In this document: one piece after another, positions 1 to 64,000 of the stretch | How the letters are laid out: each line of letters starts with the position of its first letter | How positions within the stretch are numbered: the stretch's first letter is position 1 | Origin: Caecitellus pseudoparvulus | Lineage: Eukaryota; Protista; Bigyra: Bicosoecida | Direction: 5' to 3' | Assembly: GCA_965644315.1 (NCBI GenBank) | Contig: CBFFRQ010000063.1 | Location: forward strand, 1 to 64,000 | DNA: 64,000 bases | Translations under genes and position numbers: made by a program | Notes under the pieces: generated by a model | Told to the model about the DNA's origin: nothing | The model's input: only the letters and a program-made list of their open reading frames with translations | Database searches by the model: none

Positions 1-33
1 CTCTGTAAGGAGAGTTTGAAGAGTGTTTTTTTT

Positions 34-244
34 CTAGAGCTCAATTTTGCGCTAGTGAAGTGAGTGGGGCGACTGCAATGCTAGTGAGAATGCATGCCCA
101 GAGGCACACTAGTGAGCGGGGGTGGTTGTGCTCGGTACTAGTAAATTTCGCTGGGCGAGGCGCTACTAGTACGGAGGGCCGCCCAGCGCACTACTAGCGC
201 ACCGCCCAGCTGGACATTTTTCCTAGTAGTACATTCTTCGCTAG
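34..244. repeat. Left subterminal CTAG array (9 copies, phased)
   Basis: CTAG starts at 34, 52, 81, 109, 138, 166, 194, 223 and 241. Spacings are 18, 29, 28, 29, 28, 28, 29, 18, with non-repeating sequence in between. Confidence 0.9.
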
Positions 245-359
245 CGCAACAAGTTCGGTCTGCCGTGAATCGATTGCATTGAAACACACCTTGACAACCT
301 GAAGAACAATGAAGTAGCTTCAGCACGGATGGCTCGGCGCCAGGTCGAGGGAGGGCATG

Positions 360-2401
360 TCAGGTTATCCTGGACACAATTTTGTGCGTAAGCACGGCCA
401 TCTCCGTCTGTACGTGGTGCTTCATGCGTAACGACGTCCACAGCATGGCCAACATACAGCACGCACGCACCTTGTCGTCAACGGTCAGGCTGCTCAGGTC
501 CCCACAATCAGTCACCCACTGCTTGTTCTTCACGTTCAAGCAGTCGACAGCAACGTTGTACGCAGCCTCCATCCATCGTAAGACAATCCTGGCCCCTTTT
601 GCCACATCTTCTGGGCCACTGAGCGCCGCTTCCAAACGCCTGAAGCTGGGGTCGAAACGGGGGCCGCTACTGGAGTCCTCGGATCCCCGGCGTTTGAAAA
701 CAGCCTTGATGGTGGTATGATTGACGATGGCCTCACGGGCAACGTTGACTTCCTGCAAGCACAGGCGGTGCCTTGATCGATCAGCCCTTTTTTTGCCCCT
801 CTCAGCCTGTGGCACAAAGAGAATGCATGAGAAAGGAGCATTCGGGCCCAGCATCACCTGTGCGGGTCTAGACTCACACACATACTTACCTTGGGCACCC
901 AACTGTGGCGGTACTCAGGGTCCTCGGAAGACACCTCGAAGAAGGCTGGGTCGTGGTCAAGCTGAATGCTTGCACCTCCGGTGCACTTCTCATGGACTGG
1001 CTCGTACTTCCTCTGCATCTCGTGCCACGGTTCGAACTTTCCTAGGCATTCCGAACTGCGCAATGCTCAGAAGTCTGCTATGCTGCGCTCCACGGACTCG
1101 GAAGGAGTCCTCTGGGCACTCACCTCGTGATTTTGGCGCGGCACTTGCTCCTGACATTGCTCATGGCGGCCTTCAGCCCGGCGTAACTCGCACTCTTGCT
1201 GCTCTTCGCCATGTCCTTCAGCGCGCAAAGCACGCCACCCCGCTCGGTAAGCTCCTTCTGTATCGAAACCTTCCTCGCTGCTGCTATCACGTTTTCGAGG
1301 CATTTGAACTTCCACGGTGCTGAGAACCTAGGGTCGTCTAGAGCCCGGCTCGTGGCTTGTGCTCCAACCGGCACCCCATCTCCCCCTTCCTCTGTGGCTC
1401 CAGCCACCTCTCGGGCAACGTTCTGCTCGGCCTCAACTGCCTCGATGGCTGCTCGTAGTGTGTCTACCAGGTTCTCGGGGTCTGCCAAGATGAACGAAGG
1501 GTTCTCGAGGATGAGGTCGACCACGATGCGGCGGGCTTCTGCCCTGAACTTTCGGGGCCATGGGATTGAGTCTGCGCCCCCACGGGCTCTAAGAGTTCAC
1601 CCAGCTGGTCTCCCCCACGAGCTCCACGTTTCTTGGAGTTCTTTGCTTCCTGCTTCTGCGTTAGTGGACCAACCATACCCACTACCTGTGAAGTTCTGAA
1701 TTGCCCCAGGCCAAGTGAGAGTTGGACAAGGGACATGGTGTTTGCGCTCCAAACGAAAACCTCGTTCAACAACTCGATGAGACGTTTCTCGCTGGGCGTG
1801 CCAATAGACTCAAGCAGCTCCTTCGCCGATTCAAGCTTCTCAGCAAGGTCAAGCGGCCTTGGTGCCTTGATCGGTCTGCAGCTCGCCATTGTATTTGCGG
1901 CGAAGGCTTCTGGGGAAGGGGAGCGGGATTGGTCCGGTCCAACGAAGCTTAGCAGTGGCCGTTAGAACGCTGTGGCTACCGTGACTGCAGAGCAGGTACG
2001 TACGAGCCGCAATGGCAGCACTAGAACCGCCCCTAGCTGTGCCGAATAGCTCCCTGTCATCAAGGCATGTGAGTGCGTTGGCATCACCTGCACATGATGC
2101 TAGGGTGGGGTGGGGAGGCGCTGCACGGGCGTCGATCCTGTGGCGCGAACCAGTACGTACCATTACCCTCCAGAACGTCAGGCACCCCAACGACGGACCC
2201 AGTGCAGTTGCCAGGGTGAGATGCCCAAAGCACAACATCCCGTCGACGTTTCCCGGCCATCACAGCTTTGGCAGCCGTGCTGCGGTTGAAGAGGTGTGCA
2301 GCCTCGAGGGGTGTGGCGATACTTAACGAAGCCACGACACTTGCCGTTGTGTCCCCTGCATCCTCGCTGTCAGAGCCCATTTCATCAAAGTGAAGTGACA
2401 T
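360..2401 (-). CDS. Transposon accessory protein of unknown function, 8 exons, about 512 aa
   Basis: The minus-strand ORF fragments join into one open frame via GT-AG introns at 2088-2160, 1910-2003, 1696-1760 (weak donor GTTTTC), 1544-1600, 1056-1123, 807-889 and 408-470. Spliced length is 1539 nt. No domain recognised. Confidence 0.65.
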
Positions 2402-2692
2402 GGTGAATGGTTGGGGTGGGTGTGCAACAAAAAGCGTATCTGAGGACTTGGTGGGTCTGAAAGTACATGCAACGGTGGAATGTCGAGACAGACTGGAAAT
2501 GCACTGGACGAGGTTGCAAGGCGCCTTCAATGCCCACAGCCCAACACACACCAACGACCAACATGAAGATGCTACGGCTGCCTGGCATTGTGTTGCGTTC
2601 TCGCCTCGCTGTGCGCGTTGCGTACGTACGGTAGGGGCGCCAACGCAAGCAACGGAACTCCGCCGGTGCCCTCACGCTACAGAAGACTCAGA

Positions 2693-5600
2693 ATGAGCGC
2701 CCGCTGCAAGCTCTGCAACAAGGAGTTCGACGACGAACGAGCTCTTGGCGGCCATATGGTCCATTGTCGTCGCAGGCGGATGAAGGCGTACAAAGAAGCA
2801 CAAGTCCAACGGCTTCGTGAGGTTCAGGAGCGGCTGGCTTCAGAAGCTCGAACTACTCGCCTTGAACGCAAGCGCCACCAGCAAGCCGCGGCGCGGCCTC
2901 AACATGATGTGGGTGCCAAGCGCATGGCAGCCGGGCACTCACAAGGGGGGGTCACCCTTTGCTTTGGTTGTTGAGCCTGTCGCCGCCACCGTCCAAGCCC
3001 AGATGGCACAGCCAGCTCTTCCCCAGCCAACCGGGGGACCACGAAAGCAACCCGGAGCAGCAAAGCACATCCCTCCACGCCACACCGAGCTGGTCGCCAG
3101 AGCCATAGCGCACGCTGATCGGCTGTCAGCACAGAGTGCGGGTAGTGGTGGAGGCATTGGAGGGGGCATGGGCCGGACCATACTCAAGTGTCTGCTGCGC
3201 TTCAACGCCAGCAAGAGTGTGCTGACGGAGATCATCAAGGAGCACAACAAGACGATCAAGACTTCTGAGGTGCTTCTTCGTCAGGAGCATCGCACAGCTC
3301 CACAGTGTCCCATGGTGCCAAGCATCGACAAGCTGCTGGAGATCGCCGCGGAAGGAACCCCCTCCCCGATCTCCATCACTGTACCTTTACCCAAGGGACT
3401 GGCAGGTGGACAGTGCGAAGTGCCTTCCATGCCACTGTGGGACGTGCTTATACGCACGGCTGCCGAAGTACCACTGGAGGACTTCGCCCCTCACCGAGGA
3501 GGTGGCGTCGCCAGTCCAGAGTGGTTCCCATCAACACTTAAGCTGCCAGCACACAATAGCGCTGCCATGAAGGTGAAAGAAAAGTTCCACTTTGCAGACG
3601 GGCTGGCGACAGCGCATTGGAGACGCATGAAGGACGCCTTGCAGCTACCGGGCGGTGGGGAGATCTCGCTCCCTGCCCCCCTCGAGGTTGGCCATTGTAG
3701 CCTCAGAGATCCGGTCAGCGTTGAAAAACAGTTCCGTCCATCCGAAGCTGGGGCGGCAGGACAGACATGGAGCCATCCATCCAATGGCGTCTTCCTGCGC
3801 AATGCGGCTGAACGCGCCAAGGCGCGCGGGGCGCTATCCATGCCGCTGGTCATTTTCATGGACGAAGTGCACCCTGATGGGGCTGGGAAGCATGCATTGT
3901 ATCCCATGATGCTCTGGCCGCTTGCGGGGATGCTGCCTCCATGCGCAAGGCGCACAGGGCAACATTGCTCGCCATGCCCCCGAGCCCAAAGAGACTTCCC
4001 AAGGATGACAACGTGCTGCGAGAGGCGGGCCTGACTTCGGCTGCGGCCACAGCACAAGCAGCACAGTCCATGGTTTTGAGCCTTGTCCTCCAACCCTTGC
4101 TCGCGATCCAGAAGATGGGCGGCATTCCCAAGGAGGTGACTCCAGAGCAGTCCCTTGCACTGAAGTCTGCTGGGTACAGGGTGTCACAGGTGACCGCACA
4201 CAGTCGCCCGAGGCAGCTGGTGGAGTATGTGCAGATGATGCCTTGCATTATCCAGCTGTCGGCGGACATGGTGGAAGCGTGGGATCAGTTTGACTTGCTC
4301 CATCGGCGGTGCGTGCAGTGTCGCTGTGTCCCCGGTCCACAGCTGTCCTCGCTGGCATCGCTGAAACACTGTCAGCTCAGGGTAGGGGAGAGGGAGCCGG
4401 CAGCGATGAGGCAGCCGCGGCCACTGGACATCGCAGAGGGGCACTCAGCGCGTGGGAAGCGGCTGAGAAGGTACTAGGAACCCGGCTGTGCTTCCTGAGG
4501 CCTCCAGATCCCATCCACGCGGCCGACACGGGGGCTGTAGCGGCCCGCTGCGAAAGGTTTGTCCTAGCTGCGATGACTGTCGGTCCAGGACTTGCTGCGA
4601 GGGAAGCACTCCTTAAAAGCCGATGGGAGGCCGTCAAGGGTGTGACCATAAACGGAACTCGGCTTGATGGAGGAAGAGCACTGCCATGGCGGCAGAATGC
4701 TGGGGGTATGATGCGGTCGGCCGAGCGCGTTAGCAGGGCGCAGTGGTTGCCACTCATCGTCGGACACAACCAAGACATTATTGCTGATCCCCAGCTGCAC
4801 ACCATGGTGCAAGTGCTGTGTCACTGTACACTGGTAGTACAGGCATACATGTATGTGCGAGACACACTGGACGAAGCGGCCCTGCTTGGCATGCAGGTTT
4901 GGCTAGCTCGGATGGTTGGCACGCAGGAGCTGATCGCTGAGCTTGTGCAAGAGGCAGCCTCCAAGTCCGGAGGGAGTAGTTTTTCATGCGACACCAGCAC
5001 ACACTATCCCAAGGCCCACGAGATACAGCACCTTCCTGCAGCTGTGGCAGGCTTTGGGGTAGTTGCAGCGCTGGACACTGACAACGGGGAGGGCCGGCAC
5101 CCCGCTCTCATCCGCCTGTGGAAGCTGTGCAACTCTGCGTTTGGGGCAGCCAATATGCCAAAGTTGTTGACGTACGCATCCATCCGCCGAGACATGCTGG
5201 TAAGCGAGGCATGGGTGACGAGCGCCTCATCACAGGTGGCTGGGGAAGAGCTTGCTTGCCTGCTGCAAGGCAGCCCGCTGCCAGAGATGCCGTACCTGTC
5301 CCCTGTAACAAAGGCTCGCGAGGTCCTCCGATCACCAATCACTGTCTGGCAACTGCTCGACAGGGAAGACAGTGGGCTGGCCCGCACAATCCGCGCAGCC
5401 TTGGAGCCCTGCGTGGCCGGAATGTCTCTGGATGGGGTCTTACCTCTAGGGGACGTGAATACCATGCTGCAGAGCGTCTCCAGCACAGTTGGTACTGGAG
5501 ATAGGATGGTGGGACAAGTACGGCTGTGCAGCACCGTCTTGATGTGCTTCCCAGGCGGGAACACGTCGACGCTGTGCTTCCCCGCTTTCGTGGTTGTGCG

Positions 5601-5952
5601 TGAGGAGCAGCAACAAGGGGCAGCCGCGCCAGCCATTGGGAGTGGGTTGTTCCGTGCTGTCGCTGCTCTTGTTGGTGATGCACCCCAGGACCATGAGAAA
5701 GATGCCTCGATTGAGGAGGTGGTGTTGTTGGGGACATTCTTGCACCCAGACGAGGCCCACGCATGTATAGCTGGATGGAAGTACGTGAACCCGCTGGATG
5801 TCGCCCCCCCAGCCAACGCAGTGGGTGGCAGTGTTCTCATCGCTCCAGCGGTGGTTCACCCCACAGTAGTGGAGGGGCACACTTACACAGAGGAGCCGGA
5901 TGGTGACCCGGTTCTCTTCTGGCTGCCGACCATCACAGCGCGGCAGCACTGA
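2693..5952 (+). pseudogene. Plavaka-family (CMC-related) DDE transposase with N-terminal C2H2-like zinc finger; frameshifted as assembled
   Basis: Motifs in order: CKLCNKEFDDERALGGHMVHC (Zn finger); WSHPSNG..PLVIFMDE..YPMML..RKAHRATLLAMP; LSADMVE..CVQC; PPDPIHAADTG; YPKAHEIQHLP..FG..DTDNGEGRH. This matches Plavaka motif order and the CxxC/HxxxH signatures of CMC transposases. The coding sequence spans four ORFs, with a possible intron at 2909-3002 and indels near 3926-3929 and about 4438-4441. Confidence 0.8.
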
Positions 5953-6473
5953 GCTTGTGAGAGCTTTGCGCCACACGCTGGCTGACAAGAGAAGTTCCAT
6001 GCTGCAGCACGGATGGACCACCTTTCATCAGGCCTCCCTCACATTTCATCCATGCCAATGCACCGAGCCTGTCTTGTGGCAGCGAACGTTGCGAAGCTGC
6101 GTGCGCCAGGCACTTGCATCACGGCGAAGCCGTCCAACACCGCTAGCACAAGCCCACCACAAGGCGCCAGGGCCGGCCAAACCTAAGCATAAGTCATGGT
6201 AGGTTTTCCAGGGGCCGGGGACCTGGTGGGAGTCCTACCCGGTTCCGCATGGGAGAGGCGCGGAGAACCCGTTAGAAGCGAAACGCCACACCAGTCGACG
6301 CAGGGCTCTTCCTAGCCCGATAGCATGATCATGGTCCAAACAAAAGCCGTGGTAGTTGTGAGACAACGATGAAGATGGCACACAGAGTCGAAGACTGCAC
6401 CAACATTGTGTTTATTGGTGTGTGTACGAGAGAGGTCTGCTCCACCCACAACGTCAGCTCGAGCTTGCTGCTG

Positions 6474-6811
6474 CACTAGTACAGCTCACCTCACTAGTAC
6501 AGCTGGCCCTCGTGAATCCTGCCTACCGCGCTCACACTAGCGACGCTTTGGACAGGTCTGACGCACTAGCGCACAACCCACCCCTAGTGAACAGGGTGAT
6601 GTGCAGTTTTGGCAAACCCCAAGCACACTAGTATTTCACATCGCCTCTGCGGCTTTCAAGCACTTCACTAGCACGGACTTGACACTAGCACAGCTGACTG
6701 CGTGCACACTGACCCTCATGCTCACACTAGCACGATATTTTTCCATTGTCTTCGCACTAGTACAAGATTCTCACTTAGTAAAAAACACTTTGAACTTGCA
6801 AATTACTAGTG
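6474..6811. repeat. Right subterminal CACTAG array and terminus
   Basis: CTAG at 6476, 6494, 6537, 6566, 6584, 6628, 6668, 6685, 6727, 6757, (TTAG variant at 6775) and 6806, mostly in CACTAG(T/C) context. Spacings recur at 17-18, 29-31 and 40-44. Confidence 0.9.
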
Positions 6812-6945
6812 GGCCATCCTCCAGTGACGGAATGCTTGCCTGCCACACAACCACGTTGACGCAACACAGGACAAAGGCGCTGGAGAGTACATCAAAACCT
6901 CTCAAGTCTCTACGTGCTGCTGCCTAGCGCAGACGCACGTGCGCC

Positions 6946-7995
6946 ATGGCTGCTGCACAGGGCACATCCCTGCAGCCCGAGGCGCTGCCGGGCACCTTGG
7001 GCAGCGTCGGCTTGCCCGGCGGAGAGGGCATGCGAGTGGCAGAGAAGGCTCAAGTGACCCTCGAAGACGGATCAACTGTTCGACGCGATGGTAGAGAATT
7101 GACTGTCCTTGTAGCTGGCGGGTGCGTGTGCGGGCGGCCGCGTGGCTCGAGGAAAGGGTCAGCGCACCAGGTGTCCGCTCTTGCAGAACCGTTGCGAGCT
7201 TTGCAGGGCCAGTGAGCTGGTGTTCCGAGGCAGCGTTCAAGGCACAAGAGCGACCCGACTTCACGAATCACCGGGCTGCAGTGCAGAAGCTGTCCAAGTC
7301 CTTGAACTGGGTCGGAAAGCGGATGTGAGGAGCTGGTGCTGCTGGTTGCCGCGACTCTCCTGCAGCAGCCTTCTCCTCCGCCCCACAGGTGGCAGCGAAG
7401 GTGGGTGAAGGTCAACGCCACCGCCATCACGTACTACAAAGATGAGAAGTGTGATAAGAAAGCAGGCGAAACCATCGCGGTGCTGCCGGGCATGTCGGCG
7501 CGGCTCGTGGCGCCGGACGAGGCAGTGCACGTGAATGCGTTCGAGAAGCCGGGGGCAGGCAAGACTGCCGAGCCTGTGGGGCGAGAGCACGTGGTAGCGC
7601 TCTTTGCTCCGCCCAAACAGGACCCCAGCGTGTCGTTCACTCGCCGGATGAGCCTGGGCGCCAACGCCTCGGACCGGGCAGTAGCTGAAGCTCCAGTTTC
7701 AATGGCAGGAGCACGGACCTTTTACTTTCAGACCGAGTCGGCAGAGGCGGCGCAGGCGCTGGCAGATGCAATCAACTCGAATGTGACGGCGTACATGGCC
7801 TCCCCGGCGGCCCGAGACAGGCTCGTGCGGATGGCTGCGAGCCACCTCGCCGCCGCCGGCATTGACACCTCGGCTGTCGATGTCGCAGCGGCGTTGGACG
7901 GCCTCTTTGCTCCAACAAGCGAAGACAGTGGCACGCTCTCTGAGCCGCCAAGCCAAGGGTTGGGCCCAGCGAAGCCTGGCAACCCTTTTGCGTAG
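6946..7995 (+). CDS. PH-domain protein (multi-exon)
   Basis: WQRRWVKVNATAITYYKDE...FYFQTESAEAAQALADAI resembles a PH fold. Likely introns at about 7122-7207 and 7325-7388. Confidence 0.7.
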
Positions 7996-8323
7996 ACCTG
8001 GGCAGCGTCACTGAGCGAGAGACTACGGGAAACAGTGAAAAAGTCGACATGCTCAGCCAGCAGTCGGGGTGGGATCAGGTGGGTCAGAACCTGGCCCCTT
8101 TGCTATGCTGGGGCGGCAAGCAGGGCGCAGAGCGCACGGCAAGGCCACTGTGATAGCTGCGCAGTTGTGTGCGATACTAACCGAAGAGCATGTGAAAGCA
8201 TGCAGGCCGGGTGGACAAAAAGCGTTCAAGCAGGCGCCCAATCGCACCTTGAGCCTTGAACCCCGAAAATCCACCGGTTTTGGTTGCGCATTCCCCGTTT
8301 TTTGGTTTTGCACTGGTGGCAGC

Positions 8324-10112
8324 ATGGCGGCCGCAGCGTCAGGCAGCACCAAGCGAAAGCGGGGTGACCAAGGCAGCCCAGCTTCGCCGCCAACTTCGCC
8401 TGCCACAGCGACAGTGCCCAGCATGGCAAGCAGCTTTGACACCTCTCGTGTTCGGGCTGTGAACGGCGTTGAGCTTGACGCCTCGGCCATGTCAGGGCCA
8501 GTGGTGTACTGTGCGCGGCGAATGTGACGTCACAGCGCTGACCGCCCCTCGCGCGCACTGGCCATGCCTTCGCGTACCTACGTAGGGATGTCAAGGGATC
8601 AGCGAGCAGATGATAATTGGGCACTGCTTTACGCCCAAGACCGAGCCATAACAGCCGGTGTCCCACTGGGTGCGGCCCAGCGCAGCCCGGCGTGGTGGTC
8701 CAACTTCCGCAACCTGCCCCTTGTCCATGCTTGCAGTGGTGGTGTTCAACTTGGTGGAGGAGTTCCTGGAAGGCACCATTCGCCAATTTGGCTTCATGCT
8801 GAAGGGTCTTCGTGAAGGTGCGGCGCGCCTTGCGAAGGCTTCGGTTGGCGGAAGCGCACGATGCCTCTCCCCTCTTCTCGTCACAGTTGCGTCGGACTTG
8901 GAGGGCAAAGAGGTCCCATTCGTCATGCTGCGAGGCCAAGCTCAGGAAACTGTCCCCGATTTCAGTTCCAGAGTGTCGGCTTCTCTCGTCGTGTCTGACT
9001 TTTCCGCAGTGCGCATCGGCACCGTTTGGCGTCGCGGGGTGGGGTCCGCCTTGCAAGCAGCTGGCATCCCACTGCATGAGGTGGACGCCCACAACATCGT
9101 GCCCGTCTGGCACGCATCACCGAAGCTGGAGTATGCTGCTCGAACCCTGCGCAGCAAGCTGCATGCACAGCTGCCTGCGTACTTGACAGCCTTCCCAGAC
9201 CTGCAGCGGCACCCCATCCCGTGGGAGGACTGCTCAGCCGGCAGCGCGCTGCCTCGGTACCAACCCTACTCCATGAAAGGCGAGGAGGAATCCAAAGTGA
9301 TTGACTGGGATGCGGTCACTGCTAGTCTCTCAGTGGACCGCAGTGTGCCGGAGGTTGCCCAGTTCACACCGGGCCCAGCAGCTGGCCGTGCAGCGCTCGC
9401 CGCCTTCGTCGCTGATTTGAAAGGCTACGCTGCCACACGGAATGACCCAGTGCATGGGAAGCAGTCAGAGCTGTCTCCGTGGTTTCACTTTGGCAACCTG
9501 GCTCCACAGCGGGCGGCACTGGACGTGTCTGCGGCCCGTTCCGGCTCCAACGGCAAGGATGTGGATGCCTTCATTGAGGAGGCTGTCGTGCGCAGAGAGC
9601 TGTCTGACAACTACTGCTACTACAACAACGACGGGTACGACCGCCTGGACGGTCTGTACCCGCAGTTTGGCAACAAGTCCTGGGCCCAGGAGTCACTCGC
9701 AGCCCATGCCGGGGACAAGCGGGAAGTCACGTACACCCAGGATGAACTGGAGCAGGGCCAGACCACTGACGACCTGTGGAACGCGGCCCAACTGCAAATG
9801 GTACATGGTGGCAAGATGCAAGGCTTCATGCGCATGTACTGGGCGAAGAAGATCCTGGAGTGGACGCCGTCCCCAGAGGAAGCCCTTCGCATCGCGATCT
9901 ACCTGAACGACCGGTACTCTCTGGATGGCCGGGACCCCAACGGGTACGTGGGCTGCGCATGGTCCATTGGCGGTGTGCATGACCAGGGCTGGCGTGAGCG
10001 GCCTGTCTTTGGCAAAGTGCGGTACATGAACTACGCCGGCTGCTCCCGCAAGTTCGACATTCAAGCGTACATCAGGAAGGTGAAGAGCATGGTCAAGAAG
10101 ATACGGAAGTAG
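8324..10112 (+). CDS. PHR1: Class II CPD DNA photolyase (3 introns)
   Basis: GPVVY/WMSRDQRADDNWAL, LSPWFHFG, EEAVVRRELSDN, LWNAAQ, GKMQGFMRMYWAKKILEW, LDGRDPNGYVGCAWSIGGVHD, FGKVRYMN. Confidence 0.97.
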
Positions 10113-10428
10113 GTGCTTGAGATGTGCTGCTCCGCATGCATCGCGTACTTGCTGCAGTGAGCAAACCTGGCATTCCTCAGCCTGGTTCAAACGATGGCCG
10201 AGAAGGAGTGGGAGGGATTACGCGGAGCACTTGAGACCACGGGAGCCCACAATCCAAACCTCCAAGAACCATCATGATCCCTAGCTTGCCTCAATTAGGC
10301 AAGAAGCGACTGCGACGTGCCCAAGGCCGCTGTGCCACCCGATCCATCCAGTCCACGGCCCACCATCTTTGCGAGAGAGGCGCATCGAGTACAAGCAACG
10401 CCTGCGACGGCCTGTCCGGTTCCGTATC

Positions 10429-11340
10429 ATGGGCTGCTCGGAGAGCACAGTGCGCAATGCCCATGCAGATGAGTCAGACAGGTTGGGGCTTTCTGTAGAC
10501 GCGCCACCCCCGCCAGCGGCTGATTTCAAGGTAAGCCGCACAGGCTGGCCACGAACGTGCACCAGCGCGGCGCTGCACTTGGCGAGGCTGCACTGCGCTG
10601 TATCTGCCGTGCAGGTCATCATGGCAGGCAACCTGGCCGTCGGCAAGAGCTGCTTGCTGCATAGATTCACGGCAGGGAAGTGGGACTCGACTATACAGCC
10701 CACCATTGGTGCGCAACGCAGGCAGCGTTTCGGCTTGGCGTTTCGTGCACCCGAGTGCATTCCCGCGTTGTCCACTCCGCAGGGGCGGCGTTTGTGTCGC
10801 AAGAGGTTGACGTTCCCAGCACAGCGGGCGTGACAAAAGTCAAGGTGGGAGGCATATGAACTCTACCCCTCCACACAGGCAGCAGGTCACCCTCCACCGC
10901 ACGCTCACGCGCAGCTGAAACTGTGGGACACAGCAGGCGAAGAGGTGTACCGGGCGCTGACGAAGTCGTTTTTCAAAGGGGCTGTCGCTGGAGTCATTGT
11001 CTACGATGTCAGTAACAAGAAGAGCCTCGAGGCGGTGCCTGGCTGGATACGGGACTTTCGGCTGCACGCTCCGGACGGCGTCATCGCTGTCGTGGGCAAC
11101 AAGACTGACCTCCCCCCCGAGAAACACGCGGTGACCAAGGCTGAAGGTGACCAAGTTGTCCGGGCGCTGACCACAGAGATTGAGGCGGCAGGCGGGAGCA
11201 TTGTCCACTTGCACGCGTCGGCGCAGAGCGGCACCGGAGTTGCTGCTGCCTTCATGCATGTCGCGCGGTCCCTTGCTCAGCAGAAGCTGGGGGTCAAGCT
11301 CCCAGCCACGTCTGCCTCGGCAGGAGCTGCAGCGCATTAG
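10429..11340 (+). CDS. Rab5-group small GTPase with N-terminal MGC acylation motif (ARA6/Rab5b-like), 4 exons
   Basis: GNLAVGKS P-loop, spliced PTIG-AAF switch I, WDTAGEE, GNKTDL, ASA. Begins MGCSES and has no C-terminal Cys. Confidence 0.85.
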
Positions 11341-11642
11341 TGCCAGCGTCTCTGTGCAGCTTGCCTTGCTGTGCTGTATCTTCAGCCAGCAAGCCAGTCG
11401 TCGCGGTGTCCCCGTGCATGAGCAGGCATGGCCGCGGCGACAGAAAGTCCCGAGCTTGCTCCATTTTTCAAAACCACGAAATGCATTCGAAGTAGCTGCT
11501 CAGTGCCGCTAACCCCCAAACCCTCGGACATTGATTTACCGAAGGATCTGTGGAATTGAAAGGTCGTTTCTCATCACGAAACGCCCTCACAATCTACACC
11601 AGTCAGACACGCCAGACTTGCGGTTAAACGTCTCAGAGGACC

Positions 11643-12376
11643 ATGGACCGTTTCAACGTCAATGCCCCTGCCTTCGAGCCGAGTTTTCCAACCCCAGACA
11701 CGACAGCTTTCATCCCAATGCCTCAAGGCGTGTCGTGAGTGAGAAGCAACGCGGGCAGGCGCGTCGGCGTTACACGACTACAAGCGCCCGAGAGGGCCTT
11801 GACCGGGATGCTGGACGATCCTCAATGAAAGCAACTGTGCCTTGCATTTGCAGAGTGACTGGTCGATCAACCCTAGGCCACTCGGCGCTTGGAACGGGGC
11901 GCGGTGCTTTCGGAGCGACCTTCACTCACTTTGTGCCCACATCAGCTGCAACCCCTCCTGCCACGCTCTTCCGCGACCCCTTCGGTGACTCGCCGACAGG
12001 CCAATATGCAGGCTTCCCTTCCCCCTTGTCTGCGGGCCGGGAGCTGCCTGCGCGACACTCTCAGGCACCAGCCAGCGCGCCCCACCACGCCAAACACATG
12101 CTCCCAGCTGAGGAGCCCGACAGCCCCCTGCTCACCAGCAGCATGTCCTACGCTGACATCGACGTCGATGCTGCAGAAAAAGACCTCAGGAAGCTGCGGA
12201 AGAGGCTGAGACAAATCACACTGCTTGAGGGAAAAGAGCGCAGTGGCGAAGAGCTGGATGCAGGGCAGCAGGCCAAGCTGCGCACCAAGGCCGAAGTCAC
12301 GCTGAGGATTCAAGAGCTGGACGAAGTCGTCCAGATGCACAACCTTGCGGGGCTGGCAGGCATCCCTGACTTGTGA
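11643..12376 (+). CDS. Small protein with PAM2-like motif and PYM/eIF2A-like C-terminal helical hairpin
   Basis: Exon 1 encodes MDRFNVNAPAFEP (PAM2-like). An intron at 11735-11853 (GTGAGT..TGCAG) joins in frame to EKDLRKLRKRLRQITLLEGK..ELDAGQQAKLRTK. Confidence 0.6.
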
Positions 12377-12528
12377 ATGCGTCGATGCAGCGCCACGCCG
12401 AACCTGCCGCTGAGCTGGCGTTTCAGCTCAAATCGCGGCCCTGACTCTCATTGAATGCAGCACCACATTGGAAATCAAGAATGACAAGATGCTTGCGCCG
12501 CGGTGGGGAGCCACCCTGCCGAGGCGTC

Positions 12529-12944
12529 TCAGCGCTGGGAGGCAGAGTCTGCGGAACTTGTGTCGGTCTGGCGTTTCGTCACCTTGCGCAGCACTTCCCC
12601 TCGGAAATCCATGTCGGCAGAGGACACTGGCGATGTCGAGGTTGTGTCCACAAATCTGCCCGCCTGCTGTGTGCTCCCACGCGTGGCTGAGAGGTGGGGG
12701 TGGAACAGGGACTGTGTTGCAATGCAAGCCTGCTCAACTCGGTGCAACTGGTCTCACCTGCCTGAGCCTGGCGCGGAACCGTGGAAGCGTACGCCTTGCT
12801 TGCCGCCTTGCTGGCCTGGCCTGCCACTCGCATGTACCGACCACCTACTGCCATACCGGCGGCTCCTCCCAGTGCCGCCAAGGCAAGGCCCCAACGCATC
12901 CACTCGGCCGACTTGGACGGCTTCGAGCCGCCTGGATTGCTCAT
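12529..12944 (-). CDS. Small hypothetical single-TM protein (2 exons)
   Basis: MSNPGGSK..WGLALAALGGAAGMAVGGRY hydrophobic segment; GTGAGA donor at 12757; second exon in ORF 12529-12747. Confidence 0.4.
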
Positions 12945-13152
12945 GTTGCGATGTAATCTCAAGATGGCGAAAAAAGCATGGATACACATTCACCAAGCTT
13001 AAGTGGAACGGTAAATGTATTGAATTGAAAGCTGGGGGCCTTTTGATCCCCAGCCATGTGCTCAGCCAGCCCTCAACCGACAAAGCTACTCGACACAGGT
13101 CAAATGCACTCGCTTTGATTAGCATAACCAGTGCAATACAAATATGTGAGCC

Positions 13153-16100
13153 TCACACGGCTTCAGAGCTGGAGCCACTCTCCTCTTCCACACTGTCCGC
13201 GACGGCCAACGGCTGAGGTGCCCCCTCCACGCAACTGTCGTCGATGGGCTCCCCGCCTCCCTCCACACCCTCCCCCGACGCGCCCACCTTCGACACAGGC
13301 GCACCACCCTCACCTGACGAGCCACCACCAACCACACCCTCCACACTCTTCACAGGCATCCACACATCCCCAGACCTCAACAGACCAGCACCCACGAAGC
13401 ACCCCTGCAGCTTCACCTCCACCTCAGCGTACACCAACCGGTACACACCCACCACAGCCCCCGCCAGACCACCCAACGCAGCCAACAGACCCAGCAACGA
13501 CTGCAGCTCCGACACAGTGATGAAGCTCACCGACGGCGACAGCTGCACGCTCAACTGCAACGACACAGGCGTCAACTGCGGCACGAACCCTGACGTCGGC
13601 GCTGAACTGTCCAGGAAACCCGCCTGCTGGTCCACAAACGCCAACAAGTACCCCGTCGCATCGCTCCCGCCCTGTGTGTCCACCAGCACCTCACGTGTCG
13701 ACGTCAGCGTCCACTCGCCAGACCGCAGCCGCTGACTGGACGACGCGCCCACACTCCCCTGCAACACGCTCTTCGTCGGCTGCCCAGGTGTCGCGGGCGT
13801 CGATGCCCGTGTCGTCGTCATGGCCCACGCCACACTCTGTGCCGTGTACGGCAGACGCAGCTGAGCCCGCAGAGTCGTCGCCAGTGTGCACTCACTGCAG
13901 CTCGCAGCGTACTGGCACGCCAGAGCGCTGGCACCACTGGCTGCCTCCACGCGCTGCAGCGTCACGCTGGATGCCACAGCCCACGGCATGCGCACACCGT
14001 CCGCGCCGCCACCCGTGAAGTCCAGCGTGGACTGCGCACCTGGGCAGTCCCCTGCACTCTGCACACCGTCAATCACAGCCGCCACATCCAGGCGCCACTG
14101 GCTCGTCACGATGCCAGCCTCCTGTGCTGCAGACCCTGCTGGGTCGAACCGTGTCGTGACCAGGGTGTTGGCGGTGTAGTACTGCAGGAGGGAGCTGGCC
14201 AGGAAGCCACACAGCACCGCCACGAGGCTGATGGTGCAGGCACCACCCAAGACTGTACTGGCCTTGTGGATGGTGAAGCGGTCAGGGTAGTCGTGGTCCA
14301 GCGAGAAGGTGTCCAGCCACAGCAGGAAGCGCTTGGTGTGGGAGGAGCACTTGGCCAGGAGCAGGGCCAGCAGAGGAAGCAGCAAGGCGGCTCCGAGGGT
14401 CGCAGATACGACTGCGATGCCTGAGATCGTTGTCAAATCTCCAGCAACTGAGCCGGGTGAGTCTTCAGCCTTTTGCCCAGATGCACCCGGCCCTGCCTCC
14501 ACAGCCGACCCCGCCTCTGCCGCAGCAGCCAACGCTGGCGCAGACGCACGCAAGTCGCCCGGAGACAACACAGCGGACACAGTACCACCAGGACACAGTC
14601 CGCCGCGCGGACACTGCGCACATGATGGCGGCACGCCAAACGTACCTGCCGGACACCCAACACACCCACCACCCAACGGCGCCAACCCCGCACCGCACCT
14701 CACCTCCAAGCACTGCGTCGAGTTGTCCGGATCACGCACCTCACCCGCACCACACTGCGCAGGCGGCTCCTCAGGCGTCTCCACACACCCCTCCAGCCCA
14801 GACACACCACGCAGCCCCGCCGTGTCGGTGCCCTCAGGACACGCCAGGCACGCACTGGACACCAGGGCCCCACCCGGACCCGACCCGTACGTGTTCACAG
14901 GACACGCCTCACACAACACAGACCGCGCACGCACCGCATACGTCCCCTGCGCACACGGACTGCACGCCGACGCACCCGCCAACGCCGCAAATGACCCCGC
15001 CGCACACGCCTCACACGCCGACCCCGACGTCGCACCCTCCACCCTTGATGCCGTGCCCGGCGAGCAAGGCACGCACGACACCGACGTCTGACCCGGCAAG
15101 CTGTTGAACGTCCCAGCCGGGCATGGCGTGCAGCTCTCCTCCGCATCAGACTGACCCAGGGCGTTGTTGAAGGTGCCCACTGGACACGCCACAGCCTCAC
15201 CATCGGGACACACGTGCCCCAATGGACACGCCTCGCACTCCCCGCGCACCGTGGGACTCTGCCCCGCCGGACACACGACAGTGGACGGCGTGCTGCCCGG
15301 CACACAGCTCGCGATGGACGGCGTGCCGGCGCTGAACGTCGTCTGCCCAGCCGGGCAAGGCGCACAGGCGTCTGTCTCGTTGGTGCCGCCGCTGCGGGTG
15401 CCGTAGGTGCCGAGTGGGCAAGGGGAGCATGCGGCTTGGCCTGGGGCGTCGGTGAAGGTGCCGAGGGGGCAGAGGGAGCACTGTTGCTGTCCAGGGCCAG
15501 ATGAGAATGTGCCTGGCGCGCATGCAGCACAGTCACTTTTCTTGCTTGCACCTGGCTCTGACGATGCAGTGCCTGCTGGACAAGCCGTGCACTGCGAAGA
15601 AGTGGCGCCCAAGAATGGGCCGTATGTGCCTGATGGGCAAGGAGTGCACTGAGACACGTCGATCAGGCCGATTTCGTCGGAAAACGACCCTTTCGGGCAT
15701 GGACGGTCGACGTCGCCAGGGCAGTACTTTCCAGGTGAGCAAAGAGCGCACACTGGTCCAAATGTTGTCGCCACGGGCATTTCTTGTACCGGGCAGGAGC
15801 AGGCGCTGATGCTGATTCCCTCACCTTGAGAGTTGTACTCAACAAACACGCCCAACACCCGCGCACGCAGCTCCAGGACGTTTTCATGGTTCAAATCCTC
15901 CACAATGGCCCTTCCTGGAAAGCAATTAACCTGGCCCAAATTCTCACTGAAAACGCGCACCGCCATGCCGGAAGCCTTAATGTTGGCCAGCGACCCAACC
16001 GGCAAAGTGGGCATGTCATACTGAGTCAATGAAATCGACCCAGAAACAGAAAGGTTCTTCCAGGCTGAGCCACCAGGGGAAAAGTCAAGTTGGTGAAAAT

Positions 16101-17910
16101 GCACTTCCAAGTCACGCAACGCAAAGTCTGTGAAGTTCAACACGCCTGGGCTGCCTGTCACCGGGCCCAACATGTAGAGTCGGCCAACGTGGAAGCCACT
16201 CCACACTTCACTGGATATTTCAAGCGCCTCGTTCGCGGATCCAAACTCGATCTTTGCTTGTCCAGCCACAGAAAGGCCAGAGAAGGCGCCTGGGACAAGC
16301 CACTGGGATGCAGATGTGTACAAGCCTAAAATGGCAAACCCCCAATTCTCGACCGCTAATCCTGCAAAACTCCCCCACTCAAGCTCAAGCTCCGTCACTT
16401 CAATGATGGCAAATCGTGGCACAGCTGACAGCAAGCCTTGGAAAGCACCTTGTTCAATGGTCAAGCGGTAGGATGTCAGCCTATCCTTGCCCTCCTTGCC
16501 TAGCTCGCTACCAGCGTCGCTACTATCCTCTTTCATGCGGCGCCGACGTCCTTCGTTCTGACTGTCACCTCCGCCTGGGTGTGCGGCAATCTCAGCTCCA
16601 ACCAACACCCCACAGTTGAGGAGGGCCCCGTGAAATGCGCCTTCCTTGAGTGTGAACGAAGGTTCAAGAACTTTGGCTGCCGGCGAGTTCAAACCTTGCA
16701 CGGAAATCCCGAAGTTGCAATCCCGCGAAAAAACCGAGAATAACCGCCCCTCGCCGATATGCAGGCCTTCGAACGCACCAGCAGGGACCTGATCCTGGTT
16801 CAAGCAATCAACGCTCCACTCAGCGATTGTGGCCATGGGAAGGAATGCGCCTGACTGCACAGATAGGCAGCTGGCTGTCTGTTCGTTGGCTGGCACTCTG
16901 AGCGGTGATGTGGGGATAGAGATACCGCCCATAGCGCCAGGCTGAAGATGCCAGGTCGCGACACAGGTTACATCTGAAGGAGAGCTGGCCCCGAACTTCA
17001 ACTCAGCCCCAAAGCGGCTCCCGTTAAAAGCGGCGGCCTCCACGACGACCTCCACGGCGAACTCCTCCTCAGAACAGGAGCGCGTGATTCTGAAGGAACT
17101 GCTGGTTGCTGAAGCATCAATATTCGCAAAGGAACTCGCATTCAGCGCAAGGAGGGGGCCTTCAATTGACACTTCAGCGCTGCTGCCCAGCACCAGGCCA
17201 GAAAGCGCGTTGGGGCCGATGAAAGCCAGCTTTGATTTCCCTTGGTCTTTAATTCCAAGGGAGACATCGATGGTGGATCCTTCGAACATGAAACTTGGGA
17301 GAACTTCAAACGCCGGGTTTGCCAGGACGACGCCCCCAACCATCATCGAAGCAAAGGCGCGGGGCTGCAGAGGGCCGTTGAACTCGCTGGGAAAGGAGAG
17401 TTGCCCAGTCACTGTTGCCCCTCTGAAGGCAAAAGGCTGAACGGTCGTGTTAACGTGTGGAAAGCTCATGCTCACAAAGCTGGCGTCTTTGAAGGCGTCC
17501 GTCTCGATGAGGGAGAGCGGACACGCGGCGAAGTCCACATCGCCTTGGATGTTGGCATCCCGGAACGCGTGCTGGGAAATAGTGATGATTTGCTGGTCAG
17601 AAAAATCCAGCCTGCCATCAATTTGAACACCGGCAAACGTGTCTGGTGCAATGCTCGTGATGGCATCTCCGTCCGATGAGCAGGACAAGCCACCCCCGAT
17701 GAAGCTGCCGCACCCTGAGCAGTCTGAAAGGACCCCACTTGTAATTGTGCAACACGAAGAGCAAGTTGGACCGGCTGGTGCTGAGGCAGCGGCCTGTAGC
17801 ACGGCAAACAAACACGTGGCCAGGAGGGCACCTTGCAGTGGAACCACACCCAGCCTGTGCCGCAGGCGTTCCGCGTGCGGTTTGCTGGCTCTGCCGCCAA
17901 GATGTGCCAT
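13153..17910 (-). CDS. LRR(BspA-like)-GCC2/GCC3 Cys-rich 3-TM surface receptor, paralog 1
   Basis: Signal-like N-terminus, CSSCCTITSGVLSDC cap, many IxxxAFxG repeats, CFPGRA cap, CxxCPxGT(F/Y) repeats, three hydrophobic helices; single long ORF. Confidence 0.85.
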   Translation of the reverse strand: MAHLGGRASKPHAERLRHRLGVVPLQGALLATCLFAVLQAAASAPAGPTCSSCCTITSGVLSDCSGCGSFIGGGLSCSSDGDAITSIAPDTFAGVQIDGRLDFSDQQIITISQHAFRDANIQGDVDFAACPLSLIETDAFKDASFVSMSFPHVNTTVQPFAFRGATVTGQLSFPSEFNGPLQPRAFASMMVGGVVLANPAFEVLPSFMFEGSTIDVSLGIKDQGKSKLAFIGPNALSGLVLGSSAEVSIEGPLLALNASSFANIDASATSSSFRITRSCSEEEFAVEVVVEAAAFNGSRFGAELKFGASSPSDVTCVATWHLQPGAMGGISIPTSPLRVPANEQTASCLSVQSGAFLPMATIAEWSVDCLNQDQVPAGAFEGLHIGEGRLFSVFSRDCNFGISVQGLNSPAAKVLEPSFTLKEGAFHGALLNCGVLVGAEIAAHPGGGDSQNEGRRRRMKEDSSDAGSELGKEGKDRLTSYRLTIEQGAFQGLLSAVPRFAIIEVTELELEWGSFAGLAVENWGFAILGLYTSASQWLVPGAFSGLSVAGQAKIEFGSANEALEISSEVWSGFHVGRLYMLGPVTGSPGVLNFTDFALRDLEVHFHQLDFSPGGSAWKNLSVSGSISLTQYDMPTLPVGSLANIKASGMAVRVFSENLGQVNCFPGRAIVEDLNHENVLELRARVLGVFVEYNSQGEGISISACSCPVQEMPVATTFGPVCALCSPGKYCPGDVDRPCPKGSFSDEIGLIDVSQCTPCPSGTYGPFLGATSSQCTACPAGTASSEPGASKKSDCAACAPGTFSSGPGQQQCSLCPLGTFTDAPGQAACSPCPLGTYGTRSGGTNETDACAPCPAGQTTFSAGTPSIASCVPGSTPSTVVCPAGQSPTVRGECEACPLGHVCPDGEAVACPVGTFNNALGQSDAEESCTPCPAGTFNSLPGQTSVSCVPCSPGTASRVEGATSGSACEACAAGSFAALAGASACSPCAQGTYAVRARSVLCEACPVNTYGSGPGGALVSSACLACPEGTDTAGLRGVSGLEGCVETPEEPPAQCGAGEVRDPDNSTQCLEVRCGAGLAPLGGGCVGCPAGTFGVPPSCAQCPRGGLCPGGTVSAVLSPGDLRASAPALAAAAEAGSAVEAGPGASGQKAEDSPGSVAGDLTTISGIAVVSATLGAALLLPLLALLLAKCSSHTKRFLLWLDTFSLDHDYPDRFTIHKASTVLGGACTISLVAVLCGFLASSLLQYYTANTLVTTRFDPAGSAAQEAGIVTSQWRLDVAAVIDGVQSAGDCPGAQSTLDFTGGGADGVRMPWAVASSVTLQRVEAASGASALACQYAASCSECTLATTLRAQLRLPYTAQSVAWAMTTTRASTPATPGQPTKSVLQGSVGASSSQRLRSGEWTLTSTREVLVDTQGGSDATGYLLAFVDQQAGFLDSSAPTSGFVPQLTPVSLQLSVQLSPSVSFITVSELQSLLGLLAALGGLAGAVVGVYRLVYAEVEVKLQGCFVGAGLLRSGDVWMPVKSVEGVVGGGSSGEGGAPVSKVGASGEGVEGGGEPIDDSCVEGAPQPLAVADSVEEESGSSSEAV
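13181..15534. repeat. Constant cassette copy 1 (near-identical DNA shared with paralogs 2 and 3)
   Basis: 13181-14404 matches 18645-19868; 14477-15507 matches 19950-20980; 13456-14268 matches 29912-30724; 14510-15534 matches 30969-31993. Only scattered substitutions are visible. Confidence 0.95.
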
Positions 17911-18613
17911 TACTAAAAACGTGCCTGCTCTCTGGTTCTTGTTTAACGCCAACCTGCAAGAATGGAGTGGGGAGGGGGTGTGGCGTGTGCTGGGGCTCGA
18001 CATGTGCCACGGCTGCCGGCGGCGGCGTTTCACGGCTCAGAGGAGGTGCGGAGCGTCGATCTGTGTTCCCTGGCAGCCCAACGGCAGCCTCCAGAGAATC
18101 CCGCCGAGAGATTCTTTGTTGCGTATCGATTCGCTCAGACTCATGCCACCCTTTGGCAGAAGCACGGCGATACTCACAGAAGAGGAGCCGGTGGAGCTTG
18201 TCGGAGTAGCCGACGAAAATGAGAGATAGAGGGCGTGCACAAACGCACACTGAGCTCAGACACTTGAACAGAAACTGTGGCACAGAACGACTTTTGAAGA
18301 TACGGTACTCGAATGGGCTTGTCTGAGATTGGCAAATTGGACCATGGCGAGGCATTGTTTGTGCGGCGCTTGAGATGGGCAGCGCGTTGAGGCGGAACTG
18401 GCTCAGGTCTTGCGGGCCACTACCCGCAGGTCGATAGAGCGGCGAAGAACGAAACATAACACTGCATTGGAAACCACGCAACTGATTGCAAGCAGAAGGA
18501 AACTTGATTGCGCCCAAAGCGAGCCAGCATACCGAGAACCTGGGTAGGGTGTGCTGCCTTCAGCCGGAGCCAAGTCTGACCCAAGCCAGGAAACGTACAA
18601 GATGAGGGGCAAA

Positions 18614-21600
18614 TCAAAAGGAGATACTCCTTTCACGCACACCATCCTCTTCCACACTGTCCGCGACGGCCAACGGCTGATGTGCCCCCTCCACGCAACT
18701 GTCGTCGATGGGCTCCCCGCCTCCCTCCACACCCTCCCCCGACGCGCCCACCTTCGACACAGGCGCACCACCCTCACCTGACGAGCCACCACCAACCACA
18801 CCCTCCACACTCTTCACAGGCATCCACACATCCCCAGACCTCAACAGACCAGCACCCACGAAGCACCCCTGCAGCTTCACCTCCACCTCAGCGTACACCA
18901 ACCGGTACACACCCACCACAGCCCCCGCCAGACCACCCAACGCAGCCAACAGACCCAGCAACGACTGCAGCTCCGACACAGTGATGAAGCTCACCGACGG
19001 CGACAGCTGCACGCTCAACTGCAACGACACAGGCGTCAACTGCGGCACGAACCCTGACGTCGGCGCTGAACTGTCCAGGAAACCCGCCTGCTGGTCCACA
19101 AACGCCAACAAGTACCCCGTCGCATCGCTCCCGCCCTGTGTGTCCACCAGCACCTCACGTGTCGACGTCAGCGTCCATTCGCCAGACCGCAGCCGCTGAC
19201 TGGACGACGCGCCTACACTCCCCTGCAACACGCTCTTCGTCGGCTGCCCAGGTGTCGCGGGCGTCGATGCCCGTGTCGTCGTCATGGCCCACGCCACACT
19301 CTGCGCCGTGTACGGCAGACGCAGCCGAGCCCGCAGAGTCGTCGCCAGCGTGCACTCACTGCAGCTCGCAGCGTATTGGCACGCCAGAGCACTCGCGCCA
19401 CTGGCTGCCTCCACGCGCTGCAGCGTCACGCCGGATGCCACAGCCCACGGCATGCGCACACCGTCCGCGCCACCACCCGTGAAGTCCAGCGTGGACTGCG
19501 CACCTGGGCAGTCCCCTGCACTCTGCACACCGTCAATCACAGCCGCCACATCCAGGCGCCACTGGCTCGTCACGATGCCAGCCTCCTGTGCTGCAGACCC
19601 TGCTGGGTCGAACCGTGTCGTGACCAGGGTGTTGGCGGTGTAGTACTGCAGGAGGGAGCTGGCCAGGAAGCCACACAGCACCGCCACGAGGCTGATGGTG
19701 CAGGCACCACCCAAGACTGTACTGGCCTTGTGGATGGTGAAGCGGTCAGGGTAGTCGTGGTCCAGTGAGAAGGTGTCCAGCCATAGCAGGAAGCGCTTGG
19801 TGTGGGAGGAGCACTTGGCCAGGAGCAGGGCCAGCAGGGGAAGCAGCAAGGCGGCTCCAAGCGTCGCACCAAGCAGGAAGAGGTTCTCAAGGTTGCTCAA
19901 ACTGGAACTTCCGAAACCAGAGTTTCCTTGGCTGTCATCCGCTCCGTGTCCAGATGCACCCGACCCTGCCTCCACAGCCGACCCCGCCTCTGCCGCAGCA
20001 GCCAACGCTGGCGCAGACGCACGCAAGTCGCCCGGAGACAACACAGCCGACACAGTACCACCAGGACACAGCCCGCCGCGCGGACACTGCGCACATGATG
20101 GCGGCACGCCAAACGTACCTGCCGGACACCCCACACACCCACCGCCCACCGGCGCCAACCCCGCACCACACCTCACCTCCAGGCACTGCGTCGAGTTGTC
20201 CGGATCACGCACCTCACCCGCACCACACTGCGCAGGCGGCTCCTCAGGCGTCTCCACACACCCCTCCAGCCCAGACACACCACGCAGCCCCGCCGTGTCG
20301 GTGCCCTCAGGACACGCCAGACACGCACTGGACACCAGCGCCCCGCCCGGACCCGACCCGTACGTGTTCACAGGACACGCCTCACACGACACAGACCGCG
20401 CTCGCACCGCATACGTCCCCTGCGCACACGGACTGCACACCGACGCACCCGCCAACGCCGCAAATGACCCCGCCGCACACGCCTCACACGCCGACCCCGA
20501 CGTCGCACCCTCCACCCCTGATGCCGTGCCCGGCGAGCAGGGTACGCACGACACCGACGTCTGACCCGGCAAGCTGTTGAACGTCCCAGCCGGGCATGGC
20601 GTGCAGCTCTCCTCCGCATCAGACTGACCCAGGGCGTTGTTGAAGGTGCCCACTGGACACGCCACTGCCTCCCCATCGGGACACACGTGCCCCAACGGAC
20701 ACGCCTCGCACTCCCCGCGCACCGTGGGGCTCTGCCCTGCCGGACACACGACAGTGGACGGCGTGCTGCCTGGCACACAGCTCGCGATGGACGGCGTGCC
20801 GGCGCTGAACGTCGTCTGCCCAGCCGGGCAAGGCGCGCAGGCGTCTGTCTCGTTGGTGCCGCCGCTGCGGGTGCCGTAGGTGCCGAGTGGGCAAGGGGAG
20901 CATGCGGCTTGGCCTGGGGCGTCGGTGAAGGTGCCGAGGGGGCAGAGGGAGCACTGTTGCTGTCCAGGGCCAGATGAGAAGGTGCCAGGAGGGCATGTTT
21001 GGCAATCCTCCCTGCTTGTCGCCTTGCTCATCGGCGAGAAGGTGCCAATTCTGCACGGCAAGCACCCAGTCGAGTCCCTTCCGATGAAAGGGTTGTATGT
21101 TCCAGGTGGGCATTCCTCGCAGTCGGAGAGGTGTGAGAGTCCAAGTGTGTCTGTGAAGGTGCCCTTTGGACACCCTACTGCTCTTCCCGTTGGACAGGCA
21201 CGCCCAACGCCACACAGCATGCAGACAGGAGCGAGACCAATCGTAACGGGCATCTCCCCTGGCTGGCATGAACAAAGCTGGAAAAAGGTATCGCTTCCAA
21301 GCCTGCCAGTCACTCCTGCAGAGACGACGGCATTCTGGAACTCGGGAATTGTGCTTGGAGAGAGGTCAGGGAAGACAGCTCGACCGGGGAAGCACTGTGA
21401 TGACTCGATGGTGGCCGTCAAAACCTCGAGCTTGATCCCATTGCCAACTGTGGTTTCGTTCAGGCTGCCGACTTGAAAGCCGGGCATGTGCCTTGACTGG
21501 ATGACGAGCGACGTTCCGATGTGGACATTTCGCCACACACTTGCTTCGGGCCCAAATGACAGGCTGCTCGTGGAAATCTTCAGCGCACCGACGGCCACAT

Positions 21601-23662
21601 TCAACAAGCTGAGCTCTTCCACAACCCCGTCCAAGCTTCCGAGGATGTGCAACTCCCCAGCAGCATGCACGCCTTGCCAAACTGTGTGTGGCAGTCGGAA
21701 CAAATCAGGGCCCTCTGTTTGCCCGAAGCGAATGAAGACGCTCCCAGTGGCACCGACGCCCGAAAACACGCCGGGAACCAACCAGTTTGACGGATCTGTC
21801 TGCTCGCCATTGACCACAAACTTGCTTAGTCCGACGTTTACCCCAGCGAGGGAGTTGTTGTGCATCACCAAACTTGTTACGTTGGCAATTCTGAAGCCCT
21901 CCAAGTCGCCGCTGAGTCCCCGAAACGCATAGGGATGCACCTCCAAGTGGGATTCGCCACGGCCAAAGCAGCCATCACCGACCCCAGTACTGCCACCACC
22001 GTATCCGCCACCACCGTATCCGCCACCACCGTATCCGCCACCACCGTATCCGCCACCACCGTATCCGCCGCCACCGGATCCGCCACCACCGTATCCGCCA
22101 CCGCCGTATCCGCCACCGCCGGATCCGCCACCACCGTATCCGCCACCGCCGTATCCGCCACCGCCGGATCCGCCACCGCCGGATCCGCCACCGCCGTATC
22201 CGCCACCGCCGGATCCGCCACCACCGTATCCGCCACCGCCGTATCCGCCACCGCCACAGCCTGAACCGCTGCAGAGCCGCCTGAACGAGCCTCCCTCGAA
22301 CCCATGTTCGCCTGAGCTCGGGTCTGGCGTAGGTGTGCCTACGGTCATGCGGCAGCTGAGGCTCGCGCCTTCGAAAGCCCCAGGGTGCACAACTTGGCTA
22401 CTCACAATGTTGTTGCAGCTGGCCCCCAGCGCAACTGTGGAGGAAGATCCAAATACACAAGCTGGAGTGTACGATGAGCTGAACTCCTCACGAAGGACCA
22501 GCCCAGTGAAGGTATTCGGCAAGAATTCAGTCTGGTTGAAGCATTCCATAGCCCAGTTGTAGAAAATTGTCTGGGGCGCGAACGCCATTGGCTCGACAAA
22601 GAGACAGTTGCGAAAGTCGCCAAACCCCCCGACCTGGAAGGAGGCGCGCCTGGCATCAAAACCCTCGAACGCGAACGGCTCCAGCTTCCATAGCACGTTC
22701 TTGCCAGCAGTATCAGATCCAAGTTGGACTATTCCGGACGGCACCAGCGTGTTGTTGAATGCCCCAGCTTGGATCTGCACTGCGAGGTCGTCGCCCTCCG
22801 TCGGCGCCGCGGAACGCTTGATGAACCACTGGAACGCTGCAGAGTCTGGAAACGTCACATTCGAGAACGCGAGGGACTCAATTGTTTCGATTGGTCCTTC
22901 AATTGAGAACGATGTTGCGTCATCAGCGAACCGTAGGCCGCTGAAGGCGTTGGAGTGCACAACTCGGAGGCCCAGGCCTTCATCGTCACGCATTGCGAGA
23001 GACTCAGTTACGATTGTTCCTTCCAGAAGAAAGGGTGGAAGAGTTCCATTTGGCATGTCCAAAAACTGCAAGGTGTGCACTCGCATGTGAGCCAAGGCTC
23101 GAGCATGAAGCGTGCCTGTGAAGTCGCCTGGGAGCCAGAAGTTGAAGGTGACCTCGCAGCCCTCGAAAGCCAACGGCTCAACATCAAAGCTCATGCCGGT
23201 GAAGGTTAGTGACTGAAACCTTGCGTCCTTGAAAGCCCCTGTGCGGATAATGCTGAGGTCTGGCATGTCTTGAAACTGCAGCGTGCCAATGTCCGCGCCA
23301 GCGAAGGCGCCGTCGGCGAGCTCTGTGATTGGCTGCCCGGTGAACTGGACACCCTCCGGAAAAGAGATGTGGCTGAACGTCCCACTGGCAATGCTTGTGA
23401 TGGTGTCAGGTGAGGTGGCACCCTGGCTGCAGTCCAGCTGCCCGCTTGGCGCCCCGCCGGGGGGGCAACTGCAATCGGACAGCACGCCGGAAGTCAGGGT
23501 GCAGCAGTCCAGGCAGTCTTGCACGGCCTGGCCTGCTGCACAAGCCAGGTATCCGATCAGGATGAGAAGCACAGGGCCCCGCAAGCGCGTCGCTTCCCTC
23601 CTGGGCAAGCCTGGAGCGTGGAGCGGCGGCCGCAGAAACGCGAGCTGGCGATGGTGTCTCAT
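18614..23662 (-). CDS. LRR-GCC2/GCC3 3-TM surface receptor, paralog 2, with Gly-rich insertion
   Basis: Same architecture (CLDCCTLTSGVLSDC cap, LRR-like repeats, CFPGRA, Cys-rich repeats, 3 TM). Confidence 0.85.
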   Translation of the reverse strand: MRHHRQLAFLRPPLHAPGLPRREATRLRGPVLLILIGYLACAAGQAVQDCLDCCTLTSGVLSDCSCPPGGAPSGQLDCSQGATSPDTITSIASGTFSHISFPEGVQFTGQPITELADGAFAGADIGTLQFQDMPDLSIIRTGAFKDARFQSLTFTGMSFDVEPLAFEGCEVTFNFWLPGDFTGTLHARALAHMRVHTLQFLDMPNGTLPPFLLEGTIVTESLAMRDDEGLGLRVVHSNAFSGLRFADDATSFSIEGPIETIESLAFSNVTFPDSAAFQWFIKRSAAPTEGDDLAVQIQAGAFNNTLVPSGIVQLGSDTAGKNVLWKLEPFAFEGFDARRASFQVGGFGDFRNCLFVEPMAFAPQTIFYNWAMECFNQTEFLPNTFTGLVLREEFSSSYTPACVFGSSSTVALGASCNNIVSSQVVHPGAFEGASLSCRMTVGTPTPDPSSGEHGFEGGSFRRLCSGSGCGGGGYGGGGYGGGGSGGGGYGGGGSGGGGSGGGGYGGGGYGGGGSGGGGYGGGGYGGGGSGGGGYGGGGYGGGGYGGGGYGGGGYGGGSTGVGDGCFGRGESHLEVHPYAFRGLSGDLEGFRIANVTSLVMHNNSLAGVNVGLSKFVVNGEQTDPSNWLVPGVFSGVGATGSVFIRFGQTEGPDLFRLPHTVWQGVHAAGELHILGSLDGVVEELSLLNVAVGALKISTSSLSFGPEASVWRNVHIGTSLVIQSRHMPGFQVGSLNETTVGNGIKLEVLTATIESSQCFPGRAVFPDLSPSTIPEFQNAVVSAGVTGRLGSDTFFQLCSCQPGEMPVTIGLAPVCMLCGVGRACPTGRAVGCPKGTFTDTLGLSHLSDCEECPPGTYNPFIGRDSTGCLPCRIGTFSPMSKATSREDCQTCPPGTFSSGPGQQQCSLCPLGTFTDAPGQAACSPCPLGTYGTRSGGTNETDACAPCPAGQTTFSAGTPSIASCVPGSTPSTVVCPAGQSPTVRGECEACPLGHVCPDGEAVACPVGTFNNALGQSDAEESCTPCPAGTFNSLPGQTSVSCVPCSPGTASGVEGATSGSACEACAAGSFAALAGASVCSPCAQGTYAVRARSVSCEACPVNTYGSGPGGALVSSACLACPEGTDTAGLRGVSGLEGCVETPEEPPAQCGAGEVRDPDNSTQCLEVRCGAGLAPVGGGCVGCPAGTFGVPPSCAQCPRGGLCPGGTVSAVLSPGDLRASAPALAAAAEAGSAVEAGSGASGHGADDSQGNSGFGSSSLSNLENLFLLGATLGAALLLPLLALLLAKCSSHTKRFLLWLDTFSLDHDYPDRFTIHKASTVLGGACTISLVAVLCGFLASSLLQYYTANTLVTTRFDPAGSAAQEAGIVTSQWRLDVAAVIDGVQSAGDCPGAQSTLDFTGGGADGVRMPWAVASGVTLQRVEAASGASALACQYAASCSECTLATTLRARLRLPYTAQSVAWAMTTTRASTPATPGQPTKSVLQGSVGASSSQRLRSGEWTLTSTREVLVDTQGGSDATGYLLAFVDQQAGFLDSSAPTSGFVPQLTPVSLQLSVQLSPSVSFITVSELQSLLGLLAALGGLAGAVVGVYRLVYAEVEVKLQGCFVGAGLLRSGDVWMPVKSVEGVVGGGSSGEGGAPVSKVGASGEGVEGGGEPIDDSCVEGAHQPLAVADSVEEDGVRERSISF
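18645..20980. repeat. Constant cassette copy 2
   Basis: Direct repeat of 13181-15507 (offsets 5464 and 5473), interrupted by a divergent patch at 19869-19949. Confidence 0.95.
22001..22255 (-). repeat. 15-bp coding minisatellite, 17 units, encoding GGGG(Y/S)
   Basis: Units are G(T/G)ATCCGCCACC(A/G)CC on the + strand; 255 nt. Confidence 0.95.
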
Positions 23663-24418
23663 GGCGGTTGCTAGGGCCAGCCAGCCCCTCAATCGGCTCC
23701 AAAACGAGAGCTCAAGCTGAATTGTTGGTGTTGAAGTCGATAAGCTTCGAACTTGTGTGCGATGCGATGGTTTATTGTCGGCCGGGGCGAACTGCTGGCG
23801 TCGCTGGGCAACAGCGTTTCAGGTGCAAGGCGTCGCTGGACACGCCAACGCAATCATGGACGTCCCTCGCGTGCGACGCGATGGGCAGCCCCGCGCTCGG
23901 CAGATCCACACAATAGCTGAATGATCTTACTCAGACAGCGGATTCCCGTGCTGCCTGGAGCCGGGGACCCCCCGTGGGGCCTGAAGAGCGCTGCCGTAAG
24001 AGCGCAATGCTGCGAGCTGCGGTGCAGTGCGAGCTTGCCCAGAGTAAACCCGCAAGGCAAGGCGGTGCCCGGGGTTGAGAATTGGCCACCTTGCTGCACT
24101 CCATCCCCCCCATCTCCAGACCTGTGCGACTGCCTCCGAAGAAGAGTCTCTCCCCTTGAGGCCACCAAGGGGGCACTCACACACTTGAGCTCGTGACAAC
24201 GGACCTGACCAGCTCTAAACTTAGTCTCACAGCAGCTGCCGCCTATGCCGCGGAGATCACAGCAAATCCTACCCTCCGAAACATCCACACCCCCACGTAC
24301 TCTTGACTGTGGCATTTCTGTGTTCCCCTTGCTCATTTTGCTTCCATTTTTGTTGTCCCCGATTGCTACGTTTCGCTGGCGTTTCGTTGCCAACGCCCCG
24401 GCAAGGGACGCAGCCCCC

Positions 24419-27400
24419 ATGCCACGGCAGGCTCGGCCCCGGAGCAGCAGGTCCAAGAGAAAGACTGAACCTGCTGCATCCAAGGTGGTGGAGCGGCACA
24501 TTCGGGATCCTTACGGCACGTTACAGGCAGCGCCGTCCAAGGAAGGTGAGGAGGGCGGAGCTCTTTGCAGCAAGTGCTGCCTCATCGTCACCCGCCGTTT
24601 CCGCCGCACTCCGTCGCACAGAGTGGGGGTCGAAGAGAAATGACTGCAGCAATCCGAACAACCTCTTTGGACTGGGTGAGCTGAAGAGGGGAGTGTGGGC
24701 GCCTCTTGCGACTGGTCTGACGGGACCAGGTCCACACCCACTGGCTCTGCTGCGGGAGCCATCCGTGCAAGCTGCCGGCCTGGTCAACCTCGGCGCCACG
24801 TGCTACTTGAACGCCCAACTGCAGGTGCTGTACCACTGTCTCCCTTTCCGGTGTGCTCTGTATGCCTGGAGCGGCACAGGCGGGAAGGCAGTGGCAGGTG
24901 CAGGCGGCGCAAGTGCTTCGGCAGCAGGTGCAGACCTGCTGCGCACACCTGCAGCAAGAGAGGCGCAGCTGCGCGTCATGCAGCAACTGTTCTGCACGAT
25001 GCAGTACTGCGTGGCGAAGTGTGCCTCACCTGCCCCGCTGGCTGCTGTGTTCCGGCTGGCGTCGGGTGTGCAGCAAGATGTGCAAGAGTTCTTGCAGCTG
25101 TTTATGCACCACCTGGAGACCACCTTGGCAAGCTCGGGTCCGGCGTACCTGCAGCGTGTAATTCCTCGGCTGTTCAGGGGGCGAAGCGCATGGGTGAACA
25201 AGTGTTTGACGTGTGACTACACCTCTCGAACTGGTGACGCGTTTTACGAAGTTCAGGTGCAGACGCAGGGGGTCAGCAGCCTCCACCAAGCGCTCGAGCA
25301 GACGTTTGGCACCGTGGATTTATCAGGCTCTGCTCAGTACTCGTGCCCTCGATGTCAGGACAAGCGCGATGCCGAGCGGTTCTTTCGTTTGGAGCAGCTG
25401 CCTCCCGTGCTGCACGTGCAGCTGGCACGGTACGGCTACGACATGGCGACAGGAGAGCGGAAGAAACTAAATGACGCCATCCACATCCCCGATGTCCTGA
25501 ACCTAAGCCAAACGGATGCACTGGCAGTTCCTCTTTCGACAGCGCCAGCGGCTACGCGAGTTCCCGTCTTGTACGAACTGACAGCGGTTCTCTACCACCA
25601 CGGGAAAAGTGCCAACTATGGGCACTACACGTGCGATGTGTGGGATTCTGAACGAGGACAGTGGCTGCACTGTGACGACGAGGCAGTTTCTGCGCTCACG
25701 GAGGGGGCTTCTCCTGCAGCAGGAGCAAAGCAGCCCAGGAGGGACACCGAACACCCGCTGCACGAAGACTCGAGTCCTTGTCTTGCCGACAAGTGTGGGG
25801 CAGCTGCGTTTGAGCAGGTTAGTGCCGAAACGCCGGCCCCGCCAACCCTGTGGCCGGCGGGCGCCGTCCCTGAAGTGGGCAGCGTACCGCAAGCAGCACT
25901 TGCGGCAGCCGTGTCGGGAATCAGCTCTGACCTTCCGCATGGCCCACCCCAGCCTGCTCCTGAACTGAGAAGCGCAACAGCTCAGGGTCCGATCGTATCT
26001 CAGGCACAAAGGGTGTATTCACTCGCTGCGAGTGGAGTGTCCGGGTACGTGTCGTGGTGCAGGCGCAGGCGACATCCCCGCATGTCCACCTGCGCTGGGA
26101 AAGGAACTCGAACTGCGTACATGTTAGTGTACAGTGCTGTTGACTCAGAACGAGCGGCCAAGTGGGAGGCTATGCAAGTCGCAGTGGGAGCTGGGCAAGT
26201 GCCAGTAGGCGACCATGCGGGCAGCCCCAGCGAAGCCGCTGCCACGACACCTGCAAGCTGCAGCAAGCCAAGCCGGAAGCGCAGCAGGCAACCCACTTCA
26301 GATGAAGAGCAGATCAAACTCCCATTGGATGCTTCCATGGCGGCGAGCGCTCAGGAGCAGACCGCGAGGTACATGTTTGATGTGCTTCCACCAGCGCCAC
26401 GCTCACCCTTCGAGAACTTAACGGCGGGATTCACCCCGAGCGATGGGAGTGCCGACAAAGAAGGTGTATCTTTGCTTCCTCCGAGTGACATGTTATCTGC
26501 TGTGCATGCTTGGAATAGGGTGCTATCGCGACGTGCGGCGGCATGGATTCGCCAAGAGCACGCAGCGCTTGCCTCGAGGAGGGCGAGGCAGCTGCTGTAC
26601 GAGGCACTTTTCATGTCATCCTCCCAGGCTGCTCCTCGCCCCCAAGCTGTCACAACCAACGCTCTTTCCCGCTGGCGGAGCCAAAAGGCACCTCCCCACT
26701 GGTTCTGGATTCCGGCTCGTTGGCTTGCAGCGTGGGTGCAGGGTGTGGAGGTGCAAACTGACGGCGACAGCCAGGGCATTGACGGGCCCGGGCACGCCAC
26801 ACCTGATGAAGGTACATCAGAAGGCCGGGGAACTTCCCCGATCTGTCTGTTATCCGATGAAGAAAGCTGTGCGACGGCGTGTGATGAAGAGGCTTCGAGC
26901 GGGTCAAGGAGCAAGCACGATGTTGCAGCACAAGAAGCCGAAGCCAAGCCAGCGGCTGACGGGGCAAGGCAGGACGTGGCCGACCTCTTGGAGCGGGCTT
27001 GTGCTGGAAAGTGCCTCGACCTGCCAGACTTGTGCAAGTCAGGTGTGTGGCTGTTCGACAAGGGGGGGCGAACCGCCTTTGGAGTGTCCACAGCAGCCTG
27101 CCCTGCGCTAGCTCACATGGACATGTCGCCCCTCCTCTCAACTCAGGCTGGGGGTGAGGTGGTCATGATGCCTGCAGCAGCCCGCTCTGCAAAACGCGTG
27201 ACTTCCGCTGTCTTTGAGGTCCTGCAGAACGCAGGTGGGACGGCTGTGTGCAAATTCCTCGGAGCGGAGAAGTTGCACGAGGCAAGCTGCCAAGCTTGGG
27301 CGGATGTGCAAGCTGCTGCTCGTGAAAGTTGCCCTTCCAGTCTTCTGAGCTGTGCAAAGGAAGCTGTCGAGCGTCTTTGTGACTGGAGCGGTGATACCGC

Positions 27401-29549
27401 TCCCAGCTGGGCCTTGGACGCGGCTCCAGGCACTGCAGAGCCAGCGGTGCCAACTTGGGCGGTGGGCACTTGGCTCTGCACAGAAGTTGACGTGGCACCC
27501 TTCCCTGTCCACCAGAAAAACTTCATGTCTCCAGACTTGCTTGGGAGCATTCTCGGAGAGCTGTCTTCCTCCAGAGACCAGCACGCTGAGGTGGAGGAGC
27601 TTCTGTCTGTCCTCGGGCAGCCGGAGCCGGTGCAGCTGACTCAAGCAGAGTTGCAAGACGCACGCGCAGCCTTCGTTGCAGACACCTTGTCCTCAGGTGA
27701 TTTTGCGGCAGTGAAGTCGGACACCCCCACGCCAAACACCACAAATCTTGACTCTTGTCACATCGAGGTGCTTGATCCAGACTTCCGCGCTCCAGAGTCG
27801 TGGAACCTGCCAGATGGGACCCTCCTTGATGTTGCAGCGGCCGAGGAGCCTGGGGCAACTGCAGAGACTCCCCAGGCGCTGGAGGTCATGCGCGCCCTGT
27901 CGTCTCTCGCGCTGTCCTGGACTGAATCACGGGGCGGAGAGCAACAGTATCTTCTCAGCCGAGCTTGGATCCGGCGCCTGCGAGACGAACAAGACGTAGC
28001 TGTGCATAGCCGTGCAAAGAAGAAAACCGGTGGGGGGCTGCTCGATCACTTTCGTGTTGACCCTAAGCCTGGCCCCCAGGACAGCCCACGCACGACCTGT
28101 GCGAACGCGGACCTCGTAAGCCCTGCAGGCTACCTTGCACATGGCTCTGCTCGCCGGTACGCTCGTGTCTCGGCTGAAGCCTGGCAGAGTGTGCTTGCCT
28201 TTGCCCCAGATGCGGTCCCCGTCCACCACCTCGTCGCGGTGACTGACCCATGGCAGGCTGCAGCTCAAGCTTCAAATCGGAAGGAAGCCTCGCAAGCTGC
28301 AGCCGCCCGACGGAGCCAGTTGGCCTCCGCTGCGCTGAATAGACTTGCGCTTCGCCGGAACCCATTTCCTGCCACCCACTCAGCCAAGCACGTTGGAACA
28401 TGCCCGCTTGCGCCTGGCTCGTACGCGCTCGTCCCAGCTGCCCTGCTTGCTTCCTGGCGTGCCTGGGTGAAGGAGGGCGCTGATGAGCCGCAGTTGTCTG
28501 GCTGCGCTTGGGAGGGTTTCTTCGTTGACGAGCCAGGTGCGACACCAAGCCTGGGCCTCCCAGACCACGTTCTGCAGTACCTCAGCAGCGTGGCGCAGGT
28601 GCGACTGCCTGCCCGGAACCCAGATGACACTGCCCTTGCCTGCCCGCTGTCTCCAGATGCCTCCCCCATGCCTCGGTCGGAAACTGGTGCAGGATCGGGC
28701 GCGGTTGGGTTCGAAGTGGTTGCCATGGACATGTGGGAAGATTTCCTCAAGGTGCAAGGGCTACTTCGAGGCCCTCGCCCCACTGCAGAAGTGCAGTCTG
28801 GGCGATGCGCCTGCCTGGATGCAGCCTCCCTTGACGCTGGAGGAGGCAAGCCTGCAATGCCTTCAGACACCACTTGCGGTGAAGGGTGCCCACACCTGTC
28901 CCCCAGGTCAACGCCAGCATACGCAGACTTCTGCGGATCCTTGGCGGCGCCCACGCTGCGTGTCTTGCCTGCACAGCAGGCCGCGATGCTTCCAGAACAC
29001 ATCACAGCCCACCACAGCACGTTTTTCCCCAACTCTGCGGAGAGTACCGAAGGCTGCATTTGGTGGACAGATCCACCACTGAACAGGGATGGCCTGGCAG
29101 CACAGCTGCTCCGCCTTCAAGCTGCCCGTGTGCGCTTCACGAATCGAGAGATTAATGTCCGACGCCTTGCGAGTGGTCAGGATCCTCCAACAGGTGCCGA
29201 GTGCACCGCAAGCGGGGAACGCCTTGGTGAAGGGGGCTCACGAGGAAGGCGGAGCCGGCGAAGCCGCAGCGCGGGCAGGCTTATCATCCTGGTTGACAGC
29301 ACTGACTCGTTGCACGAGTTGGCGCTCAAGTGCTACGAGGCTCACGGCTTCGGGCTCTGTGGACGTTTCTGGTTTCGGGGGACGCCCCTCTCTGCTGGAC
29401 AAACATTGGAGGAAGCAGGGGTACCAGCGGAGGGGACCATATTCTTCGAGGACGGCGACGAAGATATTCTGACGCTTGGCTTGGAGGGGTCTATGGTTTC
29501 CATGCCTGAAGCAGGCTTCGGTGGCTCGGCGTTCCAATCAACCGTGTGA
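24419..29549 (+). CDS. USP48: Ubiquitin-specific protease, USP48/UBP26-like
   Basis: Cys box GLVNLGATCYLNAQLQ, QQDVQEF, His box HHGKSANYGHY..W..DDE, DUSP-like segments, C-terminal ubiquitin-like domain and EAGFGGS end. One 5' intron likely. Confidence 0.85.
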
Positions 29550-29722
29550 TGCGCAGAGGCAGAACAGGTGCAGCCAGGCGCGGAAGGCCGTTGCCTGAAG
29601 GTTGACGCGCTGAGTGCCTTTGACGCGTCGTGTGCCCTTAGTCTGCTTAGGCAACGCCAAGGCTTGAGCCATGCATTGCATCGCACCAAGCTAGGTCAGT
29701 TCTAAAGAGTAAAAAAGCGTCC

Positions 29723-32700
29723 TTACTCTGAAGGTGGGGGTGTTGAGGCCAGCGGCGCTTCCTTCATCGGTTTCACTGTTCCTGCGGAGGAGCCTGACTC
29801 TTCCCCGGGAGGCACGTACAAATCTTCTGACCCCAACACACCAACATGGCTCAAAGCCGATTGCACTGGTAGTTCTCCGAACCTAAAAGCAAACGAAAAC
29901 ATCCCAAACGTAGCCCCCGCCAGACCACCCAACGCAGCCAACAGACCCAGCAACGACTGCAGCTCCGACACAGTGATGAAGCTCACCGACGGCGACAGCT
30001 GCACGCTCAACTGCAACGACACAGGCGTCAACTGCGGCACGAACCCTGACGTCGGCGCTGAACTGTCCAGGAAACCCGCCTGCTGGTCCACAAACGCCAA
30101 CAAGTACCCCGTCGCATCGCTCCCGCCCTGTGTGTCCACCAGCACCTCACGTGTCGACGTCAGCGTCCACTCGCCAGACCGCAGCCGCTGACTGGACGAC
30201 GCGCCTACACTCCCCTGCAACACGCTCTTTGTCGGCTGCCCAGGTGTCGCGGGCGTCGATGCCCGTGTCGTCGTCATGGCCCACGCCACACTCTGCGCCG
30301 TGTACGGCAGACGCAGCCGAGCCCGCAGAGTCGTCGCCAGTGTGCACTCACTGCAGCTCGCAGCGTATTGGCACGCCAGAGCACTCGCGCCACTGGCTGC
30401 CTCCACGCGCTGCAGCGTCACGCTGGATGCCACAGCCCACGGCATGCGCACACCGTCCGCGCCACCACCCGTGAAGTCCACCGTGGACTGCGCACCTGGG
30501 CAGTCCCCTGCACTCTGCACACCGTCAATCACAGCCGCCACATCCAGGCGCCACTGGCTCGTCACGATGCCAGCCTCCTGTGCTGCAGACCCTGCTGGGT
30601 CGAACCGCGTCGTGACCAGGGTGTTGGCGGTGTAGTACTGCAGGAGGGAGCTGGCCAGGAAGCCACACAGCACCGCCACGAGGCTGATGGTGCAGGCGCC
30701 ACCCAAGACTGTACTGGCCTTGTGCACGACATTTTTGTCAAGCACAAAGTGATCCAGGCTGTATGCATCGATGAACTTGACGGCCGAACGCAGGAATTTG
30801 AAGCATCGCGCGAGTGCCAGCGCAAGAATAGGGAGAAGCAAAGCGCACCCCGCAGTAACACCAACAACTGTAAATGTAGTTGCCTGTGGGAGTGCAGAGC
30901 TGTTTGCTCCTTCTGTGCCGTCATTCTCAGATGCTGCTGCACTGCTCCCGCCGGCTTCAATTTCAGCACCCGCCTCTGCCGCGGCCGCCAACGCTGGCGC
31001 AGACGCACGCAAGTCGCCCGGAGACAAAACTACAGACGCTGTGCCGCCAGGACACAGCCCGCCGCGCGGACACTGCGCACATGATGGCGGCACGCCAAAC
31101 GTACCTGCCGGACACCCCACACACCCACCGCCCACCGGCGCCAACCCCGCACCACACCTCACCTCCAGGCACTGCGTCGAGTTGTCCGGATCACGCACTT
31201 CACCCGCACCACACTGCGCAGGCGGCTCCTCAGGCGTCTCCACACACCCCTCCAGCCCAGACACACCACGCAGCCCCGCCGTGTCGGTGCCCTCAGGACA
31301 CGCCAGACACGCACTGGACACCAGCGCCCCGCCCGGACCCGACCCGTACGTGTTCACAGGACACGCCTCACACGACACAGACCGCGCTCGCACCGCATAC
31401 GTCCCCTGCGCACACGGACTGCACGCCGACGCACCCGCCAACGCCGCAAATGACCCCGCCGCACACGCCTCACACGCCGACCCCGACGTCGCACCCTCCA
31501 CCCTTGATGCCGTGCCCGGCGAGCAAGGCACGCACGACACCGACGTCTGACCCGGCAAGCTGTTGAACGTCCCGGCCGGGCATGGCGTGCAGCTCTCCTC
31601 TGCATCAGACTGACCCAGGGCGTTGTTGAAGGTGCCCACTGGACACGCCACTGCCTCGCCATCGGGACACACGTGCCCCAACGGACACGCCTCGCACTCC
31701 CCGCGCACCGTGGGGCTCTGCCCTGCCGGACACACGACAGTGGACGGCGTGCTGCCTGGCACACAGCTCGCGATGGATGGCGTGCCGGCGCTGAACGTCG
31801 TCTGCCCAGCCGGGCAAGGCGCACAGGCGTCTGTCTCGTTGGTGCCGCCGCTGCGGGTGCCGTAGGTGCCGAGTGGGCAAGGGGAGCATGCGGCTTGGCC
31901 TGGGGCGTCGGTGAAGGTGCCGAGGGGGCAGAGGGAGCACTGTTGCTGTCCGGGGCCAGATGAGAATGTGCCTGGCGCGCATGCAGCACAGTCGCGAGCA
32001 GAGGTCGCATTCTGTGTGGCCGAGGCAGTACCAGGGGGGCAGTTCAAACATCCCGCAGAGTTTGTCCCGACAAAAGGGTTGTAGGTGCCAGCTCGGCAGC
32101 CCTGGCATCCAGAGAGGCTAACCAACCCCACATCATCATTGTACGTTCCTTGAGGACAACCACGCGGACGCCCCGACGGACAAGCACTTCCCACCTGGCA
32201 AAGAACACAAATTGGCGCTGGCCCTCCGGACACCGGCATCTCTCCCGGAGGACAGGAGCAAACCTGGGGGAACTGGTTTCGTTCCAAGTCTGAGGCAATG
32301 CCCGCCCCCCCAACTTGCTCCAGAACAAATGGCACCGTTGAGGGGGAGACCGATGACAGGAATGCACGACCAGGAAAGCAGCTGATGGGCTGCCCAAGGC
32401 TCGCTTTGGCAGTCATGATGTGAAGGCCCCCGCCAGCCTGGACACCACTCAACACTCCTGCGGGAAGTTTGGGCAGTTCGAACTGCACAAGGTTGATCGT
32501 GTTGGCAACTGACACGTTTTGCCAAGAGCTGAAGTGGATATCCTCAGGATCAAACGAAAGCTGGCCAATGGCGAGGTCCAAGCTGCCGACAGCGAGGTCA
32601 GTGAAGTTCAGCACACTCTCGGCCATGTCGAACTCGGCCCTGATCTGCAGCGCTGCAAAGTCAGTCAGGCCGTCCCAGACTGAACTGGAGAACTGCACGA

Positions 32701-34324
32701 CTTCCCCCTTGGGGTCAAACTCCACCCTCACAGTGCCAGATCCTTGGAGGCCTGAAAACAACCCTGGCTTAATGAATGACGACACGTCTGACAGGGTACC
32801 TCGAATCTCCAGTTCGCCGTTCCCGATGTCCAACTGTCTGAACGACCCTTCGTATAAAAGAATGGTGCTGGTTTGCTCCACAGCAACCTCACCCACCGAG
32901 CCTCGAAGTCCAGAGAAGGCGTCGGGGGCAATCTCCAGCGTGGACGTTGGATGCCGGTCGCAGTTGGCTCCAGCAAAGAACGGGGGAGATGAATCATCGT
33001 AGTCCATGCCGAGCCTTAGTCCCACATTCAGAAGCGCCCCTGCAAATGCCCCTGACTCAATGATTGTTGTGTTGGGAAGGTGGAGGCAGCTGGCTCCCCA
33101 CGTCGCTTGGGAGGTGGCGCCAACGTTCAAGATAGAGTCCGTGGAGCCTCCTGGCAGTTCAGCGGCGATCTCGAGCCCAAGAAATGACTCGTCAGGAAAG
33201 GTCGTCTGGCTGAAGCAGGGCACTCTCCACGCTTGAAAGGTTGCTTTGGGGACGAAAGCGCGGGGTTCCACACTCAGACAAGCATATGGCAAGCCATCTT
33301 CGTCAGACAGCTGGCCAACAATGAAGGCCCCTTTACTCACATCCAGTCCACCAAACCCACCTTCCTCGATGTGCCACCGGAAAAAGACACCTTGATGCTG
33401 CGATACAAATCTCAGCTGGGCCTCGATGCTGGTTCCCGAAAACGCGCCGTCGCGGACGACAACTTCATGAAACGCACCACTCGGCAGAGTGTTTGTCGCC
33501 AGCAAAACCATTTCAGCGGAGCTCGGCAAGGTCATGTTTGCAAATGCTCCAGCATCAATGACAGCAAAAGGGGCAATGACCCGGAACAGCGTCGCCGAGC
33601 TTGCAAACGCTAGCTCTGCGAAGGCATTGGCGGGCAACGTGCTGAGCACTGATCCCCCAGACACCTCCAGCACATCAGCCACAACAGTTCCTTCAAGCAA
33701 GTAGCTAGGCAGGGGAGAAGCTGTTGCATGCAAATCCAGTGTCAAGTTGAAGAGGGACATCTTGGCCAGGGCTTGCTCTCGGAGCGTTCCTTGGAAGGGT
33801 CTTGGGAAAGAAAGCGCCGACGAGAACATAGCCCCTTCAAATGCAAGGCTCTTGACGTCAAAGGGGGCCTCTGGGAGTACGATTTCGTGGACAGTAGCAT
33901 CTTTGAACGCTCCAGGGTGGATGGTGGCGAGGTTGATACAACCCTTGAAGCTCAGCACCTCCCCAACCTCCACGCCTCGGAACGAGTGCGTGTCCAAGGT
34001 CGTCAGGCCCTGCGCATCGAAGTCGATGCCCCCTTGGAATGAAACCCCCTGGAAGGCGTCTGCTGCTATTGTGGAGATCGCCGGCGAATTCGCCGCAGAG
34101 CAATCAAGCTTGTCGGCTGAGGCGCCGGGGCAGCCGGAGCAAGTAGATAGGACTCCCGATGAAATGGTGCAGCAGGAGTTGCATGGTTGAACGCCTTGGC
34201 CTAGAGCACTTGCTAGCATGCTCAGAAGAATAAAAACTTGAACTGCATATGGGATGCTTGCCCGGGCGCGGTCCTGGGCGGTGCCGACCTGCCCTGCCTT
34301 GCTGAAACGCCGACCACTGCGCAT
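29723..34324 (-). CDS. LRR-GCC2/GCC3 3-TM surface receptor, paralog 3
   Basis: Same architecture (CNSCCTISSGVLSTC cap etc.); has its own TM1 region and cytoplasmic tail. Confidence 0.85.
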   Translation of the reverse strand: MRSGRRFSKAGQVGTAQDRARASIPYAVQVFILLSMLASALGQGVQPCNSCCTISSGVLSTCSGCPGASADKLDCSAANSPAISTIAADAFQGVSFQGGIDFDAQGLTTLDTHSFRGVEVGEVLSFKGCINLATIHPGAFKDATVHEIVLPEAPFDVKSLAFEGAMFSSALSFPRPFQGTLREQALAKMSLFNLTLDLHATASPLPSYLLEGTVVADVLEVSGGSVLSTLPANAFAELAFASSATLFRVIAPFAVIDAGAFANMTLPSSAEMVLLATNTLPSGAFHEVVVRDGAFSGTSIEAQLRFVSQHQGVFFRWHIEEGGFGGLDVSKGAFIVGQLSDEDGLPYACLSVEPRAFVPKATFQAWRVPCFSQTTFPDESFLGLEIAAELPGGSTDSILNVGATSQATWGASCLHLPNTTIIESGAFAGALLNVGLRLGMDYDDSSPPFFAGANCDRHPTSTLEIAPDAFSGLRGSVGEVAVEQTSTILLYEGSFRQLDIGNGELEIRGTLSDVSSFIKPGLFSGLQGSGTVRVEFDPKGEVVQFSSSVWDGLTDFAALQIRAEFDMAESVLNFTDLAVGSLDLAIGQLSFDPEDIHFSSWQNVSVANTINLVQFELPKLPAGVLSGVQAGGGLHIMTAKASLGQPISCFPGRAFLSSVSPSTVPFVLEQVGGAGIASDLERNQFPQVCSCPPGEMPVSGGPAPICVLCQVGSACPSGRPRGCPQGTYNDDVGLVSLSGCQGCRAGTYNPFVGTNSAGCLNCPPGTASATQNATSARDCAACAPGTFSSGPGQQQCSLCPLGTFTDAPGQAACSPCPLGTYGTRSGGTNETDACAPCPAGQTTFSAGTPSIASCVPGSTPSTVVCPAGQSPTVRGECEACPLGHVCPDGEAVACPVGTFNNALGQSDAEESCTPCPAGTFNSLPGQTSVSCVPCSPGTASRVEGATSGSACEACAAGSFAALAGASACSPCAQGTYAVRARSVSCEACPVNTYGSGPGGALVSSACLACPEGTDTAGLRGVSGLEGCVETPEEPPAQCGAGEVRDPDNSTQCLEVRCGAGLAPVGGGCVGCPAGTFGVPPSCAQCPRGGLCPGGTASVVLSPGDLRASAPALAAAAEAGAEIEAGGSSAAASENDGTEGANSSALPQATTFTVVGVTAGCALLLPILALALARCFKFLRSAVKFIDAYSLDHFVLDKNVVHKASTVLGGACTISLVAVLCGFLASSLLQYYTANTLVTTRFDPAGSAAQEAGIVTSQWRLDVAAVIDGVQSAGDCPGAQSTVDFTGGGADGVRMPWAVASSVTLQRVEAASGASALACQYAASCSECTLATTLRARLRLPYTAQSVAWAMTTTRASTPATPGQPTKSVLQGSVGASSSQRLRSGEWTLTSTREVLVDTQGGSDATGYLLAFVDQQAGFLDSSAPTSGFVPQLTPVSLQLSVQLSPSVSFITVSELQSLLGLLAALGGLAGATFGMFSFAFRFGELPVQSALSHVGVLGSEDLYVPPGEESGSSAGTVKPMKEAPLASTPPPSE
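29912..31993. repeat. Constant cassette copy 3
   Basis: Two blocks (29912-30724 and 30969-31993) near-identical to copies 1 and 2, separated by divergent 30725-30968. Confidence 0.95.
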
Positions 34325-34966
34325 GTTCGACGCTAAGCGCGAGAGAAGAAGAGAGGAGCACAGCCTGAGCAAGGGGAATGGGCGAAGTGTAAGCAAGCCA
34401 AATTTTGCGCGGGGAGGGCTGCTCAGTCGTGGGGTCCCCACAATAGATGGGAATGGAAAGGAGGGGCGTACTTGAGCGTTTCACGGATCGACCAGAGGGG
34501 CTCTGACGCATGCGTTCTCCACGAGACACAGACGCAGTGGCAAGGTGGTGGGACACAATTTAGACTAGTGCAAGACATACAGCACGATCTGCCCAACGCA
34601 GTGCACGTACTGCTGGCTGTGCACCGCTTGGCTTGCTCGATTTTGCTGGCCACCAGTTCCCCTCGTCCCTTCGCTCTCCAGCTGCTCTGTCTGCATGCAA
34701 GCGACAACAAGGCGGCTTAGCTGGCTGGAATAGCAATGAAATTGTGCATCATGTAGCGCTGAAGTAGCCTGGCGTTCGGTCGAGCTCATTTGTCGGTGAA
34801 GTGCTGCTGCTCGTCCACCGGTGCTGGTGCAAGCACTGACCTGACCACCCCTCGTATCCCCAACCGCGCGCCTCGCCAATCCCAGGGGCTCACGAAACCC
34901 ACCGACTCGCCCCAGCGCGGACCTTGCGCCAAAGATTGACTCGGGGATTCTCAGACACGGCAGTGC

Positions 34967-37168
34967 TCAGGATGAGCAGCTGAGGGCCTCCGCTCCGCCT
35001 GCGCTGGTCAGCTCGAAACCCGGCAGCTTGTACAGATCACCATCCAAGGCGGGCAAGACTGCCATCGCGTCGTCTTCATCAGCCGCCAGCCAGCCAGTGG
35101 CGCCTGACCACGTGCTGGGGTGTTCCACAGGCTTGTCACACCACCTCGCATGCTGCTGCTGGTCACGTGGCTGTGAGAAGGATCCCTCCGGTGAGGGAGG
35201 CACCACGCGCACACCCTGCGTGCCTGGCAAAGCGGCAAGCAAGGCCGTCAACTCCGTTGCATGTCTGCTTGCCTCCAGCTCCGCGATGCAGGCTTGCAGT
35301 TGGTAGTTTCGGGGAACCCTGGGAGGGCTCCAGCGACTTCCAGTCCTTTCCTCCACTGGTGACAGCCAGGGACATAGCCTTGCCACAAATGGCTGTCCAT
35401 CTGAAGCCCTGCCAGTGCCTGGGCGCGACGTGTCGTGGAGACTCTTGTCCTGGCGCTTGTGCAGCCGCTGTAGCACCTGCAGCCAGCCATCTTCGGAGAG
35501 TGGGTGAGACTGGCGACTCGCAAGCGCTTGAAGTGTCTCCTGGGCAGGGACCTGTTGTCCCAGCACCTCCCAAGTGTTGGTCCAATCGCATTCATCTCGG
35601 TGCATGAGCAGGAAGACATCTTGCAACAGGCCTGCATCACCGGGCTCGTGGGTGGGCGGTCTGCCCCACGGCGCTTCCAGCCAGGCCTTGGGATCTGGCA
35701 GCGGGCCCTGCCACGCCCCCACCGCCATCTTGCTGCCAAAGACAATGGCGGCAGCCTCACGGAAATGAGGCAAGGGGTCCACGGCGTCCAGCAGACTTTG
35801 AGCGAGCTCCCTCTGACTGTCAGTGAGCCCGGTCCCTCCCCCCGAGACACCCCTCCCGCTTTCATCCACAACGTGAAACAGACACCCTGCAAGGCGAGCC
35901 AAGTTCCACGCGAGAGCAAGGGGCTGGTTCATGAAGCAGTACCTGGAGCCGGGGTCTGAGGTGTTGGGGGTGTACATCGGGTCGAACCTGCGGAAAGCGG
36001 CAGAGGAGCGGTGTGGGGCAGGAACCAATCTGGTCGAACACATGCACAGCGCGCACCTTTCCATGAAGCCATAAGGCCCGTAATCCAGTGTTATTCCAGC
36101 CAAACTCGTGTTGTCGGTGTTCAGGACGCCGTGGACAAAGCCGATCCCGTGCCAGGCAGCGGCCAGCGCCCCAGTCTGCGCGCCCAACACCTGCAGCCAA
36201 GCTTTCAAGAACTCCAGTCGGTGCTGCGCAGTAGTGGTGTCACTGGCATCTATTGAATGCCCAGCCAGTGCCCCTCCCTTGCTGGACCGTGCATAGAGCG
36301 CATACGCCTCTGCCAAGGGTGCCAGGGCATCGACTTCGGGCGCCTGCTCCACATCAGCCTCGCTCTGGGTGGCGATGCCCAGTGTGTGACGCGTGGAGAA
36401 CTCCACATACTGCATGGCCAGGTCAAAGGCGCCATTCACCACCGCCCACTCCACACTCCCCACGCGCAGCAGGCCAGCCCCGGGGGCGGAGCGGCACAGT
36501 ATCGCGCCGGGCTCCAGGCGAAGGTGGCCGCTGTAGTGCACGTCACGCAGGACGCCTTGCCCCGTGGTGGCCAAGGTTAAGCCTCGATTCGTGGGGATGC
36601 CTTGCCCGTGCATGAACTCACTGGCAACGAACTCACGCAGCGAACTGCGGAGCACGGCACGCCCGTCAGCTGACCGGCTGAAGGGCGTCGGTCCCGCGCC
36701 CTTGAGCTGCAGCTCCACCGTGCCACGGCCCACCTGCACTTCTCCGATGCCCATGGCTCGGCCGTCGCCCAGCTGCCGCGCCCAGTGGCCGAATTGGTGC
36801 CCCCCATACACGTGGGCGTAGCCGTGCGGGACGTGCCCGGTGCCAGGCAGGCAATCAGCCTGTGCTGCTCCACACAGCACAGAGCGCACAGAGGGCAGCA
36901 GATGCCCCGCTGCGTCACAAAGCTGCAATTCATGCGCGAGGTCTTCAGACCAAGCTAGCAACTCAGGGGCGGGGGACAGCTGAGCCTGTGTCAGCGTGCC
37001 AGCGCTCCCGATGACGTGGCGCCGAGACGAGTCGGAAGCATCCCCAGCCTGCCAAGGGAGTTGCTGCAAGAAGGTATTGTTCCATGTAGGTGCGGTGTGA
37101 CACCACCGCGCGAGCAGGCGCGACACCTGGAAGGAGTTCTGGGGGGCGACAGTTCGCTGGAGTGCCAT
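34967..37168 (-). CDS. SELENOO: SelO-family protein adenylyltransferase (Cys-type)
   Basis: YGGHQFG..QLGDGRA, ELQLKGAGPTPFSRSADGRAVLRSSLREF, GFVHGVLNTDN, DYGPYGF, C-terminal LSCSS; one in-frame intron probable. Confidence 0.95.
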   Translation of the reverse strand: MALQRTVAPQNSFQVSRLLARWCHTAPTWNNTFLQQLPWQAGDASDSSRRHVIGSAGTLTQAQLSPAPELLAWSEDLAHELQLCDAAGHLLPSVRSVLCGAAQADCLPGTGHVPHGYAHVYGGHQFGHWARQLGDGRAMGIGEVQVGRGTVELQLKGAGPTPFSRSADGRAVLRSSLREFVASEFMHGQGIPTNRGLTLATTGQGVLRDVHYSGHLRLEPGAILCRSAPGAGLLRVGSVEWAVVNGAFDLAMQYVEFSTRHTLGIATQSEADVEQAPEVDALAPLAEAYALYARSSKGGALAGHSIDASDTTTAQHRLEFLKAWLQVLGAQTGALAAAWHGIGFVHGVLNTDNTSLAGITLDYGPYGFMERCALCMCSTRLVPAPHRSSAAFRRFDPMYTPNTSDPGSRYCFMNQPLALAWNLARLAGCLFHVVDESGRGVSGGGTGLTDSQRELAQSLLDAVDPLPHFREAAAIVFGSKMAVGAWQGPLPDPKAWLEAPWGRPPTHEPGDAGLLQDVFLLMHRDECDWTNTWEVLGQQVPAQETLQALASRQSHPLSEDGWLQVLQRLHKRQDKSLHDTSRPGTGRASDGQPFVARLCPWLSPVEERTGSRWSPPRVPRNYQLQACIAELEASRHATELTALLAALPGTQGVRVVPPSPEGSFSQPRDQQQHARWCDKPVEHPSTWSGATGWLAADEDDAMAVLPALDGDLYKLPGFELTSAGGAEALSCSS

Positions 37169-37387
37169 TGCAACGCAAGCGAAACGGTAGCGACGACGCC
37201 CTGTGAGCCGCCACTACTTTGCGGGGCCGCCCGTGCAGCAAGTAGTGTTGCTATCGGAAGGAACGCGGACGATTGAATTTGACCTTGTGTGATCAGTCGA
37301 GGACGCTCCCCCCTCGCTGCGACACTGCCCACTGCAACCGTGACAGCGCTCGGCGCGATGATGTGCGCTTGACTGGCTCGGCCCGGC

Positions 37388-40300
37388 TCACCTGCGCCCT
37401 GCCAACGGGCGCAAACCGGAGCCGCCACGCACCATGACGCCCAACCTCTCGCCTCCAGACTGCACTTTGCCTGCTGCCGGCTGAATGTTGACGTAGGGCG
37501 TGCCTGGGCCAGACGGCGCCACTCCCGGCGGAGTTGGCCCTGACCAGCCTGCGACCGACTCCAGCCGCAGCTCCCGGTGCGAGATGGGGCGCTCATCAGA
37601 ATCACTGTCGTGGGGCATGACAGGTGGTCGCTCAGCGATGTCGTACATGTGTACTTCGTCGTGCTCTCGCTGGCGTGCCTCGGCCAGCCGCGTTCGGCGG
37701 CGTGCACTCGCCTGCGCCTTGCCAAAAGCACTCTGCAGGGTGCCGAAATCGCGCCGCGCCTGCGTGCTGGTCGCTGGGCCCGCGGACGAGGAAGAAAAGG
37801 CGGATTCTTTGTCTGCCCCTCGTCGCCTGCTGTTGCCAGAGACGCTGGGCAGGCTGCCAGCGGACGCCTGCAGGAAAGCGATGCTGTCACCGCCAGCGCC
37901 GGTGTCGTCCACAGCTCGAACCTGCAGCTGCGGCCCTGCGCCCCCCGCCAGCCGCCGCCCGCCCCCTGAAAAACTCCCAGTGCGCGTCAGAGGTCCTGGT
38001 TGAGACGGGGGCACCGCCAGTGTGGCCCGCCCGCCATCACCGACGAGCTCCATCCCGTCACCATCGCGACGCGACCTGCTCGACGGCGAGAAGATGGCAT
38101 GTGTGCGGGACGCCAGGGACTCGGCAGAAGCCATCAGCTGGGCCGCTGCCTCCTGATCCCAGCCGTGCTTGGCTTCCTCCTGCCCCTCGTGGCGCTGCCT
38201 GCGCACTCCTCGCGCAGGTTCCTGCTGGCGATACTCTGGCAACGTCGCCTGGCTGCCCATGAACTCGCCGACAGAGGCGCCTTCCCCTTCGCTGGCAGAC
38301 TCCCCCGTGTAGTCTGCTGGCTTCAACTGCATGCTGCGGCCGGGGGAAGGGGCATACGTGCGCGGCGATGCCGGTGGTGGCGATGCGGAAGGACTGCCGT
38401 GCCCAGGCAAGGGACCCCAAGCCTCTGCCTCGGCCAGGACGCGCATCGCGTACTCAGGTGTAATACCACACTCCTTTTGTGCCTTGAGGATACATGCTTG
38501 GGCCTCTTCCAGCGCAGCGTCTGCGTTCTGGCGCGCCTGCAGCCCCTCCTCCAGCAAACCCCGGGCGTTCTGCGCGAAGTATTCGTCCAAAGCCGCGCGC
38601 TGCCCCACAGGGTCGTATCCTAACGCAAGCACTTCATGCACAAACAGCGCTGTCTGAGGGTCTGGTCCTTTCGAGATGAAACCGGGCCTGGAAGCAGACA
38701 TCGCCTTGGGCCGTTGCGGCGCGGCGGGCAGCCCAGCCGACAAACGCGCAGCGCCTCCAGTGTCACTGGGCGGCGCAGGGCGGGATGCCCCGTCACCACC
38801 CCACGCCTGAGCTGCAGGTGGACCCAAAAAGGGCTGCTGCTGATCACCGGTGTGCCTGCTTCGCGGTGCGGCTGTCGCGGCACGCTGCTGGTGCTGACGC
38901 GCAGCCACAGCCACACCTGAGTGCATGTCCAGTGCGCCGATGCCAGGTGGCACACCAGACAAAATGGACGACACACTGTAGTTGCCCAGCAGACCGCGGC
39001 TTTCTGAGGCAGCGCTGGCCATGGAGCCAGGTGGCGCTGTGTGCCCCCTGCGCAGGGCGGTGTCTGGCTGGCGAGGCTGGTGTTCCTCGTCTGCCTCCCC
39101 CCACTCGGACCGCAGTGCGCCGACGTCCACCACGACTCCCGCTGCCATGCGCAACATGCCATCCCCGTCCTCCACCTGCTCACTGGTCCCCTGCGCAGAC
39201 GCATCTGCAGCATCGCCGGTGCGCAGAGGCAGGGCTGCCTGCCCCGCCTTGGCCTTCGCGAACTTAAACGCCGGTGCATGCCGCTCCTTGATGGCAGGTG
39301 GGCCCATGTATGGCTGAAAACTGTCCACGCTGTCAGCCTCGCCGAGTCCATCGTCCCCCTCCCCGCCGGTGTCCCCAGCCTCACTGCCGCCGCCGTCCTG
39401 AGACGCAGGGTCGGCAGCTGCGACACGGCGCATGCGGGGCTGGGGCTTGAGCTTGCCTGAGGCGGTCACCGTGACGCGGTGCAAGCGCGCTGCGCCTTCA
39501 AAGTCTCGCTGCAGTGTGGTGGCCATACGGGCCTCCATGGGGGGGGGCGCCTCCTCTTGCTCCGGGTGGCTCGTGGACAGGCGCGTGGCCAGGTTGGCGG
39601 CCCGCTGGAAGTGCCGCACGCACTGGATGGGGTGGCCACAGTGCTCCAACTGCACCGCCAGCGCGTGGTACGCCATGCACAGCGTGATGTGCCGCCCCGT
39701 CACCGTGCGCTTGGCGCCTTCCAGTGCCGTCTCCACCTGGCTGCGCTTGGGTTGCCAGCCAGGCGCCACGGCGGCCGCCTCTCCCCCCACGCCCGTCCCC
39801 CACAACCCCAGTGCCACCTGCAGCTCATCGTCGCCCACCTCCGCCTCCTCGCCACTCTTCTCTCGGTCCATGGACAGGAGCTGCGCCTGCAGGCTGGCCA
39901 CCAGGCCCCGCGCACCACGCAGTTCTCGCCGGCACTCCATCACGGCGCTCTGAGCGGCCATGAGGGCAGGGCCGTGGCGCCCCGCAGTGGACTGGATGGC
40001 CGCCAGGTTCAGCTGCGTCTGTGTGAGGGGGGCCATGGACGGCGGCGCGGGGGGCACGGGCGGTGGCGGGGGGATGAACGGCAGGGAAGGCGGGACGGGG
40101 CGGGGCCCCAGCCCCTCCACCGGGTTCACCGCCTGTGCCTCCCGGAGGGCCTTGGACAGGTCGGTCGCGTCTGTGCTGTACTGGGTGTCAGCTGACACGT
40201 CTGACACGGACCGCATGTCGGGGGGGTCGGGCGCCGTGAACAGCGGCAGGGCCGGGCTGGGCGGCAGAGGGTACAGCTCGGCCCCCGTGTGGTCATCAGC

Positions 40301-43300
40301 AGCCAGGGCCCGCACCTCAGACCCCACAGACTCCACACTGGAGTCGTCCCCCTCCCCGTCGCTCTCCTCCACCGCCAGCGCCGCCTCTGCAGCCGCCTTG
40401 GCCCGCACCCAGTCCTGCACACGGGTGATGTACCCCAACAGGGCTTCCTTCCGTGGGCGCCAGCCGTACCCCAGCTGCAGCTTGCCGATGCGAGGGGGCC
40501 GCAGGGGGCCGCTGGCCCCGCCACTCTGCTCGGCGTGCAGCGTCTCGCCGTCACTCTCTGCGCCGGAGGCATGGTCGGCCTCTCCACCTGCTCGTGCGCG
40601 TGCGGCTGTCGCCTCCCAGTCCGGCGGCAGGGCCAACCCTGCCGCCCGGATGTTGAACCACTTCGCCTCCTCCACAGCGTGCAACTTGTCCAGCTTGCTG
40701 CGCTTGCCAGCCTCCACGAAGGACGTGCCCTGCATGATGCAGCCCAGCATCAAGGAGCGCAACTTCACACGCACCAGGCCCACAGCATCGTCTCCCCCTG
40801 CACCCGTGCCCGTGGACACGGAGGACGCCGGGCGTGCCCCTGCAGAGCCCTCTGTCAATGCGCTGGCGGGTCGACCAGCTGCGCCCGGCGCCACACTCGA
40901 CCCCGCTGTGCCTGCACGAGCCTCACTGTCGTACAGGCGCAGCTCCAGCACGGCTTCGTCGATGAACCCGGTGGGGATGTCGATCTCCAGCACTTCGTTC
41001 CAGATGGGCTTGTTCGAATTCCGCACGATCTTCGTGCGCGCCACACAGTCCCCCACCCGAGCAACCAAGTACGTGTGCTGCAAGTCGTGGTCCACTGTGC
41101 CAGGCGGATACGCAAGCTTCCGAGCCTGGTGCACCAGTACCTTGAGCATGCCGGCAGAAGGAGCAGGTGGTGGCGCTGCCGTCAGGGTTTTGATCATGTA
41201 CGCGTCAAGCCCCCCCGGGCCCAGCTTTGTCAGCGGCACGCCAGACAGGTACTCGTACCCGGGCACAGGCTGCCCATCTGGGCCACGTCCGCCGGCTGCC
41301 TCCACTGCCGCACGAAACAGGACCCCCCCCAGCACTTCTGGGTCTGGCTTCCAGCCGTACCCACACTCCAGTTGCGCGGCAGCGAAGGTAGCCCCCTTGC
41401 CGACGGTCGGGTCGCGCGACGTGCGCACTGCAGTGCCTGATGCCAGGCGGGCTTCGGAGGAGCTGGTGTCCATCAACGCTGCTAGCTCTGCGTCGTCCTC
41501 ATCCTGCTTGTACTGGCGGGCCAGGCTGAGCCACGCAAGGGCTGTTGTGGCGTTCACAGCGTGGCCCACACCCACTGTCTGGTCATAGGGTTGCACCTTG
41601 GCCACGTCAATTGCCTTGTCCACTGCCCGCGACACGATGGAACGAAGGGACACAGACGCCTTGCCCAGCACCAAGTCCTTCTCGGGGGGAGGGGGTGTGG
41701 AGGGCGCCACAACGGCCCGTGTGTCTGCCGAGTCAGCCAGGCTACTGCCGCCTTGCCCCGCCACCGGCTCAAACTCCGTGCGGCACAACAGGGTGACGTG
41801 CAGGTGCTGGGCGGCGTTCAGGCCAGAGTGCAGCTTCAGCTCCACCACCTGCTTCCACTTGGCGCCGTACACGCTCATGTCCAGCTCCTCAGCCCAGCGA
41901 CCCCGCAGTGCCTCCCGACTGTACGCACCCGGCATGGGCCGCAGATGGGGGTCTGGCTTGGCACGCCTGGCAGTGGTGACTGTCACGACGTCGCCCACAC
42001 GAGCTTGCACGTACAGGTAGGGCACGCGCCTGAAGCCAGGCACATGGGCGGGGCGGGTGATGGGCGGCTGCACCCGCCGACACGCCTTCACAAGCACTTT
42101 CACCGTGCCAGAGAGGGGCAGGCTGCCGGCCACCAGGCGCAGCAGCCCCGCCGAGTCGCCCTCTTTGACCCTGGGCAGGGTGGGGTCGCGTTTCCACAGA
42201 CACCGTGCCGCCTCCACCACCTGGCCGTCTGCCAGTGGGTTCACCAGCGCAAACTTCGCCGACCTGTCCCCCTCGGCTGCTCGGCGCAGGGGACTGCGAG
42301 CCAGCTCCTCCAGCCGGGCCTGGCGCGCAGCTTCGCGGCGCTGGGCCTTGCGTTCCAGGTGCGCCTCCCGCTCCTGCACTGCCTGGCGTGCCTGTGCCTT
42401 GCGGGCATCCCACATTTCCGCCTCCGCCTCCGCCGCCCCTACGGCGTGGGCGTGCTTGGCGAGCAGCTCCTGCCGCCGTGCAGCCACAGCCTCGCGCTCC
42501 TGGCGCCACTGTACAACTGCCTGGCCGTGCCGCAGGGCGCTGCTGGCCAGGTCCTCCAGTTGCATCAGACGCCGCTCGCGCCGCTGGGCCGAGCGCTGGG
42601 CGCGCGAGCGCTGCTCAGCGAGAATGCGCTGCACGGTGCTTCGCACGGCAGCCTCGCGGGAAGCGACGGCGTCGTCCCACGCAGCTTGTTCGCCGGCGAT
42701 GGAGGCCATGGCCGCGTCGTACGTCGCCCGGTCTGTGCGCGTGGAGCGCTCCCACTCGTTGTAAGCCGCCATGGCGGTGGCGTGCTGGGCGCCCCACTGG
42801 GCCACCTCCTCATTGTACATGCCGGCAGCGGCTCGCACCATGCGCAAGACAGCCACGGCCTTGCGTCCATTGCCCACGCGGGACTGGATGGCGGCGTAGT
42901 TGTTCAGGGTCAGCACACGCAGTGGGGCTGTGAAGGACTCCGGTAGGGGGCTGTGAGGGCCGGGGACCGGGTGCCGACTGGGGTAGGCGGCGGGGTCCCG
43001 GGAGACGAGGGGGGTGGCTGGCTCCTGCAGGCCGCCTGGCACGCCTCCCAGCCCGCCTGCCACCAGCTCCGCCTCGAACACGTCGGCAATGGGCTCGCCC
43101 TCCAGCCAGTGCAGGGCTCGCCCGAGCAGCTGAGAGGGCTCTCGAGCCACCTGTTTGCCGCCCTTGAAAGGCCAGGTCATGGCGGCATTGTTGCAGCACT
43201 CCACGACGGCTTGGATGGCTCGACGCGTGTCGGGGTGCTGTGAGGGCGGGGCCAGGTGAGGGGGAGGTGCGGCCAGAGGCAGCCGTTTCGCGTGTCGCGG

Positions 43301-43607
43301 CGACGCACCTGACTTCCCAGCAGCACTGCGCGAATGAGGGCCACTTCCTCGCGCGTTTTCACGGCCTGTGCAGAGGTGCAGGGCATGGTGCATGATGTCG
43401 TCCGCGCAGCGGCCATTCCCTCGCTCCCCCCCTCACCTTCACCGCTGCCTTGCCGGCTGCAGCGCCGGCAGAGTTGGCCATGAGCTCTGCACGCAGCTCG
43501 GCATGCCGCTGCCGAAGGGAGCCTACGCTCTCCCGCAGCACCTCGTCATCGTCTGCAAGTGTGTCCAACGCGCCGCCTTGCTCACTTTGCCTGCTCTGCG
43601 TCGCCAT
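37388..43607 (-). CDS. Large coiled-coil protein with two C2 domains (5' end uncertain; main ORF from 43180)
   Basis: GTVKVLVKACRRV..YVQARVG and GMLKVLVHQARKL..YLVARVG..RTKIVRNSNKPIWNE..LELRLYD; Ala/Arg/Glu coiled coils; possible upstream exon from 43607. Confidence 0.7.
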
Positions 43608-43987
43608 GGGGGGCCCAGCGAGCGGTGTTTCGGTGCGTTGCGCGTGACCTGACCAAGCACGCTTCGGCCAGTCCCCGTGAACTGCACGCGCTGGCACAGG
43701 GGTGAGGCGTGAGGGCGAGACGTGGCCTCCACAAGCTGGAAACAAGCATTGCATTCGCCCCTGTGTTCCTCCCGACCAAGCAGGAAAGCGCTCGTGATTT
43801 GTGGTTGGGGAGCGAGTGCTGGCGAGCTGGCGTGGCCTGATGCACCGAGTACCGCGCTGCCTGACGCAGTGCCAGTGCGAGGAGGCGCGAGCGCAGGCTG
43901 CAGAGCGACAAGACGTGGCAGGACGGACTGTCACATTGCCACAGGGCCTCACCTTGCCATGCCTTTCTCCAACCAACGCCGAAGGAA

Positions 43988-44764
43988 TCAAGCTGTGGAA
44001 GGGTCAGGCTGTGCCGACGCAGCAGCAGTCGCCCCACCGGCAGCATCACCGTGTGAAGACACGGGGCTCTGGTCTGGAAGGGCTTCACCGCTCGTGGCCA
44101 GCACAGCCTCTTGCAGCTGCTCGTACGTGGCGTTTGTGAAAAGAGAGGCTGGGTATACTGCTGCTCCCCACTGCGGGTGGTGCAGGACCTTGCAGCACCC
44201 AGCCTGGCCAGTGCTGTACCTGCGCAGCATCTCAAATCCATCCACTTCTGGGTACACCACGGTGCAGTTCGCTGTCGTGGCCTGCATGGAAGAAGAGGGC
44301 CCGTGCAGGTGCGGAAAAGGAGGTCGCTGCGGAAATTGGTACGCACTGGAAGGCCTGAGCAAGGGTCCACCCAGTCGGCAAAACAGCCTGCCTTGCGCAG
44401 ATGCTCGCACACAGGCTTGGCCCAGTCGACAAACTGTGCACATGGTGTTTGTGTGCCCCGTGAGTCCAGCCCCTCCGCAGCGTGGGGGCGCTCGACGTAC
44501 ACTCTCCAGCAGCACATCTTTCTCCGTCGCCACGTCAGGGCCTGTCGCAGCGAGGTCCATGGCCGCATGCTGGGCCGTCAAGACCGCGAGCATGCCATCT
44601 AGCTTGATCCCTTGCAGAATCAACTTCAGCTCGCGTCGAAGGGCTCGTGGTAGCGTGTGCACGGACACTTCGAGCGCAGGCTGGCGCAGCAGTGTTGGCT
44701 GCAGGAGCACCTCGTGCTCTGCGGCCCGGGGACGGCCCCCTGCCGCTGTTGACCCAGCCGCCAT
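43988..44764 (-). CDS. MMADHC: Cobalamin trafficking protein CblD (MMADHC-like), 3 exons
   Basis: EKDVLLES/FVDWAKPVCEHLRKAGCFADWVDPCSGLP, GCCKVLHHPQWGAAVYPASLFTNA. Confidence 0.9.
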   Translation of the reverse strand: MAAGSTAAGGRPRAAEHEVLLQPTLLRQPALEVSVHTLPRALRRELKLILQGIKLDGMLAVLTAQHAAMDLAATGPDVATEKDVLLESVRRAPPRCGGAGLTGHTNTMCTVCRLGQACVRASAQGRLFCRLGGPLLRPSSAYQFPQRPPFPHLHGPSSSMQATTANCTVVYPEVDGFEMLRRYSTGQAGCCKVLHHPQWGAAVYPASLFTNATYEQLQEAVLATSGEALPDQSPVSSHGDAAGGATAAASAQPDPSTA

Positions 44765-44968
44765 GCCGAAAACCCACGCCTGACAGGGGCTCCGACTCCA
44801 ACTACTGCTGGCTTGCGTAGTTCAAAGCAAGTCGGGAGTGAGGCGGTGGGTGGATTGTGCCTGCAGCGAAACGGTGTACGCGCAAGCCTGCCGCTCTTGC
44901 CCAGCTGCACCATGCAGCGCTGAGTCGAAGGAGGCATCCACAAACTCGATTCCTTCTCAAATCACAGA

Positions 44969-46522
44969 TCAAGTTCTTATTGGGGAGGCGCCCGGTGGGC
45001 GGGTAGCCAGGTGCAGCACCTGAAACGCCTTGAACGGAGCAGCCGGCACTTGCGTTGGGTCAACCTGCGCAGCACGGGCGGTCTCTTGGCGCACTGCAGC
45101 TGTGAGGGCCGCTTCTCGAGCTGCGGGCGCGCCGTGCTTGGCTTCCCACTGAGCCTTGAAGGTGAGCCATGTTTCGTCGCCGAAACGCCCTCCACCACGC
45201 CCTCGATGCGGCGCACCCAGGTCATGCAGCACCTCCGCCCCTCGCGGCGCACGGCGTGCAAATGCGCTGTGCTTCTGTGCTAGTTGTGCAAGGCGCTTGT
45301 TAGCGCTCGCCGATCGCACGCTGTCACGCTGTGCAGAGGCCGCTGTGGAGGGCGTGGAGCCGGCGCGGGGCAACGCAGCGGCAGCGCGCAGCGCGCCTGC
45401 TGCCCACACTCCCGCACCTGCCGTGCCTTGTGTCGTGTGGGACAGGCGACGTGGCGCAGGGGGTTCTCCACATGCCTCGCCACCCACGCCGCCCATGGCC
45501 TGCAGCCAGCGCCACGCACCACTGGACGTGAACTCTGGAATGCCATGCCCACTAACCGGCACTTCACTTGCAGAACTCAGCGATGCGGCGTCCTGTCGTC
45601 GGGCCTGCGTGAAAAAGTCCACCACGCCCGAAATGCGCACCACGGGGTCTTGCCCAAAGAGCCCACCGCCCTGCTCAAATCCCACTGACTTGGCCAGGGC
45701 GCCAAGCTCTTCTTCAGAGCAAGGCGCGTTCATGTCAGTCAAGACAGACTTCACCTCACGCAGAGACACACAGCCATCCCTGTCGCCGTCTTGTGACTGC
45801 AAGGATCGATGCAGCACAAGCTTCGCGGCTGCACTGCCCACTGGCAAGCGCCAACGCACTTCCTCCTGCAGCTGCCGACCCTGCCTCTCCAACCCAGGCA
45901 AAGAGGGTGCTGCGGCGTTTCCACCGGGCTTGGAAGGCCCTGACGCAGAAAACCCCGGGTAAGGACCAGGTGGCTGCTTGCTGGTGGGCTCCTCATGATG
46001 CCGCTTGTCCTTTGCGTCTTGGGGCAGAGGGGTCGGCAGTGCTGGTGCCGCTTCAGGAGGAGTGACTTGCGTTGTGCCAAGCACTCGTTCGCCGCGCTCC
46101 GCCTCGCCCTCCGGCGTAGTGGCAGCCCAGAAACCGTGCTGGAGACGTTGATCTTCCCATGCCTGTCGCCTTTTCTCCGCCTCAGCGTGCCTCGCAGCCT
46201 CCTTCGCCCGCCGGGCCTTGGCAAGTGCTGCCTCTGCAGCTGCAGCATCGGCAGCAAGCTGCCAGGCGCCCACGATTCTATCGGTCCGAACGAAGGCGCC
46301 CACCCGAGCTCCGGTGCGGTCAATAAGGGAATTCAAATCGCTCGTTCTCATGTGCACCCCATGCTCCTGCAGCACCCGCTTAAAATGAGCCGTTCGCAGA
46401 ATGCCAGTGCCGTCCGGAGATGCCGTCGCCGCGACGCTCGCAAGCTCCGCAGGGCAGCGCACTCTGCCACCACGGGCCGCAGACAAGATCAAAGGCGCCA
46501 CCGGTGAGAACCCGTTATCCAT
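44969..46522 (-). CDS. EF-hand-containing hypothetical protein
   Basis: DGDRDGCVSLREVKSVL EF-loop and a degenerate PDGTGILRTAHFKRVL. Confidence 0.55.
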   Translation of the reverse strand: MDNGFSPVAPLILSAARGGRVRCPAELASVAATASPDGTGILRTAHFKRVLQEHGVHMRTSDLNSLIDRTGARVGAFVRTDRIVGAWQLAADAAAAEAALAKARRAKEAARHAEAEKRRQAWEDQRLQHGFWAATTPEGEAERGERVLGTTQVTPPEAAPALPTPLPQDAKDKRHHEEPTSKQPPGPYPGFSASGPSKPGGNAAAPSLPGLERQGRQLQEEVRWRLPVGSAAAKLVLHRSLQSQDGDRDGCVSLREVKSVLTDMNAPCSEEELGALAKSVGFEQGGGLFGQDPVVRISGVVDFFTQARRQDAASLSSASEVPVSGHGIPEFTSSGAWRWLQAMGGVGGEACGEPPAPRRLSHTTQGTAGAGVWAAGALRAAAALPRAGSTPSTAASAQRDSVRSASANKRLAQLAQKHSAFARRAPRGAEVLHDLGAPHRGRGGGRFGDETWLTFKAQWEAKHGAPAAREAALTAAVRQETARAAQVDPTQVPAAPFKAFQVLHLATRPPGASPIRT

Positions 46523-46786
46523 GTTATGACAACTACCCTGTAGGCCAGATGGCTCAAAGCAGCGGCTCGCCGTCTTGCACTCTGCTGCACCTGGCGTGCC
46601 TGGCCTGCAAGCAGCACACCCGCCCAGTGTGACGCCCAGGGCAACGCACACTGCAGCGCAGGACAGGGGTCTGAACGCACTCCAAGCTTCCTTGGCCTAT
46701 ATCACTTCAGCCCCTGAGGCGTGGACACTGCGAGCGTGGGCTGGGCTGTGAATTTTGCGATACCAACGCAACAAGCCACTGCGGCG

Positions 46787-48723
46787 TCACACAAGCGCCG
46801 GCGAGTCAAGGACGGCGAAGCCCTTGGCCACCCCCCCCTCGTCAGAGCTGACCGCCTTCGTCCGCACCAGGTGCCCCGCTTCACAGTTCAGCATGACCGT
46901 GCTGCTGTCGCCGAGAAACGCTCCATAGATGCCCACCTCACAGATGGTCTCTGGCAGCAAAATGGCCTGCCCCGCCTTCACAACCACGGCTGGGCTGGCT
47001 TCAGGCTTGATGCGCTGCATGAGGATGAAGGCGCCCCGCTCCTCCGGCGACATGCCACTCAACGCCTTTGCCAGGGCCTGCCCGTACAAGTTGTTGCCAC
47101 CCCCCTCCCGCTGTGGCTTCATGACGTAGTCTTGCGGGTTCTGCAACGCATCCTGCACGACAGTCGCAGTGGCTGCGGCGTCCTTCGCATCCAGCGACCA
47201 CAGCCCCGCAAACGTGCTGCGCAGGGCAGTGGCCTGATCAGGGGACAACTGCCCCTGCCCCTCGCCGGTAAAGTGCTCCAAGCCACCAGCCAGGGCGAGT
47301 TCTTGCTGCACCTTCTTCGCGCCCACCAACTGGTAGAACACATTCGGAGCCTGCGAGGGGTGAGAAGCAGGGCAGTTAGGGCATGGTCACAGCCACAGCT
47401 CCGACGCTCGCTGCAGGCAAGCTCGCCACGCCTCACCTTGATCGCGGCGCTTCGTTCCAACAGACTGCGCGCCTGCCACTCCCCAGCACTAGGGTAGTCA
47501 TCAGGCGTGTAGCCAGCTCGCAGGTACACTGTGGACACCTGCACCAGCGGGACGCCTGCACCCTTAGCCCGTGCATCTCCCGCTGCAGTCTCTGGAGTAG
47601 TCAGGTGCGCCGGCACCCACAGAGACCAATCAGGCATGGCGGCCACATGGGGGGCAGGGGCGGGGGTCCCATCCGCAAACACCGGCCCATCCGGCGTCAC
47701 CAGCACTGCCTCCGACGCCAGCGAGGTCAGGGAGCCCCACACAGTCCGCACACCATGGTTCTCCCACAGCGCATCCTCCAGGCCCAGCTGATCAAACACA
47801 TTCCGCTCCCCGGGCTGTGTGACGAACAGCACTGCCGTTCTGTGAAGGAGGCATGGGGTGCCGTGCACGCAGCGCACGCAGTCAGGCGGCAGACAAGGTG
47901 CACGCACTTGCTGCCTCCATACGCGCTGTGGGCTGCTGCCAGCGCCTGGGCCATTGACTTGGCGGGGGCGTTGGGTGGCAGTGTGACGCCCGCAGCGGCA
48001 GCCAGCCCACCTTCACCCAGGAGGGCTGCTGCCACAGTTGGGTGGTCAAAGCCATACCGCGAGACCATGCGGGCATGCAGGCCGGAGACGCAGCCGCTCA
48101 ACGTGCCGAAGCCGGCGGCGATGGTGTTCAGCTCGATCTGCAGTGCTCGCATCCCCTCACCTGCCTCCTCCCCTGACCCTGCAGTCTCCAACATGTAATC
48201 GCTGCGGTGCAGGCCCAAGGCCAGAGGCTGGTGCCACCCCTCCGCGTGCACCTGCTCTGCAAGGTCCATCAATGCAGCTGTAAAGGGATCAGCCGCCGCT
48301 GCCCTGCGGTGCGGGTACGCGAGGCAGGGTTCTGTGCAGCAGGTGGAAGGCCAGACACTCGGCGCACGCACCCTGCGAGAGTTTGCTTCAGCCACGTAAA
48401 GTCGCGGGCAACTGCATCAACCAGCTGGTTGTATGCGGGCTGGATCTCCTTCAGCATGGAGAAGACTGGCGCTGGAAGCTGCAAAGGGTCAGAGTCGGGC
48501 GTGAACGCCACAAGGCGTGGTGTGCGGAATTCGACGCCCACCTCACCTTCCGCGGCAGCAGTGCAAACGGGGCGTGCATGCCCTCCACTGCCGACGACGC
48601 ACTGCGAAGCATGAAACCTTTGCGTAAAGCCAGGAGGACAGCCGCGTCCGCCAGCTCCTGGGTTGGCTTGTCCACGTCTGAGTGCACCTTGCCAGCGCCT
48701 GCGCTGGCCAACACGTCTGCCAT
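46787..48723 (-). CDS. GSS: Eukaryotic glutathione synthetase (multi-exon)
   Basis: LGLHRSDYM, QIELNTIA, ERNVFDQ, YLRAGYTPDDY, YQLVGAKKVQQEL, MKPQREGGGNNLYG, EGGVAKGFAVLDS. Confidence 0.95.
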
Positions 48724-49112
48724 GCTTGAAACGCGAGCACCTTCCCGCCGGCAGCAAAAAGGGTGGGCAAATGAGGGCGAAGAGCCGTGCTTGGGAGCCG
48801 TGAGCGGCCGAAGCTTATTCTTGGACTGAAAGGGGTCGTGTGAGTGAAAGTGTTGGGAGGTTACGTGGGAGGTGCTCCAAGGGCCAGCAGTGCCGACTTG
48901 GATGGAAGGCACACAAACCTGAATTCCTACAAGAACGTCTCCACCACTGCATTCGGTGGAAAGTGTACGGATGCGGATAAGAACGCGCCCTCGCCTTCCT
49001 CTTCGTTGCATCGCCCTGCCTTTACACTCCGCATTTCTTGAGTTTCAGCGGTAATTGCCTGAGTTGTGGGGCTCGCATCGCTCTCTCCACCTGCATCTTT
49101 GGACGAGGCAGC

Positions 49113-52100
49113 ATGCGCCGGTCGGCGTGCAGCGGCCTCCTGCTGTGCTTCTTGCTGCCCCATGGTTGCATCCTGCCATTCCACACCGCAGCGTGCGCCT
49201 CAGGAGCCGCTGCTGCGCAGGAGGCCCCTCAGCACAGCGTGCTGCAGGCCCCACGTGCTAGAAGCCTGAGCTCAGGGGACACTCTCCTCGACTGCAGCTC
49301 CCAGGGGGGCTACTCCTTCAGCTCCTTCCCCGTGGACCAAGACATCCCCCCAAAGTTTGACATTGACGTCCACGGCGCTCTGTCTCCTGCCAGCGCTGGC
49401 CCCACGTTGCCTGAGGTTTGCCAGTGGAGCTTCTCACCCCGCACTCCGTTTGGCGTCGTGTCCATGCGCCTGCACTCCCACGGTGGGGGTGGCTTTCGCA
49501 ACGCAAGCTTTTCTGCACAAGGCCTGCAAGTCGTGGTTGGGCCGTGGACCGTGCACGACGACGGCTGGGCCGTGTTTGGCGGTGTGACAGTCACGCTGCG
49601 ACTGAACGCGACTGCAGCTGCTCTCAGCAGCCAGCCGGTTGCCCGCATTTGGGTGGAGGAGGCAGCCCCCGGGCAGTTCCCTCTAAACATCCCACCGCCA
49701 GCTTCACACATTACGTGTGGCGACTCGGGGGGCAACGTCAGTGTCGTTGCAGGGGCAGCGCCGCGCACACTGGTGCCGAGGTGGCCAGGCCACCTGGACA
49801 TGTCCCACTGCAGCTGGGCGTTGTGGGCAGTCAACTCTTCAGTCATCACGCTCAACTTCTCACAGGCACTGGTTGACCTCCCTGAACAGGCGACGCTGTC
49901 CATGGCCGCTCCCGGCTTCCGCTTCGCTGTGTCAGGCAGCCTGCGTCGCTCTCTCTTTGGACAGCTGGGCGGGGCCGTCACCTTGCCCTCACCTGTGCTC
50001 ATGGAGCTGGACAGTCGGCTGTGGAGGCTGGCGAACAACACTGCAGGAGTTTCCCTTCCTACGGGCCTCTCTGTCCAGGTGCTTGCACCGGAATTGGTGG
50101 CAGACGGCGCCGCAGGGACTGCAGTGCACCTGTGCCCCTCCGCTGGGTCAGAGATTGTGGCCGTGGGCAATGAGCCCGTGTCCATCCTGCCACAGCTTCC
50201 ACTTCAATACGCACCAGGCCAAGCGTGCAGGTGGGTACTGCAGACTGCCGGTGCAGGGGGCGCGAACCTCCGCCTGGACGTGGGCTGGTTCGACATTGAC
50301 ACTGGCAGTCTGAACATCACGTCGCATGGCTACGTCCGCACCGGCTCAGCCCAACACCCGCCCCACTGGAACAACGTTGACGAATGGGCAGCACCAGGAC
50401 CATGGGTGCGCGACGGGCGCTCTGTGGTACTTCGAAGCCCTGTGACGATCGACTTTGTGGCCCCGGCATCCGGCGGGCCAGGAGTTGGCTTCAACTTCAC
50501 TGTTTCCGCCACCCACGACCAAGCGTGGAATGACCCACAGCTGCAACCTGCTGACTTAGTCACTTGCGAGCAGGCAAATCGCACTCTGTCGGTTTCCATG
50601 GGAAACTCTGCCCGCGTCCAGCTTGCGTGGCCGGATGGCGACTTTCTTTCGCCAGCCGGCGCAAACTGCACGTGGATCGTCTCTGCGCCAACACCATCTG
50701 TAGAACTGCAGTGGCAGTGGCTGTCACTCTCCCCACATGCAACCATTACGCTCCGGGAGGGCGACGGCTCACTGCATGTAGTCCGCGGACAGCGAACGCC
50801 CTGGCTGTTTCCCAAGCCGCCCCGTTCTCGGAGACTGCTGTCACCAGTCCGCATCTCTTACTCCAGCTCTTCCGGTGTGCCGTCAAGTGGAAGTGGGTTT
50901 TCCCTGCTCGCCAAGGCAGCCGCAGAACTTCCCACCGTTGTCGGGCCGCCCCCCGCCGGCTTCGTGTCAGCCTGCGGAGGGGAGGTCGTGTCCCCCCCTT
51001 CGCCAGCCTCGTCAATCTTCATGCCAGCTTGGCCAGAGGGCCTCCACGCGTCGCCATGCTCGTGGACACTGCACGCACAGCAAGGCTTCGACTCGTTGAT
51101 GCTCCAAGTCCCTGCGGCCACAGCTCCCAGTGGCTCAGCTGCCTTCCTTCTCGTCGACGCTCAAGGCCGCAGCGTCGCGCTGGGGGATGGTGTGTCTGTG
51201 TCTCCGCCCCTCGCTGATGGCGAGACTCTCGTCACACTGCGACCGCCAGTGCATATGCACTTCTCGCCTGGCGCTGCCCAAGACGTGGGCGAGCTCGCGC
51301 TGCAGGTGCAGAGCGTCAAGCCGCTTGCGCCAGCCAATACCTCCTGGATACAGCTGTGCCAGCAAGACAATGCTTCCCTGGCTGTGAATGACTCAGCATG
51401 GCACTACATTGTGTCAGGGTCACCCTTCGGCTACGCCAATGATGCCAGGTGCAAGCTTGAACTTGAACTTTCACCCCAGAGCCGAGCACAAGGGCTGCAG
51501 GCCATCGAGCTGCAGCTGGACAGTGTTGCCTTGGAGCCAGCAGCTGACTGGCTGGTGGTCCAAGACGCTGTGGGTACCCTTGGCTCGCAGCAAGTGCGTG
51601 GCTGCTTCACTGGCAACGGGAGTGGTGCTGTGAATGCCAGCATGCTCATTCTGCCGCCAGTGAGGCTTGCGCTGCTGACAGACGCCAGCACAACGGCTGC
51701 TGGAGTGCGCATCCGCTTCCGTGCGGTGCAGGGGCTAGCAGTTTCCGCAGCGCAGGCGCACCCACTGCTACCTGCTGGGTCCACAGAGAGTGTGGAGGCG
51801 TGTCGCCAGGCATGCACCATGGGCTCAGAGGGAGCTTTGTGTGCCGCTGCTGTGAGCCCAACGGCTTCGCCCTCTCCCCCCGCCACAGCAACCCCCTCCA
51901 CTTCCCCTTCGCCCACTAGCTCCAGCACTGCTTCAGCATCCCCTCAGCCATCAGGCTCAGCATCTCCCAGCCCGGGTGAGGTAGACCCAGGCACCACCGG
52001 TTCAGAGCAACAAGGTGGTGAGGTTGATGGAGGTAGCAGCAGCCTGTCCACAGGCGCCATGTCTGGCATTGCGATGGGGTGTGTCTTCTTGTTAGCCGCT

Positions 52101-52250
52101 GTAGCCGCAGGTGTGTGGTGGCGGCGCCAGCAACAGCAAGGAAAGGCCCCTGACCCAGTTCCGAACAAAGGGGGTTCAAATGGAACGGCAGCGGGGCATG
52201 TCAACCCGATGCACAATGCCCGAGGCGCCGACTCCTTCACGCCACCATAA
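49113..52250 (+). CDS. Type I membrane protein with tandem CUB-like domains
   Basis: Signal peptide; repeated CxW motifs (YAPGQACRWVL, YANDARCKLEL..DWLVVQD..TDASTTAAG); S/P/T stalk; TM GIAMGCVFLLAAVAAGVWW; short tail with NPMH. Confidence 0.75.
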   Translation: MRRSACSGLLLCFLLPHGCILPFHTAACASGAAAAQEAPQHSVLQAPRARSLSSGDTLLDCSSQGGYSFSSFPVDQDIPPKFDIDVHGALSPASAGPTLPEVCQWSFSPRTPFGVVSMRLHSHGGGGFRNASFSAQGLQVVVGPWTVHDDGWAVFGGVTVTLRLNATAAALSSQPVARIWVEEAAPGQFPLNIPPPASHITCGDSGGNVSVVAGAAPRTLVPRWPGHLDMSHCSWALWAVNSSVITLNFSQALVDLPEQATLSMAAPGFRFAVSGSLRRSLFGQLGGAVTLPSPVLMELDSRLWRLANNTAGVSLPTGLSVQVLAPELVADGAAGTAVHLCPSAGSEIVAVGNEPVSILPQLPLQYAPGQACRWVLQTAGAGGANLRLDVGWFDIDTGSLNITSHGYVRTGSAQHPPHWNNVDEWAAPGPWVRDGRSVVLRSPVTIDFVAPASGGPGVGFNFTVSATHDQAWNDPQLQPADLVTCEQANRTLSVSMGNSARVQLAWPDGDFLSPAGANCTWIVSAPTPSVELQWQWLSLSPHATITLREGDGSLHVVRGQRTPWLFPKPPRSRRLLSPVRISYSSSSGVPSSGSGFSLLAKAAAELPTVVGPPPAGFVSACGGEVVSPPSPASSIFMPAWPEGLHASPCSWTLHAQQGFDSLMLQVPAATAPSGSAAFLLVDAQGRSVALGDGVSVSPPLADGETLVTLRPPVHMHFSPGAAQDVGELALQVQSVKPLAPANTSWIQLCQQDNASLAVNDSAWHYIVSGSPFGYANDARCKLELELSPQSRAQGLQAIELQLDSVALEPAADWLVVQDAVGTLGSQQVRGCFTGNGSGAVNASMLILPPVRLALLTDASTTAAGVRIRFRAVQGLAVSAAQAHPLLPAGSTESVEACRQACTMGSEGALCAAAVSPTASPSPPATATPSTSPSPTSSSTASASPQPSGSASPSPGEVDPGTTGSEQQGGEVDGGSSSLSTGAMSGIAMGCVFLLAAVAAGVWWRRQQQQGKAPDPVPNKGGSNGTAAGHVNPMHNARGADSFTPP

Positions 52251-52296
52251 CACCGACCCGTGGCACCCCTGAATATATACGCGCCAATTCAAGTAA

Positions 52297-53563
52297 TTAC
52301 TCCCAACCACTCCCGCCATGCACACGGTTGAAGTGGCCCTGCTCTGCTCGGCCACGAGACAGCAAACGCGGGGCCAGGGCAGCTGGAAGGGCGCGCTGGT
52401 TGCTCATGCCTCCGCGCGTGTACTGCCGACGTGTCGTGTGGTACGAGCGCAGGGGCGCGGCCGCATGTGCAGTCGCAGCGTGCAGCTTTCCATGCTTCGG
52501 TGCCCCAGGCTGCCGGGGCCTGGAAGCTGGGAAGGGCACATCCTTGTTAGGTCGCGGTCGCTCCGATCGCTGGGAGGGCCGAAGCGCACGTTGCACACTC
52601 GAGCCAGCTGCACTGACAGGGGAGGTGCTGACACCAGCCGAATAGAACCGAGACCCTCGGCCCAGTGCAGTTCGAGGACTGTGGGGCTGGCTCCGTGCAC
52701 GCATGCTGGACCGCGGGCTGCCTTGCGGCGAGCGTGGCGATCGGGGCTCAACTCCTGTACCTGGCGTGGACACCGCCTCGATGCGCTGCAAGAAGGACAC
52801 CTTGGGAGCCATGTCAGGTGCCCTGCGATCCCCTACCGTGCTGGTTTTCCGGGAAGCTCGCGCAGGGCCTGCACTCGCTGGTCGCTGTCGCCTGCGAGGT
52901 GGCGCCGTCTGCCAGCTTGGATGTGGAGACCTGTGGGGCCTGTCCACAAATCGCCCCAGGCTGTAACAAAGCTGAGGTTGGGGCCTGCTTTGCGAGGGAG
53001 ACTCCGTTGATTGGCGGGTTGACTGAATGGCCGGTTCTTCAAACCTGAGAGGGCGCGGTGGGCTGCAGTGCAGGGGCCACTCCGCTGCTTGCTTCACGTA
53101 GCTCTCACCTCTCCGCTTCCGTTCCAGACTCAGGCTCACGAAAGAGTGGCTTGTACAGCTCGTGCACGACAAGACGCAAGGCCCTGCGGGTACGACGTCG
53201 ATGCTTGACTACTTCTGCCACAGAGGCTGCCACTTCCATGCCAGGGTCGCTGTGCTCAGGGGGTAGGTGTGTGCAGGCACAGCTGTCGCAGCGACTGCAG
53301 CCAACTCCCACGCACATGCCCATCCGCAGCAGAGCCAGCAAGATGCGAACTTGGCTCAGACCTGCAGCATCTTGACGAAACAATTCGGCTGTAGCCTGTG
53401 CACGCGGCATGTCTCGTTTGCGGGTATGCAAGGCACCGCGCCTTCGCGGCCAGGCCAAGCATGGGCGCACCTCGTCGCTGGCCACCTGCAGCAGCTGCAT
53501 GTACGCCGTGGTGGGGGCGGCCTGAACGCCCCTTCTCACGGGGGGTGGTGCTGACACCTGCAT
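52297..53563 (-). CDS. Hypothetical multi-exon protein with basic, low-complexity C-terminus
   Basis: Overlapping minus-strand ORFs 53105-53683 and 52297-53172 with GTGCG/GTGAG donors; no domain recognised. Confidence 0.4.
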
Positions 53564-53679
53564 TGCATTGAAAGTCCTCGTTTGCTGGAAATCCGGGGCA
53601 GTCAGCTTGTTTGGGTGCTTGCAATTTGACCAATAGTGCAACAAGTCACCGTCAGCCCTCAAGACACCGCCTGAGCGTG

Positions 53680-55149
53680 TCACTCGGGAGGGGGCACGTC
53701 TGGAAATGTGTCATCCAGTACCCAACTCTCTGCCTGCAGACGAGCTCGCGCTTCCTCTGGCACTGCCTTCCATGCGGAGTCCACTTGAGAGGCAGATGGC
53801 GGTGGTGGCGGTGTGGGCGGTGGCTCCGCTCTCCTGCTTTGTCTGCTTGAAGGCAGCCCTGCCGCTGCGCCCTGTGACATGCCAATCATGCTGCCCTGGC
53901 CGATTCCAGGCATCCCACCCTGGCCAATGCCAACCTGCCCAATGCCACCCTGTCCAATGCCTCCCTGGCCAATGCCTCCCTGTCCAATGCCTCCCTGTCC
54001 AATGCCTCCCTGGCCAATGCCTCCCTGTCCAATGCCTCCCTGTCCAATGCCACCCTGTCCAATGCCACCCTGTCCAATGCCACCCTGGCCAACGGCAGCA
54101 TGACCAGCGCCACCTTGACCGCCTGAATCAACCACCGCTCCGATGGCAGCCCGCATGGCCTGTCGCTGAGAAGTTGGCAGCTTGGTGCAGGCCGCCCCCA
54201 TGCTCGTTCCAGTGAAGACACACGTTGGGTTTGCTTGCACCTGCCGAATCACCTGCTCCAAGTGCTGCTTCCGCTCCTTCTCCAAGGCCGCTGCCTGAGC
54301 AGGGTACTGCGCCCCTTGCCCCTGCTGGGCCATGCGGCGCCCGAGCAACCGCAGCTCTTCGGGAGAGATGTCCCCCCACACGGCGTTCGTGGAGGGGCCG
54401 CGTTTGTTCACCAGCCCAAAGGCAGTGGCAGTCCACAGCGGACCCGCGGGCTGCCCTTGCAGTGCGCTCTTGCAGACAGGGCTCCTGACCTGGCTCTTGA
54501 ACTTGTTCACTTTGTCGCTATGGCGCCCACCGCCCCCCCCAATGGGCCCACCACCGGCTATGCCAGACTGCACTCCGTAGCCGCTCATCACGCCAGCTCC
54601 CATGGTCTGCAAGCCCACCCCGGTTACGACATAGGACCCCCCGCCTCCCCGACCTTGCTGGTGCTGGTGCTGGTGCTGGTGCTGCTGCCCACCGCCGCGC
54701 TGCCTTCCGCCCCGGGACCGACGGCCTTGACCCTGTCTCCCTCCGCCCTGTTGGTGTTGCTGCCGGCCACCCTGTTGATGTTGCTGCCGGCCGCCTTGCT
54801 GGCCTTGGAAAACGTTCACACCTCCACCACCTCGCCCGCCACCCATGCCTACTATGCCACCTCCCATGCCACCTCCCATTCCCCCCATGCCCCCAATGCC
54901 CCCAATGCCCCCAATGCCACCCATGCCGCCCCCCATGCCTACGATTCCGCCCCCCATGCCCCCCATGCCACCCACAGCAATGCCACCCTGCTGCTGCCGT
55001 CCACCCTGCTGGTGTTGCTGCCGACCCTGCTGCTGCTGTCGACCTTGCCCACCACCTCTTTGCTGGCCTTGACCTCCTCTGCTTTGGCTCTGATTGCTAC
55101 CTCTCCCACCGCGGTTGCGGCTGCGCCTGTTCCCGTTGCGCCTGCCCAT
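53680..55149 (-). CDS. Nup42/NUPL2(CG1)-like protein with Gly/Gln-rich low-complexity regions
   Basis: WTATAFG..WGDISPEELRL core and a C-terminal FPDVPPPE end, both resembling NUPL2/CG1; RGG/Q-rich N-terminus. Confidence 0.65.
   Translation of the reverse strand: MGRRNGNRRSRNRGGRGSNQSQSRGGQGQQRGGGQGRQQQQGRQQHQQGGRQQQGGIAVGGMGGMGGGIVGMGGGMGGIGGIGGIGGMGGMGGGMGGGIVGMGGGRGGGGVNVFQGQQGGRQQHQQGGRQQHQQGGGRQGQGRRSRGGRQRGGGQQHQHQHQHQQGRGGGGSYVVTGVGLQTMGAGVMSGYGVQSGIAGGGPIGGGGGRHSDKVNKFKSQVRSPVCKSALQGQPAGPLWTATAFGLVNKRGPSTNAVWGDISPEELRLLGRRMAQQGQGAQYPAQAAALEKERKQHLEQVIRQVQANPTCVFTGTSMGAACTKLPTSQRQAMRAAIGAVVDSGGQGGAGHAAVGQGGIGQGGIGQGGIGQGGIGQGGIGQGGIGQGGIGQGGIGQGGIGQGGIGQVGIGQGGMPGIGQGSMIGMSQGAAAGLPSSRQSRRAEPPPTPPPPPSASQVDSAWKAVPEEARARLQAESWVLDDTFPDVPPPE
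53924..54088 (-). repeat. 15-bp coding minisatellite, 11 units, encoding (QGGIG)n
   Basis: CCAATGCC(T/A)CCCTG(T/G) tandem units; 165 nt. Confidence 0.95.
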
Positions 55150-55303
55150 CTTGACAGGCAGAGCACATCAAAATCCGCAGAACCGCGTGCGCAACAAGTT
55201 TTCGCTTCACAGCAAAGAATAGCAATCGAAGGGGTGCACGACAAGTGCTCGAAAAAGATTGAATTAGTCTCAGGATTTTGCCGTCGAAAATTGATTCGAT
55301 GCT

Positions 55304-57510
55304 TCAGGGGTTTAGTTGAGTTTGTTGCCAGGCAGAAAGTGCTGGTGCAGCTGCGTCTGTGGCGCTCATCTCGCCGAGCTGCTGCACTGCCCCCCCTGCA
55401 ACAGCCCGCACCGCAGCTGCACCAGAGGGCGTCGTACCAACGCTCAACTCTGCCAGAGCCACTGGCTCGCCCGCCTCGTCGGGTACCAATGGCTGCAGCC
55501 CCATTCCCCTCTCCACTGCAGCGACAAACGTTGCGTCGAGTGCCGTGATATGTGAGTCAGGGCGGACATCCCATGGTGTCGGGGCAGTCGGATCAGTGGG
55601 GGACCACAACTTGGGGAATGTCTCTCGATCAACCACCCGTTTCCTGGACGACCTCCTACCGGCAGCCAAGCTAGCAACGACATCCGCCGTCAGGCACTTC
55701 GATGCCCACTCGAACAGCGAAAGCTCCTGCACGAAATCCATCACGCTGCGCACAGTCACAAGCGCCGCGCCTGCCTCGCGATCCAGCAGGGGCAGGGGCA
55801 AAGGCGTGTCCACAATGCATGCTGGCAGGCTCATGGCCAGCAGCTCGTCGACGTCGGCGCTGAAAATCGCCGCAAGCGCTTGAGCGGCAGCAGGGTCGAT
55901 GCCCTCTGTTTGCAGCAGCTGCATCTGGGGAAGGCAGGTTGGACACTGGTACAGTAGGTGGCTGTCCGAAGGCTTCACTCCTTGGCCCCACCACGCGACG
56001 CGTACTGTCCACCCAGCCCGCTGCACAGCCACTGCTGTTCGCAGGAAGGAGGCAGCCACCTGTTGGTTTCGGCTGGCCCCTGCGTCAGGGTACAGCACTA
56101 CTTCCATCGGCCGTCGCCCATCCGTGCTGTCATGCCGCCGATAAACGACTCGCTCCAGGGCCACGAGGTACTCAATCAGGAGCTGGTGTGACCAGGCATT
56201 GTCCTTGCACCCAAACATGCCGCCCTGCGCGCCAATGAAGGGCACTTGCAACGCGGCGGCTGCAATGGCTGGTTTCAGCCCCCCTTCGCACAGGCAAACT
56301 CGGCAAACGCCCACAGGCAGCTGCTTTGGCACAAACGCGTGCAGTGGCAGGTCACCGCTCGCTGTCATGGCGAGGGGAGCAGTTTTCCGACCACCCCCCA
56401 GCGTGACGTAGCTTGGCACCCGCCCAATGCCGTCCTCGCCCCGGTCTTTGTCCAGCGTCTTCAACTGCGCCCCGAGCACCTCCCCCAATGGCGTGAGACA
56501 CGGGATGAGCAAGGTCACTGGTGTGCGAGCCGGCACATAGCCGCCTGGCACCACCGGCAGGGCCCTGAAGGGTGAGTGTGGGTCGGATGTCAAGTCCAGG
56601 CCCCACCCAGCTGCCCACGAGACGAGGAAGTCAGCAGCCCCCACAAGGCTGTGCAGCAGAGCAGGGGGCAAGCCCCGCCCTAGCAAGTCCTCCTCCGCCT
56701 GGTCGCCCCGCCACCCGAGTCCTGCGTGGAGGGCCAGCAGGGACAGGAAGGCTGCGTGTCGCTGCGCCGCCGTGGGCACTTCCGGCAAAGACGGCGCGAG
56801 GACGGGTTTGGGCTTGAGGGCCACATGCGAAGTATCCACACTGGGGGCTGCCTGCGCTCTCCCTCCCCATCCTGTCACCTCCCCTGCTCTGCCCTCCTTT
56901 GGAGCTTGTGGCGTTGCGCTGCTCAAACCAGTGCCGCGCAGCGGGACGGGAAGCCAGTCGCGAAGTCCAGCCAATGACTGCGACCCCATCAGCGAAGCAG
57001 GCAGACGAATATCCAGCACTGGCTTGGGGGACCCTTCGTCCAGCCCAGTCGTGCACGTCTGCGCAGTGCTCGGAAAGGACATGTGCTTCAGTGCGGAAAT
57101 TGCTGCCCGCACACACTGCAAGACCGCACCATGGCCAGGGAAACGTTTCCAGAGCTGTTTACCTGAGACACATCGAGTTTTATAGCCCACACATCCTGAT
57201 CCTCGATGGGGGTAGCCGGGGAATTGCTTTCTCCCTCACCCTCATGCCATCCGCGTGCATGGCGTGGTGCGGCGCTGTCAGGCGAACCCGCCGGCACATG
57301 CCCCCACAGTTCCAGCCCCACGCAAGCATCGGAGCCCACCATGGCCCAAGCGCTTGAAAGGGCTATGTCAGTTGCGTGGGCCCCACTTGCATTGAGGGCC
57401 GTCTCTTGTGCCCATGCTGCCGCTGCTCGCAGGTGAAGGGGCAACGGCAAGGAGAGCTCAACACGGCGAACCTTGCCTGGCGGCGGCAGGTGGTCTGCAG
57501 CTGCTGACAT
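55304..57510 (-). CDS. Protein with CyRepA1-like (cyanobacterial plasmid Rep N-terminal) Toprim/primase module; one intron at 57116-57162
   Basis: DLLGRGL, LLIPCLTPLGEVLGAQLK, SGDLPL, LCEGGLKP, FIGAQGGMF, LYPDAGASRN, VAWWGQ and DVDEL in the order I recall for CyRepA1 N-termini. A 47-nt GTAAAC..TGCAG intron joins ORF 57088-57519 in frame. Confidence 0.7.
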
Positions 57511-57957
57511 GGCGAGCACGCGACAGCGAATATATTGACCTGCCCCGCTTCTACCTCTTGTGTGTGATTGTGTTCAGTCAGCGAGAGTGCTCAGGGCGAC
57601 TCGACCGCGAGGCAGGCACAGCCGCTCCCTTGTTGGGCTGCTTGCCTTGCCTTGCGTACCAGCGCAAGGCAAGGCTCCATCCAACACAAAAGTACTTTGA
57701 TCCTCTCAGCTGCACCCTAGCTTGCTGGCAACGTCCGCAGCTTGAATGCAAGCTGGCGAGCAGCGGAAGGCCAAATTCCACCCACCAAAAAGATGTGTGA
57801 CGTGAACTTACACAGTAAAGTGAAACAGGCTCTCTCTGCCGTCGTTGTTCTGACCTGATCCTCGTCCTGCACCAGCACCAGCCCGCCTGCGGCTTGCCTC
57901 CTGAGCGGCCAGCACTGCGCGCAGACTTGGCGCCTGTGGCCGCGCCCAGGGCTCAAC

Positions 57958-59033
57958 ATGTGGTGGCAGATTAGCTGCTGCTCACGGCACGCCAGCGCGG
58001 AGTCACGCGCAGAGGGACTGGAGGAGGAGCTGAAGGCAGCGTGTGACGATGTCGTGCAAGCACACGCAACAAAGGCCAGCCTGTCCCGCTTGCGATTCTC
58101 ACTGGTTGGCATGGCAGTGCTCATGCTGTTAGCCGCGAGTGGAGCAGTGGGGTATGGAGTGTACTTTCTCCGCATGCGACACTTCTGGCAATGGACCCCT
58201 TTCTCTCGAGTGGCCCAAGCCATGTTCGCGGTGTTGGTGAGTGGCGCGTAACGCCAGTGAAACGTACCGCATGCTGCGATACAAGGCGCCAATGGACGAA
58301 CCTGGGCCCGTCACAGGCACTGATTGTCGTTGGCATTTACGTAATTGCTTGGAGAATGAACGCTGCAGAGGCTCGGGGAGTGGCTGCTGCGCGAGCTAAA
58401 ACTGACCTGCTGCAGCAAGCAGCCAACGAACTGCCGTACAAGACTGCCCGAAAAGTGATCGAAAAGTACGACCCCGCGAACGTGGGCAAGTACCTTGAAC
58501 TAGACCTCACGCTTGAGAAACAAGTTGCCGACCTTCGGGGGGCCTGCCGGGAGCTGTTTGGAGTCATCGATGTCCTCCTTCAGCAACGCAGCACGACTGT
58601 GACGAGCGAGCAGTTCCGGGCAGAAGTCGCGCCGGTGCAGCAGGTCCTCAACAAGTACGCTCGATACTTTTCGTCCAGGACGCGCAGGCTGCTGACGGCT
58701 GGGATCGATGAGCGCGTCATGGACTTCTTGGGCGTTACGCCCATGCCTGCCACTGCCACCCCTGCCGCCCACACAGCCCACGCCACTGCGAACCGGACGC
58801 CCCGCACGGGAGCACCGCAGTCAAGCCCTGTGCCTGAGGTGCCTGAGAGCCAAGGCAGCCCTGGGGGCACAGGAACTACGGAAGACATGCCCTCGCCAGC
58901 ACCTGGCGCAGATCCTGCACCTGCCGTTGAAGCTGGTGACTCCTCCCTTCCCGAGTCTGAACCAGAAAGAAGGGGGGCTCGTCGCCGCCTGGCCGTTGAC
59001 AGCGGTAGCTCTGCAGACCAAGATCATCGCTAG
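57958..59033 (+). CDS. Lunapark-like ER membrane protein (2 TM), lacking C-terminal zinc finger
   Basis: LEEELK coiled coil, two TM segments split by an intron, KTDLLQQAANELPYKTARKVIEKYDP, and DERVMDFLG. Confidence 0.6.
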
Positions 59034-59261
59034 AGGCAACGCTCAGCGCTGGGTTTGCAAGCACTGGCTTCGAAAAGGGTCCGACCCCTCAGAGCGCATG
59101 GAAGCCAGCCAAGTGACGCGCACAAACCAATTCAACTCAACACCCCATCTCACAGTATGTTTTTGTAGTTCATTGGACGCGCATTCGCGCTTTGAATGTG
59201 CCTGTAGTGCTGTGGGGCGCAAGGAAGTGCAGCGGCTGGAACCGATTTCCGCACTCCGGCC

Positions 59262-60149
59262 ATGGCAGCTGCCGTTCCCGGAGAGGGCTTGCAAGAAAAA
59301 GGGGACACGGCAATCGTGCCATTTTCCTACAATAACCCCTTCTGGGATGGCCTGCAGGCGCAAGAGCGTGTCTACGAGTTGCAAGGGAAGCGCGTGACTC
59401 TGAAGCAGGGCTGGGAGGCAGACGGCAGGGGTGGCTCCAAACTTGGCTTCGGCGCGTCAGTGTACGACGCAGCCTTCGTCTTGGCCCACTTCGTTGCCGA
59501 AGTTGAACCTACGCTGTGCTCTGACCGCGTGGTGTTGGACATTGGCACCGGCCTGGGCCTCACCTCTGTCGCTGCAGCACTGGCCGGAGCTCGCTGCGTC
59601 TTGGCGACAGATGGCGACGACGACCTGCTGCAGCGCCTGACGCTACCCAACCTGCGCAGTGCGGCAGACGAGTCACTGCAAGGGTTCGCTGTTGTGAATG
59701 GCGGGGCCGAGGCCATGGAGCCTCCCTGCATCGCTGTGCAGCGTCTGCTCTGGGGCGCAGCTGCTGACATTGACTCTGTACGTCGTGGCTGCGCTCAAGC
59801 TGGGGTACCGCGCCCAGACATCATTTTGGCTGCTGATATCGTCGCCTTACCATACGAAAAAGCCCTGCCATCCTTGTTGGACACTCTTCACGCCCTTGCC
59901 GGCCCCAACACGCACGTGTACATTGCCTACAAACCGCGGCACGTGTGCGAGAAGAAGTGGTTCCACCGTGCACGGCAGCGCTGCAGCGTGGAAGAGCTGC
60001 CGCCAGAAAGCTCCCTGCACAAGGACTTCCAAGGCTCTTCCATTCGCATCATGCATTTGTGGAAGTGGAGGCACGCAGCTGCCCAAACTCAGAAACCAGC
60101 GGGCGAAGTTCCTGCAGCTTCGCCGGCGCTGCCAGCGCCTGAACCATGA
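59262..60149 (+). CDS. METTL21/22-type (Methyltransf_16) protein-lysine methyltransferase
   Basis: GASVYDAAFVLA, VLDIGTGLGLTS, VLATDGD, LLWG, DIILAADIV. Confidence 0.9.
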   Translation: MAAAVPGEGLQEKGDTAIVPFSYNNPFWDGLQAQERVYELQGKRVTLKQGWEADGRGGSKLGFGASVYDAAFVLAHFVAEVEPTLCSDRVVLDIGTGLGLTSVAAALAGARCVLATDGDDDLLQRLTLPNLRSAADESLQGFAVVNGGAEAMEPPCIAVQRLLWGAAADIDSVRRGCAQAGVPRPDIILAADIVALPYEKALPSLLDTLHALAGPNTHVYIAYKPRHVCEKKWFHRARQRCSVEELPPESSLHKDFQGSSIRIMHLWKWRHAAAQTQKPAGEVPAASPALPAPEP

Positions 60150-62284
60150 CGTGTCGGCATGAGGAACTCCTGGGCATTTTGCTGGGGGGGCCAGGAGGTT
60201 TGCGCCGTCTTGCAGCAGCTGCACGCCAGGCAGCTGGGCAAGGCGCAGCACCGCCACCGGTCGAAGCACTCCCCCCTCACGAACCACACCGGCAGGTGCA
60301 GGCACAAGCATGCCCGCACGGTGTTGGGGTACTTGGCCTGCGTCCGCGCAGCCTCCGCCTCTGCAGCAGCCTTGGCCTCTGCTCCCGACAGGTAGTTGCC
60401 GTTGGCATCCAGCCAACCACGCGTATTTGTGTCATAATCCTTGAACGCGTCGAAGGTGCTGGTCGCACCCATAGTGCGTCTTACAGCTCGCCGCGCGACG
60501 ATAACGAGCGCCAGCACACCGAGAATGGTACAAATGATGATGATCAGGATGCTCTGTGTGTGTCTAGATGGAACTGCTGGGAGAATGGTGTAGTTCCCCA
60601 CCGCAACGATTTGCGTCAGAGGCATGTACTGTTGCGTGCCCCACGCCGGCGCCAGGCCCGCAGACAGCGTGAAGGAGCAGTGCAAGTTTGAAAACAGCGC
60701 TTGGCTGGGGGCAGCTGCCTCGATTTGTCCCGAAAAGTTCGCCGCGCAGCCCTGAATGCTGTCTGGCGGCCAGGCCTGGCTGCCCTTGCTGCGCGGGAGC
60801 GGGTCGCAGCAGGAAACCTTCCACCAGTTCACGTTGGGCTGCGTGCAGCTGAGTTTCAGGTCCCAGGACAAATTGAACTGGGAGACGGGGTTCCACGGCT
60901 GCAGGAGTGTGTCTGCACAGGCTCCATACTGGTCTCGCATTTGCACTGTGAAGTTGTGCACTGCGGCAGACGCGACAAGCACGCTGGCGTTGCGGCCTGT
61001 GATGAACCCGCCTGCTGAACCGGGAGTCACGTCCATCAGGGTGACTCGCAGCTCCCGTTTTCGCCGAGCCAGGGCAAGTGTCGAAGGCGACGGGGTTGGC
61101 GTGGGCGTCGCCTGCACTGCCAGACCTGAGGTCAAAGCTGATGGGAAGCGGCCACAAGCAAAATTCGTGCCCCACACAATGCACTTATCAGCAGGCAAGC
61201 CAGGCGACGGGGACACGCTGGGGGACGCAGCTGCCGAGGGAGTCACGCTGACTGACGGCGATGCAGTCGCTTTAGCCGGGCTGGGCGAGGCACTGACGCT
61301 GGCAGTGGGGCTGGGGGATGTGCCAAGACCTACCAAGGCCCGCTTCTGCGGTGCAAGTTCCCCAGTTGTTGTAAATCCGTTCCAGCAGTGGGCGGTGGCA
61401 GTTGGGGTGTCTCCTCCGTCGCCCCCCACGGACATGTTGAAGGGAGCCCCCGCCCGCACCTGTACACGTCCTCGCAGCCACGCTGTGGACAGGGGATCGC
61501 ACACATACTGAACCAGCAAATCGCCGCCTGGGACGCCCTCGCGGAAGCCGCCTGAGGGCCGGACTTGCCGCCCACCGAGGTGGCGCAGCCACTGGGTCAG
61601 AGTCCAGTTCGAAGAAATAGCATACTGGTCGGTGGGAGCAGTCCAGCCCAAGGCCAACGAGGCAGGAGGCACGCTCCAAGGCCGCCCGAAAGTCAAGTTG
61701 CACCCGGGGCCTTGGCAAGCACGCTCGTCCTGTGCCCAGCAAGCCACCACTGAGCCATTGTGGAGATTGGTGGGGTCGCTGCCACTGCAAGGCAGGCGAA
61801 CCTGCTCCTCGCCCCCGAAAGGACTCAAGGATGAGTCATCCACCAGGGCAACCATATGGGAGTTCAAGTGGATGACCCTGTCGGATGCAGCGACGTGCAC
61901 AGCAGCTCTCTGCAGCAAAGAGTCCCCCATCGAAGCCTTGTGCTGAGAAGACCAGCCTCCACATGGGTCCACGGACGCCGTCCAGGCCGAAGTCTGCAGA
62001 ATACGAGGTCAAAGACACGAAGGTTGAAAAGGGGCGGATGGGTGGCGGGCGAGGACGGATGGCTTTCATGAGCGCACCTGGGAGATGAGAAAGGAGGCTG
62101 TTGGGTGTGCGGAATCTGCACCCTGTCCAGCCGTGCCATTCAGCTCCCCCACCAAACCCAGGCGCAACGTTGTGAGGTTAAACACGTGTGAATCCACACA
62201 GGAACTGCACGAGTCATGGCTGCAGGGCTTCAGTTTCCCGCCGATCACGCTGGCCACTGCCGCCGCAAGCAGCAGTTCTCGCAT
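60089..62284 (-). CDS. Cys-rich type I membrane glycoprotein of unknown function (multi-exon 5' end)
   Basis: Signal MRELLLAAAVASVIG, S/P/T repeats, RRKR site, TM ILIIIICTILGVLALVIVA, Cys-rich tail. Confidence 0.6.
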
Positions 62285-62632
62285 GCCAAGTCCCCCTCCC
62301 CTGTCGAGCCGTGGCACGACAAGGCTACTGAGGCACGGACGAGGCCTGTAAACAGAGTGGATGGAGGCAAGCACAGCGGCCGAACGGCCAAATCTATCCG
62401 GAAATTCAAGTCTATCGAATGAATGACATTTATGCCTCGCTGATTGCATGCGGGCTGCACACCTACCGGGGCCGCTGTGAAGGGGCGGTCAACAGTAAAA
62501 ACACGCCACGAACAATCCAATCCCTCTTAAACCAAAGGAAAACTCCGTGAATCACCCAAGTGAACAAGTTCGTGCCCTCACAGGGCGAAACAGAGACCAC
62601 AAACCACTCAATTTCCGCAGCGCTCACCAGCA

Positions 62633-63115
62633 ATGTCAGGCAGCGCGCCAAGCCGCCCAAGCGTGGAGCCCAGCTTCATGTCATGGCTAGAGCAAGTACA
62701 CGATGATGCCTCAGCACAGGGCCCTGGCCTTGCGGCACCGGCCCAGCCTGCCAGCGCCATGAGCTCCTGGTTTCTCTCTGGCTCGGCGCCCAACTTTGTC
62801 AAAGCACACAGCGCATCCGCCACGCCTGTCTCGAGCCACACGGTGCGGAGCCAACCGAGCTCAGCTGCTGCTGTCTTGCAACGAGTGCAGATGGAGCCTG
62901 AAGTCCGCGAAGCTCTGCAGAAGCAACCATCAACACCTTCACAGCAAAGGGCGAGCACACCAACGCCCAACTCTGCGACAGCTTCAAACTCTGACCTGTT
63001 GAGTCAGTTGCTCTCGGGGCTCAAGGCTGAGCAAGCTGCGGTGGATGAGGAGCAAGCCCAGACCATTCAGGCCATTCGTGGCCAAAGGCCCTCTCCTCAA
63101 GAACAGGGTGACTGA
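62633..63115 (+). CDS. Hypothetical protein (160 aa, Ser/Gln/Ala-rich)
   Basis: ATG-initiated ORF with coding-like composition; no domain recognised. Confidence 0.45.
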   Translation: MSGSAPSRPSVEPSFMSWLEQVHDDASAQGPGLAAPAQPASAMSSWFLSGSAPNFVKAHSASATPVSSHTVRSQPSSAAAVLQRVQMEPEVREALQKQPSTPSQQRASTPTPNSATASNSDLLSQLLSGLKAEQAAVDEEQAQTIQAIRGQRPSPQEQGD

Positions 63116-63196
63116 CCGCTGCTTCGGGTAAAGAGAAGTGGAGCTTGACAGGAATACATTCACAAAGGTAATGACAACAGCAGTTGTGATGGAGAT

Positions 63197-63212
63197 GGTG
63201 TTGAGTAACACC
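63197..63212 (-). promoter_or_regulatory. Histone mRNA 3' stem-loop
   Basis: On the H2B strand: CCCAAC-GGTGTT-ACTC-AACACC-ATC, a 6-bp GG-initiated stem with 4-nt loop, about 80 nt after the stop. Confidence 0.75.
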
Positions 63213-63293
63213 GTTGGGGGTGGTGGTGGATGTGCCAGTGAAGGAGGGGGTGACTTGCTCCCCCCACTCCACTGCACGAGGAAGTCCAGGCGC

Positions 63294-63647
63294 TTAGGCG
63301 GAGGTGAACTTGGTCACAGCCTTGGTGCCCTCGGACACGGCGTGCTTGGCCAGCTCACCAGGCAGCACCAGGCGCACAGCAGTCTGCACCTCGCGGGAGG
63401 ACAGGGTGGCCTTCTTGTTGTAGCGGGCCAGGGAAGCGGCCTCGGCGCACACGCGGTCAAAGACGTCGTTGATGAAGGAGTTCATGATGCCCATGCCCTT
63501 CTTGGAGATGCCGATCTCGGGGTGCACCTGCTTCAGCACGCGGTAGATGTAGGTGGAGTAGCTCTCCACGCGCTTCTTCTTGGAGCCAGTGGAGGCGGAG
63601 GACTTGCCGGCCTTCTTGGCGGACTTCTTGGAAGGGGTCTTGGCCAT
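63294..63647 (-). CDS. H2B: Histone H2B (117 aa, intronless)
   Basis: [51 protein letters not shown]. Confidence 0.99.
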
Positions 63648-64000
63648 GGTGATGGGTGGGGGTGTGTGACACGGGGAAGTGAGCACTGGGGTGCTGGGAA
63701 GCGTGTGTGATGGAGGTGGGAGTGTAGAGTGATGTGGGGGCAAGCGAGGGAGTGTGGGTGGAGGTGGGCGGGAGTGTGCTGTGTGCACTGCGCCACACGC
63801 ACTGCTCGGTCACTGACATGCATGCACACCAGGCGCATCGGCCACACATGTTCTGGAGCTCATGTACAATGTTGACATGTGTAACTGGCATGCAATATCC
63901 AGTGAGCGCATCACACAGTCTGGGCTAGTCCCGTGCATATGCTTCAGCAGTCCACATGCACACCCCGCCAGCCCCGTCAGCTGCGCGGCCAGTCGCCGCA

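Follow-up and report, generated by a model that had tools for sequence, protein, structure and literature searches.

Three putative receptor genes on one strand

The window (the whole 64-kb stretch of DNA analysed) contains three long intronless ORFs, designated here genes A, B and C, all on the minus strand, as the preliminary description had reported. An unrelated plus-strand gene for a ubiquitin-specific protease lies between B and C. The start of gene A was placed at 17907 because strain Z has a stop just upstream.

13153-17907, minus strand: gene A (signal peptide, LRR-type ectodomain, GCC stalk, three-helix module of predicted PAC/ERGIC fold, tail)
18614-23662, minus strand: gene B (architecture as gene A)
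24225-29549, plus strand: ubiquitin-specific protease gene (Pfam UCH, E 6.5e-39)
29723-34324, minus strand: gene C (architecture as gene A, with its own helix 1, cytoplasmic loop and tail)

The surface-receptor layout with an LRR-type N-terminus proposed earlier is supported. DNA comparison found nothing in common between the paralogs in the DNA flanking A, B and C. The tRNA and Rfam scans yielded no matches, nor did exact look-ups of the three receptors; full-length-gene word-index homolog searches also returned none, a blank that says little for a length-limited method, and scans of JGI metagenome, viral, prokaryotic-genome and phage data indicated no bacterial or viral origin at their sensitivity.

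The divergent N-terminal parts, with approximate boundaries, are as follows.

15802-17770, minus strand: divergent ectodomain of A (BspA-like LRR in the N-terminal ~200 aa, then irregular AFxG repeats)
21275-23530, minus strand: divergent ectodomain of B
32261-34195, minus strand: divergent ectodomain of C
21992-22255, no strand assigned: 15-bp tandem repeat (GGGGY/S, 17.4 copies) in a loop of B

The tandem repeat has only about 5 units in strain K. The ectodomains had been described as sharing a layout while being unalignable at the DNA level and as belonging to old paralogs, and both statements stand: blastn finds no match between the ectodomains of A, B and C, protein identity between paralogs is 34-38%, and fourfold-site identity, mostly about 10-45% in 50-codon windows, is saturated. 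Their assignment to the BspA/TpLRR class applies to the N-terminus. The Pfam LRR_5 (PF13306) score of A lies at the gathering cut-off of 27.7 bits (27.7 bits, E 2.8e-6), B and C score 25.7 and 16.6 bits, and the best PDB sequence match of the LRR region is PcpA (E 1.6e-7). A, B and C have the xxIxxxAFxG repeats of BspA/TpLRR surface proteins but, unlike these, are regular only in the first ~200 aa and score at or under the Pfam cut-off. Repeat spacing is 22-25 aa only in places, mostly early, and later irregular (22-99 aa or more); regular repeats of about 23 residues do not extend along the whole ectodomain, and, as judged from sequence, a BspA-type LRR signal can be asserted with confidence in no more than the initial stretch of roughly 200 residues.

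The membrane module and its relatives

The constant part of each gene comprises a Cys-rich GCC stalk and a previously unannotated three-helix membrane module. The stalk and a membrane part had been recognised from the outset; what had been missed is that the latter appears to be more than an anchor, with a PAC/ASIC/Erv41-type fold.

29846-30877, minus strand: three-helix module in C (AF2 pLDDT 92; Foldseek matches helices 2 and 3 and the beta domain to the PAC/ASIC/Erv41 fold)

In single-chain AF2 models (pLDDT 92 and 91), the extracellular domain of the module is almost all beta. The top Foldseek matches are PAC/TMEM206 (E 9.5e-10, prob 1.0), ASIC (3e-6) and P2X7 (1e-4), and PAC is still first when the extracellular domain is searched alone (E 9e-8). 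The best TM-score is that of Erv41p (3zlc; 0.44/0.46, rmsd 7.3, E 2.6e-4; second chain E 2.7e-5), and every fold match has a TM-score below 0.5 at identities of 5-10%. The model places two helices around a beta-rich palm/beta-ball domain, as in PAC, with a TM-score below 0.4. On the basis of these confident models, the module is predicted to have the fold of the PAC/ASIC/Erv41 two-helix beta-sandwich family, as a distant match. Pfam and PDB sequence searches matched the module to no channel, PAC included, up to E 10. A weak Pfam CDH-cyt match in the module (E 0.002) was rejected, being absent from the top 50 Foldseek matches.

PAC is a trimer in which TM2 lines the pore and the outer domain resembles that of ASIC/ENaC (PMC9351481). 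PAC/TMEM206 (the ASOR proton-activated chloride channel) and the DEG/ENaC/ASIC channels share with the module the order of helix, beta-rich extracellular domain and helix; they differ from it in sequence and structure (5-10% identity, TM-scores of 0.24-0.37 here) and in its extra upstream helix, which puts an LRR/GCC ectodomain of ~1100 residues outside. Hallmarks of DEG/ENaC/ASIC are a His-Gly motif before TM1 and a GAS belt in TM2. Both are absent from the module, in which the helix reads GVY or GMF and a His before the helix is conserved in 28/30 relatives with no Gly after it, and neither the helical Cys-rich thumb nor a Pfam ASC match is found there. P2X is not a close match (Foldseek E 1e-4, TM 0.19, no Pfam match). 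Helix 3 carries small residues along one face and a near-invariant Gly; at its inner end, the putative counterpart of PAC K319 is Arg in A and B, Ser in C, and R/K/H in 16/30 relatives.

About 30 environmental proteins (33 search matches) also carry the module after GCC repeats; their N-termini differ, some have WW-domain matches, and some place other sensors ahead of the module. The full architecture is found again in a distant homolog, P0003 (1769 aa). Apicomplexan CRMPs, which form a heterodimer required for rhoptry secretion, likewise have Cys-rich ephrin-receptor-like repeats ahead of a multi-pass domain, but this has nine helices, the domain lists consulted contain no LRR and no such beta-sandwich is described for them (PMC9815656).

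The chief alternative to the channel reading developed below, possible though rather unlikely, is a non-channel role like that of ERGIC proteins. With genes and conversion unchanged, the module would be a non-conducting Erv41/Erv46 (ERGIC)-like scaffold for oligomerisation or trafficking, and the proteins would serve as adhesion, prey-capture or cargo receptors. The top TM-score indeed belongs to the non-channel Erv41p, and the Erv41/Erv46 (ERGIC1-3) retrieval receptors have a possibly related beta-sandwich (TM 0.44-0.46) and a similar motif before their first helix; Pfam ERGIC_N gives weak, sub-threshold matches in 3/32 module members, and the DxF..T.GG..T motif that precedes helix 2 resembles the ERGIC N-terminus. 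PAC, however, is first by E-value in both Foldseek searches, the module lacks a COPIIcoated_ERV Pfam match, the tails have no C-terminal KKxx retrieval signal, and the large fused sensor ectodomain, 1100 residues of LRR and GCC, suits the cell surface.

Near-identical blocks and gene conversion

The near-identical blocks and the islands between them are located as follows.

14477-15534, minus strand: converted block 1 in A (later GCC repeats)
19950-20997, minus strand: converted block 1 in B
30969-31993, minus strand: converted block 1 in C
14398-14476, minus strand: unconverted juxtamembrane island in A (GC4 about 0.4; B counterpart 19862-19949)
13181-14397, minus strand: converted block 2 in A (helix 1 to tail, common to B; 13456-14268 also common to C)
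18645-19861, minus strand: converted block 2 in B
29912-30724, minus strand: converted block 2 in C (helix 2, beta-sandwich domain, outer half of helix 3)
30725-30968, minus strand: C-specific island (linker, helix 1, cytoplasmic DxFxLxH loop)
29723-29911, minus strand: C-specific island (inner half of helix 3, tail)

The preliminary description had reported a sharp switch to about 2 kb of near-identical DNA. Past the junction, DNA identity is in fact 96-99%, and dS is not uniform along the genes, paralog values of 0.02-0.11 in the blocks standing against saturation outside them; the blocks are nevertheless not one cassette. The stretch common to A and B measures 2.36 kb and is interrupted by an island of about 80 bp, and C has two separate common blocks with its own linker, first helix, cytoplasmic loop and tail. 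The first junction (A-C at 15534/31993, B at about 20990-20997) sits within the GCC array, past the first few repeats, and not at the LRR boundary. Junctions are staggered by gene pair, divergent islands break up the near-identical blocks, and conversion boundaries at the locus follow protein topology.

Within the tail, A and B differ from each other at 1/275 bases, versus 13/275 and 21/275 from their own orthologs (Fisher test, p 0.002 and 8e-6). This comparison was used as evidence of conversion because sites that set all three copies in the window apart from both other strains, rejected as proof, could be ancestral to those strains. Fourfold-site GC is 0.75 versus 0.57 in gene C (p 2e-8), the converted tracts being GC-enriched, and site patterns across copies are mosaic. 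The window copies differ at 0.8-2.6% of sites in the blocks, mostly silently. The tracts combine paralogs closer than orthologs, silent identity and raised GC, as is characteristic of concerted evolution. Two dispersed paralogs of another organism, P0027/P0033, served as a control; they display a protein-identity gradient with only 65% DNA identity, and therefore constraint alone does not give the near-identical-block pattern. P0016/P0018 were discarded as a second homogenised pair, being the same gene with different ends. On this comparative evidence, stalk and module are homogenised by ongoing, recurrent ectopic gene conversion within the cluster.

Cassette exchange had been put forward alongside conversion. 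A true variable/constant system, in which programmed or site-specific recombination swaps ectodomains before a constant module to give new pairings, is improbable. In its favour, A, B and C make a sharp first switch at almost identical positions, and species differ in the sensors attached to the module, but the junctions shift from one gene pair to another, C contains three distinct islands, and no orphan cassettes or fragments occur within the 64-kb window. The strain comparison did not bring out new variable/constant pairings, the order and pairing of A and B being unchanged in three assemblies.

There is very little chance that the blocks are collapsed or mis-polished repeats. The window is known from assembled sequence alone, and short-read assemblies of two other strains break and mis-scaffold at the near-identical blocks; against this, the copies differ at the sites noted above, two independent assemblies read through the A junction, the strain K contig for B stops exactly at the B junction, as a real repeat would be expected to make it do, and the full architecture recurs in P0003. 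This cross-assembly support covers A and B, the C junctions having been seen in no other assembly. Least credible is a scenario in which whole genes were duplicated recently and positive selection then changed the ectodomain very rapidly. The near-identical 3' halves might suggest it, but it is already contradicted by saturated ectodomain silent sites, since selection on the protein cannot cause these, and disfavoured by purifying selection on orthologous ectodomains (dN/dS 0.08-0.34, with no positive selection found on the LRRs) and by the absence of common flanking DNA.

Divergent sensors and a candidate shared output

The reading we favour, with a probability only slightly above one half (about 0.55), is that A, B and C encode surface receptors whose output is built in as a trimeric, channel-like module, with conversion maintaining compatibility among them. 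The three long-diverged paralogs would each join an LRR-type sensor, a GCC stalk and an anchoring helix to a two-helix/beta-sandwich module of the PAC-ASIC-P2X-Erv41 family. Three modules, from one paralog or from several, would form a trimer whose pore is lined by helix 3, and ligand binding to, or pulling on, the LRR may be relayed via the stalk to pore gating. Conversion would persist where subunits must match, in the outer domain and outer pore, and would be kept out of the sensors and of the cytoplasmic parts of C; the outcome would be several specificities leading to one ionic output. Conversion may also persist simply where sequence is conserved, without selection for subunit compatibility.

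Clustered protocadherins of teleosts and human offer a parallel: these receptors lie in tandem, their distal domains diverge, and gene conversion homogenises the regions near the membrane, where GC3 is raised (PMC1852091). The domains of A, B and C are unrelated to theirs, constant exons are not spliced on, and the multi-pass module is interrupted by unconverted islands.

The data suggest that the three genes form a small recognition repertoire whose receptors all feed a common output. A broader reading, which we advance tentatively and consider doubtful, is that these are undescribed protist receptor-operated trimeric channels of PAC/ENaC fold, with interchangeable LRR or other sensors, conversion-identical assembly surfaces, combinatorial mixing of paralogs, and balancing selection on old sensor alleles. 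The PAC structures matched by the module are all vertebrate, and the literature searched, of incomplete coverage, contained no description of a receptor ectodomain joined to a subunit of PAC/ENaC fold. An unannotated module of this fold, widespread in protists, would inform how trimeric channels arose and how they relate to ERGIC proteins, and the locus provides a clean example of conversion boundaries tracking protein topology. Such a module would also be a testable molecular candidate for the recognition of prey, partners or viruses by microbial eukaryotes and for a quick response to them. Ectodomain alleles are unusually deep, with dS of 0.14-0.22 versus about 0.03 at distal genes, and this deep allelic divergence, like the LRR matches, fits a recognition role.

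Divergent ectodomains on shared 3′ DNA

Three putative receptor paralogs lie on the same strand of the window, each consisting of an LRR-type ectodomain, a GCC stalk, a three-helix membrane module and a tail:

13153-17907, minus strand: gene A, uninterrupted ORF
18614-23662, minus strand: gene B, uninterrupted ORF
29723-34324, minus strand: gene C, uninterrupted ORF

The ectodomains can be aligned at the protein level only (34-38% identity), with fourfold sites saturated between them, whereas the DNA common to the three genes 3′ of the ectodomains is 96-99% identical, bearing out the contrast drawn in a preliminary description of the locus. The sharp switch to shared DNA that it reported also holds, but the layout is finer: the first junction falls within the GCC array (15534/31993 for A-C, ~20990 for B), and divergent islands interrupt the shared sequence. 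A juxtamembrane island differs among all three genes; the match between A and B resumes at helix 1 and ends about ten codons ahead of the stop, and similarity to C resumes only just ahead of helix 2 and ends in mid-helix 3.

Maintenance by ectopic gene conversion

Gene conversion and cassette exchange had both been proposed as the source of this identity. We conclude that the similarity among A, B and C is maintained by ectopic gene conversion (probability about 0.93), rather than by a cassette-exchange system. Across 275 bases of the tail, A and B are separated by a single difference, against 13 and 21 between each and its own ortholog, so homogenisation there is later than the strain split. 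Site patterns across five copies, of which the short-read ones may be consensus sequences, are incompatible with any single tree, and fourfold-site GC tracks the tracts, at 0.75 versus 0.57 inside gene C and 0.71 in the converted helix 1 and tail of A versus 0.45 in the unconverted linker, helix 1 and tail of C. Dispersed paralogs from another organism have 65% DNA identity and no comparable DNA-level match. The pattern itself is of a known kind, the same ectopic conversion having been described in protocadherin clusters (PMC1852091). Assembly collapse, which would also yield near-identical blocks, is argued against by differences at 0.8-2.6% of sites, mostly silent, among the shared copies, and the A junction is read through in the short-read assemblies of two other strains, Z and K. 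The strain K contig carrying B ends exactly at the B junction. One compared scaffold (L001) is circularly permuted about the converted repeat, a scaffolding error that the repeat itself produced.

Fold and possible function of the constant module

The stalk is an array of some ten repeats of the GCC/ephrin-receptor-like type (Pfam E 1e-22 to 1e-26), followed by three hydrophobic helices. The module had no significant sequence match in Pfam, NCBIfam or PDB; a representative search returned 33 matches, of which about 30 contain the module in whole or in part, and Asp, His, Gly, Asn, Cys and Gln positions are conserved across its relatives. GCC repeats precede the module in 9 of 10 relatives tested, and the N-termini vary, with the same LRR type in the relative P0003, classical LRR in P0027 and unrelated sequence in P0035. 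Two paralogs from one metagenome (L006 10001-13936, L007 10001-15250) join a long N-terminal region, classical LRR and GCC repeats to the same module, and are not homogenised. Pfam WW-domain matches in three relatives from the module alignment (best E 1.5e-4), apparently in the cytoplasmic tail, suggest signalling partners.

The AlphaFold model of the module (pLDDT 92) runs from helix 2 through a strand into a beta-sandwich and along a long returning strand to helix 3. Foldseek ranked 20 chains of the chloride channel PAC/TMEM206 first (E 1e-9 to 2e-6), followed by the channels ASIC and P2X7. For the extracellular domain modelled alone (pLDDT 91), PAC came first, then Erv41p, an ERGIC-type non-channel, then ASIC; the best TM-score was that of Erv41p (0.44-0.46), and TM-scores were below 0.5 for all Foldseek matches. 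This ranking and these scores indicate a distant relative of the PAC/ASIC/Erv41 structural family that belongs to none of its named families, and we hold the fold relationship and the receptor role, taken jointly, to be very probable. A receptor joined to a PAC/ERGIC-fold module appears to lack a description in the literature searched.

A signal peptide would make the LRR and the GCC stalk extracellular and helix 1 would bring the chain back to the cytoplasm, so that the two-helix module would be oriented like a PAC or ASIC subunit. PAC is a trimer with its pore lined by the second helix (PMC9351481). LRR engagement could be passed via stalk and helix 1, gating a trimer. The block common to A, B and C covers the outer domain and, of the putative pore helix, its outer half, and mixed trimers would require a fit between these regions; the cytoplasmic loop, the inner half of that helix and the tail are C-specific, with Ser in C versus Arg in A and B in the inner pore half. 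A neutral explanation, conversion persisting wherever sequence stayed similar, may hold instead. We give the full channel reading slightly better than even odds.

Ectodomain alleles and neighbouring genes

The N-terminal ~200 residues are BspA-like LRR (Pfam score at or below cut-off), with profile matches to PcpA, LGR4 and other LRR structures; irregular AFxG repeats follow. Compared from strain to strain, the ectodomains are orthologous and conserved, are under purifying selection with dN/dS of 0.08-0.34, and so do not count as hypervariable. They nevertheless have unusually deep alleles, with dS of 0.14-0.22 between window and Z (0.00-0.03 for three distal genes) and 0.16-0.33 between window and K (photolyase, 0.07), in a comparison that uses few baseline genes and sibling samples and tests that treat sites as independent. 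The B-A spacer (17908-18613) diverges by 11-15% between strains; for the downstream flank the figure is a few percent. Deep alleles and diverged spacer would fit balancing selection at a recognition locus. An in-frame 15-bp repeat in gene B (21992-22255; GGGGY/S) has 17 copies in the window and ~5 in strain K. The RRL motif preceding it and the ectodomain-loop motifs RRRR in A and KRSRQLQ in P0003 are possibly proteolytic processing sites.

The window also contains:

8727-10112, plus strand: photolyase, an ordinary neighbour
10834-11337, plus strand: Rab-type GTPase, an ordinary neighbour
24225-29549, plus strand: large gene for a ubiquitin-specific protease, flanked by B and C, which run in the other direction
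34967-37168, minus strand: SelO, an ordinary neighbour
37388-43393, minus strand: C2-domain protein, an ordinary neighbour
49113-52247, plus strand: surface protein of 1045 aa that spans the membrane once; its Cys-x-Trp units recur and resemble CUB on visual inspection; no Pfam match
53680-55149, minus strand: low-complexity ORF rich in Gly, Gln and Met, containing tandem repeats of 15 bp and 9 bp; no Pfam match
59262-60149, plus strand: lysine methyltransferase, an ordinary neighbour
63294-63788, minus strand: core histone, an ordinary neighbour

A contig (L004) in the 'Symbiodinium sp. KB8' assembly (GCA_905221625.1) is syntenic with the window and 93-96% identical to it, and is therefore probably a contaminant there. 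It carries a gene labelled 'Scube1', whose predicted intron crosses an assembly gap.
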